Source: Candidatus Hermodarchaeota archaeon
GTDB taxonomy: Archaea; Asgardarchaeota; Lokiarchaeia; Sigyniarchaeales; SOKP01
Reading direction: 5' to 3'
Assembly: GCA_048885925.1 (NCBI GenBank)
Contig: JBHLLG010000007.1
Span: 1-64,000 of the forward strand
DNA length: 64,000 nt
In this document: positions 1-64,000 of the stretch, one piece after another
Position numbering within the stretch: the stretch's first letter is position 1
How the letters are laid out: each line of letters opens with the position of its first letter
Notes under the pieces: model-generated
The model's database searches: none
Seen by the model: only the letters and a program-made list of their open reading frames with translations
Told to the model about the DNA's origin: nothing
Made by a program: the position numbers and the translations under genes

Positions 1-152
1 AACCAATCAGTTTTTTGGTAAAAAAAGTATTTAATAATAATAATTATTTTGAAAATATTAAAGTATATTAAGATTTTATAATAACTTAAAATTAAAGTTT
101 TAATGAAATTAGACTATAATATAAACTTCCTAATTAGACTAATGGGGATTAT

Positions 153-1616
153 TTGACAAAAAAAAAATCTGATCTAGAGAAAAAAAATCCAATTGAAAAT
201 GAATTAAGTGAAGTTAAAAAAGATATTATAAGAGCGGTTGTTTTAAGCATCTTTGATGAAAATGGACCAACTGCTAAGGTTTTTTGGCCTAAGGATTTAG
301 ATGAAAGCGCAGGGTTATTGATTGCAATGAAAACCATTAGTTTATTAATGGGAGATGCTACTTACCAAGATGGCTCAGGAACAGAAGGAGTAAATTACTT
401 TGGCATATTACCTTTTCCCGATCTAAAATTAAATGGATTAACTTATTTTTTTCTTATTCCTGATGTTGAAGCTCGTGGAAAGGCTTTAGCTACCACTATT
501 ACAGTATTAATTGACGAAGATGATAAAGTTTTTTTCTATCAAAATATGAAATATTTGAGAATAATAATTGATAGAACTGCAATTGAAATACAAAATTCTA
601 AAAACCTAAATGATAAAATAAAAATTATTGATAACTTAAAAGAAGAATTATTTGAATTCACTAAAGAATTAAAAGATCCATTTTCTACAAAAAGACAAAT
701 TAAAATTCTTCTTACTGGCCTTGATAAAGCAGGTAAAACAAGTTTTTTACTTGGAATACGAAGAAAATATTCTGAAATCATCAAATCTTTACCAACTAAA
801 GGAGTTGAGAGATCGGAGGAAAATATTTTTGAGGAACAAAATTCAGTTATTTCAATATGGGATTTAGGAGGACAGAAGCAATATCGAGAAAGATTTCTTG
901 AACAAGGTAAAATATATTTATATAATATAGATGTATTGTTCTTTTTTATTGATATTCAAGATGTGGAAAGAATAAAAGAAGCACTTGATTTACTTGGTAA
1001 GATTTTAAACTCATTAATTGAAATTGAGGAATTTCCGCCCATAATACTTTGCTTAAATAAGTTCGATCCTGATTTAAAAGGAAATGAAGAAATATTTAAA
1101 AATTTAGAAATAATTGCTAATGAGATTAAAACGAATTCTGAGCGTTTTTTTATTAAAATCTTTCAAACAAGTATTTTTGATCATTGGAGTCTTATTTCTG
1201 CATATTCATTTGGTCTGTCTCAGTTAAGTCCTAATCGAGAATTATTTAGGAATCAATTGAAAAAATTTGCTAAAAAAACAAATTCAGAAGCTATTCTTTT
1301 GTTAAATGAAAATGGAATCATATTATCAAGCTTCTCCAAAACTGAAATTTCTGGAAAAGTTTTCGAAATTTCGGCACCACATTTTCAGAATCTATATAAA
1401 ACCTTTAAAGAATTTAAATTATTAGAACAAGATTTTATTGTATCTTCGGGAATTACGGATGAGTCCAAGAATATTATTTTTAAAAGAATAACTGTTGAAA
1501 AGTATAATTTATATTTACTCCTCTTCTTGGCAAAAACTTTAGAACTTGAAAAGATTGAAAGTAATTTACCGAATTTTTCAAAAAATCTTGTGGATTTAAT
1601 TCATACTTATATTTAG
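153..1616 (+). CDS. Longin/uDENN-like domain + Arf/Rag-like small GTPase + roadblock-like domain fusion
   Basis: G1 GLDKAGKT, G2 PTKG, G3 WDLGGQ, G4 NKFD. N-terminal VLSIFDENGP resembles the longin/uDENN FDxxGP motif; C-terminal AILLLNENGIILSS is roadblock-like. TTG start. Confidence 0.85.
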   Translation: MTKKKSDLEKKNPIENELSEVKKDIIRAVVLSIFDENGPTAKVFWPKDLDESAGLLIAMKTISLLMGDATYQDGSGTEGVNYFGILPFPDLKLNGLTYFFLIPDVEARGKALATTITVLIDEDDKVFFYQNMKYLRIIIDRTAIEIQNSKNLNDKIKIIDNLKEELFEFTKELKDPFSTKRQIKILLTGLDKAGKTSFLLGIRRKYSEIIKSLPTKGVERSEENIFEEQNSVISIWDLGGQKQYRERFLEQGKIYLYNIDVLFFFIDIQDVERIKEALDLLGKILNSLIEIEEFPPIILCLNKFDPDLKGNEEIFKNLEIIANEIKTNSERFFIKIFQTSIFDHWSLISAYSFGLSQLSPNRELFRNQLKKFAKKTNSEAILLLNENGIILSSFSKTEISGKVFEISAPHFQNLYKTFKEFKLLEQDFIVSSGITDESKNIIFKRITVEKYNLYLLLFLAKTLELEKIESNLPNFSKNLVDLIHTYI

Positions 1617-1645
1617 GTTTAAAAAAAGAAAAAAATAAACTAATA

Positions 1646-2923
1646 TTAGTAAGAAAATACTTCTTTTTTACGACCCTTTCTAACTAGTAGAATAACTACA
1701 ATCAATATAACTGCTAGTCCTACTGCTATAAAAATAACTACAAATATGGGAAAAAGTGGTGAAGGTACAAGGTTTGTCTCTAAAACAGTTATTTCAATAG
1801 AATATTGCCAATTATAAGCGGTGTGATCAGCACATACTGGAGATGGATTGATAGGAAACTCAGAAATATAATTATTAGGAGGTGTTGCCCCAGGTAAGAA
1901 AAACCAAGCTCCAATGTTTAAATTAAATCGAAGATAATCTATTCTATTAAAGTATCCCTTTCCCCAAGTAGGATCACATGCAATCCATCCTATATTAGGC
2001 ACATAATACTCAACCCACGCGTGTCCTAAAATTTCATTAGTAGAAGATACAGTTTGAGTTAATCCGTTATAATTAATATCAAATGTATATTTTCTCCCAC
2101 TTTTAGGAGTATGAGATGGATTATTGGAAATCAAAAAACCTGTTACCTTTCGAGCTGGAATGCTTTGTATTCTTAAGAGAGTTATCATTAAGTCTGAAAA
2201 TTCAGAACAATCACCATATTCCCTATTATATGCTTCAAGGGCTCCAATTTCATCATTTTGCTCTTGATAATCAATATTAGCTACAACCCAATTGAATATT
2301 TTTCTTGCTTTTTCCACGGTATTATTTTCAATACCTACAATAGTATTGGAAAGAGCAATTAAAGTTGGATCATTGCATTCATAATATTCTTCAGTAACGT
2401 TAAATAATGTATGTATTTCATCACCAGGATTGTAAATACCTATATCTTCATCTGGAATATCATTAAATTTAATTTCATTTAGCGTAATATTATATTTTTG
2501 ATCTATTATTATTTTTTCTGAGTTAGAAAGAGTGGCATTAAATAAATCATAAGTATTATTGAATTTATCTAAATATCCGTTTTCAATACTATCCCATCCT
2601 GTAATAGAATTATATAAAAATTCACTTTCTTGATATGGAGGGCAGTAGGGTGTTATTAAAGATTCTGGTTGGCGATCATTAAATCTGGCTACCTTGAAGT
2701 AGTAAGTTTGAGGTGAAAGTCTCGTATGTGTAAATGAGAAGTTGACTACAACCTGATATTTAACGCTTTGTGTAATATTATAATTAGAAACACCATCGCT
2801 ATAAGAAGATATATCTGGATATGAAATAGTAGTATTAGAGGGGATTAGTACAGTAATAGCCATTGAGTTAATTGAAGTCAAAAGTAGTAAATACAAAAAA
2901 ATATATGATCTCTTAGGCTTCAT
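1646..2923 (-). CDS. Membrane-anchored transglutaminase-like protein
   Basis: GDCSEF (Cys), GHAWVE (His), CDPTW (Asp) triad; N-terminal signal and C-terminal TM with basic tail. Confidence 0.88.
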   Translation of the reverse strand: MKPKRSYIFLYLLLLTSINSMAITVLIPSNTTISYPDISSYSDGVSNYNITQSVKYQVVVNFSFTHTRLSPQTYYFKVARFNDRQPESLITPYCPPYQESEFLYNSITGWDSIENGYLDKFNNTYDLFNATLSNSEKIIIDQKYNITLNEIKFNDIPDEDIGIYNPGDEIHTLFNVTEEYYECNDPTLIALSNTIVGIENNTVEKARKIFNWVVANIDYQEQNDEIGALEAYNREYGDCSEFSDLMITLLRIQSIPARKVTGFLISNNPSHTPKSGRKYTFDINYNGLTQTVSSTNEILGHAWVEYYVPNIGWIACDPTWGKGYFNRIDYLRFNLNIGAWFFLPGATPPNNYISEFPINPSPVCADHTAYNWQYSIEITVLETNLVPSPLFPIFVVIFIAVGLAVILIVVILLVRKGRKKEVFSY

Positions 2924-3077
2924 GTTTAAATCTATAGATTTTAAATTTTATTTTATAATAGACATAAAATTTACATTTTTAACTTTAATTATTACGATTT
3001 TTAAGTGTGTAAGTAAATTCAAAAGAGTAAATTTTTATGTATTTAATATATCTAAAAATATCTTAATTTCTTAAAAT

Positions 3078-3713
3078 TTGATTTATAAAGTATTTTTAAT
3101 TGACGCAGATAATGGTATATCACTTTTTGAATCAACATTTAGAGAATTAAAGAAGGTTCAAGATGATATTTTAACAGGATTTTTCAATGCTATAAATACA
3201 ACGATTGATGTTATTCAACAGGCTATGTCTAAAGGAAGGAGAGTTAATGAGATGGATAGAGTATTACACTCTGAAGATTCAACTATATTTATTCATTATC
3301 ACCCATTATCTAGAATCCTTTTCTGTTCAATCTCAGATGCAGATGATGATATTGATAAAGTTGATGATGTAATTAAAAAAATAGCAAATCGTTTTTGGAA
3401 GAAACATCAGTCTGATTTAAAAAATTTTAGAACGACGACAGATAAAAGTAGATTTCAAACACTAAATGCTGATATAGAGAATCTTACAATTGGAGGTCGG
3501 ATTGCTGAAGTATTCCCAAAATTATTAGTGGCTAAAAATGTATTAGATAAAGTACTCACCATGGGAATGATTACTGATTTTGATTTTCAGGTTGCTTTGC
3601 AATGTACAGAGAAAAATTCTTCATTAAAAATTTCAAGAATTTTAAATAAAAAGCGTAGTGAAATAGATGATGTTCTAAAAAAATTAGAACAATTAGAAAT
3701 AATTAAAATGTAA
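3078..3713 (+). CDS. Longin/roadblock-like domain with C-terminal winged helix
   Basis: VFLIDADNGISLFE...ILTGFFNAI longin-like pattern; C-terminal ISRILNKKRSEIDDVLKKLEQLEII HTH-like. Confidence 0.6.
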   Translation: MIYKVFLIDADNGISLFESTFRELKKVQDDILTGFFNAINTTIDVIQQAMSKGRRVNEMDRVLHSEDSTIFIHYHPLSRILFCSISDADDDIDKVDDVIKKIANRFWKKHQSDLKNFRTTTDKSRFQTLNADIENLTIGGRIAEVFPKLLVAKNVLDKVLTMGMITDFDFQVALQCTEKNSSLKISRILNKKRSEIDDVLKKLEQLEIIKM

Positions 3714-3834
3714 AAATCTAATTTAAAGGGTTTAAAAGTTTTTTGTGATATTTATTATTTTTAAAAATAATCTAAATAGAAAAAAATAAAAATTTTCATA
3801 GCTTCTCAAAAGTAATTATAAATATAATAGATTC

Positions 3835-4446
3835 ATGGAAAAAAAAATGGAAAAAAAACCTACACTTATAGCTATGGTAAAGAGTCCAGCTAAAGATGCC
3901 TATTTAAGACGAGGTGATGGTTTTTCTTTAAAAGAAGTTAAAGATGCAGGGAAATCTGTTGATTTATTGGAAAGATTGAATATTAAAATCGATTATTTAA
4001 GGAAATCTTCTCATCCTAGAAATATAGAGCAATTAAAGGCCTTAGAAATCCCTAAACTGGAAAAGAAAAAAAAGAAGCCTTATGTTAAAAAAGAAAAGAA
4101 GAGAACCCCATTTAAACCTAAAGAAGAAAAAGCAAGACCAAAACCCAAAAGGATAGTAAAAGAGAAACCCAGAGAAACTCCAACTAAACCAAAACGAAAA
4201 GCTGAAAAGAAAGAAAAAATAAAACCTGTTAAATTAGAAAAAATACCCATTAAAGCTGTAGGGATTCCTCTAACTGAATTATCAGGCTTAGGTGCAGCCA
4301 CAGCGAAAAAATTTACTGAGCTTGGTGTTAATAATGTTGAAGATCTATGTAAAGAAAATCCTGAAGAATTATCCACTTTAATTAGAGGAGTGTCCATAGA
4401 ACGATTAAAAAAATGGATTGAAGAAGGAAAAGAATTGATAAAATAA
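3835..4446 (+). CDS. rpl13e: Ribosomal protein eL13-like domain fused through a Lys-rich linker to a helix-hairpin-helix domain
   Basis: RRGDGFSLKEVKDAG...IDYLRKSSHPRNIEQLK matches the L13e pattern; LTELSGLGAATAKKFTELGVNNVEDL is an HhH. Confidence 0.75.
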   Translation: MEKKMEKKPTLIAMVKSPAKDAYLRRGDGFSLKEVKDAGKSVDLLERLNIKIDYLRKSSHPRNIEQLKALEIPKLEKKKKKPYVKKEKKRTPFKPKEEKARPKPKRIVKEKPRETPTKPKRKAEKKEKIKPVKLEKIPIKAVGIPLTELSGLGAATAKKFTELGVNNVEDLCKENPEELSTLIRGVSIERLKKWIEEGKELIK

Positions 4447-4591
4447 ATTTCCATTTCTATTATTTTAACCTCTTTAATCAATCAGAAATTATTTAAAGCT
4501 TCAAATTATTAGTACAGAAACTTTATAAGCAATAAATTTATGATAGTAGTAATTTATTTCTTGAATTATAGATGAAATAATAGGGAATGAT

Positions 4592-5083
4592 ATGGAATAT
4601 AATTATTTCGTATATAATAAACCAGAATGTGGAATTATAATCAATAAAATGCCAGTTTGGTATATTGAAGCAGAATATAATGGAGATGAACATAAAGGTT
4701 CTATCATTTTAAATTCTAAGAACGATTATGACGAGATTTGGGGTTCAGAATCTAGAATGGAAATATCCTGGGAAAAGAAAGATCGCATGAACCTATTATA
4801 TTATAAGGAAGTACAGAATAGTATAGATGTTTATAATGCCATTGGCTTAGTTGTAACAGAAAAAAGTAGAGATTGGTTAATGAGTCATGAAATAACTTAT
4901 TGGTATGGGCATCGAAATAAAATGATAAGAAAAAGATTTTATCATGAAAGAGGAATCCATTGTATATTTTATTGTGATATCAAAGAACGGCTCTTTAATC
5001 TTCATACTTCTATTATTGGAGAATTATTTGATACTTATAAGCCATTTATACTGAATTCTTATAATTCAATTTTATGTCATTAA
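4592..5083 (+). CDS. Hypothetical protein
   Basis: 163-aa ORF with an upstream TATA-like sequence; no motif recognised. Confidence 0.65.
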   Translation: MEYNYFVYNKPECGIIINKMPVWYIEAEYNGDEHKGSIILNSKNDYDEIWGSESRMEISWEKKDRMNLLYYKEVQNSIDVYNAIGLVVTEKSRDWLMSHEITYWYGHRNKMIRKRFYHERGIHCIFYCDIKERLFNLHTSIIGELFDTYKPFILNSYNSILCH

Positions 5084-5826
5084 ATTTCAGGCTTACGAGC
5101 GAAAATGAAAAAGTTATCCTTTTTAGTAGGTCCACCTGTTATTTTGAATTCAATAATCTTAAAAATCTTAAAGAGTTTTTTAAGTTCTTTTTTAGAAAAA
5201 AAGTGATAAAACCGATTAAATGTCTTTTCACCTTTTGAAAGCGTCCATGGGACAAATCTATCTCCAAATTCTTCTAATCCAATTTTAGCCTGCTGTTCCT
5301 TGTAATTAAAAGTAAAATATCTTCTAAACCAATCAAAAAGAAAATAGTTTCTTAAGTTTTTTTGCCATTTACGCCAAACGGTTACTATTAAATTTCCATT
5401 TGTTCTTAAGAATCTATATATTTGAAGAATGGTTTTTTTTCTTTCAGATTTTTTCATGATATGATGTATAGTAGCAATTAAAAAAATAGTGTTAATTGTA
5501 TTTTCTCTAATAGGCAGGCTAGTGATATTTCCTAAAATAAGCTGAATATTGTCCCTTTCAGATTTAGAATATTGGTCAGATTCATTGAGATTGATTTTTG
5601 CAATTTTAAGTAATTCAAGAGAGATATCAATACCAATCAACTTTTTGGGTGAATCACCTAATATTTTAAAGTTTCTACCATTTGCGCATCCTAAATCTAA
5701 AATTAATCCATTAAATGAATATCCTTTCTTTCTTAGATGATTTAAGAAAATCTCAAGTGGACGCCACGGTTTTTTACGCTTCGAATGATAATCGTTTGCA
5801 AAATGGTTAAAGTTAGAATACTTCAT
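5080..5826 (-). CDS. Class I SAM methyltransferase, Trm9/ALKBH8-like
   Basis: LDLGCANGR motif I; IATIHH, VPW and RFYHFF resemble Trm9/ALKBH8 motifs. Confidence 0.8.
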   Translation of the reverse strand: MKYSNFNHFANDYHSKRKKPWRPLEIFLNHLRKKGYSFNGLILDLGCANGRNFKILGDSPKKLIGIDISLELLKIAKINLNESDQYSKSERDNIQLILGNITSLPIRENTINTIFLIATIHHIMKKSERKKTILQIYRFLRTNGNLIVTVWRKWQKNLRNYFLFDWFRRYFTFNYKEQQAKIGLEEFGDRFVPWTLSKGEKTFNRFYHFFSKKELKKLFKIFKIIEFKITGGPTKKDNFFIFARKPEI

Positions 5827-6154
5827 AAATACCTACATTTTATCTCAATCCTAATAATTTCTAAAGATTATATCATTATTTATTATTTTATAATTTTTTC
5901 AAATCCTTCTACCGGAATTAACTATATTTTCAGATCTACTAAAAAATATAGATTTTTCCTTAGATATGCTAATGAAATTAATATCATTCAAATAATAAAA
6001 GTTATCTACAAAAAAAAGATAAATATTCAATAATATAATTAAATGTTAAAATTAAAGGAAATATAGAATACATTAGTCTATAAAACAGAATAAATGTTAT
6101 TATTAATATACAATTTTCATATATTATTCTAGATTACTATTTATTTATTGACAT

Positions 6155-7750
6155 ATGAAGAAGATTACAGATATTTTAACTGATTTAATTGAAAATTTGA
6201 AAGATGATATTTTACAATATTATCTTAAAAGTCATTCTTATCTAATAGATCTCATTAATTATAAAAAAGTCGATTTAAATAAGAAAATTGAGGGTGAGAA
6301 TGAAAAAAATATAAATAATACCTTAAAAAAAATGCTAAAAGCAATTAAAACTGGTCTAAATACAATTGGTGTTTCAATAGAGGTTTTAAATAAAAATGAA
6401 AAACATTTTTTAGAACAATTAAACAAAGAAAATATGGTTTTTGTTGATTATAAGTCATATTTTAATTTTTTTTTTGAAAATTATATATATAAAATCCTAT
6501 TTGAAATTATAATAGATTATTTACTTGAAATTGAAAAAAAAAAATTAGAGAATGCAAGTCTATTTGATTTAACCCCTCCAAACTTTACTTTGAAACTTAA
6601 TAAAATAAAAAATGAATATTTTGATTCTTCTGAAATAGTAAATTTATTTATTGATCACAATTATGCTGATTTTATTAATTTATCAGATTTGACTATTAAA
6701 TTTAAAAAAATTACAGAATCAGATATCTTAAAACAATTGAGGGAAGCTAAAGAAGATATTATTGAGAGTCTTAAAACACCTAAGAAAGATTTATCAACAC
6801 CCTCAATCGAAAAAATTTTACCTCAAAAAGAGGTTAAAGTAGGTATAGAAGAATTTTCCGGAACTTTCCTCGATTCTTTCGGAAATTTTAATGCTATACA
6901 TCCAGAGATTATTAAAAACTTCAAAATCGATAAGGTCAGTTTGATAAATTCAAAAATAGTTGATATAGGTTATTTTGATTTAGAGAATTTATTCTATTTT
7001 ATTTCTATTATAAAAATGCTAGATTTAGAATTTCCTTTTAATTATAACGAGATTATAGATATTATGAAGAATTTTATCAATGGAAAGGTATTTAGTTCTT
7101 CAAAAAATAATATATCGGATCCAAAAAACATCTTCTATGGGCTTTCAATATTTTCAGAATTAGATTTATTTAATAAAACAAATATTGTAGATATATTTGA
7201 AATTGAAAAGTATCTCAAATCATATTTAGCAGACTTTATTCCAGAAAAATTAGAAATGAATTTATATGCATTACTTAGTTTAAAATTAATGCAAAAAATG
7301 AGTAAAATTCTTATAAGTAAAGAGATGATTAAAAAGTTAATTTATAATTTAAATGTTTTAAATTTACAAGAATTTATCCCAACTTTTGATATGTATAACC
7401 ATTTAGCATCAATAAAACTACTAGACAGAGAAGCAAATCTTCACCAATTTAAATCAAATTATATTAATGAGATAAAAAAGTTGATACTATCAAATGGGTC
7501 TGTTAATGAAATTATTTCAGATTCCGCACGAGCCTTACTTATCATTGATTTACTGAATTTGAAAGAGCAAGAATCTGATTTGTGTAGTAATTTACTAAAT
7601 TTCATTTTTAACAGGATTCATTTTTTTGATCCTGAAAATCTTAATATTGATTTCAATTGGCGTAAAGATAAACTAGGATATAAATTAGAGTTAAGAATGT
7701 TATTCTGGGCTTTATTAGCTAATTCACAATATTTTACACTTATCCATTAA
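6155..7750 (+). CDS. Hypothetical alpha-helical protein; C-terminal half possibly an alpha-alpha barrel
   Basis: 531-aa ORF, helical composition, weak prenyltransferase-repeat-like segments. Confidence 0.6.
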   Translation: MKKITDILTDLIENLKDDILQYYLKSHSYLIDLINYKKVDLNKKIEGENEKNINNTLKKMLKAIKTGLNTIGVSIEVLNKNEKHFLEQLNKENMVFVDYKSYFNFFFENYIYKILFEIIIDYLLEIEKKKLENASLFDLTPPNFTLKLNKIKNEYFDSSEIVNLFIDHNYADFINLSDLTIKFKKITESDILKQLREAKEDIIESLKTPKKDLSTPSIEKILPQKEVKVGIEEFSGTFLDSFGNFNAIHPEIIKNFKIDKVSLINSKIVDIGYFDLENLFYFISIIKMLDLEFPFNYNEIIDIMKNFINGKVFSSSKNNISDPKNIFYGLSIFSELDLFNKTNIVDIFEIEKYLKSYLADFIPEKLEMNLYALLSLKLMQKMSKILISKEMIKKLIYNLNVLNLQEFIPTFDMYNHLASIKLLDREANLHQFKSNYINEIKKLILSNGSVNEIISDSARALLIIDLLNLKEQESDLCSNLLNFIFNRIHFFDPENLNIDFNWRKDKLGYKLELRMLFWALLANSQYFTLIH

Positions 7751-7831
7751 AAATAATTGTATTTTCTTGTTACATTTTAATTTATTTGTAATATAAATTT
7801 AAGAATATGAGACATTTAACGAAAGCAAAAA

Positions 7832-8443
7832 TTAAATATCATCTATTTTGATAATTCTTAGCAAATATTCTTTAGCAGTGGGCTTAACTTTTTTTCTTTT
7901 AACCTGTTTATTCCATTCAGTATTAAATTTATGATTTAGTTTCAAGTATTCCAAGGTTTTAATTCCCAAATTAATCCAGGAATTTTCATCAATAATCGGT
8001 GATTTATTACCAATTCCGGGACAATATTCTTCTCCTTTTTTAGTATAAAATATAACTAATTCTCCATTTTTCTTGTTATCACTTTCATCTATTAACTTAA
8101 ATGAAAAAGGAAATGTTCTACAAAACATTGGTCTTAGATCATAAATTAAACAAGTTTTTTTTGTGGAATCATAGAAATAACAGCCTCCCAAGCTATTTTT
8201 TAAAAGTGCAATAAAAGCTAAACCTTTTTCAGTAATTATTGGAGTTAAAATCATTTTTTCCTGATCTTGGGAAGTAAACTCATTGTTAGAAATATAGAAT
8301 CCTACAATTTCGAGGATTTCATTTAATTCTAAATTTAACCCCTTTTTTATTCTTAATATATCAAAATATGTAAGATTCACTAATGTATTTTTATCAGTAC
8401 AACAATTTCCACATCTTGTACAAATAAATCTTAATTTTTTCAT
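7832..8443 (-). CDS. YkgJ-family cysteine cluster protein
   Basis: CTRCGNCC, CYFYD...CLIYDLRPMFCRTFPF, CPG. Confidence 0.9.
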   Translation of the reverse strand: MKKLRFICTRCGNCCTDKNTLVNLTYFDILRIKKGLNLELNEILEIVGFYISNNEFTSQDQEKMILTPIITEKGLAFIALLKNSLGGCYFYDSTKKTCLIYDLRPMFCRTFPFSFKLIDESDNKKNGELVIFYTKKGEEYCPGIGNKSPIIDENSWINLGIKTLEYLKLNHKFNTEWNKQVKRKKVKPTAKEYLLRIIKIDDI

Positions 8444-8504
8444 ATTTCTTATAAGAAAAGAAGTAAAAATTAAAAAAAAATAAATGGGTTTTATTATGAT
8501 TTAG

Positions 8505-11500
8505 TTATTTAGGTAAAATTAGTCCTTTTCTAATTAATGATTCAATTGCTACTATGATTAAATCTTTATTTTCCTCATGGACTAATTCAATTATATTATT
8601 TAAATTAGGAATTGTATTCTCTTTTGACATTGATTGAATAACATTTATTACACGTATTTCCATTATCGTTATACTTTTGTCTTTCTTCAATTTAATGAGA
8701 TTTAAATCATCAGGTAATTTGAATGAATCCTTATAATATAATTCAAAATATTCATTTAATATTTGTGGAATTAGTATTTCAAAATCATCCAAAGAACCAT
8801 CCCAGTTTTCTAATTCTTTCGATAATTTTAAATTAAGAGCTAGTAAAAGATGTGATACTTGACTTTTTAAACGCTCGGAGGATTTTTCCTTAAGAATAAA
8901 CACAACCCGTATATCTTCTACATCTGCAATTAAACAATAAAATTGTTTAAAGTCTAATTCAATAATTTTTTCAATACCATAAGTTTTTTCTGATTCAGTC
9001 TCATCTAATGTAACAACCTCTCTTTCTGTAAATTCTTCTCCAATTGTAGTGATAGCTTGGATAAATCCTGAAAATAATTCCTTTTTGTGTTTCTCTAAAA
9101 TTGAATAACTTTTTGAAAAGAAAGGAATTCCACTTAACTTATGAACTATTACAATAGCTTGTATATTATTGAGATCCTTAAATCTCTGAGTTTTTAATAG
9201 TAATTCCGCTTCTTTTTTACGTTTATGTGGCAAAATGACGTAAGATCTTAAACTTAAAGCACCTAGAACACTCGCTATGCTTATTAAAATACCTATAATA
9301 ATCCATAATAAATAATTTGGAAAGCCTTTTCCATTAGTAATAGGTTCACCAATAACTACAATGAAAGAATATTGTGTTACTTGATAAGTTGAATTTTCAG
9401 GAGTAATTATAATATTAAATTTATAATTACCCTGTAAATTTTCAGGTAGCTTAATGAAAGTTTGATAAAATCCAGGTTCTGTTTCATTCAATGAACCCAA
9501 ACCATACTCCCAAGAATAACTTACATGGGCATTTTCAAGAGAATTATTAGTTATTGGATCCAAAAGTTTTATTTGTATATTGATAGTTTGTCCAATCTCA
9601 GCATTTAATGAATCTTCAAAATTAATTGGTTTAATATTAATTTCAATTTGATTTATAAATAACTGGAATGGGAATATACATAAATCGTAGTTATCCTTTT
9701 CAAGACTAATATCAATTAAATTTCGTCCTAATGTAACTATAGAGGGAGAACAGTTTAGCGAAATATTATACCAGAAATCACCTGAATATGGTATATTTAC
9801 TAAGTAATCTTTACATTTTAATGTTAAATCTTCACCAGGTAAATAATTTTTAGTTATAGTATCAGAAATTCTTACAGAAACAGATAATTTATCATTAAAT
9901 GATTTTTCTACTAGATCTAATTCTTGAATTTTTAATGAATCAATATACACGGATACATTTGCTTGTCTATTAGTTATAAGAACTCCTATAATTATATTTT
10001 TTGATTCATACCCTTCTGCATCTGCGTAAATAATTAGTGAATGAAACTTATTTACTTCATATGCTGAAGTATTGCACATAATAGTATATTCTCCAGGACT
10101 TAATTCTACTGAATAAGTACTATCAATCCAATTATTTGTAGGAATAGTGGAAATACCCATTCCCGAAGATTTCGTTGTATAATTAAGATGAATTGTGAAA
10201 TTTTCATTCCACATAACTTGTATGTTTGGATATTCTTCGGCGGTAAGAGTCGTTGCCTGAATTAGTTCGATAGTTACATTAACTTGATTATTAATATATA
10301 AAGAAGAATTAGCATAAATCGTTATTATATTATCTCCAGCATAACCTCCTGTAGTATTAAACTCGAGTAAATAATAGCCAGGACTTATTTCATTGAAAGT
10401 TTGCATTTCGCTCATAAAATCATATACATATACTTGAGCATTACGTATAGCCTTATTATCAACCTTATCATTAAAGGAAACCTTTATATTAATTATATTT
10501 CCTTCAAAAAGATCTGGAAAATTAGTCTGATCGGGAATTAATTTTGATTGATGTATTACAGTAAATTTTTTATAAATAACGCCAGTCTCATTTAACCCTG
10601 GATTATATGAATTATTCCATGTAATTATTGCCTCATACTCTCCAACCTCATAATTGGGCATTAATGAAGGTATCTGAAAATAGTCAAAATATATATTTCC
10701 ATTAGTATCAAGCAATTTATACTGATTTTGAGCTGTCCAGATTGTACCGTTTGGAAATCTTACATAAAGTTGAGCTTTAGTTTGGTCAATATAACCAGAA
10801 ATCAATGGTGAATTTGTTATTTTTCCAGTTATATTAATATAATCTCCACTTAAAAATGTATTATTCTGAAGCCATCCCCCCGTTTCATTGTTATATATGG
10901 TTATTTGTTCACAATAATTTGGAGATAATGCTTTAAACTTCCAAAAACCATCAGGAGTTTCAGATATAGTATCTACTGGAATTATGAGAAGACCTTGAGT
11001 TGAATTATCACATAGATTTAATCTATTTATGCTTGGATCTTGAGGTTCAGATACCCAGGTTATATTCACATCAGTCGGAAATTCAAGGCTCATTTCTCTC
11101 TCTTTATATCCGGTTGGAACAGCGAAATACGAATAGCACTCCCAATTTACCATACTATTATTATTCACAGAGAAACTGGTACCCAACGAACCTGTATTTG
11201 TTTCGAAATTCGTTTCTGGAGTACCTTTTCTTGCGTAAAAATTTAGATCTGTCTTTAATTCTATATTATAACTGCCCAATCCCCAAATATCTGCGCTGGT
11301 GAAATTTGCTTGTACTGGTGTTGAAGACCAATTACTATTTCGTTCGACAATTCCTTTACCCCAATCAATATCCGTTACATTAAGATCATTCATTTTTAAT
11401 CTTATTCCAGATGGTTTTGCTTCTGCTTTTATTATCAATTTTACATTATCAATAAACATTTGTTGATATTCACCTTCAAGAAATCCTGTATATCCCCCAG

Positions 11501-12446
11501 TCCATATTCCAAATAAACCTATTTTAATGGATATTGATGAATCATTTAGTGGGTTAGACCAAATCTTAGAAGAATTAATCCATGACGATTGAGGAACGGT
11601 AATTCTACCCCAAGACGTTCCTATTGATTCATTTAGATTAAATGCACCAATAGAATAAACTTTTACATTATTTATATAATATCTTAATTCAAAATCATTA
11701 AAGTCTGTAATCATATGATATAATCTCGCATCAAATTGTATTTTACTATCAATTATATTACCTCGTGGAACTTTGATTGTACTATTCCACCAACATCCAT
11801 CTTCCGCCTCATAATAATAAGTACCTCCTCCCTTATCTCCATTTATTCTTAATTCTAAGCAATCACGACCTTCGCTAAAAGGTGAAGAACTATTCAAGTA
11901 ATTCCCGCTGAAAGGATTTACGTATCCTGGACCATCAACTCCATAAAATGTCCAATTTTGGAAGGGATTATTTCTAATTATTGGAATTGCAGTACTATCA
12001 TCTTGAGATGGAGGTGGAGTCTGGTACCCATTATCAGATCCAAAGTTAAACGTTCCATTACACCAATTCCTATTATCGTATAAATTTTTTATAGTAGCGT
12101 TTAGTTTGTAACCTTCCCAACCGATCCCTAAAGGAATTTCTGCAATACCATTAGAACCATTCGTAAAACTAACATCTAAATTATAATCCGTTCGATTTGC
12201 CCAATGCGTTACATTCCAAGGTGCTCCTATACCATTATAAGTATTATCGGAATCCAAATTTTGATTCTTTAGATTTCTAATTTGAAAGTCTATATTATTA
12301 TCATCATTATGAATAGTTAAATCTACTTGTCGATTGATATTTAGATTCATTAAAAATAGATTTAATAAAGAAAGTATTAGAATCGCAACTATCATCAATA
12401 GAATTCTTTCTTTTCGAAGATTTTTTGAATTTATCATAAAAAACAC
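8505..12446 (-). CDS. Large single-pass surface protein with a beta-rich ectodomain and cytoplasmic longin-like + winged-helix tail
   Basis: N-terminal hydrophobic signal/anchor, Asn/Thr-rich ectodomain, TM YLLWIIIGILISIASVLGAL, tail IVIVHKLSGIPFFS...LFSGFIQAI. Confidence 0.75.
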   Translation of the reverse strand: MFFMINSKNLRKERILLMIVAILILSLLNLFLMNLNINRQVDLTIHNDDNNIDFQIRNLKNQNLDSDNTYNGIGAPWNVTHWANRTDYNLDVSFTNGSNGIAEIPLGIGWEGYKLNATIKNLYDNRNWCNGTFNFGSDNGYQTPPPSQDDSTAIPIIRNNPFQNWTFYGVDGPGYVNPFSGNYLNSSSPFSEGRDCLELRINGDKGGGTYYYEAEDGCWWNSTIKVPRGNIIDSKIQFDARLYHMITDFNDFELRYYINNVKVYSIGAFNLNESIGTSWGRITVPQSSWINSSKIWSNPLNDSSISIKIGLFGIWTGGYTGFLEGEYQQMFIDNVKLIIKAEAKPSGIRLKMNDLNVTDIDWGKGIVERNSNWSSTPVQANFTSADIWGLGSYNIELKTDLNFYARKGTPETNFETNTGSLGTSFSVNNNSMVNWECYSYFAVPTGYKEREMSLEFPTDVNITWVSEPQDPSINRLNLCDNSTQGLLIIPVDTISETPDGFWKFKALSPNYCEQITIYNNETGGWLQNNTFLSGDYINITGKITNSPLISGYIDQTKAQLYVRFPNGTIWTAQNQYKLLDTNGNIYFDYFQIPSLMPNYEVGEYEAIITWNNSYNPGLNETGVIYKKFTVIHQSKLIPDQTNFPDLFEGNIINIKVSFNDKVDNKAIRNAQVYVYDFMSEMQTFNEISPGYYLLEFNTTGGYAGDNIITIYANSSLYINNQVNVTIELIQATTLTAEEYPNIQVMWNENFTIHLNYTTKSSGMGISTIPTNNWIDSTYSVELSPGEYTIMCNTSAYEVNKFHSLIIYADAEGYESKNIIIGVLITNRQANVSVYIDSLKIQELDLVEKSFNDKLSVSVRISDTITKNYLPGEDLTLKCKDYLVNIPYSGDFWYNISLNCSPSIVTLGRNLIDISLEKDNYDLCIFPFQLFINQIEINIKPINFEDSLNAEIGQTINIQIKLLDPITNNSLENAHVSYSWEYGLGSLNETEPGFYQTFIKLPENLQGNYKFNIIITPENSTYQVTQYSFIVVIGEPITNGKGFPNYLLWIIIGILISIASVLGALSLRSYVILPHKRKKEAELLLKTQRFKDLNNIQAIVIVHKLSGIPFFSKSYSILEKHKKELFSGFIQAITTIGEEFTEREVVTLDETESEKTYGIEKIIELDFKQFYCLIADVEDIRVVFILKEKSSERLKSQVSHLLLALNLKLSKELENWDGSLDDFEILIPQILNEYFELYYKDSFKLPDDLNLIKLKKDKSITIMEIRVINVIQSMSKENTIPNLNNIIELVHEENKDLIIVAIESLIRKGLILPK

Positions 12447-12581
12447 ATTTGATGGTTAAAAATTTTAGAAAATGATCCTAGATGACTAAAAAAAATATAT
12501 TCTTATATTATAGGAATAAAATTTCATAAATTTAAATGATTGTTAAATTGATTTCAATGCAAAGTATCTAACTTTTATGTA

Positions 12582-13970
12582 TTATTCCTTAATATTTTTA
12601 GAATTATTCTTATGGTTTATATGAGCAACAAAAAATAAGCTACATCCTTCTATTAGTAAAAACGATATCAAGGAGAATATTTCTTGTTTAATATTTAAGA
12701 TATCATATATAATTAAAATTAAAAAAAAGGAAAATGTGAATATCATTCCGATTAATGGATAAATAATTTTACTGTTTGTCTGTTTCCGAACTTTAAAATT
12801 AGTAAAATTAATTATTAGAAATATCTGAGCAAAAATTAATCCAGCAACACCGGCTATTGCTAAAGCGCCTCCTGTTACAATTGTAAGGGCCGTACTCAAT
12901 ATTCCTATTATAATAATAGAAACGTAAGGGACTTTATTTTTACTAATCTTTGAAAGGGAATTAGGAAGTATACCATCTTTAGCCATCATATAAGTTAAAC
13001 GGGAAGACCCTAACAATGTTGCATTTAAGGCACTAGCAGTGGATAATAATGCCCCTATTATAATCATTGTCATTCCATAATTGCCTATAAAATTTAAAGC
13101 TGCTAAAGCAATCGCTACTTCAGCATCACGAGCATGTTCACCAATTAATTCAGATACACCTAAAACTGCTACTGCTGTAAAAGCAACAAAACAATAAATA
13201 ATCATAGAAATAATAAGTGACCATCTCATCATTTTCAAACCTCCTTCTCTATCTTCCATTTCATAGGCGCCATATGCTATTAATTGAAAACCTTGATAAG
13301 AAACAATTATTAAAGAACTTCCTAATATTATACCAGCAAAATTGATATTACTAAATGATTCTAAATTAAAGCCTACATTGGCTATTAATTGAATAGGATT
13401 TTTGAGGGCAAATCTAATCCCAAATATAGAGAATATGATTAAAATGATGACTTTAATTAAAACAAATAAATTTTGTACTCTAGAAGATTCTTTTACTCCT
13501 TTTAAATTTACAAAAATAAAAAAAGTAAACAAAAAGCTAATTATTAGAGTAATTGAAAAAAAATTAGGTCTAATATTAAATAATAAAAGAAAGTAAACAC
13601 TAAATGTATATGAATAAAGCGCCATACTGGCAACATAGCCGAAAATCAATAAAATTCCAATGAAAGGACCTAAATTCTGAAATTTACTTCCAACCAGAGC
13701 ACCTTGAACACAGGTATATTCACCACCAGGATTACACCATTTAGAAGTCAACTTCTGATATGAATAAACAGTGAATAATGCAATGATACCTGTGATTAAA
13801 TAAGATATATATGAATAAGAACCAGTAAAATTAGATATTACGCCTATTACACTAAAAATACCTCCTCCAATAAGCCCTCCTATTCCTATCATCAAACAAC
13901 TGAATTTACTGAGATGTTTATGAAATAATGACTCATCGATATTTTCTACTTCTAATTGAGGTTTTAGCAT
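12582..13970 (-). CDS. APC-family amino acid permease
   Basis: IGGLIGGGIF (TM1), PGGEY, SYQGFQ, SRLTYMMAKDGILP; about 12 TM segments. Confidence 0.92.
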   Translation of the reverse strand: MLKPQLEVENIDESLFHKHLSKFSCLMIGIGGLIGGGIFSVIGVISNFTGSYSYISYLITGIIALFTVYSYQKLTSKWCNPGGEYTCVQGALVGSKFQNLGPFIGILLIFGYVASMALYSYTFSVYFLLLFNIRPNFFSITLIISFLFTFFIFVNLKGVKESSRVQNLFVLIKVIILIIFSIFGIRFALKNPIQLIANVGFNLESFSNINFAGIILGSSLIIVSYQGFQLIAYGAYEMEDREGGLKMMRWSLIISMIIYCFVAFTAVAVLGVSELIGEHARDAEVAIALAALNFIGNYGMTMIIIGALLSTASALNATLLGSSRLTYMMAKDGILPNSLSKISKNKVPYVSIIIIGILSTALTIVTGGALAIAGVAGLIFAQIFLIINFTNFKVRKQTNSKIIYPLIGMIFTFSFFLILIIYDILNIKQEIFSLISFLLIEGCSLFFVAHINHKNNSKNIKE

Positions 13971-14173
13971 AATAAGGTTATCTCCTTACTCAGCTTTACT
14001 TTTTTATTAAATAGTGTATCAGAATTTAAATAAATTTCCATAAAAATATATAAATAATATTTAAACTTTTCTCTTTTTTACTTAGTAATATAAAATGAGA
14101 ATTTAATTAAATAACCTTATTTTTCAAAAGATTTAAAAGTGAATTGATATAAACACTGAACTTATATATTTCA

Positions 14174-14488
14174 TTAATTAGGTAAAAATTCATCCTTTAG
14201 TTCTTTCATTAATAACTTTTTATCAATTTCGGGGATATGAATAGAATTAATTCCACGATTATTATAAATATCAGGGGGGACATTCTCAAACAAAGAGAGT
14301 AATAGAATAAGAGCATTTGTAACCAACGGTCGATTCTGGGTCCGTTCGAGTAGATTCATAAGTTTAATTATTGATTGATTTTTCCAAATTTCTTTCTTCT
14401 CTCGACTAACACTCTCATTTTGAAAACAATTAATTATTTTCAAATATAAATCTAACTCTAAATCTTCGCTATTCTTGTTAATTTTCAT
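14174..14488 (-). CDS. Hypothetical protein
   Basis: 104-aa ORF, no motif. Confidence 0.55.
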   Translation of the reverse strand: MKINKNSEDLELDLYLKIINCFQNESVSREKKEIWKNQSIIKLMNLLERTQNRPLVTNALILLLSLFENVPPDIYNNRGINSIHIPEIDKKLLMKELKDEFLPN

Positions 14489-14916
14489 CTTTTATTAGTT
14501 TATTCTTATACTCTAAATATTTAAACTTAAAACTTAATTTTAAACCCAGTCATTTTATTAATTTTTTGCGAGGTTATTCCATACAAATCAACTTAATTAC
14601 GATTTATATCTATTTATTCCATATTTTTATTATTTATATCTGTTAAATTCAATGAAATTGTTTTGTGTGTAAAAAAATTTATGATCTCTAAAATATTAAT
14701 TTTTTACATATTTTATTTTTTAATATGATATATAGATATCATTTTAATTTGTCAAATCAAGAATTCTGTGAAATATTTCGACAATATTGAGCTTTAGCAA
14801 TTGAATATAAATAAAAAAGGTAAATTTAATAATTTCTTTTTTTTCTTTAAAACTTAAGCGTTTCTTAAGAGAAGTGTTTAATATCAACGAAAATAAGTAA
14901 AACTTATTTTAATGTG

Positions 14917-15054
14917 TGGGGTGAATATAGGATTTTTTTTAAGGAATTTTGTGTTTTCCTGTTTTTAGTATTGAATGTACTTACTTATTAGCATAATGCC
15001 TTTATTAGCTTATTCGGTACATTGTATATACGAATTATTCTATATTTCACCCCA
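14917..15054. other. Long-range inverted repeat / candidate structured RNA, overlapping a possible 32-aa minus-strand ORF (14988-15086)
   Basis: TGGGGTGAATATAG (14917-14930) pairs with CTATATTTCACCCCA (15040-15054) with one bulge; internal stems AGGAA/TTCCT and AATGTAC/GTACATT. Confidence 0.4.
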
Positions 15055-15373
15055 TTTTTAATAAAAGGTGTTTTTTTATGATGCATTGAAAATATAAGAC
15101 AAATCTGTATATAAAAGTTATCTTTTTATAATTCTATAAAAAGTATGTCTAGAATCATGTTTGAGTCTACTAAAGAAAATTTATCTATTTTTAATTCAAA
15201 AAAAATCATTAATTTCAATAATTTACATTTTGAAAAAAGTTATAAAATATAGATATCTCTATAATAGAATTTGTAATACAATATTATTCAGTTAAAATAC
15301 AATAAAGTTGTAAAGATTCTTAAATAATAATTAAAATTAATAAATTCGCTCTTTCTCTTTCTTTTTATTAGCT

Positions 15374-15661
15374 CTATATTATTGGGGGTTTTAAATCTTT
15401 CCGTGGTGGTCTTTCATCAAAATGTTTATCACTATACCATGCATAAATTCCTAAACCAAGCAGAAAAAAAGAATAAGCCAACCAACAAATCCAAAATGAT
15501 AAACCAGTAATAAACATGATCTTATTTTTGAGCAAATTAAGTATGGCGGCGAAACTAATAGAAACTAAGGCTATTAATGCTGAGATAATGCCTAAAATTA
15601 TATCCATATAAATTTGACGTCTTTCTTTTTTTATTCGATCTTTTCCCTTTGCTAGAGCCAT
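15374..15661 (-). CDS. Small two-TM membrane protein
   Basis: Two hydrophobic helices with charged termini. Confidence 0.6.
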   Translation of the reverse strand: MALAKGKDRIKKERRQIYMDIILGIISALIALVSISFAAILNLLKNKIMFITGLSFWICWLAYSFFLLGLGIYAWYSDKHFDERPPRKDLKPPII

Positions 15662-15717
15662 TTGACTAATATAAATATTGAAATTTCAATATTTAATTGT
15701 ATTGTGATATTAAGATA

Positions 15718-16902
15718 TTAGTTTAAAAAATCTTCTAGCAAATTATATACAGTTTCTAAAATCTCTGTATTTGGCAAAAATGTAAACCTTATATGATCAT
15801 TTCCATAATCTCCAAATCCAGAACCATATACTCCACATATTCCAGTGGTTTTAAGTAGATCTATCGTAAGATCTTTATCATTTTTCCATTTATTAAATTC
15901 ATTAAAATCAAATTTGGGGAATAAATAAAAAGCACCAGTAGGCTTAACACATGTTATTCCTTCTATCTTCCTTAATCTATCATAGGAATAATCTCTACGT
16001 TCTTTTAATTTATTTACCATTTCTTTAGTATGCGTTCCAGGATTTTTCAATATTTCAATTGCGGCATATTGTGCTATTGAACTCGCTGATAATCTTGCAC
16101 GTGCCATTTTAGCAATTCCTTCTTTTAATTCTTTTAATTTATTTTCAGGGTCGTGATAATAGAGATAGCCTAATCTCCAACCAGTGGCTAAATGAGACTT
16201 TGAAAATCCATTCAATCCGATGACTGGTACATCTTTGCTTAGACATGCTGGGCAAGTAAAAGGTTTTTCATATACAATTTGATCATAAATTTCATCTGAA
16301 AAAATAGGAAGATTGAATTCACCAGCAATATTTATTATTTCTTTTATTTTTTTTTCACTATACATTAACCCTGTAGGATTGTTTGGAGAACATATTAAGA
16401 TTGCTTTTGTCTTATTAGTTATTTTTTTCCTTAAATCATCAATATTAGGTTCCCAATCATCATTCTCATCTAATTCATATTCTACTGGTAATCCATCAAA
16501 GAATTTTGCGTAATTTATATATAATGGATAACTTGGTCCTGGGATAAGAATTTCATTTTTATTTTCGATAAGCGCTGCCAGTAGAAAAAATATTGCTTCA
16601 GTAACTCCTGATGTAACTAAAAAATTATCAGCACTAATATTAAGATTATAAGTTTGCATTAAAGACTTGCTCAATTGTTCCCTTAGTTCTGGAGCACCTA
16701 AGGAATCCACATAAAAATTTTTTCCACTAAATGAAGCGTCCGCCAAAGCTTGTGAAATGTATTTTGGGGTATGAAAATCATATATGACAGGATCCCCGAT
16801 ATTTAAATGATATATTTTTTTTCCGCTCTTGGCAACTTCATTTGCTACTGCAGCAATTTCACGAATTGCGTAAGAAATTGATTTAATCCTTTCTGAAATC
16901 AT
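15718..16902 (-). CDS. PLP-dependent class I/II aminotransferase (alanine aminotransferase-like)
   Basis: LNIGDP, SPNNPTG, SDEIYD, NGFSKSHLATGWRLGY (PLP Lys). Confidence 0.93.
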   Translation of the reverse strand: MISERIKSISYAIREIAAVANEVAKSGKKIYHLNIGDPVIYDFHTPKYISQALADASFSGKNFYVDSLGAPELREQLSKSLMQTYNLNISADNFLVTSGVTEAIFFLLAALIENKNEILIPGPSYPLYINYAKFFDGLPVEYELDENDDWEPNIDDLRKKITNKTKAILICSPNNPTGLMYSEKKIKEIINIAGEFNLPIFSDEIYDQIVYEKPFTCPACLSKDVPVIGLNGFSKSHLATGWRLGYLYYHDPENKLKELKEGIAKMARARLSASSIAQYAAIEILKNPGTHTKEMVNKLKERRDYSYDRLRKIEGITCVKPTGAFYLFPKFDFNEFNKWKNDKDLTIDLLKTTGICGVYGSGFGDYGNDHIRFTFLPNTEILETVYNLLEDFLN

Positions 16903-17085
16903 TTTAATTCACTTTTAATAGAATTGAATAAATATTCTAAGTAAATTGCTTTTTTTTTTAAAAATATTATAAAATTAAATAATTTTGCTGATTAGAAAAG
17001 AATAATTAAATTTATATTTTAAAAAATTAAATCTTCTCTATATTTACTATAAATAAATATTAATCTAAAAAAGTGTGACCGAAAA

Positions 17086-17460
17086 ATGATTCTTCAAGGA
17101 TGGTGGACATTAGGTTTAGGCTTAGTTGAGCTTTTAATATTTATTATTCTAATTATAGTTATATCACTGCTGATTAATGCATTATTCTTAAAAATAGCAT
17201 TATCTGTTGTAAAAAGCGCAAGACACACTGATTTTGGAGAAGTCTTTGTAACTGCCTTAATTATAGCATTGGTGGGTTGGATTCCTTGTTTAGGATGTAT
17301 TTTATCGTGGGTAATTATAAATTCTCGACATGAAACAGGATTTGGCATGGCAATTGTAGTTTGGATTATAGCAATATTGGTCGGATTAATTATAACGGTG
17401 CTTCTTGTTATCTTTATTATTGGAATCATTGGTATAACAGTTACAATACCATTTATTTAA
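17086..17460 (+). CDS. Small multi-pass membrane protein
   Basis: Highly hydrophobic 124-aa ORF; GTGTGA SD-like sequence upstream. Confidence 0.65.
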   Translation: MILQGWWTLGLGLVELLIFIILIIVISLLINALFLKIALSVVKSARHTDFGEVFVTALIIALVGWIPCLGCILSWVIINSRHETGFGMAIVVWIIAILVGLIITVLLVIFIIGIIGITVTIPFI

Positions 17461-17510
17461 AGAAATAATTTTTTTTTACTTTTCATTTTTAAGCAACTAG
17501 AAATATGATT

Positions 17511-18092
17511 TTAATCCACAGAATTATTTCTATTATGAATTTTAAATAAATTTGGTAAATTATTAATTTCACAATACTCAAAAAGTGCCTTAAATCCTGG
17601 ACAGTTCTCCCAATCAAATGAAAATTCACACTTTTTACATGTTCTATAAAAACTATATGCGTGGTATGCATTTACTAATGATAATAAAATACCAAATATG
17701 AAAAAAAATAAAACGAAATTAATAATAAAAGGATTTGGAAAAGTAAATATCCACCAAAAAATGAATGCTCCACCAAGATTAAATAGAATCTTTTGAATCA
17801 TTTTTATAATTCTTTTTCTAGCTAGTTTTAGAGGACTTAAGAGAAATGAAGCCATTAATGCTACACCGAATGAAAAGAGTACTGTTGGGTTTAAACTTAC
17901 AATGGAGTTTATAAAATAGAGGATAAAAACTCCAAGAATTGCAATAGGATATCCTATAAAACATCCTATACATAATTTGTATTTTCCTAAATTAAAGACA
18001 TGTTCGCTAAAACTTTCACAACTTGGATGATGAGATAATAAAATAGGTTTTAGACTTTTATAATATAACTTTAATCTTGTTAATATGCTCAT
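17511..18092 (-). CDS. Cys/His-rich membrane protein (DUF2085-like)
   Basis: SHHPSC, LCIGCFIG, CKKC...WENCPGF; 4 TM segments. Confidence 0.65.
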   Translation of the reverse strand: MSILTRLKLYYKSLKPILLSHHPSCESFSEHVFNLGKYKLCIGCFIGYPIAILGVFILYFINSIVSLNPTVLFSFGVALMASFLLSPLKLARKRIIKMIQKILFNLGGAFIFWWIFTFPNPFIINFVLFFFIFGILLSLVNAYHAYSFYRTCKKCEFSFDWENCPGFKALFEYCEINNLPNLFKIHNRNNSVD

Positions 18093-18206
18093 TTCTTATA
18101 ATAACACAATTGAATAATTTATCTTGATATGATAATTATTTATAAAATCCCTTATAGTTTACAGATAAAATCTAAATTTCAAAATTAAAATTAATGAAAA
18201 AATTTA

Positions 18207-19268
18207 TTATAACAATAAATCCCAATCAATTTCTTTTTCAATTAATTCTAAGACTTTTTCCATTTCATCTTCTTGAATTCCAGGTTTTAACCGTTCTAAA
18301 TTTCTCATTGTAGTGTAAGTATCGGAGGGACTTAATATTATTGGAATACCCTTTTTATTAGCTAATGTAATTACACTCATATCAGGTTGAATAAAACCAG
18401 TTAATATTAGTGTAGAAACATTTTGATCTAATGCAGCCATTGCTAGATCTGTTCTGTCGCCTCCTGTTATAAACGCTGCTTTTTTTACTTGTCTTAAATA
18501 TTTTAGTGCTGATTGGGCATTCATTGCACCTATTAAGTAAGTTTCTACAAGATTATTTAGTCCTGTTGATGCCGGTTCGTTAATTAATTCTCCTCCTATT
18601 TGTTCCATTAACTCATTTACCCTAGGAGAAAATAATTCAATACTCTTTTCTACTATTCCTAAAACGGGAATATTATATCTACTAATGTGGTCCTTTGTAA
18701 GTTCTTTTATCCTTGCAATATACTCAAAATCAATTTTATTAAAAAGAATGCCTAAAATACTCTTTTTACGGAATTCGAAATAGTTTTTCGTGAAAAATAT
18801 GTTGTCTATTGCTCGATCTGACGATTCTATTGATACATATATTAATTCGTTTATACCTAACAATTCTGCTATACTAACGTCATCAACCCCTATTCTAATG
18901 AATTTCCTAATACTAGGATTACCTTCAATAACAACATAATCAACGTCTTTAGTAATTTTAACATATGCTTTTTGTATTTTTTGTAAAAAATCTTCTTTTT
19001 TACTAGCATCAACTAGATCAACATAATAAGCATCAGGAATTGATACAGGAGATATGAAATCATATGGATGATCTGTACGATAAACTGTATTCAAAATAAA
19101 ACCCACATCGGGGTCAGCTTTATTTGTAAAAGCACTTTTTGGGACACCAATAGGTTTAAAGTAAGCAAATTTTTTTCCTTCTTTTTTTAGCTTTTGTATA
19201 AAACCTATCGAAAGAAAACTCTTTCCTGCTCGTTCTTGTAATGAACATAAATAAAATGGTTTTACCAT
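18207..19268 (-). CDS. BioD-like P-loop + DRTGG domain protein (phosphotransacetylase N-terminal-like)
   Basis: AGKS, YFKPIG, VVIEG, ITGGDRTD, LILTG; adjacent to the acyl-CoA ligase gene. Confidence 0.88.
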   Translation of the reverse strand: MVKPFYLCSLQERAGKSFLSIGFIQKLKKEGKKFAYFKPIGVPKSAFTNKADPDVGFILNTVYRTDHPYDFISPVSIPDAYYVDLVDASKKEDFLQKIQKAYVKITKDVDYVVIEGNPSIRKFIRIGVDDVSIAELLGINELIYVSIESSDRAIDNIFFTKNYFEFRKKSILGILFNKIDFEYIARIKELTKDHISRYNIPVLGIVEKSIELFSPRVNELMEQIGGELINEPASTGLNNLVETYLIGAMNAQSALKYLRQVKKAAFITGGDRTDLAMAALDQNVSTLILTGFIQPDMSVITLANKKGIPIILSPSDTYTTMRNLERLKPGIQEDEMEKVLELIEKEIDWDLLL

Positions 19269-19326
19269 ACTTTTTCCTCTTTATATTTATTTTTAATTTA
19301 ATTTTTATTTTCTTATTAGTTATTTT

Positions 19327-21477
19327 TTATCTTTTTATTGTGATTTTAATATCTACAGCACTATATCCTTTAATGAAAGCAAGAAGCGGATTAATATCTA
19401 ACTCTACAATGTCAGGGAAGTCGTTTACTAACTGTGAAAGTCTTAGCAATACGTCAATAATGGATTCAATATCAGATGCTGGTTCTCCTCTAACACCCTG
19501 AAGTAGACTATTAATTTTTGTGCTTTCAATTAATTTCTTTGCCTCTTCCTTTGTAAACTTATATGATAAAGTAAAAGCAACATCTTGAATGAAATTTGCA
19601 TAAATTCCTCCACTTCCAAACATAATTAAAGGTCCAAATTGAGGGTCTCTTGACATACCTATAATTATTTCATTAACTTTTGACTCAGCTTTAAAATCGA
19701 TCATTTCCTGGACTTCTACTCCATATATTTTTGCATTTTGAGGTCCATATTTTTTAGCATTATTGACAATTTGGATATATGCTTCGAAAGCACTTTGTTC
19801 AGTTTCTATATTTAAAAGAATTCCTCCAACATCGGTTTTGTGTATAATTTGTGGGCTGACAATCTTCATTACTGACTTTCCAATTTCAGATTGTAATTCC
19901 ATTGCTTGCTTAGGAGTTTGTGCTAATCGTGATTTTGGAGACTTTATACCATAACAGTCAAACACTTCACTTGTTTCATAACTCAACAATACTGTTCTAT
20001 TATCTATTCTAACATCATGAAAAATTTCCCTTACTCTTTCTTTATTTACCTTAAATGAAGGAATTATTAATTCATCTATGGGAGGTCGTTTCAGTAATTG
20101 CCGCCTTTTTACTAAGGTTTTTAATGAATGAGCAGCACGATCAGGAAAATTATAACATGGAATGCGATGTTGCCTTAAATATTCCTTCCCTTCTGCTATA
20201 TTCTTTCCTCCAATAAAAGAACATATTAGAGGTTTGTCTTTTAAATGATTATTAAAAATATCATAGATTATTTTTGCTACTTCAAAGGGTTGGGTTTGTG
20301 CTTGAGGTGTTACGATAATTAAAGCACCGTGAGTTGTGACATCATTCATTTTTTGTCTAGAATTTAAACCAAATACAGTTTTGATTGTAAATTCATATCG
20401 ATCAGGAGTTGCATCTCCAATAATATCTACCGGATTAAAAATAGCAGCTTCTAATGGTAATTTTTCTCTTAATTCATGAAGAATTGTCTCTGAAAAATTA
20501 GCAAATTTTAACTTTTCACGCTCAAATGCGTCAGTAGCAACAATTCCAGGTCCTCCAGCATTAGTTATTATTGCAAATGAATTCTCCAAAGGGACAGGCT
20601 GAAATAGAAATATCTCACCATAATCAAATAAATCTTCGATCGTTTTAGCCCTAATTACTCCACATTTTTCAAATGCTAAATCGTAAGCAATATCCGCACC
20701 AGCTAATGCTCCAGTATGACTTGAAGCCGCTCTCGCTCCAGCTTCACTTACTCCAGATTTTAATATTATTATCGGCTTTTTACGCGTTGCTTTTGGTAAA
20801 ATTTCTAAAAATCGATTTCCATCTTTAATACTTTCTAAATAACATAGAATTACTTTCGTATTATTATCATTAGCAAGATATTCTATAAAATCTACGGCAC
20901 CTAAATCTGCTTTATTTCCCAAACTTATATTACATGAGAATCCAAAGGCTTGGGTCATGGAATAATCCATCATCCCTGTAAGCATAGCTCCTGATTGGGA
21001 AATCATTGCGATTTCTCCTTTTTTTGGAGTTTCTGCCGCAAATGAACCATTATAGTTGAGACCTATTAAGCCTAAGCAATTTGGCCCCAATATTCTCATT
21101 TTATATTTTTTACCAATTTCTATGAGTTCTTCTTCTCGTTTAACCCCCTCCCCACCAATTTCCTTAAATCCTGCCGAAATAATAATTAATCCTTTTACAC
21201 CTTTTTTCCCACATTCTTCTGCGGCAGCATTTACTAATTTACCAGGAATAACAAAAATAGCTATATCGATATCTTCCAGTACATCTAAAACATTTTTATA
21301 GCAAGGTAGATCGCATGCTTGTTCAGCTCTAGGATTTATCGGATAAATTTTACCTTTATATCCAGAGTTTATAATATTATTTAAAACGGTATTACCTACC
21401 TTTCCTTTTGTGGGACTAGCACCAATTATAGCAATACTTTTCGGATTGAAAAAAAAAGAGATATCGTTTTTTTCCAT
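19327..21477 (-). CDS. acdAB: ADP-forming acetate/acyl-CoA ligase, fused alpha-beta subunits
   Basis: FFNPKSIAIIGAS, GPNCLG, SQSG, ASSHTGALAG (phospho-His), NPVD, HKTDVGG, ELDINP. Confidence 0.93.
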   Translation of the reverse strand: MEKNDISFFFNPKSIAIIGASPTKGKVGNTVLNNIINSGYKGKIYPINPRAEQACDLPCYKNVLDVLEDIDIAIFVIPGKLVNAAAEECGKKGVKGLIIISAGFKEIGGEGVKREEELIEIGKKYKMRILGPNCLGLIGLNYNGSFAAETPKKGEIAMISQSGAMLTGMMDYSMTQAFGFSCNISLGNKADLGAVDFIEYLANDNNTKVILCYLESIKDGNRFLEILPKATRKKPIIILKSGVSEAGARAASSHTGALAGADIAYDLAFEKCGVIRAKTIEDLFDYGEIFLFQPVPLENSFAIITNAGGPGIVATDAFEREKLKFANFSETILHELREKLPLEAAIFNPVDIIGDATPDRYEFTIKTVFGLNSRQKMNDVTTHGALIIVTPQAQTQPFEVAKIIYDIFNNHLKDKPLICSFIGGKNIAEGKEYLRQHRIPCYNFPDRAAHSLKTLVKRRQLLKRPPIDELIIPSFKVNKERVREIFHDVRIDNRTVLLSYETSEVFDCYGIKSPKSRLAQTPKQAMELQSEIGKSVMKIVSPQIIHKTDVGGILLNIETEQSAFEAYIQIVNNAKKYGPQNAKIYGVEVQEMIDFKAESKVNEIIIGMSRDPQFGPLIMFGSGGIYANFIQDVAFTLSYKFTKEEAKKLIESTKINSLLQGVRGEPASDIESIIDVLLRLSQLVNDFPDIVELDINPLLAFIKGYSAVDIKITIKR

Positions 21478-21626
21478 TTTTGTATTCGAATTAAGGTATT
21501 ATCTACAAGTTCTATAAAAATTCTATTATTGTATTTACTTTTAAATTTTTCATTCATTAAAAATAAATCTTAAACAAATAACTTCAAAAACATAATTATT
21601 ATAAAGATTTCAACTTTTCTTCTTGT

Positions 21627-22103
21627 ATGACGAAAGCAATTATAGTAACGAATAAAGGCGAGATAAATCTAAATTTGTTTGACAATGATGCACCTATGAC
21701 CGTAGCAAGTTTCAAATTTTTAGCAAATCAAGGTTTCTATAACGGTATTATATTCCATCGTGTAATTAATGACTTCATGATTCAAGTTGGTTGTCCTTTA
21801 GGTCGAGGGACAGGTGGACCGAGAGATAAAGGCATCAATTCATTTCCTTATCAAGGCCGACAAATTAGTTATCCATTTAAAGATGAATTTCAAAGTGGAA
21901 GAAAATTTAACAAGCCAGGAATATTAGCTATGGCTAACGCAGGCGCAAATACGAATGGATCTCAAATCTTCATAACTCATGTACCAACACCTTGGTTGAA
22001 TAATAAACATACTATTTTTGGAGAGATATTAAGTCCTTCAGACCAAGATGTGGTTAATTCAATAATTCAAGGAGATAAAATCATTGAAATAAAAATTATC
22101 TAA
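21627..22103 (+). CDS. ppiA: Cyclophilin-type peptidyl-prolyl isomerase
   Basis: FHRVINDFMIQ, LAMANAGANTNGSQIFIT, WLNNKHTIFG. Confidence 0.95.
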   Translation: MTKAIIVTNKGEINLNLFDNDAPMTVASFKFLANQGFYNGIIFHRVINDFMIQVGCPLGRGTGGPRDKGINSFPYQGRQISYPFKDEFQSGRKFNKPGILAMANAGANTNGSQIFITHVPTPWLNNKHTIFGEILSPSDQDVVNSIIQGDKIIEIKII

Positions 22104-22301
22104 AATATTAAATCCTTAATTTTATAAATTTTCTTTATTTTCACTTAAAAATCCTACTGATAAGCTATAACCAGTATTTGAATTATTGTATCTTATTTGT
22201 AATCTATGAATAATACTAAAGATTTATAGAGATAATCACCATTAATATGATAGCAACATGATTAATTTCTTTTAGATTAAATTGAGTGGTAACACAAAAT
22301 T

Positions 22302-23582
22302 ATGAGTAAGGATTTGAAAAATTTAATTAATACTGTTGAAAAAGAAGCCACCAATACAACTGAATTAGAACAAAAAATTCAATCTTTAAAAGAAGAAATA
22401 AATAGATTAAATTTTACTGTTAAAGAACAAAAGATACTAATCGAAAATTTGAAAAATCGATCATTAGGGCAAACAGAGGGACAAAATGAATTACCTAGCG
22501 AAATCCAAATCCTTAAAGACATAATTATTTCACAAAGAATAGAGCTTGATAAAAAAGATACTGATATGGAAAATTTACTCGAAAAGATTGAAGAATTAAG
22601 TTCTGGATTAGATCTTGGCAATAAAGTAAATCAAAAAATAATTAATCAGGAGCAATTACTTGATGCTCAAAAACTTAATATTCAATTATCTGAAGAAAAT
22701 GAAGAATATAAAAAAGAAATTGAATTATTAAAAAACCAAATTAACGATTTAGAAATAGAGAAAAGTGGAATGGGAGATGTTGAAGAAGATGATCAACAAA
22801 ATGCGGAAAATGAAGAATTAACAAATATAAAAAGACTAAACTTTCAACTAATGGAACAAAATGGATTACTTCGTTTAGAAGTAGAATCTTTAAAATCACA
22901 GATACAAGGATTTTTAGAAGACGCAAATTCAGAAGAATTGAGATTAGCTAATGAAAAAAATGATATATTATTATCAAAATTGAAAGATTATAAAACACAA
23001 ATCGAAAACTTGAAAGAGCAATTGGAAATATCTAGTGAACCTGCTATAATCTCAACAGCGGATGCGTTAGAATTTACTGAAATGAGAAATCAAATAGATA
23101 ATTTAAATTCTGAGCTATTAAAATTGAAGGAGGAAAATCAAGAACTTAATAATACAATAAATAATTTAAAAGCACAAATGCTACAAGTGAAAAATGAAAA
23201 AATTCAAACAATAAGTAGCATTAAAGAACTTCCAAAAAAGTATCAGTCCTCTTTTTTCGATATTATGTATTATTTACTTGAAGAGGATAAAAAACAAATT
23301 ATCATAGATTTACTAATTCAAAATTTAAATAGTAAATATATTGAAACAAAAAGAACAGCGATCAAAATATTAAGTAAAATAAAAGAAAATAAAGTCTATA
23401 ATGCCTTTCTTGAAGCATTAAATGATAAGAATTGGTTGATTAGATATAGTATTATTAAAGCTTTGAGTGAATTTGAAGAGAAAAGTGATGATTTAAAAGT
23501 AATATTAAACAAATTTACAAGAGATACCGATGTAGATGTTAGAGAGCTTGTATTAAAACTTTTAAGTGATATTACTGAATAA
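22302..23582 (+). CDS. Long coiled-coil protein with C-terminal HEAT repeats
   Basis: Heptad-rich E/K/Q/L region; ALNDKNWLIRYSIIKAL and DTDVDVRELV HEAT-like repeats. Confidence 0.75.
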   Translation: MSKDLKNLINTVEKEATNTTELEQKIQSLKEEINRLNFTVKEQKILIENLKNRSLGQTEGQNELPSEIQILKDIIISQRIELDKKDTDMENLLEKIEELSSGLDLGNKVNQKIINQEQLLDAQKLNIQLSEENEEYKKEIELLKNQINDLEIEKSGMGDVEEDDQQNAENEELTNIKRLNFQLMEQNGLLRLEVESLKSQIQGFLEDANSEELRLANEKNDILLSKLKDYKTQIENLKEQLEISSEPAIISTADALEFTEMRNQIDNLNSELLKLKEENQELNNTINNLKAQMLQVKNEKIQTISSIKELPKKYQSSFFDIMYYLLEEDKKQIIIDLLIQNLNSKYIETKRTAIKILSKIKENKVYNAFLEALNDKNWLIRYSIIKALSEFEEKSDDLKVILNKFTRDTDVDVRELVLKLLSDITE

Positions 23583-23680
23583 TATTTAAGTTATACAAAC
23601 CAATATTTTTTTTAGACGTATTAATTAAATTTAATTCTCTAAATTTAACTATATAATTATTCATAAAAGGATATTATATC

Positions 23681-23944
23681 ATGCCTAGAAGACTATTCAC
23701 ACCGAATAGATGGAATTGGTCTCAAAAGGCTGAAAAATGGGTGTATGTTAGAATCAATAAAGAAGGTAAGAGAGAATATCTTTATCAAATAGAACCACCT
23801 AAAGAATTTGTCAATTTAACAATTAAAATAAAAAAACTAAATGAAAAATTATTGGAAACTGCAGATCCGGATGAAAATGTGAAGATTTTCAATGAGATTA
23901 TTGAAATATCTAAAAAGATGCAAGAAATGGGGAAATCTATTTGA
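23681..23944 (+). CDS. Small hypothetical protein
   Basis: 87-aa ORF with AAAGGA SD-like sequence upstream. Confidence 0.6.
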   Translation: MPRRLFTPNRWNWSQKAEKWVYVRINKEGKREYLYQIEPPKEFVNLTIKIKKLNEKLLETADPDENVKIFNEIIEISKKMQEMGKSI

Positions 23945-23952
23945 ACTTTCAA

Positions 23953-24693
23953 TTATTGAACAATTTCTTTTACTTTTTCTCGAGAATAGTAGTCTGCTAA
24001 ATAAAGCGGTTCGGGTTGTCTATGTTCTTTCGTTGTGAGCAAACATATATTTAATGCAGTATCAATATCAACTTTATACCCTTCACTTACGAAAACAGGA
24101 TTAGAAGCATCTTTTAAACAGACAGCGTATCCAAGAAGTTCATTTAAAAATCCTTTAAATTTATTAATTGGCTTTCGTGACCATACTGGTGCTTTATAAC
24201 CTTTAAATTTCTCTATTCTGTTCCAATCAGAATATCCAATAAACATTTTTTTTGCAACACCAATTGTGGGAATATTTAGAGCGATACCAAGATGAATTGC
24301 TTCTCCAAATCTTCTTGGATGAATTTTTCCGTGTCCATCACATAATATTAATTCTGGAGGACTAGGAAGTTTTAAAATTGCTGCTGCTAATATTTTACAT
24401 TCTCGAAATCCTAAAAATCCTGGTTTATATGGGAAATTTATCTTATCTTGAGCAAAGCAGGATATTTCAATTTTACCTTGATCTACGTCCCAAAGAATGG
24501 CACATGCAACTCCATATTCGACCTTCTTCTTATTATAATATGACACATCTACTCCGGCAATAGTTTTAATTGACTTGAAATTGTCAACTTTACTCTCTTC
24601 TCTAGTTTTGATTAATTTTTGAAATTTATTTTGAAGAGATTTAGCTTCTTCAAATGAGTAATCATCTCTTAATAACTCATACAAAATTGGCAT
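23953..24693 (-). CDS. nfi: Endonuclease V
   Basis: AGVDVSY, FPYKPGFLGFRE, LCDGHGKIHPRRFG, PTIGVAKK, PEPL. Confidence 0.95.
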   Translation of the reverse strand: MPILYELLRDDYSFEEAKSLQNKFQKLIKTREESKVDNFKSIKTIAGVDVSYYNKKKVEYGVACAILWDVDQGKIEISCFAQDKINFPYKPGFLGFRECKILAAAILKLPSPPELILCDGHGKIHPRRFGEAIHLGIALNIPTIGVAKKMFIGYSDWNRIEKFKGYKAPVWSRKPINKFKGFLNELLGYAVCLKDASNPVFVSEGYKVDIDTALNICLLTTKEHRQPEPLYLADYYSREKVKEIVQ

Positions 24694-24851
24694 TTTAAAA
24701 CTATATTTAAATAAATCTTATGAATTATTACTTTCAATTATCCTATAATTATTCTTAATCTGATTTTTAACTTAAAAAATTAATAGCTATAAATAAAAAA
24801 TTTACATTAATTAAAAAACAATTATTACAAAAAAAGGAAAAAAATAAAAAA

Positions 24852-25655
24852 ATGAAGATCGCAGTTTCAGGGAAAGGTGGAGTAGGAAAGACATTAGTTT
24901 CTGGTATTTTAGCAAGAATGTTTGCAGCAGATGGATTTAAAGTATTAGCAATCGATAATGACTCAGCAATGAATCTTAGCTATACCTTAGGTATTGATGA
25001 AGAAATAAAAAAGCAAATTGTCCCAATTAAAGAAATGAAGTCAATGATTGGGGAAAGAACGTTTGTAAAAGGTGCTGGTCCTGGAGTATATAATATAAAC
25101 CCAGAAGTTTCTGACATACCAGATAAGTTCAAGGTTTCTGGTCCGGATGGTCTACAATTATTAGTATTAGGGGGAATTGAGGAGCCAGCTACAGGATGTT
25201 TATGCCCTGAAAATGCTTTGATAAGAACTCTTTTATATAATTTGTTTGTGAAACGAGATGAAGTTATCATAGTCGATTTTGAAGCAGGTATAGAACATTT
25301 AGGCCGCGGTACGGCAAAAGGCATTGATTTAATGTTAGTTATAACTGAACCATCCCAAAAATCTTTAGATCTCTGCAAGAAAATCATTGAATTATCTAAA
25401 AAGTTAGGTGTAATCAATATTTATTTAATAGCTAATAAAATAACAGATGAGTCCCAAATTGATATTATTAATCAAAGAATAATGGATTGGGATGTTCCCC
25501 TATATCATTCGCTTCCTTTTGACCCAGAAATAGGAAAAGCTGATTTAGAAGGTATCTCTCCACTAGATTTCAATTCAAATTCAGAAGTAATTAAATCTAT
25601 TAAAAATCTTTATCTTAAATTAAAGAAATTAAAACAAGAATTATTTGATATATAG
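24852..25655 (+). CDS. cooC: CooC/AcsF-family nickel insertion ATPase
   Basis: MKIAVSGKGGVGKT, GCLCPEN (CxC), DFEAGIEHLGRGTA. Confidence 0.92.
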   Translation: MKIAVSGKGGVGKTLVSGILARMFAADGFKVLAIDNDSAMNLSYTLGIDEEIKKQIVPIKEMKSMIGERTFVKGAGPGVYNINPEVSDIPDKFKVSGPDGLQLLVLGGIEEPATGCLCPENALIRTLLYNLFVKRDEVIIVDFEAGIEHLGRGTAKGIDLMLVITEPSQKSLDLCKKIIELSKKLGVINIYLIANKITDESQIDIINQRIMDWDVPLYHSLPFDPEIGKADLEGISPLDFNSNSEVIKSIKNLYLKLKKLKQELFDI

Positions 25656-25714
25656 ATTGTAAAAACCTTCTTATTACCTAATTATATTTTAAAATAATCA
25701 TTTAAAAAAGAGAT

Positions 25715-26239
25715 TTACCAGATATGGAGAAAATAAGTCATAATATATGATAATATTAATCCAATAAAGAAATGAATACCCCAACTTTTAAAATGATAAA
25801 TAACTTTTTCAGAGTGCAATACTTTATCTTTATAGCTTTCCTTCTCCTTAAATTTTATCATAATTAAATTAATAACCACTAAACCAATAACATAAATCGG
25901 TTGTAAGAAATATATTGAAATAAGAATTTGGATTGGGGGATTCCCTCCAAAAGTCATATGAATGTGACCTCCAATATTGACTAGCTCAATTAGAAATCTG
26001 AAAAGTATGTAAGAAAGGGGATACATTCCAAGAAGGATTGCAGTTTTAATGTTTTTGCGATAAATTAGAATCATAATAATTACAACTTCGATGAGAATTA
26101 ACAAATTAATAATAGACCAATACTTAAAACTTGTTGGATAATAACACAGCTGTGAAATTATAAAAAGTATGTAAAGGTTAGGATAAATTAACAAAATAAG
26201 GTATCGGTTTCCTTTTTTGAGATCTTGCTTTTCTTGCAT
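25715..26239 (-). CDS. Membrane protein of unknown function
   Basis: About 5 hydrophobic segments. Confidence 0.55.
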   Translation of the reverse strand: MQEKQDLKKGNRYLILLIYPNLYILFIISQLCYYPTSFKYWSIINLLILIEVVIIMILIYRKNIKTAILLGMYPLSYILFRFLIELVNIGGHIHMTFGGNPPIQILISIYFLQPIYVIGLVVINLIMIKFKEKESYKDKVLHSEKVIYHFKSWGIHFFIGLILSYIMTYFLHIW

Positions 26240-26320
26240 AAAAATCTATTGAAGATTTTGAATATGTTATAATTTAGAAAATTAATTTAAATCTTTTGAT
26301 CTTAATTTCATTTTAATAGT

Positions 26321-26563
26321 TTAGATAACATCTGTAAGATCTAAATTTTGGTCTTCAGCGAGTTCTTTCCATTGGTCTATTGCTTCTAATGCTTCTTTCT
26401 CATTCATCACTTCTATAGCATAACCAGCATGAACAATAACGAACTTTCCAACCTCAGGATTTTGAATTAAAGCAATAATAACGTTTTGCTTAATCCCATC
26501 AAAATCTACTAATGCAGAATTTCCATTAATTTCTAAAATTTTTCCTGGTATAGCCAGACACAT
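26321..26563 (-). CDS. hypC: Hydrogenase maturation chaperone HypC
   Basis: MCLAIPGKI, VDFDG, VIVHAGYAI. Confidence 0.96.
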   Translation of the reverse strand: MCLAIPGKILEINGNSALVDFDGIKQNVIIALIQNPEVGKFVIVHAGYAIEVMNEKEALEAIDQWKELAEDQNLDLTDVI

Positions 26564-26659
26564 GAAAATTCTCTAAAAAAATTATCAATAAGTAATTTTT
26601 ATAATCTATCCCAACAAATAAAAGTAATCTTTTTATGAAATAAACATGGTAAGTTTATT

Positions 26660-29600
26660 TTATCTCGTACTCTGAATGAATTGTTTTTCAGCTTCTTTTA
26701 TTTTCTGCCATTTTTTCCTTTCCGAACGTAGTTTGAAAAGATCTATATCCTTATAAATCAAATCTTCCTGTTTCGCGGGTATAACTCTTTCTGTACGTTC
26801 CTTTTCTGGAGTATAAATAAGTGAATCACCATAATCTGCCACATTAGCAAAAAAAGTATATGCATAAACTGACCTCCGCGCATCAAAATGAACTGCTTTA
26901 AAATCAGCTGTAACTGGCGTAAAGGCTGGATTTAATATAATATCAACAGGGGGCTCGAAGTTTTTTAATTCAACTCTTAAATCCATATCAAGAAAATCAC
27001 GACAAATCGCAATAACCATTCTTCCATACTTAGTGTTACAAACGACTATTTTTCGAGGAAGATTACTTGTTTCTATTCTTTCTTTAAATTTTTTTCCTTC
27101 TAGACTTATAATGGCAGGGATATGCTTTTCTTGTTGCCAGAGGATTCCTTCAGGACCAATAACTGAGCTAATATTATTTTTTGTTTGTATTTCGTGATTT
27201 GACCCGGGAATAATATACATTTTATATTTTTTAGCTAAATTTATTATATCCTCAAAATGAAGTTTATATTTGAGATCAATCGTCATTTCAGGAAAAAGTA
27301 AAATGTTTACCTTTGCTTGATGAGCCTTTTCGACCATTTCCTTTACTTTTGAATAGATTGCATCCACTTTATTCTCTTTGAGAGTCAATAGACCTGTAGG
27401 ATTTTCATCATAAAACTCACTTAACATATCTCCGGTAGTAGAAATACCAATTTGAGCAATCCCTACTCTAAATCTATCAATTTGTTTTTCAGGTTGCCCC
27501 TTTAATAAGTCTTTATAGATCAATTTATATTTCTCTTTAATTATTTTGGTTTCTTCGACTAAATCATATTTTTGTGTATAACTCTGTACTTCACTTATTT
27601 TTGGAGATTGACTAGTTTCAATAGGACAAGCTGGAGCTATTATCCCTACAGTGGTTTTTGTTAGAGAAGGTTGTATTATCGTATTTAAAGCTGATACAAT
27701 AATAGTTTTTTCTTTCAATACCATATCTAATCTTTCTAAGAGCTCTTTTTCTTTATTCTTATAACCTGCTTTTGCATAGAGCTCAGCAGCAGATTTAAGG
27801 AAGCCAGATCCCAATTCTAAAAGTTTATTTCTATGCCCAAGTTCTATTTCTTGGTCTGCACTAATTAAGTGCCAACTTGCATCAAAATATATTGATGTGG
27901 CTAATGCCCACTCGGATCCATTTTCAAATCCACCTTTGTTATAATAAGTAGCTGCTTTTCTCAGTATTATTTTAATTTGTGGATATAGTTCTGCTTTTAG
28001 TTCTATTTTTGTAGTTTCATCAAATTTACAACCAAGCTCCAAAGCTTGGCAGAATGCTGAATTACCTAAAGAAAGCATTTTTAATTTATTTTCACTAAAT
28101 AGATTACTAGCTTTATCAAATAAAGATGAGGCGTTTGAATATTTTTGAAAATCATTAGAATTCTCAGCGAGTTCCATATTTTCCCAAGCTTTACAAAGAT
28201 AATATACTGCTTCTAATTCTCTTCTATCCCTTTCTATTTGAAACTTTTTACATATATTTTTGAATTGCGAAGCTGCGATAGAAAATTTCTCTCCTGCGGT
28301 AAGATGTTCTCCCTTTTTTCCAAAAATTCTCGCGTTTTCAACATCTACTCTCGCATTACAATAATTAATTCTAATTTTCGCAACATTAATCAATTTTTTG
28401 ATACGATCTATTTCTAATTTATCTTTAGATTTCTGCAAAACACCATCCAGAATTTTTAACGCATCAATATAAAACTTACTACTATCTATGTATTGTTGTA
28501 TAGCAGCTGAATGTTCTTCTTGTTTACTTAGATGTTCTGCTTCTTCTAAGTAAATCCAAGCATAATAATAAGAAGCTTCGAAATTATAACTCGGTAAATT
28601 TCTCAGGATCTGACAAGCTTTTTCATAACAATCTCTTGCATTAATATGGTTCTCTTCTTTGTGATATATTTTAGCAGTTTCTATTAACACCCAAGAATCT
28701 GCATATGATATTTTTTCTTTAATCCTTTCCATAAGTGGTTTGTATTTAACATTTTTTAATGATTTAGAGTAAAATTTTTGTGCTTTATGGTATAACTCAG
28801 CAGAAGACTTATTATTTCCTAATCTATCTTCTATACGAGCGATATACTCATAAGTAGCGGCAGCATAAGAATAACGACCACTTCCAATAGTTTCATCAAT
28901 TAAATTATAAAATATTTCTTTTGCTTGTTCTAAATATTCTAATTTTCCTGAAATTATACCAATATCTTCTAATAATAATCCTAATCGGATTTGTCCAATC
29001 AATTCTGCCGTATAAGTCTCTGGTGTATATTCTAAATATTTTCTAGAAGCTTCAGCAGCAGAAATCAACATTTTTATCTTATTTTCATCCTCGATAGCTA
29101 AATCTGCAAGAGTTTTGTATGCTCTATACATTGAAGAATAACCTGCTGCCCGAATGATTCCACCTTCATAGTTCTCGCCTATTTTTACTGCCTTTTGAGC
29201 ATAATTAAACATTTTACCAGAATAATTATTTTGTTCATCTTTTAAACTGGAAAGATGTGTTAATTCTGAATAAGAATACGTTAACATTTGGAAAGTCCAT
29301 GCTGAATATGGTAAATTGGGAGATATAAAACCTAGAGCTTGCTTAGCGTATTTTACACCTTGTTTAGCATAGGATTTTCTTTGAGGAATAGTAAAGAAGC
29401 TTCGTTGAGATATATTAGCATAATAAAAAACTGGTAAAAAATATGCATAAAAACCTAAAGGATGATATAATCTGGAAAAAATCTTTCCTATTTTTAACAT
29501 TTCATTAACATCATTATATATTCTTTTTTGAACATAATCTACTTTTCGCTGAAAAAAAGCCCACCAGTTAAGAAAAAATATTGCTGCATTTATTATCATA

Positions 29601-30493
29601 TTATTTTTAGCTTTTCTTGCGTAATTTAATCCTTTTTCTAGGAGGTTAATTCCCTTATTACACCAATCAATCTGCTCTATTTCATCCTTAATAAATTGAA
29701 TAGCATATGCACAATACATATCCCCATAAGCATAATATATCATACAATATGCTCTATCTTCTTCAAAATCTTTAAATAAATCAAGGAGTTCTCTAATTTT
29801 ATTGATTAGATTAATAATTAGATTTTTTAAATTATCATCCTTTTTAAAATTCTTATAAAAGATCTGAAAAAAAGTAGTTGGTATTAACGCATATATAATT
29901 TCACTTAAATATCTGATATTTTTTACTTCTATTACAGAATTAAAAGCTTTATCTATTAATCCTAAGAATTTTTGATATAAAAGATCATATTCAGATTCTT
30001 CAGATAGATAATGTACAAGCCAAGAGATGCAAAATAAAGCTCTACTCAGAGTTCTTGCTTTACTTTCATTGTCCCCTTTTTGGGAATATAAATCACTAGC
30101 TTCAAGGAAGGAGTTAATTGATTCTTCAAGTGAGTTCTTTATTTTTTCAATAGATTTTGGGATAAATACTTGAGCATATAATTTTTCTCCCATACATTCT
30201 AATTCTTCTTCTATAGAACCAATCTGATTAAATAATTTTATTGCTTTAGTATAGGCACTAATAGCTTTGCTACATCTATTATTTAAATCAGCTGCTGAAT
30301 CTACAATTTCTGAGGCCATCATACTAACAAAACCTAATTTTTTAAAAGCAATGGCAGCCTTCTCAATCATCCTGTTTTCTATAAAACAATTTGCGATTTG
30401 TTCATAAAGGTTTGCTGCCTCTATCCAGTTAAAATTATCTTCCTCTAGTTTTGCCTTTTCTAACAGTGCTTCCTCTTGCGTATTTTCAACCAT
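26660..30493 (-). CDS. TPR/alpha-solenoid protein with C-terminal carbon-nitrogen hydrolase (nitrilase-family) domain
   Basis: About 930 aa of Ala/Tyr-rich helical repeats, then RVGIAQ, FPEM (Glu), QEKH (Lys), ICRD (Cys). Confidence 0.85.
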   Translation of the reverse strand: MVENTQEEALLEKAKLEEDNFNWIEAANLYEQIANCFIENRMIEKAAIAFKKLGFVSMMASEIVDSAADLNNRCSKAISAYTKAIKLFNQIGSIEEELECMGEKLYAQVFIPKSIEKIKNSLEESINSFLEASDLYSQKGDNESKARTLSRALFCISWLVHYLSEESEYDLLYQKFLGLIDKAFNSVIEVKNIRYLSEIIYALIPTTFFQIFYKNFKKDDNLKNLIINLINKIRELLDLFKDFEEDRAYCMIYYAYGDMYCAYAIQFIKDEIEQIDWCNKGINLLEKGLNYARKAKNNMIINAAIFFLNWWAFFQRKVDYVQKRIYNDVNEMLKIGKIFSRLYHPLGFYAYFLPVFYYANISQRSFFTIPQRKSYAKQGVKYAKQALGFISPNLPYSAWTFQMLTYSYSELTHLSSLKDEQNNYSGKMFNYAQKAVKIGENYEGGIIRAAGYSSMYRAYKTLADLAIEDENKIKMLISAAEASRKYLEYTPETYTAELIGQIRLGLLLEDIGIISGKLEYLEQAKEIFYNLIDETIGSGRYSYAAATYEYIARIEDRLGNNKSSAELYHKAQKFYSKSLKNVKYKPLMERIKEKISYADSWVLIETAKIYHKEENHINARDCYEKACQILRNLPSYNFEASYYYAWIYLEEAEHLSKQEEHSAAIQQYIDSSKFYIDALKILDGVLQKSKDKLEIDRIKKLINVAKIRINYCNARVDVENARIFGKKGEHLTAGEKFSIAASQFKNICKKFQIERDRRELEAVYYLCKAWENMELAENSNDFQKYSNASSLFDKASNLFSENKLKMLSLGNSAFCQALELGCKFDETTKIELKAELYPQIKIILRKAATYYNKGGFENGSEWALATSIYFDASWHLISADQEIELGHRNKLLELGSGFLKSAAELYAKAGYKNKEKELLERLDMVLKEKTIIVSALNTIIQPSLTKTTVGIIAPACPIETSQSPKISEVQSYTQKYDLVEETKIIKEKYKLIYKDLLKGQPEKQIDRFRVGIAQIGISTTGDMLSEFYDENPTGLLTLKENKVDAIYSKVKEMVEKAHQAKVNILLFPEMTIDLKYKLHFEDIINLAKKYKMYIIPGSNHEIQTKNNISSVIGPEGILWQQEKHIPAIISLEGKKFKERIETSNLPRKIVVCNTKYGRMVIAICRDFLDMDLRVELKNFEPPVDIILNPAFTPVTADFKAVHFDARRSVYAYTFFANVADYGDSLIYTPEKERTERVIPAKQEDLIYKDIDLFKLRSERKKWQKIKEAEKQFIQSTR

Positions 30494-30725
30494 CTACTAT
30501 CAGTTTCTCAAAAAAGATGTTTAATTCTTTTCTTCCCTCAATAATCAAATTAAATGTGATTAATATAAAGATATTTCTTTTTTAATTTTATATATGTTTA
30601 AGAGTGTTATAATCTCTTTCTAATTTGTAAAAATAATAATCTCATTATCAATTTCAGACTAATGTTTATGAACTCAAGAAATATCAAATTTAATATTCTT
30701 GAATCTTCTTTATGAAAGGATAGAC

Positions 30726-31520
30726 TTATGGTTTACCGGAATAGAAAGCAATAAGGTCGGATAACCAATTAAAGATTTCTTCTTTTGAAAGATTATCAAT
30801 ATTAAATTTTAATCTTTCTAATTCTCTTATGATATTTTTAACATCTAATGGAACAGATCGCTGACATAACTCGAATAAAAATTCATTACTTTTTGTCACT
30901 AATGATTTTATTTCCAAATCCATGGCATCAAACATAGTTGAATTATCTAACTCATCTACCGTTTTGTTAAGATCTGCAAGGAGATTTATTAAATCAAAAA
31001 GTCTACTAGTTTCATTCCCTTTAAATGAACTATCAAATTGAAAGAAAAAACCTCTATAATCATCGATAGGAATTAACTCAGAATATTGGTTGGCTATTCG
31101 AATAACTGATTTTACATGCTTATACAAATTAGAAGGAGCCCAGGCATATAAATCAAAACTTGATTCTACCTCATTACTTCGGATGTCTAAATTAAATTGA
31201 TGTTCATCTTTGAAATATCCAAAAGGAATAATAACAAAATCCAATGAATTTATATCAGTTTTAGTTAAAGCAAAGTTTAAATCACCTATAGTATAACTCT
31301 GATCAATTGAATGTCTATATAAGTCAAATTTCACTCTTTTAAAAGCTGGTTTATACATATAAAATAATAACCCTTCGAATCCTTGAAGACTAAATTCTAC
31401 TGAAAAATGAATAATCCTTCTTATATTCGTTCCATTCTTAAATCTTATATTAAGAAATAAATGATAATAATTTTCAAAGTATTGGAAAAACCAAGGAGCA
31501 TCTCTCTTTAAATTAAGCAT
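30726..31520 (-). CDS. Hypothetical protein
   Basis: 264-aa ORF, no motif. Confidence 0.6.
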   Translation of the reverse strand: MLNLKRDAPWFFQYFENYYHLFLNIRFKNGTNIRRIIHFSVEFSLQGFEGLLFYMYKPAFKRVKFDLYRHSIDQSYTIGDLNFALTKTDINSLDFVIIPFGYFKDEHQFNLDIRSNEVESSFDLYAWAPSNLYKHVKSVIRIANQYSELIPIDDYRGFFFQFDSSFKGNETSRLFDLINLLADLNKTVDELDNSTMFDAMDLEIKSLVTKSNEFLFELCQRSVPLDVKNIIRELERLKFNIDNLSKEEIFNWLSDLIAFYSGKP

Positions 31521-31825
31521 GATAATATAAACTTTGTATTATTTTTGTTTTTTATTTTAAATAATCCCTTAGATAAATACAAGGATATTTTTTATTTATA
31601 CAAAATTCTCAAATTTCAAAATATTAGAAAAATCTTTATTATTTAAATCTTACAATCCTAAAAACAATGTTAAAAAAAAGAAGAATAAAAAATAGCTGTA
31701 TGTCGTCTAGTTCGATAATTTTTTAAGCAAATCATAGAAGAACTAACAATTAAACACAAATTTGATTAAAAGCAGATGTTAAAATTACCTTCAAAATGTT
31801 TTAGAAAAAGCTCATAATAAGTTTT

Positions 31826-32125
31826 TTACTCATCATGCTTTTCTTTTTTCTTTTTTTTATGAGAAGATTCAAAAAATAAAGATTTTTTCAATTTGAACTC
31901 AATCTTTCGTAATGTATCTTGTAGATCCAAAGTATCATAATCTTTCATAAGTAAATCTATCAAGCTATTCTTTAACGCTTCTAAATTATCAACTCCACAT
32001 TGATAATAGACACTATCGTGATCTAGTGCTAAATTCAAAATCTCAAATAATCCGTAAAGGGCATCCCGTACTTTATCATAGTAATCCCAAGCATCCTCAT
32101 CAAAATCATCGTCTGAATTACTCAT
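31826..32125 (-). CDS. Small hypothetical protein with acidic N-terminus and basic C-terminus
   Basis: 99-aa ORF. Confidence 0.55.
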   Translation of the reverse strand: MSNSDDDFDEDAWDYYDKVRDALYGLFEILNLALDHDSVYYQCGVDNLEALKNSLIDLLMKDYDTLDLQDTLRKIEFKLKKSLFFESSHKKKKKEKHDE

Positions 32126-32410
32126 AAACTCTCAATAAGAATGAATTTTGAATATCATATAAAAATTTTTAGTAAAAAATAAAAGATTTGTTGCTCATTC
32201 TCCTTTTTTTTGCAACTCGTTTTGCTATTGGATTTATTTATTTATCTAAAATTTCCACAAATTTTATAATGTAATTAAATTAACAGAGAATTCCTTCAAA
32301 TATGAAAAAATTCCTCTTTTCATATTTTTTAATGAAAATTTATTACTAATTTTTAATGTTAAATAGAAAAAAAATAAAAAAAAATAAAATATTTTAAAAT
32401 TTTCAGTTAT

Positions 32411-33289
32411 TTATAAACCAAGCTTTTCTAATACGCCAGATAATCTTGTACGATGAAATTTTAATCCTAATTCATCAGGATTAAATCCCATTGCTAAAGC
32501 ATATAATTCAGTTAAATATAATACTGGAATACTATATTCAGTTTCAAACATTTTGCCCAGATCTCTCTGACGAGTATCAAATTGTTGAAAACATGCAGGA
32601 CAATTTACAACAATAACATCTGCTCCGGTTTTTTTAATATTATCCATTTTTTTCTTTAAGTTTGCCATTCCATGCTCCTCATAGGCATTGGTTACTGCTG
32701 CACCACAACATAGTGCTAATTCTTCATAATCTACAACTGTAGCGCCAGAAGCAGTTACCAATTCTTTTAAATTAGTTGGTCGAATCGGATCATCAGACTC
32801 CATCCATTCAGCAGGTCGCATATAATGACAACCAGGATGAACTGCTACCTTCAGACCACTTAATTGCTTTGTTATTGCATTTCTAATCTTATCCTTACCT
32901 ACTTCATCTTTCAATACATCGACAAAATGTTTTACATCAATAGAACCTTTAAATTCCTTTCCAATTTTGGCTAACTCTGAATTAACCTTATCTTTCTTTA
33001 AATTATCATGCTTCAATTGATGTTGAACTCCCCTTAAAGTATTAGCACAGCCATTACACAAGGATACAATATCTTTTCCTTCAACTTCAGCAAGACAAAG
33101 ATTTCGAGCCCCTATTACCAACCAAGCATCATTATCAAAACTTTTCATACCAGTTGGATCTGGACAGCAAGAGAATGGCGCTTGAGAAGTTTCTATTCCT
33201 AGCTTATCAAAAACTTTTCTTGATGCAGCTTCAATAAAAGGGATTCTATTACCAATAGTACATCCCTCAAACATTTTATATTCAGTCAT
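32411..33289 (-). CDS. hdrB: Heterodisulfide reductase subunit B
   Basis: Two CCG-type domains: GC...CCPDP...CNGC and HPGCH...CCG...CPACFQQFD. Confidence 0.95.
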   Translation of the reverse strand: MTEYKMFEGCTIGNRIPFIEAASRKVFDKLGIETSQAPFSCCPDPTGMKSFDNDAWLVIGARNLCLAEVEGKDIVSLCNGCANTLRGVQHQLKHDNLKKDKVNSELAKIGKEFKGSIDVKHFVDVLKDEVGKDKIRNAITKQLSGLKVAVHPGCHYMRPAEWMESDDPIRPTNLKELVTASGATVVDYEELALCCGAAVTNAYEEHGMANLKKKMDNIKKTGADVIVVNCPACFQQFDTRQRDLGKMFETEYSIPVLYLTELYALAMGFNPDELGLKFHRTRLSGVLEKLGL

Positions 33290-33306
33290 TTTTAATTACC
33301 CTCGAG

Positions 33307-33822
33307 TTATTTTAATTTTCTATCAGTTCTAATATTCTTTAATAATGTCTGTACTTCACTTATATTCGGATCTTTAACAGCTGGTAAACCTAATTGCTCT
33401 CTTCGTCTCTCAATTGCAGGTTGCGAAGGAATTGCTTTAGCGTTTTCAAATATAGCTTTTGCTTGTGAATATATAAATTCTGGACCTTTACCTAAAGCAA
33501 TACTTTGATTTTTTAGAAAAGTAAAGATTTCTGTAAGTTCAATCTTTTGAGGACATACTTCATCACATGTATCACATACAGTACACCCCCAAATCCCTAA
33601 CTCGTCTCCTCCAAGGAGTAAATCTTTATATCCTAATAATGCTGCTAAGATATTGCTTCTAGGATTATATCCTGTGGTTGTATAAAAATCAGTTGTAACC
33701 GCAGTTACAGGACAATTATCAGCACATCTACTGCATTGATAACAATATTTAATTACATCAGGCCCAATGTGAAAATCCATAACTTGTTTTCTAAATTCGA
33801 AATTTGCTTCCATTTTTCTCAA
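33307..33822 (-). CDS. hdrC: Heterodisulfide reductase subunit C
   Basis: CYQCSRCADNCP and WGCTVCDTCDEVCPQ (two [4Fe-4S] motifs); RREQLGLP; directly upstream of hdrB. Confidence 0.93.
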   Translation of the reverse strand: MRKMEANFEFRKQVMDFHIGPDVIKYCYQCSRCADNCPVTAVTTDFYTTTGYNPRSNILAALLGYKDLLLGGDELGIWGCTVCDTCDEVCPQKIELTEIFTFLKNQSIALGKGPEFIYSQAKAIFENAKAIPSQPAIERRREQLGLPAVKDPNISEVQTLLKNIRTDRKLK

Positions 33823-33858
33823 CTTTTTTCTTATTATTTGAATGATTTTTTTTATTTA

Positions 33859-33932
33859 TAGGCTTTAACCCCACGCAAGGGGCAGTTATATCCAATTTAA
33901 TTCATTTTTATTGGATATTCATCCTAAGCCTA
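33859..33932 (-). promoter_or_regulatory. SECIS-like RNA structure in the vhuU 3' region
   Basis: mRNA reads UAGGCUU-AGG-AUGA-AUAUCCAAU-AAAAAUGAAUUAA-AUUGGAUAU-AACUG-CCCC-UUGCGU-GGGG-UUA-AAGCCUA: outer 7-bp stem, AUGA core, 9-bp stem with A-rich loop, extra GC hairpin. Confidence 0.7.
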
Positions 33933-34068
33933 CATTCAATTTTCGAGAGTAAATCTCGGTGCCCTCTTCATCAACAACTGTGATGTGAGCAGCACACGAT
34001 AGTCAACAGTCAAAACAGCGAACTATCATTTCTAAGAGATTTACTACACCTTCTGGTATATCACTCAT
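33919..34068 (-). CDS. vhuU: Selenocysteine-containing hydrogenase peptide VhuU, the split C-terminus of the large subunit (absent from the ORF track)
   Basis: Manual translation MSDIPEGVVNLLEMIVRCFDC-U-LSCAAHITVVDEEGTEIYSRKLNVGLG*. In-frame TGA at 34003-34005 occupies the first ligand position of the L2 motif missing from the upstream large subunit. Confidence 0.9.
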
Positions 34069-34110
34069 TTTTTTTGTTCACTTTTTTCTATTATTTTCAA
34101 TATATTTAAT

Positions 34111-35415
34111 TTACTTAATCCATGGGTCTGGTAATTTTAAACCATCAAGCGCCTTGTCTTCAAATACTTGTTTAGCAACATGCATTAAGGTTTTTTCAAT
34201 TCCAGCAATATTATGGTTGGTTGCTACTAAGAGGTTTGCTTTCTTACAGATACCATCGCTATCTGAAAAGATATGGTATAACAATAATCCTCGTGGTGCT
34301 TCCACTAGACCAACACCATCTGCTTCTCTTGGTTGAACATCTAATGTTTTGCAATCTGGGTTTACGATGTCTGGATCTTGAAGTAAGGTTGCAATCATTT
34401 CTATAGATTCAACTAATTCAATTAATCTTGCCCAGTGATATGCAAAAGTATGGTGTGAAACAGCACCTACTTTACTTCGCATTGCTTGCAATGCCTCATC
34501 GGCTAAGGGTGTTGCCATTTTATCAGCAGCATTAATCATTGCTAGTGTATTTGCCCTATATATACCTTCAGGATACCCCGCTGGTTTGTAATACATGTGA
34601 GTTGCATAAGAATGTTCTGGAATATGCTCTCCTAACGCGTCTAAATAATTTTGCGGAATATAATCAGTTTTTTCACCATTGGGGGATACAATTCTAATAT
34701 CTCCTTCATAAATATCGTGGACACCATTCTTAGTCATACCTGCATAGTAAGTGGGTACTACTCCTACATTAGCTACAACATCCCAATAATCTTCTACAAC
34801 CTTTAAACCAATATCTACTGTCTTTTTAGTCCATTCTACTTGGTCATTTATTTGTTTCAAGAAGAGATCACGTGCTTCTTCATCCATAGCTTTTTTCATA
34901 CCACCAACTATTGCTGAAATTGGATGAACCGATTTACCACCAATCGTTGCACATAACTTTTGACCAAAATCCATCATTTTTAAGGCCATTGCACCTACAT
35001 CAGGCATTTGATTTATTACATGGACAACATTCCTCAATCCTGGATCTGCCATAGGTCCGAGTAAGAAATCTGGAGCTGCTAAAGCATAAAAATGTAAGGC
35101 ATGTGATGAATATTGTTTTGCATTGATTAGCAATTTTCGTAATTTTAAAGCTGGAGTAGGAATTTCAACACGCCATGCATCTTCTACTGCTTTTGTGGGT
35201 GCCAAATGATGAGGTATTGGGCAAATTCCACATATACGCGGAGTGATTCTTGGGATATGTTCGCAATATCTACCTTCTAGAAATTTTTCAAAAAATCTTG
35301 TCGAAGTAATATTGAATTGAACATTTTGTACTTTCCCATCGTCACCTAAAACCAGCCTTAACCCACCATGCCCCTCTAATCGAGTTACAGGTTCTACTTC
35401 TACTTCTTTTACCAT
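34111..35415 (-). CDS. vhuA: Group 3c [NiFe(Se)] hydrogenase large subunit lacking the L2 motif (VhuA/MvhA)
   Basis: EPVTRLEGHG, L1 PRICGICPIPHH, VEAPRG, VATNHN; ends without DPCxxCxxH. Confidence 0.93.
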   Translation of the reverse strand: MVKEVEVEPVTRLEGHGGLRLVLGDDGKVQNVQFNITSTRFFEKFLEGRYCEHIPRITPRICGICPIPHHLAPTKAVEDAWRVEIPTPALKLRKLLINAKQYSSHALHFYALAAPDFLLGPMADPGLRNVVHVINQMPDVGAMALKMMDFGQKLCATIGGKSVHPISAIVGGMKKAMDEEARDLFLKQINDQVEWTKKTVDIGLKVVEDYWDVVANVGVVPTYYAGMTKNGVHDIYEGDIRIVSPNGEKTDYIPQNYLDALGEHIPEHSYATHMYYKPAGYPEGIYRANTLAMINAADKMATPLADEALQAMRSKVGAVSHHTFAYHWARLIELVESIEMIATLLQDPDIVNPDCKTLDVQPREADGVGLVEAPRGLLLYHIFSDSDGICKKANLLVATNHNIAGIEKTLMHVAKQVFEDKALDGLKLPDPWIK

Positions 35416-35419
35416 TTTA

Positions 35420-36730
35420 TTATACGCCTCCTTTTCTTGATGCTAAAGTAAATTTTTCAAAAGTGCCAATGTGATCTTTCACCTGCGATAGAATTTCTTC
35501 TTTGCTTAAGCTCACTTTAAAACCCTTAACTACTGTATTAGCAAATCGTTCTGCTTGATTAACACCCCACACTGTTTGACCATAACATCCAGTACAAGGG
35601 GCGTTAACTTTTACACATAAAGCACCGCAGCCAGCTCTAGTAACAGGTCCCATACAGATATAACCCTGTTCAATAAGACAATCCTCCATATTTGGAAGAT
35701 CTTCATAATCTCTCTTTACTCTGGTCATTGTTGATTTACTTCCAATAATTCTTGGACATGTATCGCAAACGTTTGATATTTCTGTAAAATCCGGATTTTT
35801 GCCTAAAAAGTTTAACAACGTAGATCCAATTTCTTCCGTAGATGGGGGTAAATTAGCTAAAGGTGTCTCAGGAGATCCACGTTTTTTGATTTGTTTTAAT
35901 ATATCTCCTGCTAGATCAAAACCTGCCATAAGTGGTAACCCCAAAAACAAAGTTGAAAATTCCAAAATCGACTTTTTATTACCTGAACTGATTGGAGTGA
36001 GATTTTTCACCATACTACTTAATTTATCAGCTCTTGAGTCTACTGTTTTCGCTGGTCCATAACAGCCAACACATGGTTTATTATCACTTGTACACTTTAA
36101 ATTACAACCTATACTTGTGATAGGACCAAAACATAAAGTACCTCTCATGAGTAAGCAATCATCTTTAATACTACAGTCATTGCAGAATGCGAGGTCATTC
36201 ATTGGAAATGGTTTTTGACCTAATAAAAAGGCAACAGCACTAACAATCTGTTCTGGTTTTGGAGGACAACCTGCCATATAGACGTCTACGTTAATTACTT
36301 CATCAACATTTATAATTTTATCCTGGAATTCGGGAACATGTTGAGTTGGAACTGTAGGTGTCTCATTTGTAGCAGATTCAACTTCGATAAATTTTCTTCT
36401 TTTCAATGTTTCGATATCCCATTGGTTCGCTAATCCTGCTACATTTCCATAGGTAGCACAACTACCGAATGCAATTATCAATGCACATTTTTCTCTCATC
36501 AATTTAACATTTTCCAAATCTTGTTTAGTCCTTATTGCTCCTTCGATAAATCCTACTAAGACTGATCCAGAGGCTCTAGCTTTCAATGAATCTTCTTTAA
36601 AATCAACTACAGCTGGCCAATATACAAATTCAAGTGCTGGTAGAACAGGCAACAATCCCAAATGTGCGTTCAAGAGGGATTGGTGACAGCCCCAACAGTC
36701 ACTTAGTTGCATAAAAGCTACTTTCACCAT
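35420..36730 (-). CDS. vhuG: Group 3c hydrogenase small subunit with a duplicated C-terminal Fe-S module (VhuG/MvhG)
   Basis: DCWGC, FIEGA, AFGSCA, GCPP; then two modules CxxC...CL...CxGP...GC...C...PCxGCYG. Confidence 0.9.
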   Translation of the reverse strand: MVKVAFMQLSDCWGCHQSLLNAHLGLLPVLPALEFVYWPAVVDFKEDSLKARASGSVLVGFIEGAIRTKQDLENVKLMREKCALIIAFGSCATYGNVAGLANQWDIETLKRRKFIEVESATNETPTVPTQHVPEFQDKIINVDEVINVDVYMAGCPPKPEQIVSAVAFLLGQKPFPMNDLAFCNDCSIKDDCLLMRGTLCFGPITSIGCNLKCTSDNKPCVGCYGPAKTVDSRADKLSSMVKNLTPISSGNKKSILEFSTLFLGLPLMAGFDLAGDILKQIKKRGSPETPLANLPPSTEEIGSTLLNFLGKNPDFTEISNVCDTCPRIIGSKSTMTRVKRDYEDLPNMEDCLIEQGYICMGPVTRAGCGALCVKVNAPCTGCYGQTVWGVNQAERFANTVVKGFKVSLSKEEILSQVKDHIGTFEKFTLASRKGGV

Positions 36731-36858
36731 TTTTACATCAAATTTTTTTTTTATTTTTATAAATAATTAAACGCTTTTTTAAAAAAGAATTGATGTTTAA
36801 AATTATGCTTTATGTTATTAAAAAATTTCTGCTTTCTAAATATGGAGGATATATTTTA

Positions 36859-36873
36859 GTTTCAAAATTAAAC
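36859..36873. promoter_or_regulatory. Single 15-bp operator-like box upstream of vhuG
   Basis: GTTTCA-AAA-TTAAAC, one mismatch to the GTTTCA-N3-TGAAAC consensus. Confidence 0.55.
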
Positions 36874-37112
36874 ATAAATGGAGTAAAAACAAAAAAAAAG
36901 TTCAATTTCAAATTAATTTCTTAATATAACGAGAGATTTTCAAAAATTTTATCAAGCCTTAATTAATATAATTTTAAACTCCTTTAATAGCCAATCTATA
37001 AGCTTTGGCAGAAGTTTTATTAAATAAGTAATTACAATCAATGGAATAGAGATTTATTTTGCCAAATTTTTAAATTAAGTTTGTTTAATGATATAAACTT
37101 AATTACAAAAGA

Positions 37113-37685
37113 TTAAAAAGAACCACATCCATCACATTTTCCATCGAGAAAAGCGGCACAATCGCTACATATATTTTCACATTTTTCTTCTTGACTTTCT
37201 TGGCTGAAAAGATTAATTGGTATATACTTAGGGGTGATAAGTTCAGACACGAATATAGTGGCAGAGTGAAGTATTCCTTTTTTATTCGTAGGTCCACAGT
37301 AATTAATATATCTGTGAAGCACATCAATATTTTGGCCTATGACTCCTAATATTAAGTTATATTGACCTGTTACCTGAGCCAGTAAAAACACACGAGGGCA
37401 ATTTTGATAGGCTTTAATTATATTTTGCACTTCATCATAATTACTCATTTCGATTAGTAAAAATAGAGATCTATATTGAAGTGTATTGATATTTGTATTC
37501 GCTTGAACCTTTAGAACTCCTGAATCCTCTAACTTCGAAATTCTCTTTGCAATACCTGTATGACTCATAGTTTCATCACCAGATTTATATATTACTTTTT
37601 CTAAGTTTGTCAAACTTTGACGCCCTTCTTTGAACAATTCTAATAAAATCTGTTTATCAATATTATCTAATTGCATAGTTTTCAT
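37113..37685 (-). CDS. Lrp/AsnC transcriptional regulator with Cys-rich C-terminal tail (copy 1)
   Basis: LDNIDKQILLEL...KRISKLEDSGV HTH; VTGQYNLI; tail CENICSDC...CDGC. Confidence 0.9.
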   Translation of the reverse strand: MKTMQLDNIDKQILLELFKEGRQSLTNLEKVIYKSGDETMSHTGIAKRISKLEDSGVLKVQANTNINTLQYRSLFLLIEMSNYDEVQNIIKAYQNCPRVFLLAQVTGQYNLILGVIGQNIDVLHRYINYCGPTNKKGILHSATIFVSELITPKYIPINLFSQESQEEKCENICSDCAAFLDGKCDGCGSF

Positions 37686-38544
37686 ATTAAAACTAAATAT
37701 AATTAATTAGATCTTAATTACCAATTTTTAAAATTTGTCGTTTATAAAAAGTTAGCTTGATAATATTTCAAAATTTTATGTACGCTTTACATCTTTCTAT
37801 TAAGATATTTTATATTAATATTTACAACTTTAATTAAATTAAACAATAAATAATTAGTTTTCATGTATATAATGCCTTATCATCATTATTGTTTTTCTAA
37901 TTAATTAAGTAAATAATAGTTTACTTATTATATTTAATAAATATTAGGGGTTTTCAAACTGAAACTTTGAATAAAAAATCGTTGAAAAATGAAACTAAAA
38001 GGTAATGGAATAGTATAATTATTTGAATTCACAAAATATAATGAATCCTTTTTTATATTAACGTTTCTAATAATATAATTATGACTTTGGATCAAATTGA
38101 CAAACAGATTCTTAAAACTTTATTTGAAAATGGTCGCGAAAGTTTAAGTTCTTTAAGTAAAATTGTATTAAAGTCGAATCAAGAAACAATGAGCCATGCA
38201 GGTATTGCAAAGAGAATTTCGAAGTTAGAGGATTCAGGAGTTCTAAAGGTTCAAGGAAATATAAGTGCTAAGAGCTTAAATTATTACATTGCGTTTATTT
38301 TAATTGAAATGAGAAATTATAATGAAGTACAAAAAATTATTGATGCTTATGCAGAATGTCCCAGAGTATTTTTACTTGCTCACGTAGCTGGTCAATATAA
38401 CTTGATCTTTGGAGTAATAGGCCAAGATATTGATGTCTTACGCAGATATATTAATTACTGCGGACCTATGAATAAAAAAGGAATACTTCACTCTGCCACT
38501 ATATTCGTGTCTGAACTTATCACCCCTAAGTATATACCAATTAA
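37213..38544. repeat. Identical inverted blocks shared by the two Lrp paralogs
   Basis: 37213-37287 is the reverse complement of 38470-38544 (75 bp); 37502-37558 is the reverse complement of 38199-38255 (57 bp). Confidence 0.9.
37951..38019 (+). promoter_or_regulatory. Dual-box promoter of Lrp copy 2
   Basis: TTTTCA-AAC-TGAAAC (37951), GTTGAA-AAA-TGAAAC (37981), 17 nt, GTATAAT (38013). Confidence 0.65.
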
Positions 38545-38644
38545 GCTTTTTAGTGGTGAAAGCAAAGAGCATAAATGTGAAAATATATGTAAAGCATGTG
38601 CTGCCTTTCTTGATGGAAAATGTAATGGATGTGGTAACTTCTAA
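38081..38644 (+). CDS. Lrp/AsnC transcriptional regulator with Cys-rich C-terminal tail (copy 2)
   Basis: Paralog of 37113-37685; tail CENICKAC...CNGC. Confidence 0.9.
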   Translation: MTLDQIDKQILKTLFENGRESLSSLSKIVLKSNQETMSHAGIAKRISKLEDSGVLKVQGNISAKSLNYYIAFILIEMRNYNEVQKIIDAYAECPRVFLLAHVAGQYNLIFGVIGQDIDVLRRYINYCGPMNKKGILHSATIFVSELITPKYIPIKLFSGESKEHKCENICKACAAFLDGKCNGCGNF

Positions 38645-38687
38645 TATAGACCACAACATTGATCTTATATAAATTATATTATAATAA

Positions 38688-38755
38688 ACGGTGTTCTGAA
38701 ACTTTATTCAAAATAATGTCATATCTTGAAACTGAAAATTGAATTACTATTTAAA
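38688..38755 (+). promoter_or_regulatory. Dual-box promoter of the MarR-like gene
   Basis: ACGGTG-TTC-TGAAAC (38688), GTCATA-TCT-TGAAAC (38718), 17 nt, TTTAAA (38750). Confidence 0.7.
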
Positions 38756-38861
38756 ATCCTCACATTTCATAAAAATTAAAACGATATGCTTAATTTAATA
38801 AAAATAAAGATTTAGATTTTCGAATTTTAAATCTATTAGATGATAATAAAAAATTGTTTTA

Positions 38862-39107
38862 ATGATGTATTTAATAAGAGACTATTTGACAGAACAAAAA
38901 TTAATCTCATTACCTCCCTCGAGTAAATTTATTTTATATCTACTGAAAAGAAATGGACCGTTAACTCAAGAAGAAATTATGAAAAGATCGCTTCTACCTA
39001 GTAGGACAGTCGTTTATTCTTTAAAAAAATTATATGATCTAAATTTTATTAGAAAAAATGTTGATAAAAGAGATAAACGAATAAGATTTTATGAAATACT
39101 TATTTAA
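38862..39107 (+). CDS. Small MarR-like winged-helix regulator
   Basis: LPPSSKFILYLLKRNGPLTQEEI...LPSRTVVYSLKKL...DKRIRFY. Confidence 0.88.
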   Translation: MMYLIRDYLTEQKLISLPPSSKFILYLLKRNGPLTQEEIMKRSLLPSRTVVYSLKKLYDLNFIRKNVDKRDKRIRFYEILI

Positions 39108-39256
39108 CTTGTAATTTATCAGTGGAATCATGATCTCTTTATGCTTACATAACCTCTAATTCACAAAAAAATAGTTTAAAGCTCTAAAGTAAATAATTTT
39201 GCAAATCATATATCTTTTTATTCCATTAATTTCGATGAAATAATTTTACGATTTTA

Positions 39257-39342
39257 GTTTCAAATTGTGACAATAATTGAAAAATTATGGGAAATTGAAA
39301 CAATTCATGATTACATTGTTTAAATTAACCAGATAAGGTAAT
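39257..39342 (+). promoter_or_regulatory. Dual-box promoter of HxxCH protein 1
   Basis: GTTTCA-AAT-TGTGAC (39257), ATGGGA-AAT-TGAAAC (39287), 17 nt, TTTAAA (39319); core ATTGTTTAAATTAACCAGATAAGGTAAT nearly shared with the promoter at 47953. Confidence 0.72.
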
Positions 39343-39426
39343 ACTTAAAAAAGAAGTCACCTTTTTTTAAAATTGAAACATTAATTTAAATAAAAATTAA
39401 TAATCTAAAAATAAAAGGTTTATATT

Positions 39427-40104
39427 TTGAGAAAAACTAAAATTCTTTCACTATTGATTTTTTCAGCCTTACTTATAGGAATTATAGGTGTAGCTGTAGG
39501 TTATCAAGAATACATATATAGATGGGTTAATAACGGAGCAGGTGGAACTCATGGTGCATGCCATGATTCGACTAAGACTAAATCAAGTGTAAATGGAACT
39601 TTAGTATTGTCTATTAATGTAACAGGAGATTTATCCCCTTTACAACATTTTACCTTAGAGGTTGATGTTCTCAACTTTACAGAGGCTAATTTAGATCCTT
39701 ATGCAGGTAGATTTACTTTAGGTGTACCCGGATATCGAGGTGATAACGCATTATTTACATCATCAGTAGCTCATCAAACATTGAATAGAGGAGAACAAGT
39801 AGATAGTTATGGATCCTATGATCCTTCTGATAATGATAATAAATTTGATCTAATTGCCCCTAATAAAGCTGGAACATATGATCTTTATGCAGTAGCAATA
39901 GCAGGGATGAATCAAACGGACGCATCTTTCTACAATCTTACTTACGTTGAAGATTCAATTGAAATTACTGTTACAGGCTCTACTGGTACAGGTGCAGAAA
40001 CTATTTCGGGAGGAATTTTAACAATCGTTATTGGCAGCAGTGTTGCAGTAACATCTGTTTTAATATTAACAGTGAGAAAGCGAATGAAGAAAAAAGAATT
40101 GTAA
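39427..40104 (+). CDS. Exported, membrane-anchored protein with HGACH motif (putative single-Cys c-type cytochrome)
   Basis: Signal peptide, GGTHGACH (motif at 39550-39564), beta-rich domain with IAPNKAGTYDLYA, C-terminal TM and basic tail; directly upstream of ccmC. Confidence 0.7.
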   Translation: MRKTKILSLLIFSALLIGIIGVAVGYQEYIYRWVNNGAGGTHGACHDSTKTKSSVNGTLVLSINVTGDLSPLQHFTLEVDVLNFTEANLDPYAGRFTLGVPGYRGDNALFTSSVAHQTLNRGEQVDSYGSYDPSDNDNKFDLIAPNKAGTYDLYAVAIAGMNQTDASFYNLTYVEDSIEITVTGSTGTGAETISGGILTIVIGSSVAVTSVLILTVRKRMKKKEL

Positions 40105-40264
40105 ATTCAAAATACTAAATAAATATTATTTTTTTTTTATAATCTTAAATTTTAAAAGTTAAAAAAAATGTCTTAAATGTGAAAAATAGCAATACTCCTT
40201 ACAAACAAAAAGATTTGTCATTGTATTAAAATGTATCAGAATTATAATTATATAAAGCATTATC

Positions 40265-40996
40265 ATGAATATCCCAAAATTGTTACAGACTAATTTCCTT
40301 TTAATTATTTCATTAACAATTTTGATGATTAATTTTTTTCTTATTTTAATCTTGACTTCCTTTAATCTCATTGTATGGGGAAGTCCTAATCGAATAGTAT
40401 ATATCATTTTTTTTTATCATGTTTCTGGGGCTTGGCTTGCATATTTATCATATGGTCTAAGTTTACTATTTCATATTCTCTATTTGAAGAAACGAGAAAT
40501 AAACTGGAATCGGTTGGGCACCAATAGCATAATAGTTGGAGTGTTTTTTACAGCATTTACATTAATTACTGGATCTTTATGGTACAATGCTACTTCTGGA
40601 GATTATAACAATATTTACTGGCAATGGAGTGATGGTAGACAAACTATGACTTTAATATTGCTTCTTTGTTATTTAGCATATTTAATTTTTAGGAGTATGA
40701 TTGAAGATAAAGAAAAAAGAGCAAAATTATCTTCAATTTTAGGTATTACTTTATTTCCTACAATACCCTTAAGTTATTTCTCGGCAATCATATTTACAAG
40801 CTTGCATCCCCTAATTAATCCAACTCCTGGAGAGCCAGGTAATATTTATTGGGACCCCGTGAAATTATTCATGTTAATTTTTAATTTGATTGGAATAACC
40901 ATCTTATTTTTTTATGTTATTCAAAGATTAGGAGAATTAGATAAAGCAAAAGAAAAACTAGATAAAACTATACAAAAAAGGTTGATAGAGGAGTAA
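40265..40996 (+). CDS. ccmC: Cytochrome c maturation heme chaperone CcmC
   Basis: IIFFYHVSGAW (His), ITGSLW...YWQWSDGRQT (WWD-like), SLHP (His). Confidence 0.9.
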   Translation: MNIPKLLQTNFLLIISLTILMINFFLILILTSFNLIVWGSPNRIVYIIFFYHVSGAWLAYLSYGLSLLFHILYLKKREINWNRLGTNSIIVGVFFTAFTLITGSLWYNATSGDYNNIYWQWSDGRQTMTLILLLCYLAYLIFRSMIEDKEKRAKLSSILGITLFPTIPLSYFSAIIFTSLHPLINPTPGEPGNIYWDPVKLFMLIFNLIGITILFFYVIQRLGELDKAKEKLDKTIQKRLIEE

Positions 40997-41001
40997 TTTA
41001 A

Positions 41002-41154
41002 ATGGCACTACAATATTTTGATCAAGATTTAATAACAATAACAATTAGTTATATTTTATTTTGGGTAGTTATTATAATTCTAATCTTATATCCTAAACTT
41101 AGAATAAGAAAAACTTTGAAAAGAATAAAAAAGTTGGAGAAAAATTTGAAGTAA
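41002..41154 (+). CDS. ccmD: CcmD-like small membrane protein (absent from the ORF track)
   Basis: Manual translation MALQYFDQDLITITISYILFWVVIIILILYPKLRIRKTLKRIKKLEKNLK* (50 aa): one TM with Tyr, basic tail, located between ccmC and ccmE. Confidence 0.75.
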   Translation: MALQYFDQDLITITISYILFWVVIIILILYPKLRIRKTLKRIKKLEKNLK

Positions 41155-41158
41155 GTAG

Positions 41159-41506
41159 ATGATGAATATGAAAAAAACAAAAATTATTGCAATCACAGGA
41201 ATTATTATATCAATTATTGTTATAATTACGTTGCTTACATCAACTGCACGTCCTTATCTCACAGTCTCTCAAGTTGCCTTGAACCCTTCCAAATATGACA
41301 ATAAAGAGATTCAAGTTATAGGTGTTGTACAAGGATTTGCTGGAAGTAATTTTAATTTAACTGAAAATGGATATAGTATTTATATAGATATAAATAGTTT
41401 AACTCCTTCAACTGATATGGAAAATGGAATTCAAGTTGTTGTAAAAGGAACATTTAGTTCATCTCTGGTTTTAATCGCAAACCAGATTCTTACACAGTGT
41501 AGTTAG
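41159..41506 (+). CDS. ccmE: Heme chaperone CcmE, Cys-type, ending CS-stop
   Basis: N-terminal TM, PYLTVSQV, IQVIGVV, GIQVVVKG, LIANQILTQCS*. Confidence 0.85.
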   Translation: MMNMKKTKIIAITGIIISIIVIITLLTSTARPYLTVSQVALNPSKYDNKEIQVIGVVQGFAGSNFNLTENGYSIYIDINSLTPSTDMENGIQVVVKGTFSSSLVLIANQILTQCS

Positions 41507-41513
41507 ATCTTAT

Positions 41514-42239
41514 TTAATCATACAAAAGAGCACCTGAAGTTAATGCTATAATTGAGCTCATTAGAATTATATGTGCACCAAAAAATAGTACTTCGTAATA
41601 TAGATTTGATATTAATTCTCCTTCTAAAATTTTTATATTTATCGATATTATGGGAGTAATAATTGGTAGAATTAAAGGAAAAAATAAAATTGGTAAAATA
41701 AAGGATTTATTTTTAACATACATCGAAAAGGCAGAAACAAAGCTCCCACATATAGATAAATCAAATGTGGGTAATAATATTCCAAGACTTATATAAATTA
41801 ATAACTGATTCGTATTAAAATTGCTAATCGATGGTGCTGATATAAAAAAACTGAAAAGAAATAAAATAATCTCAACGAAACTCAATAAGATAAAGCAAAA
41901 AAAGGTTTTACTAATAAGAATTAAGTTTGCTGATACGGGGGAAGAAATAAGTCCTCCTAATGTTCCAGAATCTTTCTCCTTTACAAAGAGTTTAGTCATA
42001 ATATAAACAAGTGTAAAAAAAATTATAAGCCAGTTTTCAATAACAAAAATTTCCATAGGCATATTCTGATATTGAGTTCCGAAATTATAAACTGATGAAA
42101 ATATGAAGATTGAAATTATATCAAAAAGAAAAATTGAAAATAAATCATTAATTTGTCGAAGTTCTGATTTAAGATCTTTAAATAATATTACTTTCAGCAA
42201 CTTTAACTTTGATTTGAATTTTATTTTCTCATTTTTCAA
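41514..42239 (-). CDS. ccmB: Heme exporter permease CcmB
   Basis: KDLKSELR, FVKEKDSGTL, ILPILFFPLILP. Confidence 0.88.
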   Translation of the reverse strand: MKNEKIKFKSKLKLLKVILFKDLKSELRQINDLFSIFLFDIISIFIFSSVYNFGTQYQNMPMEIFVIENWLIIFFTLVYIMTKLFVKEKDSGTLGGLISSPVSANLILISKTFFCFILLSFVEIILFLFSFFISAPSISNFNTNQLLIYISLGILLPTFDLSICGSFVSAFSMYVKNKSFILPILFFPLILPIITPIISINIKILEGELISNLYYEVLFFGAHIILMSSIIALTSGALLYD

Positions 42240-42251
42240 TAAATATTCCCC

Positions 42252-42965
42252 CTAAAAATATGACTTAATTTCATATTCATTTAATTCCTCACGTGAAAAG
42301 GTTTTACTGATTCTTCCTTTTTTTAAAATGATTAAATCATCACAAAGTTGTTGGAATACATCAATTTTATGAGTTGTAAGAATTATTGATATATTTTTAT
42401 CATTTTTTAATTCTCTAAAAAAATTAATTAACATTTGGGTTGCATTGTAATCTAAACCCGAAAATGGCTCATCCAAGAAGAGGATTGGTGGATCATGTAT
42501 TAACACTCTAATTAATTCTACTTTTTGTTTCATTCCATGAGATAAAATTCTAACAGGTTCGTTGATCCAATCTGTTAAGTTGAATTTATTGCAATAATGC
42601 TTAATTTTAGTCTCAAGATTCTTTTTCTCAAAATTCAAATGCAAATTAGCATAATATTTTAAATTTTCAAAAATAGTTAATTCTTGAAATAGAAAAGACT
42701 CATCAGTATTAATTCCAATATTTTGTTTTATAATGTCAGAATTATCCTCATAATTCATTCCATTTAGTATAATTTCACCTAATGTTGGTTTGAGCAATCC
42801 CGATAAAATCTTAATTAATGTTGTTTTACCTGCTCCATTTGCCCCCGCAATTCCAAAAATCGTATTTTCTCTAATTTTAAAAGAAATTTTTCTTAACGCA
42901 AAAAAATATCCAAATTGTTTTGCAACATTATTGCAAGTTATTATGGTGTTATTTGATATGAACAT
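42252..42965 (-). CDS. ccmA: Heme exporter ATPase CcmA
   Basis: GANGAGKTT, LSHGMKQK, LDEPFSGLD, TTH; directly upstream of ccmB. Confidence 0.88.
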   Translation of the reverse strand: MFISNNTIITCNNVAKQFGYFFALRKISFKIRENTIFGIAGANGAGKTTLIKILSGLLKPTLGEIILNGMNYEDNSDIIKQNIGINTDESFLFQELTIFENLKYYANLHLNFEKKNLETKIKHYCNKFNLTDWINEPVRILSHGMKQKVELIRVLIHDPPILFLDEPFSGLDYNATQMLINFFRELKNDKNISIILTTHKIDVFQQLCDDLIILKKGRISKTFSREELNEYEIKSYF

Positions 42966-43121
42966 GATCTCAATTGTAAGAGCTTAAACTATTTATCTAT
43001 TGACTATTAATAAGTGTTTAATTATTCAAAACTTTGTTTTAATATATTTATTAAGGTAAAAAATTATAAATTCTTAAAATGGAATAAAATAAAATTGAAA
43101 AATAATATATTGAATAGATTT

Positions 43122-44840
43122 TTAGGCCTCAATTATTTTTTTCGTTGGAAAAAAAGTGATAAGAATTGAAGGAATTATTCCTATTAATAGTAGTATGAAT
43201 CCTGGAATGAAAAAAATATCTTGATAATTCGAATTCATTAAAAATCCAGCAAGGATTAAGGAGATCCCTGCATGAATTATTGTTTTTGAATTCAATCTGA
43301 AAAAGTATTTTACTCCCTTTTTCATATTGAAATTTTTTATCAATTTGAATAGGGATGAAAATAACGATATCAAATAAATAAATAAAACAGGATTTATCCA
43401 TATGTTTGAGGTAATTACAAGTATAAACGAAAGTACTGATTGAATTGAAAATCCTATAAGTATAACTAATCCTATCCATTTAATCTCGAAATATTCCCAT
43501 AAGGAGCAAAAAGTAAGCGATAACGCTAAACCAGTAGCTAATATTAATGTTGTAATTATATAATAATCTATTTCAATTAAAATAATATCTAAAGGAAGAA
43601 AATTTGAGAGGATATAGGTAAAAGGGGGAACAAATAAGCCAAAGGTACATACAAAAGCTAAACCAAACAAAAATAAATAACTAAAATAATCAAATAGTAA
43701 CTTTTTATTTCGATATTCCTCCATCAAATAATCTAGGACAATATAAATAACATAAAGGGAAAAAATGATTAATATAAGACCTAAAACTACTACCCATATA
43801 ACTAGCTCTGCACCTTCAGCAAACGCATGAGCCGAACTTAACCCTCCTCCCCTTGTAATCAATGTTGAAAAAACGATTGAAGAAAAAATTAAACCCACAT
43901 TAATGTTAATCAATTTAGGATTTTTTTTTTTAAAAATCATAGTATGAAAGAAAGCTGTTATGAAAAACCACGGAATAAGTGAAACAGTCTCAACAGGATC
44001 CCACCCCCAATATCTACCCCAAGGAGTCAAGGCAATTTTAGCCCAATATGCACCTAATCCAATACCTAAAGAGAGAACTAACCATCCAAATTTTAACGAA
44101 AAAGTATAGAAATCCTGTTGATAGGTTCCTAATAATTTTTCTTTCCGAGTAATTGTTTCAGCAATTGTAATTGTAAAAGGAATCAAGAAAATAGCATACG
44201 CAATAAATGTAAAAAATGGATGCCATATCATAAATGGAGATATTAATAATGGATTTAACCCTAAACCATTAGGGAAATCAGGGGGTGAATTAATTTGAAA
44301 TGGATTCAATGAAAATAAAACAATCAAAAATATAATTGAAATAATTATTGAAATGATAACAGAACGTATAAAAACTAAATCTTCTCTATTTTGATTCTTA
44401 AGTCTATATAAACTAATTATTATTGAATTAAAAACCATCCATGTCATAATCGAACCATCTTCTCCTGCCCAGATTGCAACAATTTTATATATTAATGAAA
44501 GTGTAGAATTGCTATAATTCATAACATATACTATTTCATAAATATTATTAAGAAAACTATACATCATTAATATAAACATAAATATTGTTAAATACACGTT
44601 AAAGAGAGAAAAGATATAATAATTTTGACGTTTAAAAACTATATAAACAAAATCAATAATCAATACGAAAATAAGAACCAATATAACATAATTACCTAAG
44701 GTTGATATGAGAAGAACTCTAAAATTATATTCAATCAGATTTAAGACTAATGGTAGAATAAAGATTAATCCTAAAATTATTCCAATGTTAATAATAATAG
44801 ACTTTTTTATTGACAATTCATCAAACTTCATATTTTTCAC
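43122..44840 (-). CDS. ccmF: Cytochrome c heme lyase CcmF
   Basis: WAGEDGS, GLGLNPLL, WHP, WGRYWGWDPVET (WWD), FFH, TRGG...SAHAF. Confidence 0.93.
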   Translation of the reverse strand: MKNMKFDELSIKKSIIINIGIILGLIFILPLVLNLIEYNFRVLLISTLGNYVILVLIFVLIIDFVYIVFKRQNYYIFSLFNVYLTIFMFILMMYSFLNNIYEIVYVMNYSNSTLSLIYKIVAIWAGEDGSIMTWMVFNSIIISLYRLKNQNREDLVFIRSVIISIIISIIFLIVLFSLNPFQINSPPDFPNGLGLNPLLISPFMIWHPFFTFIAYAIFLIPFTITIAETITRKEKLLGTYQQDFYTFSLKFGWLVLSLGIGLGAYWAKIALTPWGRYWGWDPVETVSLIPWFFITAFFHTMIFKKKNPKLININVGLIFSSIVFSTLITRGGGLSSAHAFAEGAELVIWVVVLGLILIIFSLYVIYIVLDYLMEEYRNKKLLFDYFSYLFLFGLAFVCTFGLFVPPFTYILSNFLPLDIILIEIDYYIITTLILATGLALSLTFCSLWEYFEIKWIGLVILIGFSIQSVLSFILVITSNIWINPVLFIYLISLFSSLFKLIKNFNMKKGVKYFFRLNSKTIIHAGISLILAGFLMNSNYQDIFFIPGFILLLIGIIPSILITFFPTKKIIEA

Positions 44841-44929
44841 CTAAAATGAAAGAATATAAAACTTTAAATAAAGATTTTTGAAATATTTCATGACCTAATT
44901 AAAAATTCTTTAAAGATTAAAAAAAAAGT

Positions 44930-47797
44930 TTAAGGAATAAATCTCTTCTTCTTCGAAGTTCTTACTATTAATACTATTCCCACAACTATAATACCGATTG
45001 TACTAGAATATATTATTAACTCATTTGTTTCTATTATTATCAAAGGATTAATGTTAGTTGATTTATCTGTAACCATAATGCTCTCAAGATAAGAATTCCA
45101 ATTATTATTAATGTCCTTTGCATGAATAGTAAAGAATAATTCTCCTGTATTACTTGGAGTCCAATTAATGTATTCCCAAGTATCTCCAAGTATATTCACC
45201 ATAGTATGGTTAAAACCTTCAAATTCAATGAAAACTTCACTGACACCAGAAAAATCGATAAGTTGTACTTGAATAGATACAGATTGCCCTAGAGTAATAG
45301 ATTCTTCTGATTTCACCAGATTATAAAAATTTGGACCTGTCATATCTTTAATAGTAATGTTATCCTTTAATGAACCAATATTATTAATAGAATCAAATGC
45401 AAAGATCTCATAGATTTTTAGACCTGTATTATTTGAAGTCCATATATTGCTTTGCCAGGTAAATCCTCCACTGAATGTCATTGTGTAGTTAATCTCTTCA
45501 ATTTCTAATAATACTAGAGTTATTGGAGAAAAATCAGTAACATCTACTTGAATTATTGGCGTATTTCCTAATTCTAATGGATCAGTAATTTCAATTAAAT
45601 TTGTTAATTTTGGACCAATTGTATCGATAACAGTAAGGTTATTATTTATGGAATTATAATTCTCATTTGAATCTTTGGCGTAAATAGAATAATTTTTTAT
45701 TCCAACAGATTGAGGAATCCAAGTATTATATTGCCAAATTGTACCTCCTATATTTGTCATCGTATAATTGCTCCCATCAATTTCTATAGAAACCAGTGTG
45801 ATAATTGAAAAATCTGTAGCATTAATTTGAATAATTGCTGTTTGTCCTATTTCTAATGGATCATAGTTTTCGTATAAGTTTGATAACTTTGGTGCTATAG
45901 TATCGATTGTTTCAATAAATCCACTTGTACTATTCCAAATATTGGAATTATCTTTAATATAAATGGTATATGTATGCATATCGACTATACTGGGCTTCCA
46001 AGTATCATATAACCACGTATTTCCTCCAATATAAGACATTGAATGATTCACACCTTCAAATTCAATTTTAACCTGGTTAATACCTGAAAAGTCTTTAGCA
46101 TCAATCGAAATCATAACTGAATTACCCAATTCGAGAGGATCACTACTTTCTGTTAAATTTTCAAAAATGGGCGGAGTTGTATCTAAAACCAATATATTAT
46201 CACTAATTTGATTCCAATTATTTAAAGAATCATTCGCAAGAATTTTAAACACTTTTATTCCAGTTGAAATTGGTGTCCACGTATATTCGTATCTAATAGC
46301 TCCAACTTTCACCATTGTATGATTTATTCCTCCAATTTCGAAAAATACTTTACTTACTCCATCAGCATCTTCAATATCAACTTGAATAGTTTCGGGTTGA
46401 CCTAGTTCTACGGATTCAGCACTTTTTGATAAGTTTTGAATTATTGGTCCTGATGATAGAATAACTTCAATAGAACCTATAGTCATGTTTAAATTATTGT
46501 TATTATCAATCATGTAAATAGAATAATTATAAATCCCTATAGATGCTGGCTTCCACTGAGACCATCTCCACGTATTACTTCCAATAAAAATCATAGTGTG
46601 ATTAACATTATTATATTCAAGAAATACATCTTTTACTCCAGAGCCTGGCGAATCATAAACCGTAATTGTTATAGTTTCGTTATTCCCTAATGGGAGAGGA
46701 TCAGCACTTTCAATTAAAAAATCATATTTTGGTGCTATTGTGTCAATTACAGTAATATCACTACTAATAGAGTTCCAATTTCCTTCGATATCATTAGCAT
46801 AAATTGTATAAGATTTTAACCCCATACTTATTGGTATCCAACTATTGTATTCCCAGGTTGAACTACCAATTTTCGTCATTGTATTATTAACATTATTGAG
46901 TTCTATTAGAACGGAACTAATTCCTGATAAGTCAGAAACATTAATTTGAATAGTTTCTGTTTGACCTAGTTCTAAAGGATCAGCACTTTCAATTAAATTT
47001 GAGAATGCTGGAACTGTAGTATCAATTACATTAATATTTCCAATAATCGAATTCCAACTTCCATCAGTATCATTTGCATAAATTTTGTAACTTTTGATAC
47101 CAATTGTATTTGGAGTCCAATTAAATTCATATGTATTGCTTCCAATGTTTGACATTGTATAATTATTACCTTCTAACTCAATCAAAACAGTATCGACACT
47201 CGTTTCAGCGTCTATTACATCTATTTGAAAGCTTTCTTGCCCTCCTAGTTCTAGGGGATCACTGCTCTCTAGAAGATTATTAAATTGAGGTGGTAAGTTT
47301 TGTACTTGAACATTTAGTATTAAATCTCCATGCGTAAAATATGAAGCAGAACCCCCTGCTCTGTATATTGCATCAGCGTGGAGAGTATAAGTTTGTTCAA
47401 CAGAGGGAGCAGTAACTTGAAAGTTTAGAACTATAGAATTACCAGAACTATCTATGGAAACTGATTGTTGAGTTGTAACAAAAATAAAATCTTTATTATC
47501 AGCTCTGCCTGGACTACCACTTGGAAATCCTGCCTCAATATTGTTTCCCTGTGCTTCTGTAAAGCTTATTATTTGAATGCTAACTGTAAAAGTTTCGCTC
47601 GGATTGATAGTAGTTCCCGAACTTGATAAAAGCGTGATATATCCTGTGGTACTCTGTGTAATATTTCCATGACAACTACCATGACCTTCACCAGAAAAAT
47701 CATTAAAATCTTCTGTTCTAGCTAAAGCAAAACCTAGAATTAAAAAAACCAGTATAATTGTGATTAAACCAGATGACATTTTTTTATTTATTCTCAT
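44930..47797 (-). CDS. Surface protein: HGSCH head domain on eight ~94-aa Ig-like repeats with a C-terminal TM anchor
   Basis: Signal peptide, GEGHGSCH (motif at 47669-47683), VTAPSVEQTYTLHA, eight repeats of ESxDPLELG-like...YTIYAND...WN, TM plus KKKR. Confidence 0.8.
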   Translation of the reverse strand: MRINKKMSSGLITIILVFLILGFALARTEDFNDFSGEGHGSCHGNITQSTTGYITLLSSSGTTINPSETFTVSIQIISFTEAQGNNIEAGFPSGSPGRADNKDFIFVTTQQSVSIDSSGNSIVLNFQVTAPSVEQTYTLHADAIYRAGGSASYFTHGDLILNVQVQNLPPQFNNLLESSDPLELGGQESFQIDVIDAETSVDTVLIELEGNNYTMSNIGSNTYEFNWTPNTIGIKSYKIYANDTDGSWNSIIGNINVIDTTVPAFSNLIESADPLELGQTETIQINVSDLSGISSVLIELNNVNNTMTKIGSSTWEYNSWIPISMGLKSYTIYANDIEGNWNSISSDITVIDTIAPKYDFLIESADPLPLGNNETITITVYDSPGSGVKDVFLEYNNVNHTMIFIGSNTWRWSQWKPASIGIYNYSIYMIDNNNNLNMTIGSIEVILSSGPIIQNLSKSAESVELGQPETIQVDIEDADGVSKVFFEIGGINHTMVKVGAIRYEYTWTPISTGIKVFKILANDSLNNWNQISDNILVLDTTPPIFENLTESSDPLELGNSVMISIDAKDFSGINQVKIEFEGVNHSMSYIGGNTWLYDTWKPSIVDMHTYTIYIKDNSNIWNSTSGFIETIDTIAPKLSNLYENYDPLEIGQTAIIQINATDFSIITLVSIEIDGSNYTMTNIGGTIWQYNTWIPQSVGIKNYSIYAKDSNENYNSINNNLTVIDTIGPKLTNLIEITDPLELGNTPIIQVDVTDFSPITLVLLEIEEINYTMTFSGGFTWQSNIWTSNNTGLKIYEIFAFDSINNIGSLKDNITIKDMTGPNFYNLVKSEESITLGQSVSIQVQLIDFSGVSEVFIEFEGFNHTMVNILGDTWEYINWTPSNTGELFFTIHAKDINNNWNSYLESIMVTDKSTNINPLIIIETNELIIYSSTIGIIVVGIVLIVRTSKKKRFIP

Positions 47798-47952
47798 GTA
47801 AATCCCCTTTTTTTAAACGTTAAACATTAAAATTCTGAATTCTAAATGGAAATGTTTTTAAACGTTTAAATAAATTCAATTTTTTTGAATTTAAATTACT
47901 CAAATATATTATATATTTGATTAAATTAAAGAAATCTAAAATAATTTATAAG

Positions 47953-48039
47953 ATTACCTTAAACTGGTTATTTTAAACAATCGATTGATATTGTGTTTCA
48001 TTTTCTGACTGTTTTTCTTTTTCAGTTTCAAATTGAAAT
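47953..48039 (-). promoter_or_regulatory. Dual-box promoter of HxxCH protein 2
   Basis: + strand GTTTCA-AAT-TGAAAT (48025), GTTTCA-TTT-TCTGAC (47995), 17 nt, TTTAAA (47972-47977); minus-strand core ATTGTTTAAAATAACCAGTTTAAGGTAAT. Confidence 0.72.
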
Positions 48040-48383
48040 ATCCAAATCTACTTGAATTTTACTTATTTTAGTCAAGTCAAATTAAATGCTATTTTATAAG
48101 ATTTTTCAACTTTTCTATTCCAAATTTTATTTTTATATATGTAGTTTTTTTAAAAAATATAATTCAAATATTGCACGAATTGTCCCTAAAAACAGCTTAA
48201 CTTTTTTGTTTAGGAAACAAAATAAAAATTTCAATAATTAAAAAGCTCATTGTAGAAATTAGGTGAAATTATTGCTATAATATTTTAAAAAGGCTTTGAT
48301 TTTTAAAATATATTAATCAAGTTTATAAAAGTATAAAAATATAACAAAAAGCAAAAGAATTCATAAAATATTGGATAAGAACC

Positions 48384-49226
48384 ATGAAAAAGAAAATTCT
48401 TTTATTTTTAATTATTGTCAGCTTAATGCCAATTTTAGTAATCTCTTTCGGAACAAGTAGACCTGGTTATGGTGATACTCATGATGTTTGCCATGATACA
48501 GCGGGATATACAATTGATACTACTGCTTTAGAAGAGATTCCAGCAATCATATCATCAAATGTTATTTTTAATATTACGGCAACTGGATCTAATTTATTTG
48601 TTCAAGCAATATCTGGTGCTAAAGATAACGATCTCTTTGTAATATTACCAACAACAGATAGAATTAATGAAAGTTCTATTCATGATTTAGATCCAACTCC
48701 TAATTCAATTAAAGTTATATTTAACGTTACTACACCCTCAGAGGATGGTTATTACACAATTTTCATTATTGCAGGGAATGACGCAAGTGGACAAATAAAC
48801 TTCGCTTATCAACAGATCTATATTAATGTTGGGGGAGTTACAGCACCACGCCCTGTTTTTAATATTTTTGATCATTTTGGAATGTTTCTTGGTTTACCTG
48901 CATTAATTTTTCTGACACTAGGGACGATATTAGTATTAGTAAATGAAAGTAAATTTGTTAAAGTTCATGGGATTTTAGCAGGATCTTCTTGGATTTTAAC
49001 ATTAATAAATGTAGTAACTCTAGTAACAAAGAATCCGGCTATCTGGGTTGCATTTCCTTTAACTACACATTGGACTCACATTTTTTTAGGAGGTTTTGGA
49101 TTACTTACCGGATTATTTAGTATGTTTTTTGGAATTGCAGCAGAACGTAAACCAGCAAAAATAACGGGATATATTACATTGATTTGCTGGTGGGGAGCTT
49201 TCTTTTTTGGTTTTTTATTTATATAA
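48384..49226 (+). CDS. Exported HDVCH domain fused to a 4-TM cytochrome b561-like domain
   Basis: Signal peptide, GDTHDVCH (motif at 48480-48494), VTTPSEDGYYTIFI; TM histidines in FDHFG, KVHGIL, WTHIFLG. Confidence 0.68.
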   Translation: MKKKILLFLIIVSLMPILVISFGTSRPGYGDTHDVCHDTAGYTIDTTALEEIPAIISSNVIFNITATGSNLFVQAISGAKDNDLFVILPTTDRINESSIHDLDPTPNSIKVIFNVTTPSEDGYYTIFIIAGNDASGQINFAYQQIYINVGGVTAPRPVFNIFDHFGMFLGLPALIFLTLGTILVLVNESKFVKVHGILAGSSWILTLINVVTLVTKNPAIWVAFPLTTHWTHIFLGGFGLLTGLFSMFFGIAAERKPAKITGYITLICWWGAFFFGFLFI

Positions 49227-49315
49227 AAAGGAGGGAATAAATAATTACAACTAATGCAACTAAAAAAGGACTAAATATTGAACAAAATGTAAAAAAAGCA
49301 AGGAGACAAAAATTT

Positions 49316-50731
49316 TTGGATTCAATTAAAAAATTTATTTCTCCTTATCATGTAAGTACTAATCCATATGAACTAGAATCTGCTTCAGCAGACCTCACAT
49401 CATTACCCTCTTATCATTATAAGTTTAAGAAAAAATATCTTGCAAGTTACATTATTCGTCCAGCAGATACTGATGAACTTTCTTTGACCATAAAAAAGTG
49501 TAGAGAATTAGAGATTCCAGTTACAATTAGAGCTGCTGGTACTTCTTGCTTTTCTTCAGCTACACCTTCTAAAGGTGGTGTTATTATAGATGTGCGTAGA
49601 ATAAATAAAATTCTTGAAATAGATACTAAAAAAATGACTGTCAAAGTTGGAAGTGGAATTTCTTGGTTAAATTTAATAGAAGCACTTGCAGATCATGGAC
49701 TTGAACCAAAAGTTTTTCCAACAAGCTTTAAGACTTCGTGTGTTTGTGGTTTTATAGCTACTCCAGGAAAAGCAGGGATTGGGGTCTTAAAATATGGTCC
49801 AATGAAAGATTCAATTATTTCACTAACCATGGTACGCCCTGATGGTTCAATAATTAAGGTTTCAAGAGATTCAAACCAAGACGTTTCGCTGGATGATATT
49901 GTTGGAACTTATGGAATATATGGTGCTATTACAGATGTTGAATTATCAATAACTACACTTAAAACATCTTTAGAAATAATTGGTTATGGTTTTGATTCAA
50001 TTAATCAAGCTTTTAACTTTTATTCAACATTAAAGGATCAACTTCCAAATGTACCGTTTTTCCTTTCTATTTCAGGTAGAGATTTTGAAAAATATTCTCA
50101 TGTAAGTTTCCCTGAGCGTGAATGGTTAGTTTGGGCAGTTTTTTATGATGATCCTGAGGAAACCTCTAAAAGCATATCGGCTGTTAAAAATTTTGCTTCA
50201 AAGATGAATGCTTTCGAAGTTGAAAGTTCTTACTTAAAGGAAAAATGGCGAGATATTAGTGATGCTGAAGTATCGATAGGATTATCCGCGAGAAATTTAA
50301 TATTTCAGGAATATTGGATTTCTGATGAAAGATTACAAGTTTTTATAGAACAATATATTAAACAGAAAAGACGGTACAAATTTCCTACAGCCACCTATTC
50401 TATCTCAGGAGAAAAAGGATGGACTAGAGTTAAGATTTTTGGTTTATCCGATATTAGTAAACCACGTGAATTTTTTGCTGTTAAGGCATTTTTACATGAT
50501 TTATCAAAATATGCCTTTAATCAAGGTGATCGACTCTATACTATAGGAATTGTTAATACTTTCTATTTACATAAATATAAACCTGAAGAAGTGGCAAAGA
50601 GAAAACAATTAAAGGATGAATTGGATCCCCAACATTTATTCAATTCATACAGAATAATTGAAGCAAAGATGAAATTCTGGAGAATATCTTTACTATTTAA
50701 TACAGCGAAATTTTTATATAAATTATTTTAA
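49316..50731 (+). CDS. FAD-binding oxidoreductase (GlcD/D-lactate dehydrogenase, VAO family)
   Basis: IIRP...IPVTIRAAGTS, GGVIID, VGTYGIYGAIT, C-terminal LDPQHLFN. Confidence 0.88.
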   Translation: MDSIKKFISPYHVSTNPYELESASADLTSLPSYHYKFKKKYLASYIIRPADTDELSLTIKKCRELEIPVTIRAAGTSCFSSATPSKGGVIIDVRRINKILEIDTKKMTVKVGSGISWLNLIEALADHGLEPKVFPTSFKTSCVCGFIATPGKAGIGVLKYGPMKDSIISLTMVRPDGSIIKVSRDSNQDVSLDDIVGTYGIYGAITDVELSITTLKTSLEIIGYGFDSINQAFNFYSTLKDQLPNVPFFLSISGRDFEKYSHVSFPEREWLVWAVFYDDPEETSKSISAVKNFASKMNAFEVESSYLKEKWRDISDAEVSIGLSARNLIFQEYWISDERLQVFIEQYIKQKRRYKFPTATYSISGEKGWTRVKIFGLSDISKPREFFAVKAFLHDLSKYAFNQGDRLYTIGIVNTFYLHKYKPEEVAKRKQLKDELDPQHLFNSYRIIEAKMKFWRISLLFNTAKFLYKLF

Positions 50732-50858
50732 GAATTATTGTAATAATTACAAACATAAATCAAATTAATGATATTTAGAATAAAATATAATGATTAACTT
50801 TAATAAAAAATTAGAATATCTTAAATTGAAAACAATAATAGATAAGAGATAAGAATAT

Positions 50859-52199
50859 ATGAATGAAAGTGAAGAAGCATCAGATTTAAAAGATGTAATT
50901 ACTTCAGGTCCTCCAGTTGCAGGATTAGTTGCTCCTTCTAGAGAAAACCTCATTAAACCCTCAACAAAGTTGAAGGATAAATACTCATATGAGCGTTGTA
51001 CCCATTGTGGATATTGTCGTCATGTTTGTAAGGTGTATAATGTATCTTGGAGTGAAACGGATTATGCTGGTGGTCGTAATAGAATAATTAAAGCATTAGA
51101 TCGCAAAGATGTAAAATTTGATCGTGAAGAAATCATTCCTTCTGTTTTTCGTTGTATGTTATGTGGAAATTGCCAAGAAGTTTGTCCAGTTGGAGTTGAA
51201 ACTTTGAGTGTTTTTCAACACTTACGCAAACAAGTTGTTAAAAAGGGAGCTATACCCGCAAAGTTAAAAATCCTTAAAAATTCGATATTAGAAAATAACA
51301 ATCCCTTCCTTGAACAACATGTAGATCGATTTAATTGGTGTGAATCATGTGAAGAAGGCGCAAGAGCATATTCACGCGCAAAAGATAAGTTTGATGCCTT
51401 AAAAGAAGAAAAACCTTATACTGTGGGTTATTTTGTCGGTTGCACTTCTTCTTACAGGAATAAAGAATTAGTTTCATCTACGAGTAAAGTTTTAGAGAAA
51501 TTGGGTATTGAGTTTGTTGTTTTTCCCGATGAACAATGTTGTGGTTCAGTTTTATTTCGAACCGGATTAGAAAATGCCGCTCTTAAACTTGTAAAACATA
51601 ACTATAAAATGATCCGTAAAAGTGGTGTAAAAGAAGTCGTATTTTCATGTTCTGGTTGCTTCTCGACATTTAATCTCGAATACTCACGATTAATCGATCA
51701 TCAACTTGAATTTAACCTTTACCATCTTACTCAATTCGTTTTGAAAACTGTGAAAGAAAAGAATCTTAAAATTAGATATACAAAACGTTCAAAAGATGAC
51801 CCATTACTTATTACATACCATGATCCCTGTCACTTAGGTAGATATTGTGGAGTTTATGAAGAACCCCGAGAACTAATAAAAATGATTGAAGGAGTAAAGC
51901 TTTTCGAGATGAAACATAACCGAAATATGTCTTGGTGTTGTGGTGCTGGAGGTGGTGTGAAAGCGCTTTATGGTGATATCGCAGTTGAGGTAGGTAGGGA
52001 TAGATTAAATGAAACTCGTGCTTGTATGATACGAATTCGTGAGGATCGTCTTAAAGAAGCGTTAGAAACCAGTGCCGAGGTTCTTGTCAGTTCTTGTGTT
52101 TTTTGTAAGAATAATCTATTCGAAGTAGCAAATGAAGATAATTCTCCAATAAAAGTTATGGACATTTCTCAACTTTTAGTCGATTGTGAATTTTATTAA
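50859..52199 (+). CDS. Fe-S oxidoreductase, GlpC/GlcF/HdrD-like (two [4Fe-4S] motifs + two CCG domains)
   Basis: CTHCGYCRHVC, CMLCGNCQEVCP, YFVGC, EQCCG, CSGC, YHDPCHLGR, CCGAGGG, SCVFC. Confidence 0.92.
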   Translation: MNESEEASDLKDVITSGPPVAGLVAPSRENLIKPSTKLKDKYSYERCTHCGYCRHVCKVYNVSWSETDYAGGRNRIIKALDRKDVKFDREEIIPSVFRCMLCGNCQEVCPVGVETLSVFQHLRKQVVKKGAIPAKLKILKNSILENNNPFLEQHVDRFNWCESCEEGARAYSRAKDKFDALKEEKPYTVGYFVGCTSSYRNKELVSSTSKVLEKLGIEFVVFPDEQCCGSVLFRTGLENAALKLVKHNYKMIRKSGVKEVVFSCSGCFSTFNLEYSRLIDHQLEFNLYHLTQFVLKTVKEKNLKIRYTKRSKDDPLLITYHDPCHLGRYCGVYEEPRELIKMIEGVKLFEMKHNRNMSWCCGAGGGVKALYGDIAVEVGRDRLNETRACMIRIREDRLKEALETSAEVLVSSCVFCKNNLFEVANEDNSPIKVMDISQLLVDCEFY

Positions 52200-52276
52200 A
52201 AAAATTAATGAATTTATCCCAAATCGTAAGATTTTCTCAAAAATATTCGATAATTAAATCATAATTATTTATTTCC

Positions 52277-52669
52277 TTACGTTTTATTTATTGGTTCAAA
52301 TCCAATAATGTGAGGAGAGTCAATAATTTTACCCTTTGCCCATACAACTTTGACTGTCATACCGATTTTTAAATTTTTTTTTGTTGTATTTAATATAGGC
52401 ATTATAATTGGAGTATCAGACTTATCAACTTGAACCAATCCATATAATTCTTTATTATGTTTGACTTCTTTTCTTTTTATTGAACTTCCCGAATTTATAT
52501 AATTTTTTAAAACGCCAGTCTCTGGTAATTCTATGAGTTCATCAGTATCTTCTAAACAATTTTGACATTTACTTTTAGGAGGAAAGTACACTTTTTTACA
52601 TTTAGAACATTTAGAACCATAAATTATCTTATCATCTAATCCGCTATAGAATTCCTTTAATATATACAT
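52277..52669 (-). CDS. DUF35-family Zn-ribbon/OB-fold protein
   Basis: GSKCSKCKKVYFPPKSKCQNC; LKIGMTVKVVW. Confidence 0.88.
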   Translation of the reverse strand: MYILKEFYSGLDDKIIYGSKCSKCKKVYFPPKSKCQNCLEDTDELIELPETGVLKNYINSGSSIKRKEVKHNKELYGLVQVDKSDTPIIMPILNTTKKNLKIGMTVKVVWAKGKIIDSPHIIGFEPINKT

Positions 52670-53001
52670 ATTTGTAGAAGATTAAGATAAACCTAAAGTT
52701 ATTTTGTTCAGAACATTAAAGACAATAAAAATATTAAAAAGTTTCGATCTTAAACTTTTATAATAATTTTTGTTTAAAGATAGGAAATCTACATGATTCT
52801 CATAGAACTTAAAAATAAATATTGTGATCTTTCTTTTCTTTATCTAGTAGCATTTTTTGTATATAAAAATAGGGAGTTTCATTTTTTTACTATTTAGAGA
52901 GATTTGCAAATTTGAATTGGGTTTTAATACAATTTCTGTTAGAGAAATTAAATAATTATTTTAAAACTTAGTTTTTCAATTGATTTAAGTTTACTAATTG
53001 A

Positions 53002-54987
53002 TTAAGGTATATATTGAAATTTATTTCCATCTAACTTCATTTCTTGATTAGATAATAACAATTTTATTGATTTAGGAAGATAAGAAATTTTATTACCAAT
53101 AAGAATTAACTTTTCAAGGAAATTCAGCAAACCAATTGAATTTGGAATCTTTTCCAATTGATTATCACTTAAATTAAAGATCCTAAGAGATGTTAATTTA
53201 CCAATGTTTTCAGGCAGAATTTCTAATTTATTATGAGAAACATCTAAAAATTCAAGTGAAGAAAGTGAGCATATTGAATCTGGCAATTTTTGTATTTTAT
53301 TATTATTTAAATTTAAGTATTTAAGCTTAAATAGAGATCCAATAGAATTAGGTAGTTCATCTATTTTATTCCAACCCAATTTCAGAATTTCTAGTGATTC
53401 ATGCAAACCTATAAATTCAGGAAGCATTTTAAGCTTATTATCTTCTAAACTTAATATTTTGAGGGATGAGATGGAACTTATTGAGCTAGGAATTTTTTCT
53501 AAATTATTATTATCTAAGTTAAGATTTTCAAGGGAATAGAGTAATCCAATTGACCGTGGAAGATTCTTTATTTTGTTATAGTTTAAATTTAATGATTTAA
53601 GATTTTTAAGAGCTCCTATCGAGGATGGAATTTTCTGAAAAGTATTTTTGCTAGCATTAAGTTCTTTTAATGATGTAAGACGCCCAATTGATATCGGGAA
53701 ATCGGATATATTATTTGTCTCTAAATTTAAATATTGGAGAGTCGAGAGGTTTCCTATTGAAGAGGGTAATTTGTATAATTTATTATAACTCAAATTTAAA
53801 GATTTTAACGCTTTAAGAGAACAAATAGATTTTGGGATAGTTTTTAAGTTGTTGTTTTTTAAATCCAAATGTTTTAAATGATCGAATGATCCTATTGATT
53901 CAGGAAGATTGCCTAGTCTACATCCTTTTAATATTAAAGAGCAAAGCGATTGGAAATATTTAATAAAATCTGTTATTACTGTTAAAGGTTCGTTTTCAAT
54001 ACAAATTGAAATAACTTCTCCCTTCTCTATATTATACTCGACAGAAGGGTATTTCTTTTTGAAAAAAGCCAAAGTTAAATAATTTCTTAGAATGTCTGAT
54101 AATTTGGAAACTGAAAAATTTTCGAGTTTTTGATGAAATTTTAATAATTCATTAATTGATGACCTATATTTTGTATCAGATATTTTATCAATTTGAGTTA
54201 TCAGAACATTCTTCGCAGTATTATTATTTAACCTTTCAAGAGCTTCTATTAATGCAATTGCATTTTTAAAGGTGAATTCATTCTTTAGAATCCATTCTAC
54301 TTTGAAAAATTCTATTTTCTTTAAATATTTTAAATTTTTTATTCCTATTATATCAGAACACTCTTCTAAAGATTCCCTATCACGCCAATTAATGATTTGA
54401 TTATCTACATTTGAAAAATCTAGATCAGTTATAAATCCATTTTCAATTCTATAATTTATTTTCTCAAATTTATTTTTCAATCTATTAATACTTATTAGAT
54501 TGATGAGTATTTCTACAAAATTCTCAGAGGAATTTTGTATAACTAAATTTTGAGTAGATAGGGGAATAGTTTCATTAAAGATTTTTTCATTAGATAGTTT
54601 TTTTATTTCATCCAATAATATCAAGATAATTTTATAATCTCTTATTTCCTCCAAAGATTTAATTATTATAATTAGACATTCATACGAAGATTCATGTTGA
54701 AGAGCCCAAATAAATGGATTTAAGGCTTTTTTGATGAATTTATCTTTTAATACTTGAGCTGCAGAATACCGTAAATTTTGATTTGATTCAGAGATTAATA
54801 TCTGTTCTAGAATTTTAAAAATTTTTGAATGTTTAAAATCGATTTTATTTAATGTATCAATACTAATTTTTCTAATTATATCATCATCGACATTTTCAAT
54901 TAGAGTAATTAACAAATCTATAGTTTCAATTTTACTTGTCTTTCCATTTATGAAATTTTCATAAATTTTTCTTGGCGTTAACTCCAT
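53002..54987 (-). CDS. HEAT-repeat + leucine-rich repeat protein
   Basis: N-terminal HEAT-like helices; about 13 tandem 23-aa LRRs of the form LPxSIGxLxxLxxLNLxxNxL. Confidence 0.92.
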   Translation of the reverse strand: MELTPRKIYENFINGKTSKIETIDLLITLIENVDDDIIRKISIDTLNKIDFKHSKIFKILEQILISESNQNLRYSAAQVLKDKFIKKALNPFIWALQHESSYECLIIIIKSLEEIRDYKIILILLDEIKKLSNEKIFNETIPLSTQNLVIQNSSENFVEILINLISINRLKNKFEKINYRIENGFITDLDFSNVDNQIINWRDRESLEECSDIIGIKNLKYLKKIEFFKVEWILKNEFTFKNAIALIEALERLNNNTAKNVLITQIDKISDTKYRSSINELLKFHQKLENFSVSKLSDILRNYLTLAFFKKKYPSVEYNIEKGEVISICIENEPLTVITDFIKYFQSLCSLILKGCRLGNLPESIGSFDHLKHLDLKNNNLKTIPKSICSLKALKSLNLSYNKLYKLPSSIGNLSTLQYLNLETNNISDFPISIGRLTSLKELNASKNTFQKIPSSIGALKNLKSLNLNYNKIKNLPRSIGLLYSLENLNLDNNNLEKIPSSISSISSLKILSLEDNKLKMLPEFIGLHESLEILKLGWNKIDELPNSIGSLFKLKYLNLNNNKIQKLPDSICSLSSLEFLDVSHNKLEILPENIGKLTSLRIFNLSDNQLEKIPNSIGLLNFLEKLILIGNKISYLPKSIKLLLSNQEMKLDGNKFQYIP

Positions 54988-55161
54988 TTTAAAAAAATTA
55001 AGATTTATTTTAGATTATTTTTTGCTTTATCAAGATCACTTTGAATATTCTTTGATCTCCTCTCCCCAAAAAAGAAAAAATATATTTTTAAATATCATTT
55101 ACTGCCAAAAACTGAACATAATCTGATTTGGTATAAATGTAAATTCAACCTTATTAATATC

Positions 55162-55362
55162 TTATCGCATTTCAACATTCAACAGATTAGAATAAACTTC
55201 TTTCCCGTTTTTCTTTGTAATGGAAAATTTTAAATGAGGTGTTCCTGCTAAGAGTAGTCTGAAATATTGATCAATATTTTCTTTTCCTTCAATATCGAAA
55301 TCAGGTACTGATATTTTTTCCTCTTGTTCATGTTTATCTTCTACTAATGATACTTCAACCAT
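55162..55362 (-). CDS. Small hypothetical protein under a dual-box promoter
   Basis: 66-aa ORF; AAAAGGT SD-like sequence and the regulon promoter upstream. Confidence 0.65.
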   Translation of the reverse strand: MVEVSLVEDKHEQEEKISVPDFDIEGKENIDQYFRLLLAGTPHLKFSITKKNGKEVYSNLLNVEMR

Positions 55363-55456
55363 ACATTTTCAACCTTTTATTTTAAATTATATTTAAATTT
55401 ATTACCTAGAATTAAGATCGAATGTATTATATATAAATTTATCTGTTTAACGTTAA

Positions 55457-55525
55457 TATAAACAACACAATCGACTCCAGTTTCAATTTGCCACAACATT
55501 ATATACAAAAGTTTAAATTTGAAAA
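55457..55525 (-). promoter_or_regulatory. Dual-box promoter of the 66-aa gene
   Basis: + strand GTTTAA-ATT-TGAAAA (55511), GTTTCA-ATT-TGCCAC (55480), 17 nt, TTTATA on the minus strand (55457-55462). Confidence 0.65.
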
Positions 55526-55989
55526 TTAAACTAGATGCAAATTATGATTTATGATAATTATTTTTGGAGATATGATCAATCCCCAACATTTTTAAGTCTT
55601 TTATAATAAATTCCGATCTTTTACATTAAAAAAATATTCCAATTCTTTATAAAATATAGGTTATTAATTAAAAAGGGTAAAATTAGATATTAAAATCAAA
55701 GTTTAAAATTAACACTGTGAATTGATTCGATTTAATTTTTTTAATCTTTGGATACATATTCTAATCACTTTTTAATTAAAAATTAGATTTTATAATTAAC
55801 TCTTTTAGTTTGACTGAATATTCCCATAAAAAAGTTTTTCACCCCAAAATGCACAAATGTTAAACTTCTATTATCCTTTCCTCTTGTAATGCTTAGAAAT
55901 TTTTTGAAGATTGATTTAGTTCGTATTTCCGTGTTTATATAATTGTTAATTTCTCTAAGTTCCTTTGAATAATAGTTGATTAAATTATT

Positions 55990-56226
55990 TTGCCAACTAT
56001 TTACCCAAATAAAGCAAACGCCCCATGTTTAGGATGTTATGGTCCTCCAAGTGGAATAAAAGATCAAGGTATGAAATTCATAAATACGTTAGGATATTTA
56101 TGCACGGATCTTAATTCTGATGAAATTACAATTTTTATTAAAATTCCAGCCTACTTATTTAATAGATTTACACTAGCAAACAGTCTATTGAAACATAAAT
56201 ATTCTGATAATATCTACGGTACTTAA
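55990..56226 (+). pseudogene. C-terminal fragment of an MvhG-type hydrogenase small subunit
   Basis: NAPCLGCYGPP...DQG...FNRFTLA matches the end of VhuG (NAPCTGCYG...FEKFTLA); no N-terminal part seen upstream. Confidence 0.7.
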
Positions 56227-56400
56227 TCATCTGATCTTTCTATTTTACATTCATAAAGTTATTTTTTATTTTATGATAAAAGAAAATAGTCTATCTCGTT
56301 AAAACAACATAAGATTCATCATTTTTAAGTCGATTAAAAAAAGTTTTATATATCCAAACACCTAAATTAAATTAATTTAAAATAATTATTAGAGATTGTT

Positions 56401-57207
56401 ATGGTATTCAATCCACTTGGTGAAGGATTGGCTATTTTATGGGATTTTATTGCTTTATTTATCTCGCTTATTTCAGTATTAATGGTAGTACAGCTAAATG
56501 CCGTAATTCAAAAGAGTGGGAAAGTATCTACAATAGTTACAAGAAAACTGGTACACATATTTGCTGGACCTGTATTTATTTTTACTTGGTTACTTTTTAC
56601 TGGAAAAATTTTTAGTCGTTATATTGCCCTAATAGTACCTATATTATTTGTTTTACAATTTATTGCAATAGGAACGGGCAAAATAAAAAATGAAAGTTTT
56701 GTTGCATCGATGTCCCGAACTGGAGATCCCAAAGAATTACTCGGGGGAACACTATACTATGCGATTATTATGGTATTTATGACAATATTATGGTTTTATG
56801 TTCCTTCAAGTAGTATTGAAAATGGGAATCCAACTGCATTGTTTATCATTGGCTGTCTTTCTGGTGGTGATGGTTTAGCGGATATTATTGGACGAAAATA
56901 TGGTGGTGAAAGGAAGTTTGGAATTGGAAGAAGCGAAAAAACTCTTGCCGGTACTTTAGGAATGTTTTGTGGTTCATTTTTAGTAAGCCTAGTTTTAATT
57001 CTAATCTTTTCTTTGGAGGTTTCGAATCTAAATGTGATTTTGCTTTTAACACCATTATTAATAATCAGTTTAATTGCAACAATAGTGGAAGCATTATCAC
57101 CAAAGGGTATTGACAATTGGACGATCTTTATATCAGTAATTGTCGTGATTCTTATAATCTCGATTTTCCTCCCTAAATTTTGGCCATATTCCTTTTTTAG
57201 TTTTTAA
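56401..57207 (+). CDS. Phytol/farnesol/dolichol kinase-family membrane protein
   Basis: TRKLVHIFAGP, SMSRTGDPKELLGGTLYY, GGDGLADIIGRKYG, KTLAG, IDNW. Confidence 0.88.
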   Translation: MVFNPLGEGLAILWDFIALFISLISVLMVVQLNAVIQKSGKVSTIVTRKLVHIFAGPVFIFTWLLFTGKIFSRYIALIVPILFVLQFIAIGTGKIKNESFVASMSRTGDPKELLGGTLYYAIIMVFMTILWFYVPSSSIENGNPTALFIIGCLSGGDGLADIIGRKYGGERKFGIGRSEKTLAGTLGMFCGSFLVSLVLILIFSLEVSNLNVILLLTPLLIISLIATIVEALSPKGIDNWTIFISVIVVILIISIFLPKFWPYSFFSF

Positions 57208-57228
57208 AAATAATCTATAAGTTTTACA

Positions 57229-58044
57229 ATGAACAAAAAGATTATAGTGTTGAAGCTTGGAGGTTCTCTTTTAACAGATAAATCAATTCCCTTTAAATTA
57301 AGAGATAATATCTTAAACTCAGTAGTAAAAGAAATAAAAGAATGCATTGATTTAGGATTAATTGAAGAACTTGTAGTAATTCATGGTGTTGGTTCTTATG
57401 GACACCCTCCTGTATTAAAATATAATCTACATAAAGGATTTAAGAGTCCAAGCCAATTAATCCCTCTTTCAGAAACTCAATACATAGTTAATAATTATCG
57501 AAATATGATAGCTAAATCATTTCTAGATCTTGATATTCCTATTAACCTTATGCATGCTTCTTCAATAATCGTAGGTGAAAGTATGAAAATAACTGACTAT
57601 TACTTCAAGGCTTTACGAGGATATTTATCCTTGGGAATGGTGCCACTTATCGGAGGTGATATGATGTATGATAAAAATATGGGATTTAGTGTCTGTGGAG
57701 GAGATCAATTAGCAGTTATAATTTCACGCGAAATTGGGGCAGAGTATTTAATATTCGCAACTGATGTACTTGGAATATATGATAAAGATCCAAAAGATAA
57801 TCCTAATGCTTTATTACTTAAAGAAATTAATATCAATGAAATTGAACAGCTACTTGAAAGAAAAGAAGTGGTAAATAAAATCGATGCCAGTGGAGGGATG
57901 AGAGGTAAGTTGATTTCTCTTATCTCAGCGAAGGATCTGATTAAAAAAGGACTAAAAGTGTCGGTAATATCTATGATAAAGAGGGATACGCTTAAAAATT
58001 ACTTACAAGAACAAGATATTAATGTAACTAAAATAGTTTTTTGA
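57229..58044 (+). CDS. ipk: Isopentenyl phosphate kinase (amino acid kinase family)
   Basis: LKLGGSLLTDK, IHGVGSYGH (IPK His), GD, GGDQ, DASGGMRGK. Confidence 0.88.
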   Translation: MNKKIIVLKLGGSLLTDKSIPFKLRDNILNSVVKEIKECIDLGLIEELVVIHGVGSYGHPPVLKYNLHKGFKSPSQLIPLSETQYIVNNYRNMIAKSFLDLDIPINLMHASSIIVGESMKITDYYFKALRGYLSLGMVPLIGGDMMYDKNMGFSVCGGDQLAVIISREIGAEYLIFATDVLGIYDKDPKDNPNALLLKEININEIEQLLERKEVVNKIDASGGMRGKLISLISAKDLIKKGLKVSVISMIKRDTLKNYLQEQDINVTKIVF

Positions 58045-58124
58045 TACGTACGAATTTTTATTATGATCAAGTACGGAACAGGTATAAATTTAGATTAAAG
58101 GAAAAATCTGTTTTTAAAGATTTT

Positions 58125-58445
58125 CTAATTTTTTATTTTTTTAAATAGATGCCGAAATCCCATGATTGGGTGAGTATATATCATGCGAGGACCGGCATAT
58201 CGCATTACTTTTCGCACTTTCTCTCTCATTTTCGGATTATAACAATGAATCGGGCATTTCTCACATGTGGGTTTACTTTCACCAAAATGACAATTATCTA
58301 ATCTTTTATTGGCGTATTCGAAGAGTTCTAAACAATCTAAACAAAATTCTCTTTTAGGATCATGAGTATTTTTACAATACATCCTAACCATCGTTTTTAT
58401 TGTTATTCTTTCTTTATCTAAGCGACTTTTTGAAGAGTTCTTCAT
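58125..58445 (-). CDS. YgbA / nitrous oxide-stimulated promoter family protein
   Basis: MYC...CLDC..L.EYA..RLDNC...KPTCEKCPIHCY...VMRYAGPRM. Confidence 0.92.
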   Translation of the reverse strand: MKNSSKSRLDKERITIKTMVRMYCKNTHDPKREFCLDCLELFEYANKRLDNCHFGESKPTCEKCPIHCYNPKMREKVRKVMRYAGPRMIYTHPIMGFRHLFKKIKN

Positions 58446-58618
58446 AGAATCAAATGATATAATTGAAAGTTTTATAATAATTTACTTAAAAAAAAATAAT
58501 TTCAATATATTAGAAAAATTAATTTTATTTTAGTCTAATACTTTTAATTTATAAAATTAAGTTTAACTTAAAGTAAAGATTATTTGATAAAACATACTGC
58601 ATTATCATAATAAAGCAT

Positions 58619-59803
58619 ATGGAAAATTTCAATCATAAAACATCAATAATTGAAAGAAAATACTTTTTGTTAGTACTAGCTTTAACATTTATAGTTAATT
58701 TTGATAGTACTGTTGTTATTCCTATAATATCTATTTATGCAACTAGTTTAGGTGCACCTATCATTCTTGCCTCTTTAATTGTTGGTATCTATTCGATTGT
58801 TCATATCCCCTCTAATATAATTGCGGGGAGATTTATTGACAGGATTGGAAGAAAAACTTTAATAGGGATTGGAGTAATGTTAGATGGTTTTTCAATTTTT
58901 TTGTATGCCTTAGCGAAAGAACCATACTTATTACTTTTTGCTAGAATTATCCATGGATTAGGTGGAGGTTTTGGGGGCCCAGGAACAATGGCATATCTCT
59001 CAGACGTAACACCAAAAGAAAGGAGTGGAAGGGGAATGGCTCTTTATGGGATCTCTTTCGGGATTTCGCTTCTGTTTGGATTTATGATTGGCGGAATGGG
59101 AGCACAAGCCATTGGATACAACAAATTTTTTATAATTGTTTCAATAGCTTTATTTGCTATGGCAGTCTCATCTTTATTTTTGCCTAAAGTTTATCATCCA
59201 GTTAAAGAAGAATTAAGTTTCAAGGAAGAATTAACAATTTTTAGAGAGATAATTGTTTCAAAGAAGATGATTCCTCCTTATCTAGCAATATTAGCATTAA
59301 ATTTTAATTTAGGCATAATCACTGCAACTTATTCTATTTTATTAGAGAATGTTGGTTATAGTCCCGGTCAAATAGGAATAACTTTTAGTGCTTTAGTCTT
59401 TCTTTCAATATTAGTTCACTATCCTTCAGGTTCATTTGGAGATAAAATTGGTCAAAGGAAAATAATGAATGTTGGATTGATATTTGCTTCTGCAGGATTT
59501 TTAGTTTTAATGATATCAACTTCATTTCCTTTTCCTATTTTAGGAATGATTGTCTTTGGGATTGGACATGGTATGATTTTTCCAACTTCAGCGGGGATTA
59601 TTAAGAATAATACAGAAGAGAAAAATTATGGGGTTGCTACAGGAACTTTTTATGCTTTAGTCGTTGCGGGAATAGCGATTGGAGCACCAATCTCAGGATT
59701 AATATTTGACTTATTAGGAGATACAGCTATGTTAGCCATGGGAATAATTGTTCCTATGTCCATAGCGATTATCCTACTTTTAATAACCAAAAGGTCTAAT
59801 TAA
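58619..59803 (+). CDS. MFS transporter
   Basis: Motif A GRFIDRIGRK, ARIIHGLGGG, GSFGDKIGQR; about 12 TM segments. Confidence 0.93.
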   Translation: MENFNHKTSIIERKYFLLVLALTFIVNFDSTVVIPIISIYATSLGAPIILASLIVGIYSIVHIPSNIIAGRFIDRIGRKTLIGIGVMLDGFSIFLYALAKEPYLLLFARIIHGLGGGFGGPGTMAYLSDVTPKERSGRGMALYGISFGISLLFGFMIGGMGAQAIGYNKFFIIVSIALFAMAVSSLFLPKVYHPVKEELSFKEELTIFREIIVSKKMIPPYLAILALNFNLGIITATYSILLENVGYSPGQIGITFSALVFLSILVHYPSGSFGDKIGQRKIMNVGLIFASAGFLVLMISTSFPFPILGMIVFGIGHGMIFPTSAGIIKNNTEEKNYGVATGTFYALVVAGIAIGAPISGLIFDLLGDTAMLAMGIIVPMSIAIILLLITKRSN

Positions 59804-59902
59804 TCTTCTTAAAATCAATATATCTTTAAATAAATTTCCAATTTTAACAGAATAGTATAATTAATTTTTCAAGAAAATAAAAGCAAAAAAGATAAAAAAA
59901 GT

Positions 59903-59921
59903 AACATTCCAATGGAATGTT
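59903..59921. terminator. Inverted repeat between convergent genes (possible bidirectional terminator)
   Basis: AACATTCCA-A-TGGAATGTT flanked by an A-run on the left and a T-rich tract on the right. Confidence 0.5.
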
Positions 59922-59959
59922 TTATTTAGATTTTAATTTAAACCGAATTAGTTAAGAAT

Positions 59960-60703
59960 TTACGATATTGTTCTTGTAAGAATTGAGCGTTGCTTAATTT
60001 GGTTGATAATAAGACCACTTGTCAACATCAAACTTCCCGTTATTGTTGTGACTATACCACCGATAAATTGAATCTCTATAGTTTCCCAGAAGTTAATTCC
60101 ATTGACTACATGTGCATCAGCTAAGAAACTCGTTCCGAGGAAAGAAACAAACGCTAACCAAAAAAAGAATATTGACATAAACATCAGCTGTTTTGCAATA
60201 TTCGTTGCCATCTTACTTCCTAGCCTCTCTCTCGTTATAAAATTTTTGACAGTGTGTCTTGTATAGGGCACAACTAAAATAACTAATAGTATGATTAAAA
60301 TTAGTAGGTTTATCAGAGTTCTTCCCCAATGAGGTGAACCAATACCCTCAAAAGGTTCCGTAAAATTCTTCGTATCCGCAATGAGTGCGGGAATTAATCC
60401 AAAAATAAATCCTACAGCACTAGTAGCTAAAGCTGCCCAATATGTCCATTTTTTACCAGTTAAATACATATAAATAACAAATCCCCAGACAAAACCAAAT
60501 ATCCATGTTATAATGTTGCTTGCTTGAAATAAAAGGAGATTATCAGCTACATAACCGAATGCCATACTATATGGCATAACATCATATCCTCCCCATGCTA
60601 CACACGCGGCACCATATGCACTTAAAAGCATAACTGCTCCTGCCATTGCAAAAAAAGCTAACAATATGATACTAATACCAAATTCAAATCTTTTTATTCT
60701 CAT
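59960..60703 (-). CDS. Multi-pass membrane protein of unknown function
   Basis: About 6 TM segments; GSPHWGR, DAHVV. Confidence 0.7.
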   Translation of the reverse strand: MRIKRFEFGISIILLAFFAMAGAVMLLSAYGAACVAWGGYDVMPYSMAFGYVADNLLLFQASNIITWIFGFVWGFVIYMYLTGKKWTYWAALATSAVGFIFGLIPALIADTKNFTEPFEGIGSPHWGRTLINLLILIILLVILVVPYTRHTVKNFITRERLGSKMATNIAKQLMFMSIFFFWLAFVSFLGTSFLADAHVVNGINFWETIEIQFIGGIVTTITGSLMLTSGLIINQIKQRSILTRTIS

Positions 60704-60746
60704 TTTTTAACACCTTTAATTGTTTATTTTTTTATTCTCTTTTAAT

Positions 60747-61541
60747 TTAATCAGCAAATTCAACTCCTGGAACATCAAATCTCCATCTCTGCACATATAG
60801 CCATCCAATAACAAGAAATACGACCGAAAATAACATTAAGTATGGAAATAGTCCCATTAAAATAAAAGGATCAAGTACATCAGTAATTCTAGGATCAACA
60901 ACGAGTATGCGGAAGATACCAGCGAGACCTAATAGTAAACCACCTACTGCGACAAGATAGGCTGCTTTTGTAGTTTCTTTTGTTTTGATTGTAGTATATA
61001 TTGGAACACCTACCATTATGACCATTGATGGAATCACCGAAAACAGAAGCAAAAGTGCGGGTACCCATGTTATTTCAATAGCATCCAATCCTAGTAAATT
61101 TAAAAATAAAGCTCCTGAGGCATGGGCTACACTTGAGAAGCCTAGGAAGACTCCCATCAGAAAAATGTACACAAAGTATAACTGATGATATTTAAATCTG
61201 CCTAATAATCTCTTATCTGAGAAAACATCGGATAACATTCCTGTAGCTATTAATCCCGGAATAAAAGAGAATAAAAATGCTACAACAGAATCAAGTAGGA
61301 GTCCATAACTTCCTGTATTTGCTACCTGATGAAATACTATCCAAGAAGCAATAAATGATAAGCCCCAATACAAATGATGTGGCTTTCTAGTATTTACAAA
61401 ATCCACCAAAAGTAAAAATGCAGCTACAATAGCAATAATTATTGCAATCCAGAGTAAAACATCTGCACTTCGATATTCACCAAGGGATAAAGGATTAGCT
61501 GGGCCACTAGGGGGTTGAAGTAATCCCATATTTACTATCAC
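60747..61541 (-). CDS. Approximately 7-TM membrane protein of unknown function
   Basis: KPHHLYWGLSF; about seven hydrophobic segments. Confidence 0.7.
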   Translation of the reverse strand: MIVNMGLLQPPSGPANPLSLGEYRSADVLLWIAIIIAIVAAFLLLVDFVNTRKPHHLYWGLSFIASWIVFHQVANTGSYGLLLDSVVAFLFSFIPGLIATGMLSDVFSDKRLLGRFKYHQLYFVYIFLMGVFLGFSSVAHASGALFLNLLGLDAIEITWVPALLLLFSVIPSMVIMVGVPIYTTIKTKETTKAAYLVAVGGLLLGLAGIFRILVVDPRITDVLDPFILMGLFPYLMLFSVVFLVIGWLYVQRWRFDVPGVEFAD

Positions 61542-61638
61542 ATCTTTTTATATTTTTTTTTTAAAGTAGATTATACTTTGAACTAACCTTTAATTAAAAG
61601 TTTAGTTAAGAGTTATCAACGTAGTTTTCTTTATTAAA

Positions 61639-61729
61639 AATTCACTTTATAAAAATAAGTATTTTATTTATAAAGATCAAAGTAATAATTCACTTTTTAA
61701 AAATAAGTAATTATTTTATAAAGATCAAA
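61639..61729. repeat. Tandem 43-bp direct repeat (period 48) in a divergent intergenic region
   Basis: 61639-61681 versus 61687-61729, 39/43 identical; each copy contains ACTT-N9-AAGT. Confidence 0.8.
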
Positions 61730-61950
61730 AAAAATATCCAATTTAAAATGTAGTTAAACTAAAAATTCTATACGTTAAATTTAGAAATTTCTTTTGAGAT
61801 CATCTCGTTTTAAGAAAAGTAGATAATTTTGTCTATGAAATTATATTTAATTTTTTCCTTAGTTATTATCTTTTTAATTTTAAGCAAAATGTATATTAAT
61901 TAAAGTGTATTTTTTTTAAAAAATAGAATCTAATATAGGTATGATAAAAA

Positions 61951-62463
61951 ATGCTTAAAAAAAGATTTATTTTTATATTATCTATTTTCTTGATTGTTAG
62001 TATCTCAACAGCTTCTATTGGCGCCAAGGCAACTAGTCCAATGCATTTAGAACTTTCATATGATGAAAATACCGATATCCTTACTGTTTCATTTATCCAT
62101 GGAGTAACAGATCCAGATTATCATTATGTTAACTCTGTAACCATTAACGTCAGTGATCATATATTGCATAACTTTACAATTTCAAATTACTACTATACTA
62201 GCCAGCCAACAACAAACCTCTTTACTTATGAATATCCTGGTATTATAGCAAATGAATATGATCGCATAGAAGTAACAGCAAATTGTAATCTTCAAGGAAG
62301 CACACTAAGAGTTATGGAAGAAGTAGGTCACCCCCATGGTAAGAAAAAAGATAGTTTTGCTTCTGCCCTCATACCATCATTAATTTCTGCTTTGTTTGTA
62401 TTTGGAATAATTATGTTACCTCGACTTTTCCAAAAAAGAAGAATCAATAATTATAATTTTTAA
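61951..62463 (+). CDS. Exported Ig-like protein with His/His/Cys candidate metal ligands (superoxide reductase-like pattern) and C-terminal TM
   Basis: Signal peptide; LTVSFIHG...YHYV...IEVTANC; TM plus basic tail. Confidence 0.55.
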   Translation: MLKKRFIFILSIFLIVSISTASIGAKATSPMHLELSYDENTDILTVSFIHGVTDPDYHYVNSVTINVSDHILHNFTISNYYYTSQPTTNLFTYEYPGIIANEYDRIEVTANCNLQGSTLRVMEEVGHPHGKKKDSFASALIPSLISALFVFGIIMLPRLFQKRRINNYNF

Positions 62464-62668
62464 AAAAAAATAGATGTCTTTTTTTTACTTTTTCGTAAGA
62501 CTATTTATTAATAAAGATTTCTAAAAATCATTTTAAGCCAATATTTTAAAAAAGGGGTCATCCTTTGAATTATAATCATAACTTATATTAATAAAAATAA
62601 TATATTTAAATCAAAAATAATTTCTCGTAATAAAAAATTATTTTAAATAATTAAATGAGGTTTATTAA

Positions 62669-64000
62669 ATGGAAATTGAAGAAAGTTCCATTACAACGGA
62701 AATAATGATGGAAACACAGACAATTGAGAGAGAAAAGAAAGAAAGCTTCAAAAAAATTCATTATAGCTTAATTATCTTTATGTTTATTCAGGTTCTTTGG
62801 CTTCTTACTTTTTCAGAACCCTTAACAGTGCTTTTTGCTCGGGGAGAACCACTGATACCAATTCTTCACGATGATATAATATCAAGAACTGCTCGTTATG
62901 TAATGATATATCATTCTTTAGCAGTACCCTTTTTAGTAGCAAATACCTTTTGGATCTTGGAATACTATGAGATTCGTAAAAAATATATACCTACCTTAAA
63001 AATTCTTCTTCTAGCAGGAGCTTACATGGTTGGAATTGCAGGATTAATTTTTGCCTATACTCGTATAAGATTATTTCATGAAATTTTCTACTTTGGGCTA
63101 TTCTTAGTATTTTTAGGTGGAATTCTCTTTGTTATTTCAGCTTTTCCAATTCCTGGTAAATTTCCAGATCCTAAAACTGAGATAAGAGGATCAACATTTA
63201 ATAGATTAAATTTAGAATATATGAATCTTGTAATTTTAGCTATTTGCGTTATGGTTTCAACTATTATGGCAGCACTGGGAGCTTTGGAGAATTTTACTGG
63301 TACAATATGGGGTTTAGATCGTTCTCCCGAAGCATTCTTAGCTGAAGCTATTATTAGACGCCATCCCCATGACGTTGTTGAAGATTTTATAGTCTCTCAT
63401 CTTCATATACAACTTGCGCAATCAGCAGCAATGGTATTGATGGTTGCTTACCGTACAAGTAAAATGTCAGGAGCTGCTTATAAATATACATTAATTGGCA
63501 ACGCAATTGGAGTTATCATATTATCTTACGGTTCATGGATTTTAAACCATTTTATTATTTGGGTTGGTGCAGGTGTATTAATTTTTTGCACGATGGCGGT
63601 TGCTGGATTTGGTTGGAAGAATATAATATCTGATAAATTAGGGGAAAAATATAAATCTTCATCTCGTGGAACAAAGATTAAGACTTTATTTAAAGATCCT
63701 GTAAATTTTACATATTATTATCTCATCTTGTTTTCACATCTATTCGTTACAATAACTGGTATCATAGTTGGTCTCCAAGTAGATGAATATTATAGGCTTC
63801 CAGAAACTATCGAATTAGAGTATGACTTCAATGTTGGTCATTGGCACGTTCTTTCTGTATTAATAGCAATGGTATTAATGCTTAAATCTATTGACTTTTT
63901 CAATGTACAAGGCCGGCAACGACAGATTCTAGGTTGGATATTTTTCTTTGGTACAACTTTAACCTTTGGAGCGGCAGATCTTTATATGATACGTCGCTTA
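62669..64000 (+). CDS. Partial polytopic His-rich membrane protein running off the window end (absent from the ORF track)
   Basis: ATG at 62669 after GAGG; frame open to the end; motifs MIYHSLAVP, LFHEIF, IVSHLHIQL, LNHFI, VGHWHVL. Confidence 0.8.
   Translation, partial: MEIEESSITTEIMMETQTIEREKKESFKKIHYSLIIFMFIQVLWLLTFSEPLTVLFARGEPLIPILHDDIISRTARYVMIYHSLAVPFLVANTFWILEYYEIRKKYIPTLKILLLAGAYMVGIAGLIFAYTRIRLFHEIFYFGLFLVFLGGILFVISAFPIPGKFPDPKTEIRGSTFNRLNLEYMNLVILAICVMVSTIMAALGALENFTGTIWGLDRSPEAFLAEAIIRRHPHDVVEDFIVSHLHIQLAQSAAMVLMVAYRTSKMSGAAYKYTLIGNAIGVIILSYGSWILNHFIIWVGAGVLIFCTMAVAGFGWKNIISDKLGEKYKSSSRGTKIKTLFKDPVNFTYYYLILFSHLFVTITGIIVGLQVDEYYRLPETIELEYDFNVGHWHVLSVLIAMVLMLKSIDFFNVQGRQRQILGWIFFFGTTLTFGAADLYMIRRL

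Follow-up and report, generated by a model that had tools for sequence, protein, structure and literature searches.

Dual-box promoters mark a putative conserved regulon of CH-motif gene units in an Asgard archaeon, with Cys-tailed Lrp proteins as candidate activators

The heme island within the window, by which we mean the whole 64,000-nucleotide stretch of Candidatus Hermodarchaeota archaeon DNA that was analyzed, raises the question of whether its look-alike promoters form one regulon and, if so, which protein binds them. An earlier note had proposed that five promoters share two boxes followed by 17 nt and a TATA element, and that the adjacent Cys-tailed Lrp proteins activate them. Every coordinate given for that layout was correct. 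The window holds five such promoters (P1-P5), each with two 15-bp boxes whose starts lie 30-31 bp apart (30, 30, 30, 30, and 31 bp, respectively), then 17 nt, then a TTTAAATT-type TATA box. The box consensus is nTTTCA-AWT-TGAAAC, and in five of five promoters the TATA-proximal half-site is TGAAAC and the gap from proximal box to TATA hexamer is 17 nt. A sixth full dual-box site lies outside the window on contig C23, 5' of a second MarR-like gene. Judged from sequence, these promoters mark a small conserved gene circuit of two regulators, putative heme-protein operons, and a tiny gene.

P1 comprises a distal box TTTTCAAACTGAAAC (37951..37965, + strand), a proximal box GTTGAAAAATGAAAC starting 30 bp past the distal start (37981..37995, +), and, 17 nt past the proximal box, a weak TATA-like 8-mer GTATAATT (38013..38020, +; hexamer GTATAA at 38013), the counterparts of which in orthologues are TTGAGGTT, TTTAGATT, and similar sequences. 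Behind P1 lies Lrp2 (38081..38644, +), a 187-aa Cys-tailed protein of the Lrp/AsnC fold and a candidate binder of the boxes. Its 190-aa paralogue Lrp1 (37113..37685, -), 75% identical, is divergent from it, and a dual box in Lrp1's own orientation was not found. At P2, the distal box is degenerate and retains the TGAAAC half alone (38688..38702, +), with a proximal box (38718..38732, +) and, 17 nt past it, a TATA 8-mer TTTAAAAT (38750..38757, +; hexamer TTTAAA). The P2 target is an 81-aa MarR-like winged-helix gene (38862..39107, +), whose product is the rival candidate binder.

P3 has a distal box (39257..39271, +), a proximal box (39287..39301, +), and the TATA 8-mer TTTAAATT (39319..39326, +; hexamer TTTAAA at 39319), as well as a third box downstream of the TATA (39365..39379, +), 78 nt past the proximal box start. 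It precedes Hx1 (39427..40104, +), a surface-anchored protein with an N-terminal xxxCH motif, which heads a unit continuing with CcmC, a 50-aa ORF, and CcmE, probably co-transcribed. P4 lies on the minus strand, with its distal box at 48025..48039 (48039-48025), its proximal box at 47995..48009 (48009-47995), and the TATA 8-mer TTTAAAAT at 47970..47977 (hexamer TTTAAA from 47977). It precedes Hx2 (44930..47797, -), a 955-aa Ig-repeat surface protein that also has an N-terminal xxxCH motif; on that strand, CcmF (43122-44840), CcmA (42252-42965), and CcmB (41514-42239) come next. P5 is likewise on the minus strand, with its distal box at 55511..55525 (55525-55511), its proximal box, the top-scoring box genome-wide, at 55480..55494 (55494-55480), and the TATA 8-mer TTTATATT at 55455..55462 (hexamer TTTATA from 55462). 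Box starts at P5-type promoters are 31 bp apart in six of six genomes. The P5 target is p66 (55162..55362, -), a conserved 66-aa protein for which Pfam, NCBIfam, and Atlas gave no lead, followed by an LRR protein gene.

The Hx genes had been labeled HxxCH; the first His is not conserved, so the motif is xxxCH. Two lone boxes, at 36859 and 39365, are present as claimed, the latter being the third box of P3. The former (36859..36873, strand not assigned) lies between Lrp1 and the hydrogenase small-subunit gene with neither a partner box nor a TATA at 17 nt, and it recurs in only one (G011) of the three other genomes readable there; it is poorly conserved and a doubtful member of the regulon.

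The genome has a G+C content of 29%, and boxes under a loose definition abound in it, a point in favor of chance similarity in AT-rich DNA or, alternatively, of a recent duplication of a promoter segment, either one devoid of regulatory meaning. The components are indeed unremarkable when taken singly. TGAAAC alone occurs 2771 times, which is the compositional expectation, and TGAAAC-N17-TTTAWA alone occurs 17 times genome-wide with no peak over spacings 5-40 (mean ~10; N16 = 18, N25 = 19). Pairs of boxes loosely related to GTTTCA-N3-TGAAAC, as in the earlier note, show no peak at 30/31 bp with at most 4 of 12 mismatches each (120 and 110 vs. ~110), while at most 3 mismatches each yield a weak one (7 and 4 vs. 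~2.7).

The spaced combination, in contrast, is far beyond chance. When exact TGAAAC-Na-TGAAAC-Nb-TTTAWA was counted throughout the 3.9-Mb genome, both strands included, over a grid of 1020 spacing cells, six matches were found in total, three of them in cell (24,17) and one each in three other cells, and TGAAAC-N24-TGAAAC has seven copies compared with a mean of ~1.3 and a maximum of 5 across 55 other spacings. A composite model trained on 21 sites, all from other genomes, returned nine positions representing six distinct sites at ≥22 bits in the real genome and none in five genome-size Markov-3 simulations. Trained in this way on other genomes, it recovers five of the six sites and almost nothing besides, with P2, whose distal box is degenerate, scoring a weak 8.2 bits. 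Both the grid and the simulations speak against chance.

The pattern of conservation weighs against chance and duplication as well. At least eight congeneric genomes have the same architecture at the orthologous promoters, with diverged spacers separating its elements. In a no-threshold survey, in which the dual box was sought at a matching distance from the start codon of orthologous promoters, it was present at Lrp2 in 8/8 genomes, at MarR-like genes in 9/9 loci (143-145 nt from the start), and at Hx2 in 4/4. The first xxxCH gene of the island has it in 8/8 (seven in this survey and G023 separately), and p66 in 6/6 genomes. Controls from the same islands gave no dual box for Hx3 (0/7), CcmF (0/7), CcmC (0/7), or CcmA (0/8), nor did FAD (0/8), hydrogenase (0/3), LRR (0/5), or Lrp3-type (0/4) genes. 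Within promoter classes, the boxes show identities of 0.84 and 0.80, figures inflated by the picking of sites with the box PWM, the TATA, which played no part in the picking, one of 0.85, and the spacers 0.54 and 0.55. Between classes, likeness is confined to the boxes and TATA (0.75-0.78 vs. 0.42-0.46). As a separate observation, P3 and P4 additionally resemble each other in the sequence past the TATA, as a duplication could produce.

The site also generalizes across 38 Lrp-Cys loci from species-representative genomes, 30 of them outside the training set. A composite site of at least 18 bits lies within 1.5 kb of 33 of the 38 loci, including 25 of the 30 non-training ones, and is absent within that distance at the other five. 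A TATA-blind scan for the dual box over the non-training loci placed the best TATA offset at 17 nt in 16 of 25, and in 10 of the 12 with a good TATA. With boxes and TATA kept and spacers diverged in this many independent places, an origin by chance or duplication is largely refuted and, in our estimation, scarcely credible.

That shared geometry marks a conserved co-regulated set is therefore upheld, since it is kept in at least eight genomes while neighboring promoters are without it. The description of a regulon over the heme island holds for the xxxCH-led units; CcmF, CcmC, CcmA, Hx3, FAD/CCG, and hydrogenase genes have no dual-box site in any examined genome, and CcmF of three relatives is located 5' of the regulated promoter. 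The regulon is thus one of units led by CH-motif genes and not of every Ccm gene.

As for the proteins, both sequence searches and predicted structure indicate that the 187-aa neighbors are true Lrp-fold proteins closest to FL11. The closest solved sequences by phmmer are FL11/PH1519 (E 2e-9), NCBIfam gives LysM, AsnC, and Lrp regulators as its best matches, and the AF2 model contains an HTH and a beta-alpha-beta-beta-alpha-beta domain. Among the top Foldseek matches of this model, Lrp/AsnC regulators make up nearly the whole list, and a few non-Lrp folds appear lower down. Pfam Lrp-domain scores are at or below the curated cut-offs. Across 26 sequences, M37, H39, G41, K44, and R45 of the HTH and all seven cysteines are invariant, five of the latter in a 35-residue tail. 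We also considered whether the pair could be siroheme decarboxylases of the AhbA/B type, as PDB 4czd belongs to the fold matches of highest TM-score (0.45). PF17805 is above its cut-off nowhere in the genome, including the Lrp proteins, and with phmmer and NCBIfam pointing to FL11 and LysM/AsnC/Lrp instead, we consider this identity very improbable.

The boxes have the form of an archaeal Lrp/FFRP operator. FFRP SELEX optima, as given in PMC2715240, follow abcde-[AAT/ATT]-e'd'c'b'a', in which the -1 base is fixed, that of FL10 being GTTCGA[AAT/ATT]TCGAAC. According to the review PMC2995911, archaeal Lrp sites follow each other at two or three helical turns, and for activation by Ptr2, LysM, and Ss-LrpB a dimer site lies just upstream of the BRE/TATA in a highly constrained position. 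The likeness to Ptr2 suggested in the earlier note is therefore apt with respect to operator form, three-turn spacing, and invariant distance from proximal box to TATA.

Because the boxes have this form and their neighbors have the Lrp fold, Lrp binding is the best reading, and we give an even chance to the full proposal, in which the boxes serve as operators for a small and conserved Lokiarchaeia-type Asgard regulon bound and activated by Cys-tailed Lrp. Under this proposal, the Cys-tailed Lrp (Lrp1 and Lrp2 of the island, and Lrp3 encoded on C23) would bind the two 15-bp sites (nTTTCA-AAT/ATT-TGAAAC), three helical turns apart and thus on one DNA face, as a dimer of dimers or a higher oligomer. 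The more perfectly palindromic distal site would anchor the oligomer, and the proximal dimer, 17 nt upstream of the TATA, would most likely aid TBP/TFB binding as with Ptr2 and LysM. The targets would be Lrp2 itself, the MarR-like wHTH gene(s), the xxxCH-led units with their trailing Ccm genes, and p66. In the Cys-tailed proteins, a metal or Fe-S center probably sits on the seven invariant cysteines and may make the switch responsive to redox state, iron, or heme.

Support for Lrp comes from its co-occurrence with CcmF: among 40 genomes of the genus, CcmF is present in 14, Lrp-Cys in 18, and both in 13. In G006, the sole genome with a Ccm/xxxCH locus and without Lrp-Cys, no box of at least 12 bits and no dual box was found in 34 kb around the locus. 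Against it, the Lrp3- and Lrp1-type genes have no dual-box site of their own, the five Lrp-Cys loci mentioned above are without a nearby site, and the protein has an insertion of six residues ahead of the recognition helix and contact residues unlike those of FL11, in addition to its borderline Pfam scores; the published residue-to-base rules do not carry over to it with confidence.

Activation in particular is inferred from position, the sole basis for it, and the box-to-BRE gap of about 10 nt is longer than the "few base pairs" of Ptr2-type promoters. The Lrp-Cys proteins might instead bind the boxes but mainly repress or act dually, with an oligomer bridging the upstream boxes, and at Hx1 the box past the TATA as well, to wrap the promoter until a signal at the Cys tail releases it. 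The Hx1-type promoters fit repression or dual control, as they have a third box 44-46 nt downstream of the TATA start that is found at the equivalent place in relatives (strong in four, weaker in four), and most targets have a strong consensus TATA (TTTAAATT), which has less need of activation. Precedents of DNA-wrapping repression or concentration-dependent dual action are described for LrpA, FL11, and Ss-LrpB in section 6 of PMC2995911. Nevertheless, in four of the five promoter classes no box overlaps the TATA, BRE, or start region, and the invariant 17-nt gap fits a stereospecific contact with basal factors, of which simple occlusion has no need. In addition, the TATA is weakened at several Lrp2 promoters (TTGAGGTT, GCGTAATT), as expected of activator-dependent promoters. 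We regard predominant repression or dual control as rather unlikely.

A serious rival for the role of binder, although we consider it the less likely one, is the small MarR-like winged-helix protein (81-85 aa), which would recognize the boxes, autoregulate, and control Lrp2, the xxxCH units, and p66, leaving the Lrp-Cys proteins as co-regulated partners or sensors. Short palindromes are bound by MarR-family proteins too. No promoter carries the motif more constantly than the MarR-like one, as would be expected for an autoregulated binder: beyond the nine surveyed loci, 15 further loci have the site followed by a MarR-like gene, and where a genome has the Lrp3-MarR2 cassette alone, without Ccm genes, the site is still there 5' of the MarR-like gene. 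The protein co-occurs with Lrp-Cys in nearly every checked genome and is likewise absent from G006, and its recognition helix and wing (R48, T49, D71, K72, R73) are invariant across 20 sequences. However, it lacks the MarR dimerization helices (solved relatives have ~150 aa), and its binding of a palindrome as a dimer is therefore putative; even the best of its family matches, to MsvR, Lrs14, and Sta1, are weak (E 1e-4 to 1e-3), and the 6 + AAT/ATT + 6 form with three-turn phasing is the documented signature of archaeal Lrp/FFRP operators. G052 has an Lrp pair with a dual box between and no MarR-like gene was found in it, a weak counter-case since this genome is only 84% complete.

One could also suppose that an unlinked transcription factor binds the boxes and has the Lrp-Cys and MarR-like genes only as targets, as the tie of these neighbors to the DNA is inferential and not every Lrp-Cys locus has a nearby site. 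The linkage is tight, though, with the distal box starting 31-47 nt past the Lrp stop codon in most cassettes, and given the genus-wide co-occurrence and the lack of the motif where neither protein is present, we find an unlinked factor improbable.

Returning to activation by Cys-tailed Lrp, the known systems offer both likenesses and differences. As described in PMC2995911, Ptr2 of Methanocaldococcus jannaschii and LysM and Ss-LrpB of Sulfolobus are alike in having two regularly spaced palindromic dimer sites just upstream of the core promoter, a proximal site of highly constrained position, and small target sets, which for Ptr2 are the electron-transfer proteins fdxA, rb2, and rbr. The gap here is 17 nt to the TATA and some 10 nt to the expected BRE, compared with a few bp in the Ptr2-type systems; the half-site sequence differs, and the protein has its HTH insertion and 35-residue Cys tail, with binding and TBP recruitment only predicted. 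With the FL10 site, as presented in PMC2715240, the box shares the 6+3+6 palindrome, the A/T center, and the outer GTT...AAC. FL11 (PH1519) is the closest solved sequence and fold, yet identity is ~26%, contact positions 34-39 read S-H-A/T-G-I-A in Lrp-Cys, an amino-acid effector is not implied, and the Cys tail is without counterpart in solved structures. Finally, the 81-85-aa protein exceeds the Pfam cut-offs for the MarR/MarR_2 winged-helix core and matches MsvR, Lrs14, and Sta1 weakly; compared with MarR proteins, it is about half the length, and in every case it has a Cys-tailed Lrp gene as its partner and is located behind a dual box.

The earlier note had placed five promoters of one geometry in the window, upstream of the Lrp/AsnC-like gene Lrp2, a MarR-like gene, the surface-protein genes Hx1 and Hx2 (the latter on the minus strand) and, also on the minus strand, the 66-aa ORF p66, and all five sets of coordinates proved correct. 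At each of them the starts of two 15-bp palindromic boxes lie 30 bp apart (31 bp at p66), the proximal half-site is TGAAAC, and exactly 17 nt lead to a hexamer that reads GTATAA at Lrp2, TTTAAA at the MarR-like gene, Hx1 and Hx2, and TTTATA at p66. Parts of this description are weak when taken singly. The genome holds 2771 copies of TGAAAC, which is the compositional expectation; TGAAAC-N17-TTTAWA occurs 17 times genome-wide, with no peak among spacings of 5-40 (mean about 10); and loosely defined box pairs (at most 4 mismatches in 12) show no excess at 30/31 bp. As the loose palindrome pairs gave no spacing peak, their statistics were set aside as a test, and the half-site together with the spacing was used instead. 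TGAAAC-N24-TGAAAC is found 7 times in the genome versus about 1.3 times at other spacings, and the exact pattern TGAAAC-Na-TGAAAC-Nb-TTTAWA has six matches genome-wide over 1020 spacing pairs, three of which fall in the single cell (24,17). These three are the promoters of the MarR-like gene and of Hx2, and a site outside the window on contig C23, between the gene for a third Cys-tailed Lrp protein (Lrp3, C23 22870-23433, minus strand) and a second MarR-like gene (MarR2). Half-sites and spacing combined are decisive against chance.

To scan the host genome without circularity, we used a composite model trained on 21 sites from other genomes only. Over 7.8 million positions, it scored the p66 promoter at 51.3 bits, Hx2 at 50.3, the C23 site at 47.7, Hx1 at 45.0 and Lrp2 at 35.9, while the promoter of the MarR-like gene, owing to a decayed distal box, stopped at 8.2 bits. 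A site on contig C103 scored 27.0 bits and was rejected as a member, a clear downstream gene in its orientation being absent; otherwise none reached 22 bits. The spaced pattern on which the earlier note had built its regulon is far rarer in simulated sequence, with 0-1 matches of at least 18 bits and none at 22 bits or more in five third-order Markov simulations of genome size. Profiled by position across the genome, upstream of our own crude ORF calls (which served as gene calls outside the window), the TATA model showed only a broad weak rise from -140 to -80, and this did not confirm the TATA assignment.

The same geometry recurs in relatives, where we searched the 330 nt before every orthologue and took the top dual box there with no score threshold. 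The relatives are kin, and the following counts are therefore not independent trials: a dual box precedes Lrp2 orthologues in 8/8 genomes (weak in G014), with the box start 100 nt from the ATG in seven genomes and 147 nt in one; MarR-like genes at 9/9 loci, at 143-145 nt, the proximal box being weak in two; the first gene of the island for an xxxCH-motif surface protein in seven of eight genomes, the eighth (G023) having been found separately; Hx2 in 4/4; and p66 in all four genomes covered plus G011 and G014 (6/6), with a spacing of 31 bp throughout. In the same islands, no dual box was found at Hx3 (0/7), CcmF (0/7), CcmC (0/7), CcmA (0/8), the FAD gene (0/8), the hydrogenase (0/3), the LRR gene (0/5) or Lrp3-type genes (0/4). 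Within promoter classes, identity is 0.84 and 0.80 in the boxes, a figure inflated by the choice of the 27 sites with a box PWM, and 0.85 in the TATA 8-mer, which played no part in that choice, versus 0.54 in the inter-box spacer and 0.55 in the 17-nt gap. Between classes, likeness is confined to boxes and TATA (0.75-0.78 versus 0.42-0.46 elsewhere).

For a more general sample, we took 38 loci of the Cys-tailed Lrp proteins (Lrp-Cys) from species-representative genomes. A composite site of at least 18 bits lies within 1.5 kb at 33/38 of them, where about 0.07 would be expected, and none was found within that distance at the other five. Loci sharing no sequence with the training loci carry a site in 25 of 30 cases, 15 of the 25 directly before a MarR-like gene, and when these 30 loci were scanned for dual boxes blind to TATA, the best TATA offset was 17 nt in 16/25 (10/12 in the subset with a good TATA). 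The geometry thus belongs to the lineage as a conserved trait and is not peculiar to a single genome or to AT-rich sequence. Counts of TGAAAC-N24/25-TGAAAC per genome (n=40) do not separate genomes with the regulator from those without, because conserved coding matches dominate.

Class-weighted over 27 sites, the distal box has the consensus.TTTCAAaTTgAAAC and the proximal box GT...AAAtTGAAAC, with a box-to-box spacing of 30 bp in 17 sites and 31 bp in 10. The full consensus is.TTTCAAaTTgAAACT - 15/16 nt - GT...AAAtTGAAACt - 17 nt ending in G - TTtAAAtTA.cca, and the TATA element of the regulon promoters is given as TTTAAATT. [quoted passage not shown]

The host assembly (3.9 Mb, 29% G+C, 95% complete) contains the window on contig C7, and the close protein relatives of the window's proteins are all labelled as Promethearchaeota or Lokiarchaeia MAGs. 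Its 34-57 kb part encodes the large and small subunits of a NiFe-hydrogenase, the divergent Lrp/AsnC-like genes Lrp1 (37113-37685, minus strand) and Lrp2 (38081-38644, plus strand), the MarR-like winged-helix protein of 81 aa, and the surface-anchored Hx1 (39427-40104, plus strand) followed by CcmC, a 50-aa ORF and CcmE. CcmB, CcmA, CcmF and Hx2, a 955-aa Ig-repeat protein (44930-47797, minus strand), come next on the opposite strand, and then Hx3 (48384-49226, plus strand), an FAD-binding oxidase, a CCG/4Fe-4S protein, a zinc-ribbon protein, an LRR protein and p66, whose matches in the Atlas all score below 0.9. The island and the Lrp pair are syntenic in congeneric genomes. Rfam family matches are absent across 36000-56500, and bacterial-type promoters and terminators are no more numerous than in shuffles. 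The last residues of CcmE (41159-41506, plus strand) are ...LTQCS, which puts a Cys close to the C-terminus where canonical CcmE has the heme-binding His, a feature reminiscent of the archaeal variant of System I; CcmH, CcmG and CcmI did not turn up in the ORFs that were scanned.

The earlier note had set the regulon over the heme island. The motif goes with the xxxCH genes and not with the Ccm genes. CcmF lies upstream of the Hx2 promoter in G015, G011 and G007, where the gene order is CcmF then Hx2 (loci L031, L032 and L033), versus Hx2 then CcmF in the window (43122-47797), and the dual box stays with Hx2 in either order. Presumed operons of the host have internal gaps of 90-160 nt, leaving room for internal promoters. 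The label HxxCH, under which the surface proteins were first described, has to give way to xxxCH, as the first His is not kept among orthologues (L031-L038, L054). Its position is taken by H, S, E, G, A, T or Y (HGSCH, SSGCH, ESGCH, GANCH, APGCH, TAGCH, YMGCH and others), and the Cys-His pair is kept in all orthologues at residue 34-42, just past the signal/anchor segment. We take this motif to resemble single-cysteine attachment of heme c.

Several further boxes were weighed as members and set aside. The lone box at 36859, which the earlier note had mentioned, lacks both a partner and a TATA at 17 nt, and among three other genomes read it recurs only in G011. A perfect palindrome on contig C62 (11680-11694; 2681-2695 of L046), one of only two exact copies of GTTTCA-N3-TGAAAC in the genome, likewise stands without a partner box or a TATA at 17 nt, and 128 nt separate it from the downstream gene for an SBBP beta-propeller protein of 670 aa. 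On contig C4, a GAF-Lrp fusion gene has a box 219 nt upstream that is not kept in four orthologous loci. The fusion itself (59081-60178, minus strand; 1582-2679 of L048) is a 365-aa protein of a GAF domain and an AsnC-type HTH, 42% identical to Lrp2 and conserved in several relatives. The dual TGAAAC that G018 and G020 share is without a TATA at 17 nt. Beside the Lrp3-MarR2 cassette, C23 24343-26220 (minus strand; 5344-7221 of L047) encodes a 4Fe-4S protein and a MerB-domain (alkylmercury lyase) protein fused to a winged-helix-like N-terminus.

Judged by sequence and predicted structure, the Cys-tailed proteins of 187-190 aa are real Lrp-fold proteins. An AsnC-type HTH is present at the N-terminus, where Lrp2 matches the Pfam family HTH_24 at 26.3 bits (cut-off 21.9) and HTH_AsnC-type at 26.1 bits, just below the cut-off of 27, while Lrp1 stays below cut-off for HTH_24 (18.5 bits). 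With phmmer, residues 2-133 align to FL11, the closest solved sequence (E 2e-9). The AF2 model (mean pLDDT 65, tail unmodelled) places three HTH helices at residues 5-51 and the elements of a C-terminal RAM domain (beta-alpha-beta-beta-alpha-beta) at E69-77, H80-89, E96-102, E105-114, H117-127 and E135-143, a domain that Pfam AsnC_trans_reg detects at only 16-17 bits (cut-off 25). With few exceptions, the best Foldseek matches of the model belong to the Lrp/AsnC proteins (probability 1.0), with TM-scores of only 0.32-0.45, and the NCBIfam matches are to LysM, AsnC and Lrp, far below equivalog cut-offs. Lrp1 and Lrp2 are 75% identical and belong to a narrow family of rigid length (26 sequences), in all 26 of which HTH residues and C93, C127, C166, C170, C173, C181 and C184 are invariant. 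Two of these cysteines lie in the RAM domain (CPR, CGP) and five in a C-x3-C-x2-C-x7-C-x2-C tail. Against PDB sequences, the tail's best match is at chance level (E 0.13, the eS27 zinc ribbon), and no usable match was found in the Atlas; the tail is probably a metal or Fe-S site. A fold match to the Lrp-like heme-synthesis enzyme AhbA/B led us to consider also a siroheme decarboxylase of the AhbA/AhbB type. Unlike the pair of diverged subunits expected of such an enzyme, Lrp1 and Lrp2 are 75% identical. PF17805 (AsnC_trans_reg2) is absent from the Lrp-Cys proteins, no NCBIfam AhbA/B model matched, and nothing in the whole host genome exceeds the PF17805 cut-off of 27 bits, despite the Ccm system and the putative heme-binding proteins; the best score, 21.7 bits, belongs to a small ORF with a weak match to an AsnC-type ligand domain, just upstream of the C62 palindrome.

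The Lrp-Cys proteins are the probable binders of the boxes, whether or not they activate, and they are favoured because the operator has the FFRP-type form. That the MarR-like protein binds the boxes instead is, in our view, unlikely. No promoter carries the motif more constantly than its own, as autoregulation would give, and it has a winged-helix core (MarR_2 36.7 bits, cut-off 27; MarR 35.4 bits, cut-off 24.6; 48 bits for MarR in its paralogue). However, the FFRP-type operator counts against it, as does its small size: at 81-85 aa it is without the dimer-interface helices of MarR proteins of about 140-150 aa, and its matches cover only query residues 22-78, aligned with residues 42-95 of chains 153 aa long. 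In the genus (40 genomes), CcmF occurs in 14, Lrp-Cys in 18, both in 13 and the Lrp3-MarR2 cassette alone in five, and the MarR-like gene is present in every Lrp-Cys genome checked except G052 (84% complete). G006 has a diverged Ccm/xxxCH locus and neither regulator, and the 34 kb around that locus contain no box of at least 12 bits and no dual box. Together with the co-occurrence, this indicates that the motif tracks the regulator cassette and not the target genes. It tracks both candidate regulators together, and a comparison of genomes does not tell the Lrp and the MarR-like protein apart.

As for the sign of regulation by the preferred binder, Lrp-Cys, we infer activation, for which Ptr2 and LysM are one precedent. 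In four of the five promoter classes, TATA, BRE and the start region are all free of boxes; the gap of 17 nt stays constant even though the two boxes may be 30 or 31 bp apart; and TATA is degraded at several Lrp2 promoters (TTGAGGTT, GCGTAATT, GTATAATT). Against activation stand the consensus TATA at most targets, the roughly 10 nt between the box and the presumed BRE, and a third box kept at Hx1-type promoters 44-46 nt downstream of the TATA start (strong in four genomes, weaker in four), which would fit a roadblock or wrapping as in Ss-LrpB. The box at 39365, which the earlier note had listed beside the lone one at 36859, is this conserved third box. In the Hx1 leader (39327-39379), a short inverted repeat downstream of TATA is followed by a run of 5-8 T and then by the third box; the repeat is GCTT...AAGC in relatives and ACTT...AAGT here, both arms having changed. 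Such a leader may form a hairpin and T-run attenuator, and RNAalifold found no consensus structure in the 5' leaders of 12 Hx1/Hx2 promoters. At Lrp2 promoters (38040-38060 here, and in G015, G011 and G007), a second TATA-like TTAAATATAAAG lies about 19 nt downstream of the weak TATA. It may mark a second promoter or else the real one, and in the latter case Lrp2 would have a box-to-TATA distance unlike that of the other classes.

Tentatively, and as a reading that we regard as possible but doubtful in its entirety, the parts could be joined as follows. Through its seven invariant cysteines, this Lrp subfamily would serve as a sensor of the iron-sulfur, redox or heme kind; by contacting the basal machinery in the manner of Ptr2, it would switch on a module of covalent-heme cell-surface proteins, in which a variant Ccm system would mature the single-cysteine xxxCH motifs; a second tier of regulation would fall to the MarR-like protein; and the module would be a redox-controlled apparatus for extracellular electron transfer in Asgard archaea of the Lokiarchaeia type. 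Asgard archaea are the closest prokaryotic relatives of eukaryotes, and to our knowledge almost nothing is known of their transcription regulation. In the full-text literature outside subscription journals, we found no Lrp regulon, Lrp operator or mapped promoters described for them. What is put forward here is a precise and testable hypothesis, with a 15-bp operator, a fixed operator-TATA geometry, two candidate regulators amenable to recombinant production and about six target promoters per genome. It ties an undescribed Cys-rich Lrp subfamily to genes resembling a covalent-heme, cell-surface electron-transfer system, a link that bears on electron exchange by these syntrophic organisms. If the Lrp acts like Ptr2, activation by TBP recruitment, the simplest analogue of eukaryotic activation, would extend to the Asgard lineage.

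With Lrp operators and an upstream site resembling that of Ptr2, the proposed mechanism is of a known kind. What is new lies in the regulator subfamily and its Cys tail, in the fixed 17-nt geometry and in the set of targets. According to PMC2715240, the SELEX form for archaeal Lrp-type FFRPs is abcde-[AAT/ATT]-e'd'c'b'a' plus a fixed flanking base, as in the FL10 operator GTTCGA[AAT/ATT]TCGAAC, and the box here has exactly this form. By the residue-to-base rules of Yokoyama et al., which the 6-residue insertion in Lrp-Cys makes hard to apply, Ser34 and Thr/Ala36 may suit T at positions a and b. The review PMC2995911 describes archaeal Lrp sites with an AT-rich centre two or three helical turns apart, two regularly spaced sites bound by Ptr2 at its targets, and, for the activators Ptr2, LysM and Ss-LrpB, a dimer site just upstream of BRE, highly constrained in position, from which TBP is recruited. 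The gap between box and TATA is fixed here, at 17 nt in 27/27 sites, but some 10 nt separate the box from the presumed BRE, versus a few bp at the Ptr2/LysM-type sites described in that review.

Follow-up and report, generated by a model that had tools for sequence, protein, structure and literature searches.

Three exported proteins encoded around the cytochrome c maturation (ccm) genes of an Asgard archaeon are probably cytochromes c with a single thioether, which depend on a modified archaeal System I for maturation and feed a transmembrane electron conduit. The domain common to these proteins is linked to the ccm genes and co-occurs with them, and its HxxCH motifs are homologous to CxxCH sites. 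In addition, CcmE co-varies with the client motif, a QCS-stop tail being found with HxxCH clients and CxxxY with CxxCH clients. The analysis was carried out on sequences, profile models and predicted folds, and it covers a window of 64,000 nucleotides (the whole stretch of DNA analysed), the genome from which it comes and related genomes.

The ccm cluster and its three HxxCH proteins

The cluster comprises the following features.

37113-37685, minus strand: Lrp/AsnC-like regulator with a C-terminal four-Cys tail (CxxxCxxC...CxxC); weak NCBIfam Lrp/AsnC/LysM matches
38081-38644, plus strand: second Lrp/AsnC-like regulator, a paralog of the 37113-37685 gene; NCBIfam match, synteny conserved
39427-40104, plus strand: 225-aa exported protein with GGTHGACH, a candidate single-cysteine cytochrome c; ORF translation, motif, AF2
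40265-40996, plus strand: ccmC; Pfam Cytochrom_C_asm 61.6 bits, TIGR01191 ccmC 2.2e-19
41002-41154, plus strand: ccmD-like gene for a 50-aa single-helix protein; Pfam CcmD 26.1 bits against a cut-off of 25.6
41159-41506, plus strand: ccmE variant ending ...LTQCS-stop; Pfam CcmE 29.2 bits against a cut-off of 24.6
41514-42239, minus strand: ccmB; Pfam CcmB 41.8 bits
42252-42965, minus strand: ccmA, an ABC ATPase; Pfam ABC_tran, with TIGR01189 at 112 bits, below its cut-off of 131.6, so that the identity rests on conserved position
43122-44840, minus strand: ccmF, 572 aa; Pfam 85.5 bits, alignment to Thermus CcmF 6ZMQ
44930-47797, minus strand: 955-aa exported protein with GEGHGSCH near the N-terminus; ORF translation, motif, Pfam, Cys count
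48384-49226, plus strand: 280-aa protein with a GDTHDVCH domain and four membrane helices; ORF translation, motif, relatives
49316-50731, plus strand: FAD_binding_4 flavoprotein (GlcD/D-lactate dehydrogenase-like); profile matches
50859-52199, plus strand: Fe-S protein with two [4Fe-4S] motifs and two CCG domains (HdrD/GlpC/TfrB/TmcB-like); profile matches, synteny conserved

The System I set CcmA, B, C, D, E and F is thus present, with CcmB, C, D, E and F above the Pfam cut-off and CcmA as a positional ABC ATPase, and all six genes are conserved in related loci. CcmD was the top match at E <= 0.01 for 5/5 tested orthologs of the ccmD-like gene from family f1, the family of the source genome. 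Alignment of CcmF with Thermus CcmF 6ZMQ, which did not extend to the C-terminal His, pairs WHP..., WGRYWGWDPVE, FFHT and SAHAFAEG, and hence P-His1, WWD, TM-His1 and P-His2 are kept. An ortholog of the 37113-37685 gene, whose product may be regulatory, lies at the cluster edge in most related loci. Contigs from a second study match the region at about 98-99% identity, and the pieces span junctions between neighbouring genes.

A reading made earlier from the sequence only had described three exported GxxHxxCH proteins flanking ccmC-D-E, ccmB-A and ccmF, and all three ORFs with their motifs were recovered. The 225-aa protein runs from an N-terminal signal or anchor through GGTHGACH (residues 39-46) and an Ig-like beta-sandwich to a C-terminal membrane anchor. 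The 955-aa protein begins with the GEGHGSCH (residues 36-43) domain, continues as an extended series of Ig-like (Big_7) repeats and ends in a C-terminal anchor, and GDTHDVCH occupies residues 30-37 of the 280-aa protein. Export was judged from the Kyte-Doolittle hydrophobicity of the N-terminal segments, in which the 15-residue mean reaches 2.9-3.2 immediately ahead of the motif in the three proteins. The single ectodomain Cys that had been claimed for each is borne out by whole-protein counts of 1 (225 aa), 1 (955 aa) and 2 (280 aa), the second Cys of the last being embedded in its final membrane helix. The related beta-rich domain also holds, as the three sequences share an alignment with invariant C, H, D-N, F, P and Y columns, including an xAPxxxxxY strand. 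In the full 3.9-Mb genome, which has 5,841 ORFs of 60 aa or longer, G..H..CH occurs three times, in these proteins each time, against about 0.26 occurrences expected by composition. In form the motifs are of the XXXCH class, which is counted with CXnCH and CXXCK among the accepted variants of CXXCH.

The AF2 model of the 225-aa protein is confident for the sandwich at residues 50-185 and has a pLDDT below 50 in the motif loop. Foldseek searches with the predicted folds matched no cytochrome fold; all the hits were generic sandwiches of the Ig, MG or PapD-like kind. The sole curated model that the domain touches is NCBIfam NF041895 (choice-of-anchor V), which gave the 955-aa protein 22.8 bits in hmmscan and 28.5 bits in the genome search, both below the cut-off of 42, and did not match the 225-aa or the 280-aa protein. 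The nearest sequences to this model are CxxCH-bearing relatives, the best of them, P0222, reaching 39.6 bits and so also staying under the cut-off.

The membrane part of the 280-aa protein matches no known family in profile and Foldseek searches. Among relatives its His164, His195, His232 and Met247 are invariant, and His229 is conserved in at least 90%; the protein is a candidate for a combined c-type and b-type transmembrane cytochrome. The flavoprotein gene always lies directly 3' of the 280-aa-type gene in the loci of f1 and of f31, another Asgard family. Related loci carry one or two copies of the 225-aa-type gene upstream of ccmC, and 955-aa-type orthologs of 800-1,520 aa adjoin ccmF.

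Co-occurrence with ccm, motif homology and the CcmE tail

The sequence-only reading had proposed that co-occurrence of the domain with ccm be checked across Asgard genomes, and within family f1 both pairing and adjacency were found. The domain and CcmF occur together in 24 of 133 other f1 genomes, always on the same contig, and neither occurs in 105; two genomes have the domain only and two CcmF only. These genomes are relatives, and the counts are therefore not independent. Three of the four exceptions are contig breaks or search misses: a fused-length 280-type frame adjoins ccmF in both CcmF-only genomes, and in one domain-only genome ccmCDEBA runs into the contig end. Overall, the cluster is present in 27 of 134 f1 genomes (the source genome and 26 with a CcmF match), and a full ccm set was found in 14 of the 17 loci retrieved by 280-type patterns. 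The membrane part of the 280-aa protein has 26 orthologs at 60% identity or more. Fused-length frames make up 24 of these, 23 being in CcmF-positive genomes and the remaining one being a contig-break case, while both of the short, TM-only orthologs are in genomes without a CcmF match.

The f31 ortholog of the 280-aa protein has CSTCH, CSDCH or CSSVCH (CxxCH or Cx3CH) at the aligned motif position. Its gene precedes the same FAD and CCG genes, with ccmF about 4 kb away and a 457-aa multihaem CxxCH protein adjoining. Classified by the nearest upstream residue, 255 domain-bearing proteins comprise 222 with Hx2-6CH, 15 with Cx1-4CH, 10 with CH only and 8 without CH. A tree built on post-motif columns requires the upstream residue to have switched 11 times or more, and its starred branches force at least two of these changes. 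Of the GxxHxxCH motif, the C-H pair stands as the conserved core and is invariant in 21 aligned relatives of the 225-aa protein, but the Gly is not conserved and the His, although frequent, varies in spacing from 2 to 6 residues and is missing from some members.

CcmE of the window retains the haem-binding Cys and reaches its stop two residues after this Cys (...QCS-stop); of the H/CxxxY motif it therefore has the Cys and lacks the Tyr. The QCS-stop tail recurs in 6/7 and 14/14 related loci (overlapping sets), and the CcmE of family f31 reads C-P-S-K/R-Y in 5/5.

The absence of exported CxxCH proteins and of ccmG/ccmH, noticed earlier in the window, extends to the genome, which is 95% complete. 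CcmH (PF03918) and DsbD/CcdA (PF02683) have no match in it, and CcmG/DsbE (TIGR00385) has one weak thioredoxin-like match at 27 bits against a cut-off of 123. Among its 36 ORFs with CxxCH there is no credible exported cytochrome: the only one with a clear signal peptide, on contig C95, has the motif in a Cys-rich tail behind a membrane helix, and three short hydrophobic ones are overlapped by longer ORFs on the opposite strand. According to the part of PMC9084895 available, archaea normally lack CcmH, and ccmG/ccdA are dispensable in Methanosarcina, so these absences say little and the argument from missing CcmG/H for one-cysteine attachment is weak. Loss of the thiol pathway is also not universal, since DsbD_TM matches occur in 7 of 28 ccm-bearing f1 genomes, five of them above the cut-off. 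CcmG/CcdA are lost from most genomes, but two related genomes with one-cysteine motifs retain a CcmG-like thioredoxin and CcdA inside the cluster; thiol protection is better described as relaxed than, as had been suggested, as unnecessary.

Proposed electron path and rival readings

The three proteins would form a new beta-sandwich class of c-type cytochromes, in which haem is bound covalently via the single Cys of the invariant C-H pair and the His of the pair is the proximal iron ligand. Attachment would be performed by the adjacent archaeal-type System I (CcmABCDEF). The first Cys of an ancestral CXnCH site may have been replaced by His, or lost, in this lineage; in parallel, CcmE would have shed its C-terminal Tyr and tail, and the CcmG/CcdA pair would have gone from most genomes. 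The cytoplasmic GlcD-like flavoprotein and the HdrD-like Fe-S/CCG protein may deliver electrons to the four-helix part of the 280-aa protein, where a b-type haem probably sits on invariant His and Met. The electrons would then move to the outer c-type domain of the same protein, and from it to the 225-aa cytochrome, which is small and anchored, as well as to the 955-aa protein, whose long stalk of Ig repeats would carry the haem domain at its tip. Haem itself would be imported, or made by some other route.

The core of the sequence-only reading, namely Ccm-dependent one-cysteine haem proteins, is well supported by the orthologous CxxCH sites, the co-occurrence and adjacency with ccm, the loss of the domain where ccm is missing, and the haem cluster, ccmG and ccdA at the locus of the relative G226. 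Its guess that the DNA is of Asgard origin was also correct. Its covalent haem and single thioether, together with the membrane b-haem, the direction of electron flow and the substrate, are what we infer. In E. coli, as described in the accessible part of PMC3268396, one-cysteine cytochromes are very poor Ccm substrates and a CcmE-haem-cytochrome intermediate is trapped, which counts against the single-thioether reading. Also against it are the low confidence of the predicted motif loop, the lack of a cytochrome fold among the Foldseek matches, the absence of a conserved distal Met or His outside the motif, and the missing HemB.

The same proteins could be c-type cytochromes whose upstream His is chemically active, either bonding covalently to the remaining vinyl of the haem or acting as the sixth iron ligand, and so standing in for either the lost Cys or the lost CcmE Tyr; this is unlikely, even with several observations in its favour. 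His130 of bacterial CcmE and His117 of cyanobacterial GlbN form covalent bonds to a haem vinyl. The His occupies the same place as the Cys, its spacing varies over 2-6 residues as in CXnCH sites, it is kept in 222/255 proteins and in all three paralog lines of the genome, and the CcmE Tyr was lost in the same lineage. Moreover, the domain alignments of relatives contain no other conserved ligand candidate, neither Met nor His, outside the motif. However, in 10/255 members the nine residues upstream contain neither His nor Cys, and the same is true of G189, G051 and G052, so the site works without an upstream His; the variable spacing and the Gly-rich linkers also fit a loosely constrained residue.

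It is likewise improbable that HxxCH is a new haem attachment site combining a Cys thioether with a permanent His-vinyl bond, with a Tyr-less, tail-less CcmE co-evolved for the handover, in surface cytochromes, one of them stalked, that pass electrons to partner cells or minerals. The chemistry is that used transiently by bacterial CcmE, and here it would be permanent in the client. If this were true, such cytochromes would stand on the surface of Loki-type Asgard archaea, and these haem-scavenging relatives of the eukaryotic ancestor could hand electrons directly to partner cells or minerals.

A binding site for non-haem Cu, Zn or Fe, formed by the H-x-x-C-H loop on an Ig-like surface domain and adjoining ccm by coincidence, is very unlikely. 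Cys and His are good soft-metal ligands, the sandwich is generic, as in many metal-handling periplasmic proteins, and the genome lacks haem synthesis. Against this, the orthologs have canonical CxxCH in a multihaem setting, gains and losses of the domain go with those of ccm, and the Ccm set would otherwise be without a client. A complete haem-synthesis cluster also exists at the G226 locus, where hemA-hemC-cobA/hemD-ahbAB-ahbC/D-hemL-hemB is found some 5 kb away from the ccm cluster's regulators, and a CPYC thioredoxin (CcmG-like) and CcdA are encoded between ccmF and the 280-type gene.

Very little probability is likewise given to surface haem capture by a haem auxotroph, with reversible binding for scavenging in place of electron carriage. 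HemB, porphobilinogen synthase (PF00490), has no match in the source genome and is absent from 133/134 genomes of family f1, which leaves the haem supply unexplained, and the 955-aa protein places its domain far from the cell. Known haem receptors use Ig-like sandwiches with a conserved Tyr, a point for this alternative. The absence of HemB does not single out the HxxCH proteins, since PF00490 was found in 0/5 tested f31 genomes, which carry canonical multihaem proteins. Moreover, Ccm serves haem export and attachment and not uptake. The domain is joined to a membrane bundle rich in His, and elsewhere, in P0200 and P0217, with a TM helix to a CCG protein, while the flavoprotein and Fe-S dehydrogenase pair is always next to it; these fusions and this pair give the layout of an electron conduit.

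Decayed relics, that is former cytochromes minus their first Cys that no longer bind haem, next to a Ccm set that is itself disappearing, would suit the non-canonical motif, the truncated CcmE, the loss of CcmG/CcdA in most genomes and the lack of haem synthesis, but are the least probable alternative and hardly credible, as C-H is invariant, the CcmF catalytic motifs are kept, the six ccm genes are intact in more than 24 genomes whose protein sequences differ by 30-50%, the shortened tail of CcmE is conserved letter for letter, and genomes that lost ccm cleanly lost the domain too.

Comparison with known systems

System I is thought to require both cysteines. A natural Ccm dedicated to XXXCH clients, in which CcmE is altered, would amount to an experiment already set up by nature on haem exit from CcmE and on the role of the first cysteine. 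Surveys that count CxxCH score zero cytochromes in the source genome, and relatives with only HxxCH-type clients would be missed too. Loki-type Asgard archaea are known as syntrophs, and an outward electron path thus bears on their electron disposal. The presence of the cluster in lineages without haem synthesis, in HxxCH and CxxCH forms alike, invites tests of how haem is supplied in sediments.

Cytochrome f, a c-type cytochrome built as a beta-sandwich, binds its haem close to the N-terminus of the mature protein and has a CxxCH motif; it was not among the Foldseek matches of the haem domain. The Tmc, Hmc and DsrMKJOP complexes of sulfate reducers have the same layout, with cytochrome c on the outside, a haem-b protein in the membrane and a CCG Fe-S subunit on the cytoplasmic side. 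The resemblance is functional only, and membership in these families is rejected, as the CCG protein of the window matches the TmcB, HmcF and DsrK models at 48-91 bits against cut-offs of 400-750 and the membrane part has no family match. In contrast to these complexes, a single 280-aa protein unites the c-type part with the membrane part, and the partner is a GlcD-like flavoprotein.

The streamlined archaeal System I of Methanosarcina acetivorans, CcmABCEF, as far as the available text of PMC9084895 describes it, is like that of the window in having CcmA, B, C, E and F, in lacking CcmH/I, in a Cys-type and not His-type CcmE, and in a non-essential ccmG/ccdA. It differs in that its CcmE has CxxxY, whereas the CcmE of the window stops two residues after the Cys and has no Tyr; its CcmF is split, whereas ccmF of the window is one gene; and its clients are CxxCH, whereas those of the window are HxxCH. 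The window also has a CcmD-like gene, although the same source says that archaea lack CcmD. The Desulfovibrio-type Ccm (Goddard et al. 2010, as cited in that part of PMC9084895) is also reduced, without CcmH/CcmG and with a Cys-type CcmE. Unlike the window system, it matures CxxCH clients and keeps the Tyr of CxxxY.

Natural one-thioether haem, attached via a Cys beside the ligand His, is found in the euglenozoan mitochondrial cytochromes c/c1 with (A/F)XXCH, according to the portion of PMC8262978 consulted, whereas the haem of the window proteins is predicted. Those cytochromes are class I, helical and made by a kinetoplastid-specific synthase, in contrast to the beta-sandwich proteins of an archaeon with System I. 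The predicted Ig-like beta-sandwich fold rules out a euglenozoan-type class I cytochrome c. SfmD, in the accessible part of PMC8179489, is also prokaryotic and holds its haem by a single Cys-vinyl link and His ligands (bis-His). Unlike the window proteins, it is an enzyme of the cytoplasm; its motif is HxnHxxxC, its fold is unrelated and no Ccm is involved.

Gene order and occurrence of the motif

The proteins of 225, 955 and 280 aa that carry a GxxHxxCH motif are probably best explained as c-type cytochromes with an HxxCH site, served by System I and predicted to bind haem, a reading that comparative evidence supports well. The window is bases 1-64000 of contig C7, and its assembly has 3.9 Mb, 29% G+C, 95% completeness and 4.4% contamination. 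Close protein relatives all come from MAGs labelled Promethearchaeota, Lokiarchaeota or other Asgard names, the DNA data matching the region are sediment metagenomes, RNA data sets listed for it number zero, and contiguity of the region was checked with three sediment-metagenome runs. The genes are arranged as follows.

32411-36730, minus strand: row of HdrB-like (CCG), HdrC-like (2x[4Fe-4S]), and NiFe hydrogenase large- and small-subunit-like genes, an Mvh/Hdr-type set directly upstream of the Lrp-like regulators
From 37.1 kb: two Lrp-like regulators with a four-Cys tail
38862-39107: 81-aa ORF lying after the second Lrp-like gene and before that of the 225-aa protein, by eye a putative small winged-helix DNA-binding protein
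39427-40104, plus strand: 225-aa protein
After the 225-aa gene, plus strand: ccmC, a 50-aa ccmD-like gene (41002-41154), and ccmE
Minus strand: ccmB, ccmA, ccmF, and the 955-aa protein (44930-47797)
48384-49226, plus strand: 280-aa protein, followed on the same strand to 52.2 kb by a FAD_binding_4 flavoprotein and an Fe-S protein with two CCG domains
53002-54987: 661-aa protein with leucine-rich repeats and a HEAT-like N-terminus

As the sequence-only reading described, the three motifs directly follow a hydrophobic N-terminus, a beta-rich domain is common to all three proteins, and their cysteines number 1, 1, and 2 (225-, 955-, and 280-aa protein, respectively). G..H..CH occurs three times in the 5,841 ORFs of at least 60 aa in this genome, against ~0.26 expected from composition, and all three occurrences fall inside 9 kb. 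H..CH is found in 24 ORFs; the other 21 mostly have, by eye, H-x-x-C-H-x-x-R/K contexts, which are typical of cytoplasmic CCG-domain proteins. That reading had seen neither exported CxxCH proteins nor ccmG/ccmH in the window, and the same holds genome-wide: 36 ORFs contain CxxCH and none is a credible exported cytochrome, CcmH and DsbD/CcdA have zero family matches, and the CcmG model yields only a weak thioredoxin match. The genome has a single CcmC and a single CcmF.

Conservation of the haem-like site and its linkage with ccm

Family and fold searches place the proteins in no named group. Pfam assigns the 225-aa and 280-aa proteins no family at E up to 10, and a profile search of PDB sequences gives one chance-level match (AA10 LPMO, E 0.12). 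In Foldseek-type comparisons, the 225-aa model matches only antibody variable domains (TM ~0.25 with anchors included), and the 280-aa model only MG, PapD, or MSP-like sandwiches, its membrane helices having no match; both models are of low quality around the motif. Cytochrome f, DOMON, and NEAT folds are not among these matches. An ESM Atlas feature search returns unnamed archaeal clusters and 'Reelin domain' clusters at 0.81-0.89, under the 0.9 level, and serves as a lead only. The name 'Cytochrome oxidase subunit I profile domain', which one source gives to one 280-type relative, is treated as an automatic label.

Across 21 aligned relatives of the 225-aa type, C45 and H46 never vary and H42 hardly does. 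The 280-aa type also has an invariant C-H, and all 12 aligned sequences have an upstream His, spaced as Hx2CH or Hx4CH. An ectodomain-only profile run against 1.84 billion representatives finds 890 proteins at E <= 0.001, and these fall into two classes: one in which the match begins at the motif, near the protein N-terminus, and one of large proteins that have the sandwich alone, in many copies. Because the matches split in this way, the sandwich is judged to be an Ig-like module of wide occurrence, to which the haem-like site is added at the N-terminus. The motif was tallied in 255 domain-bearing proteins, a redundant set of mostly close relatives, by scoring the nearest upstream Cys or His.

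Motif forms among the 255 domain-bearing proteins
Hx2CH: 160
Hx4CH: 41
Hx3CH: 18
Hx5CH or Hx6CH: 3
Cx1CH: 7
Cx2CH: 5
Cx4CH: 3
CH only: 10
No CH: 8 (five repeat proteins and three reading C-x-H or C-x-x-H)

Conservation of HxxCH in homologs stands for the C-H pair but not for the upstream residue, which shifts among Cys, His, and nothing. The upstream His may serve as a ligand, provide a second attachment point, or act in recognition. Other Asgard lineages (proteins P0218 and P0246; loci L007 of G319 and L009 of G052) have the same N-terminal domain with CxCH or xCH after a W-R-P motif, and there it tops surface proteins of great length whose repeats are LanC-like (Pfam LANC_like).

Among 399 genomes of the phylum that were searched, a second Asgard family (f31) has ORFs of ~400 aa that give weak domain matches a few kb from ccmF. 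In the three loci fetched, the ORF is an ortholog of the 280-aa protein: it shares the sandwich, the His pattern of the four-helix part, and the downstream flavoprotein and CCG genes, and it reads CSTCH, CSDCH, or CSSVCH at the motif position. One such ortholog (locus L004) adjoins an anchored protein of 457 aa in which CxxCH recurs many times. Short C-terminally anchored relatives such as P0222 and P0266 also have CxxCH and are nearest to NCBIfam choice-of-anchor V (39.6 bits vs a cut-off of 42). In a quick tree from the columns after the motif (99 rows x 133 columns, many forks unresolved), the f31 CxxCH proteins and the HxxCH 280-type proteins come out as sisters (SH-aLRT 92). The upstream residue must change at least 11 times on this tree, and at least two changes are forced by its starred branches. 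C-H is therefore fixed, and the position upstream of it has switched state (Cys, His, or neither) repeatedly.

The domain also occurs together with the ccm genes. Of the other 133 genomes in the window's own family (f1), 24 have matches to both the domain and CcmF, always on the same contig, and 105 have neither; since the genomes are kin, these counts are a pattern and not a statistical test. Four are exceptions. Two have the domain without a CcmF match (G232 and G243), and in G232 the contig ends after a 225-type gene and ccmCDEBA. The other two (G213 and G229) have CcmF without a domain match, and each holds a fused-length 280-type open frame beside ccmF that the first profile overlooked. 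The gene order is kept in the eight f1 loci cut out and in 14 of 17 loci found independently by 280-type patterns, several of which come from the same G-numbered genomes; of the remaining three, two are cut by contig ends and one is a TM-only form. A divergent cluster type lies in G228 (G228:C58, L045:6149-14360), where haem-domain proteins with C-G-H-D or x-CH motifs are followed by separate membrane proteins of 420-460 aa and HdrB-like CCG proteins.

Ccm machinery and haem supply

CcmF aligns with Thermus CcmF at the WWD motif and three conserved His residues. The 50-aa CcmD-like product scores above the Pfam cut-off, which is notable in an archaeon because PMC9084895 reports archaea to be without CcmD. 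At the same place in f31, between ccmC and ccmE, is a 44-46-aa single-helix ORF that Pfam does not recognize. The DsbD_TM family is matched in all five f31 genomes and in 7 of 28 ccm-bearing f1 genomes, five of these over the cut-off. In G226 and G228, a membrane-anchored CPYC thioredoxin and CcdA lie between ccmF and the 280-type gene, and the G228 cluster also has another thioredoxin.

No solved relatives of CcmE by itself were found. In f1 it ends in (T/V/I)-Q-C-S-stop in 6/7 and 14/14 loci of two overlapping sets, the exception being G189 (YCCDRSTGV), and in f31 it has C-P-S-K/R-Y in 5/5 loci. In E. coli, XXXCH substrates are trapped as a CcmE-haem-cytochrome adduct, according to PMC3268396. 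Where no client of a lineage has the first Cys, haem would have to leave CcmE by another way. The obvious candidate for such an adaptation to one-Cys clients is the change that CcmE shows throughout the HxxCH lineage, where its Tyr and tail are lost.

Porphobilinogen synthase (HemB) is absent from this genome, from 133 of the 134 f1 genomes, and from all five f31 genomes with canonical CxxCH proteins. As an argument against haem, its absence was dropped as non-specific, because canonical multihaem lineages also lack it. Asgard genomes with multihaem cytochromes and Ccm but without this enzyme may belong to haem auxotrophs or to organisms with an unknown route, and the question of supply applies to the HxxCH and CxxCH forms alike. 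The only HemB-bearing f1 genome, G226, has a complete siroheme-route cluster (G226:C2:46000-55600, L040:1-9583) ~5 kb from the regulators of its HxxCH-ccm cluster, with hemA, hemL, hemB, hemC, cobA-hemD, ahbA, and an ahbB fusion, along with two radical SAM genes of the AhbC/D-like type. A DOMON/CbsA-like haem-b protein (L040:17719-18858) is encoded between these two clusters.

Membrane part, putative redox partners, and known systems

A search of f1 with the membrane part of the 280-aa protein alone (identity at least 60%, window excluded) gives 26 orthologs. Of these, 24 are open frames of 291-358 aa, 23 in CcmF-positive genomes and the 24th in G232. The two short frames (136 and 197 aa, in G194 and G267) are in genomes with neither CcmF nor domain match. 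In G194 the protein is TM-only (127 aa) and its gene again precedes those of the flavoprotein and CCG protein; a separate CcmF search of G194 was empty. Just beyond the window (G000:C7:65300-68800, L041:1316-4763), a TM-only paralog of the membrane part, with ~50% identity and without the haem domain, precedes its own paralogs of the flavoprotein and CCG protein.

His164, His195, His232, and Met247 are invariant in the four-helix bundle of the 280-aa protein. The CCG protein is HdrD/TmcB-like and the flavoprotein GlcD-like. In addition, two natural fusions, P0200 (436 aa) and P0217 (815 aa), join the HxxCH domain, alone or together with Ig repeats, through one membrane helix to a full HdrD-like Fe-S/CCG protein. 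Given these partners and fusions, and an outer domain fused to a His/Met bundle, the downstream gene layout suggests an outward electron conduit. The outer c-type domain and its bundle would form part of it together with the CCG protein and the flavoprotein, and electrons would reach the cell surface from a 2-hydroxyacid-type dehydrogenase in the cytoplasm. A complex prediction for the 280-aa membrane part with two haems and the CCG protein, run without controls, scored 0.00 and gave no verdict for or against a complex.

The central proposal of the sequence-only reading, that the HxxCH proteins are single-Cys haem proteins of this Ccm, gains good comparative support, and some of its supporting arguments are weak. 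In the limited literature searched, no paper joins 'HXXCH' with 'heme', and a search of a limited library for XXXCH or single-thioether attachment gives only eukaryotic, engineered, or SfmD cases. The ccm example of the FESNov paper is a bacterial class. The HxxCH proteins and their Ccm would be variations on known c-type cytochromes and System I.
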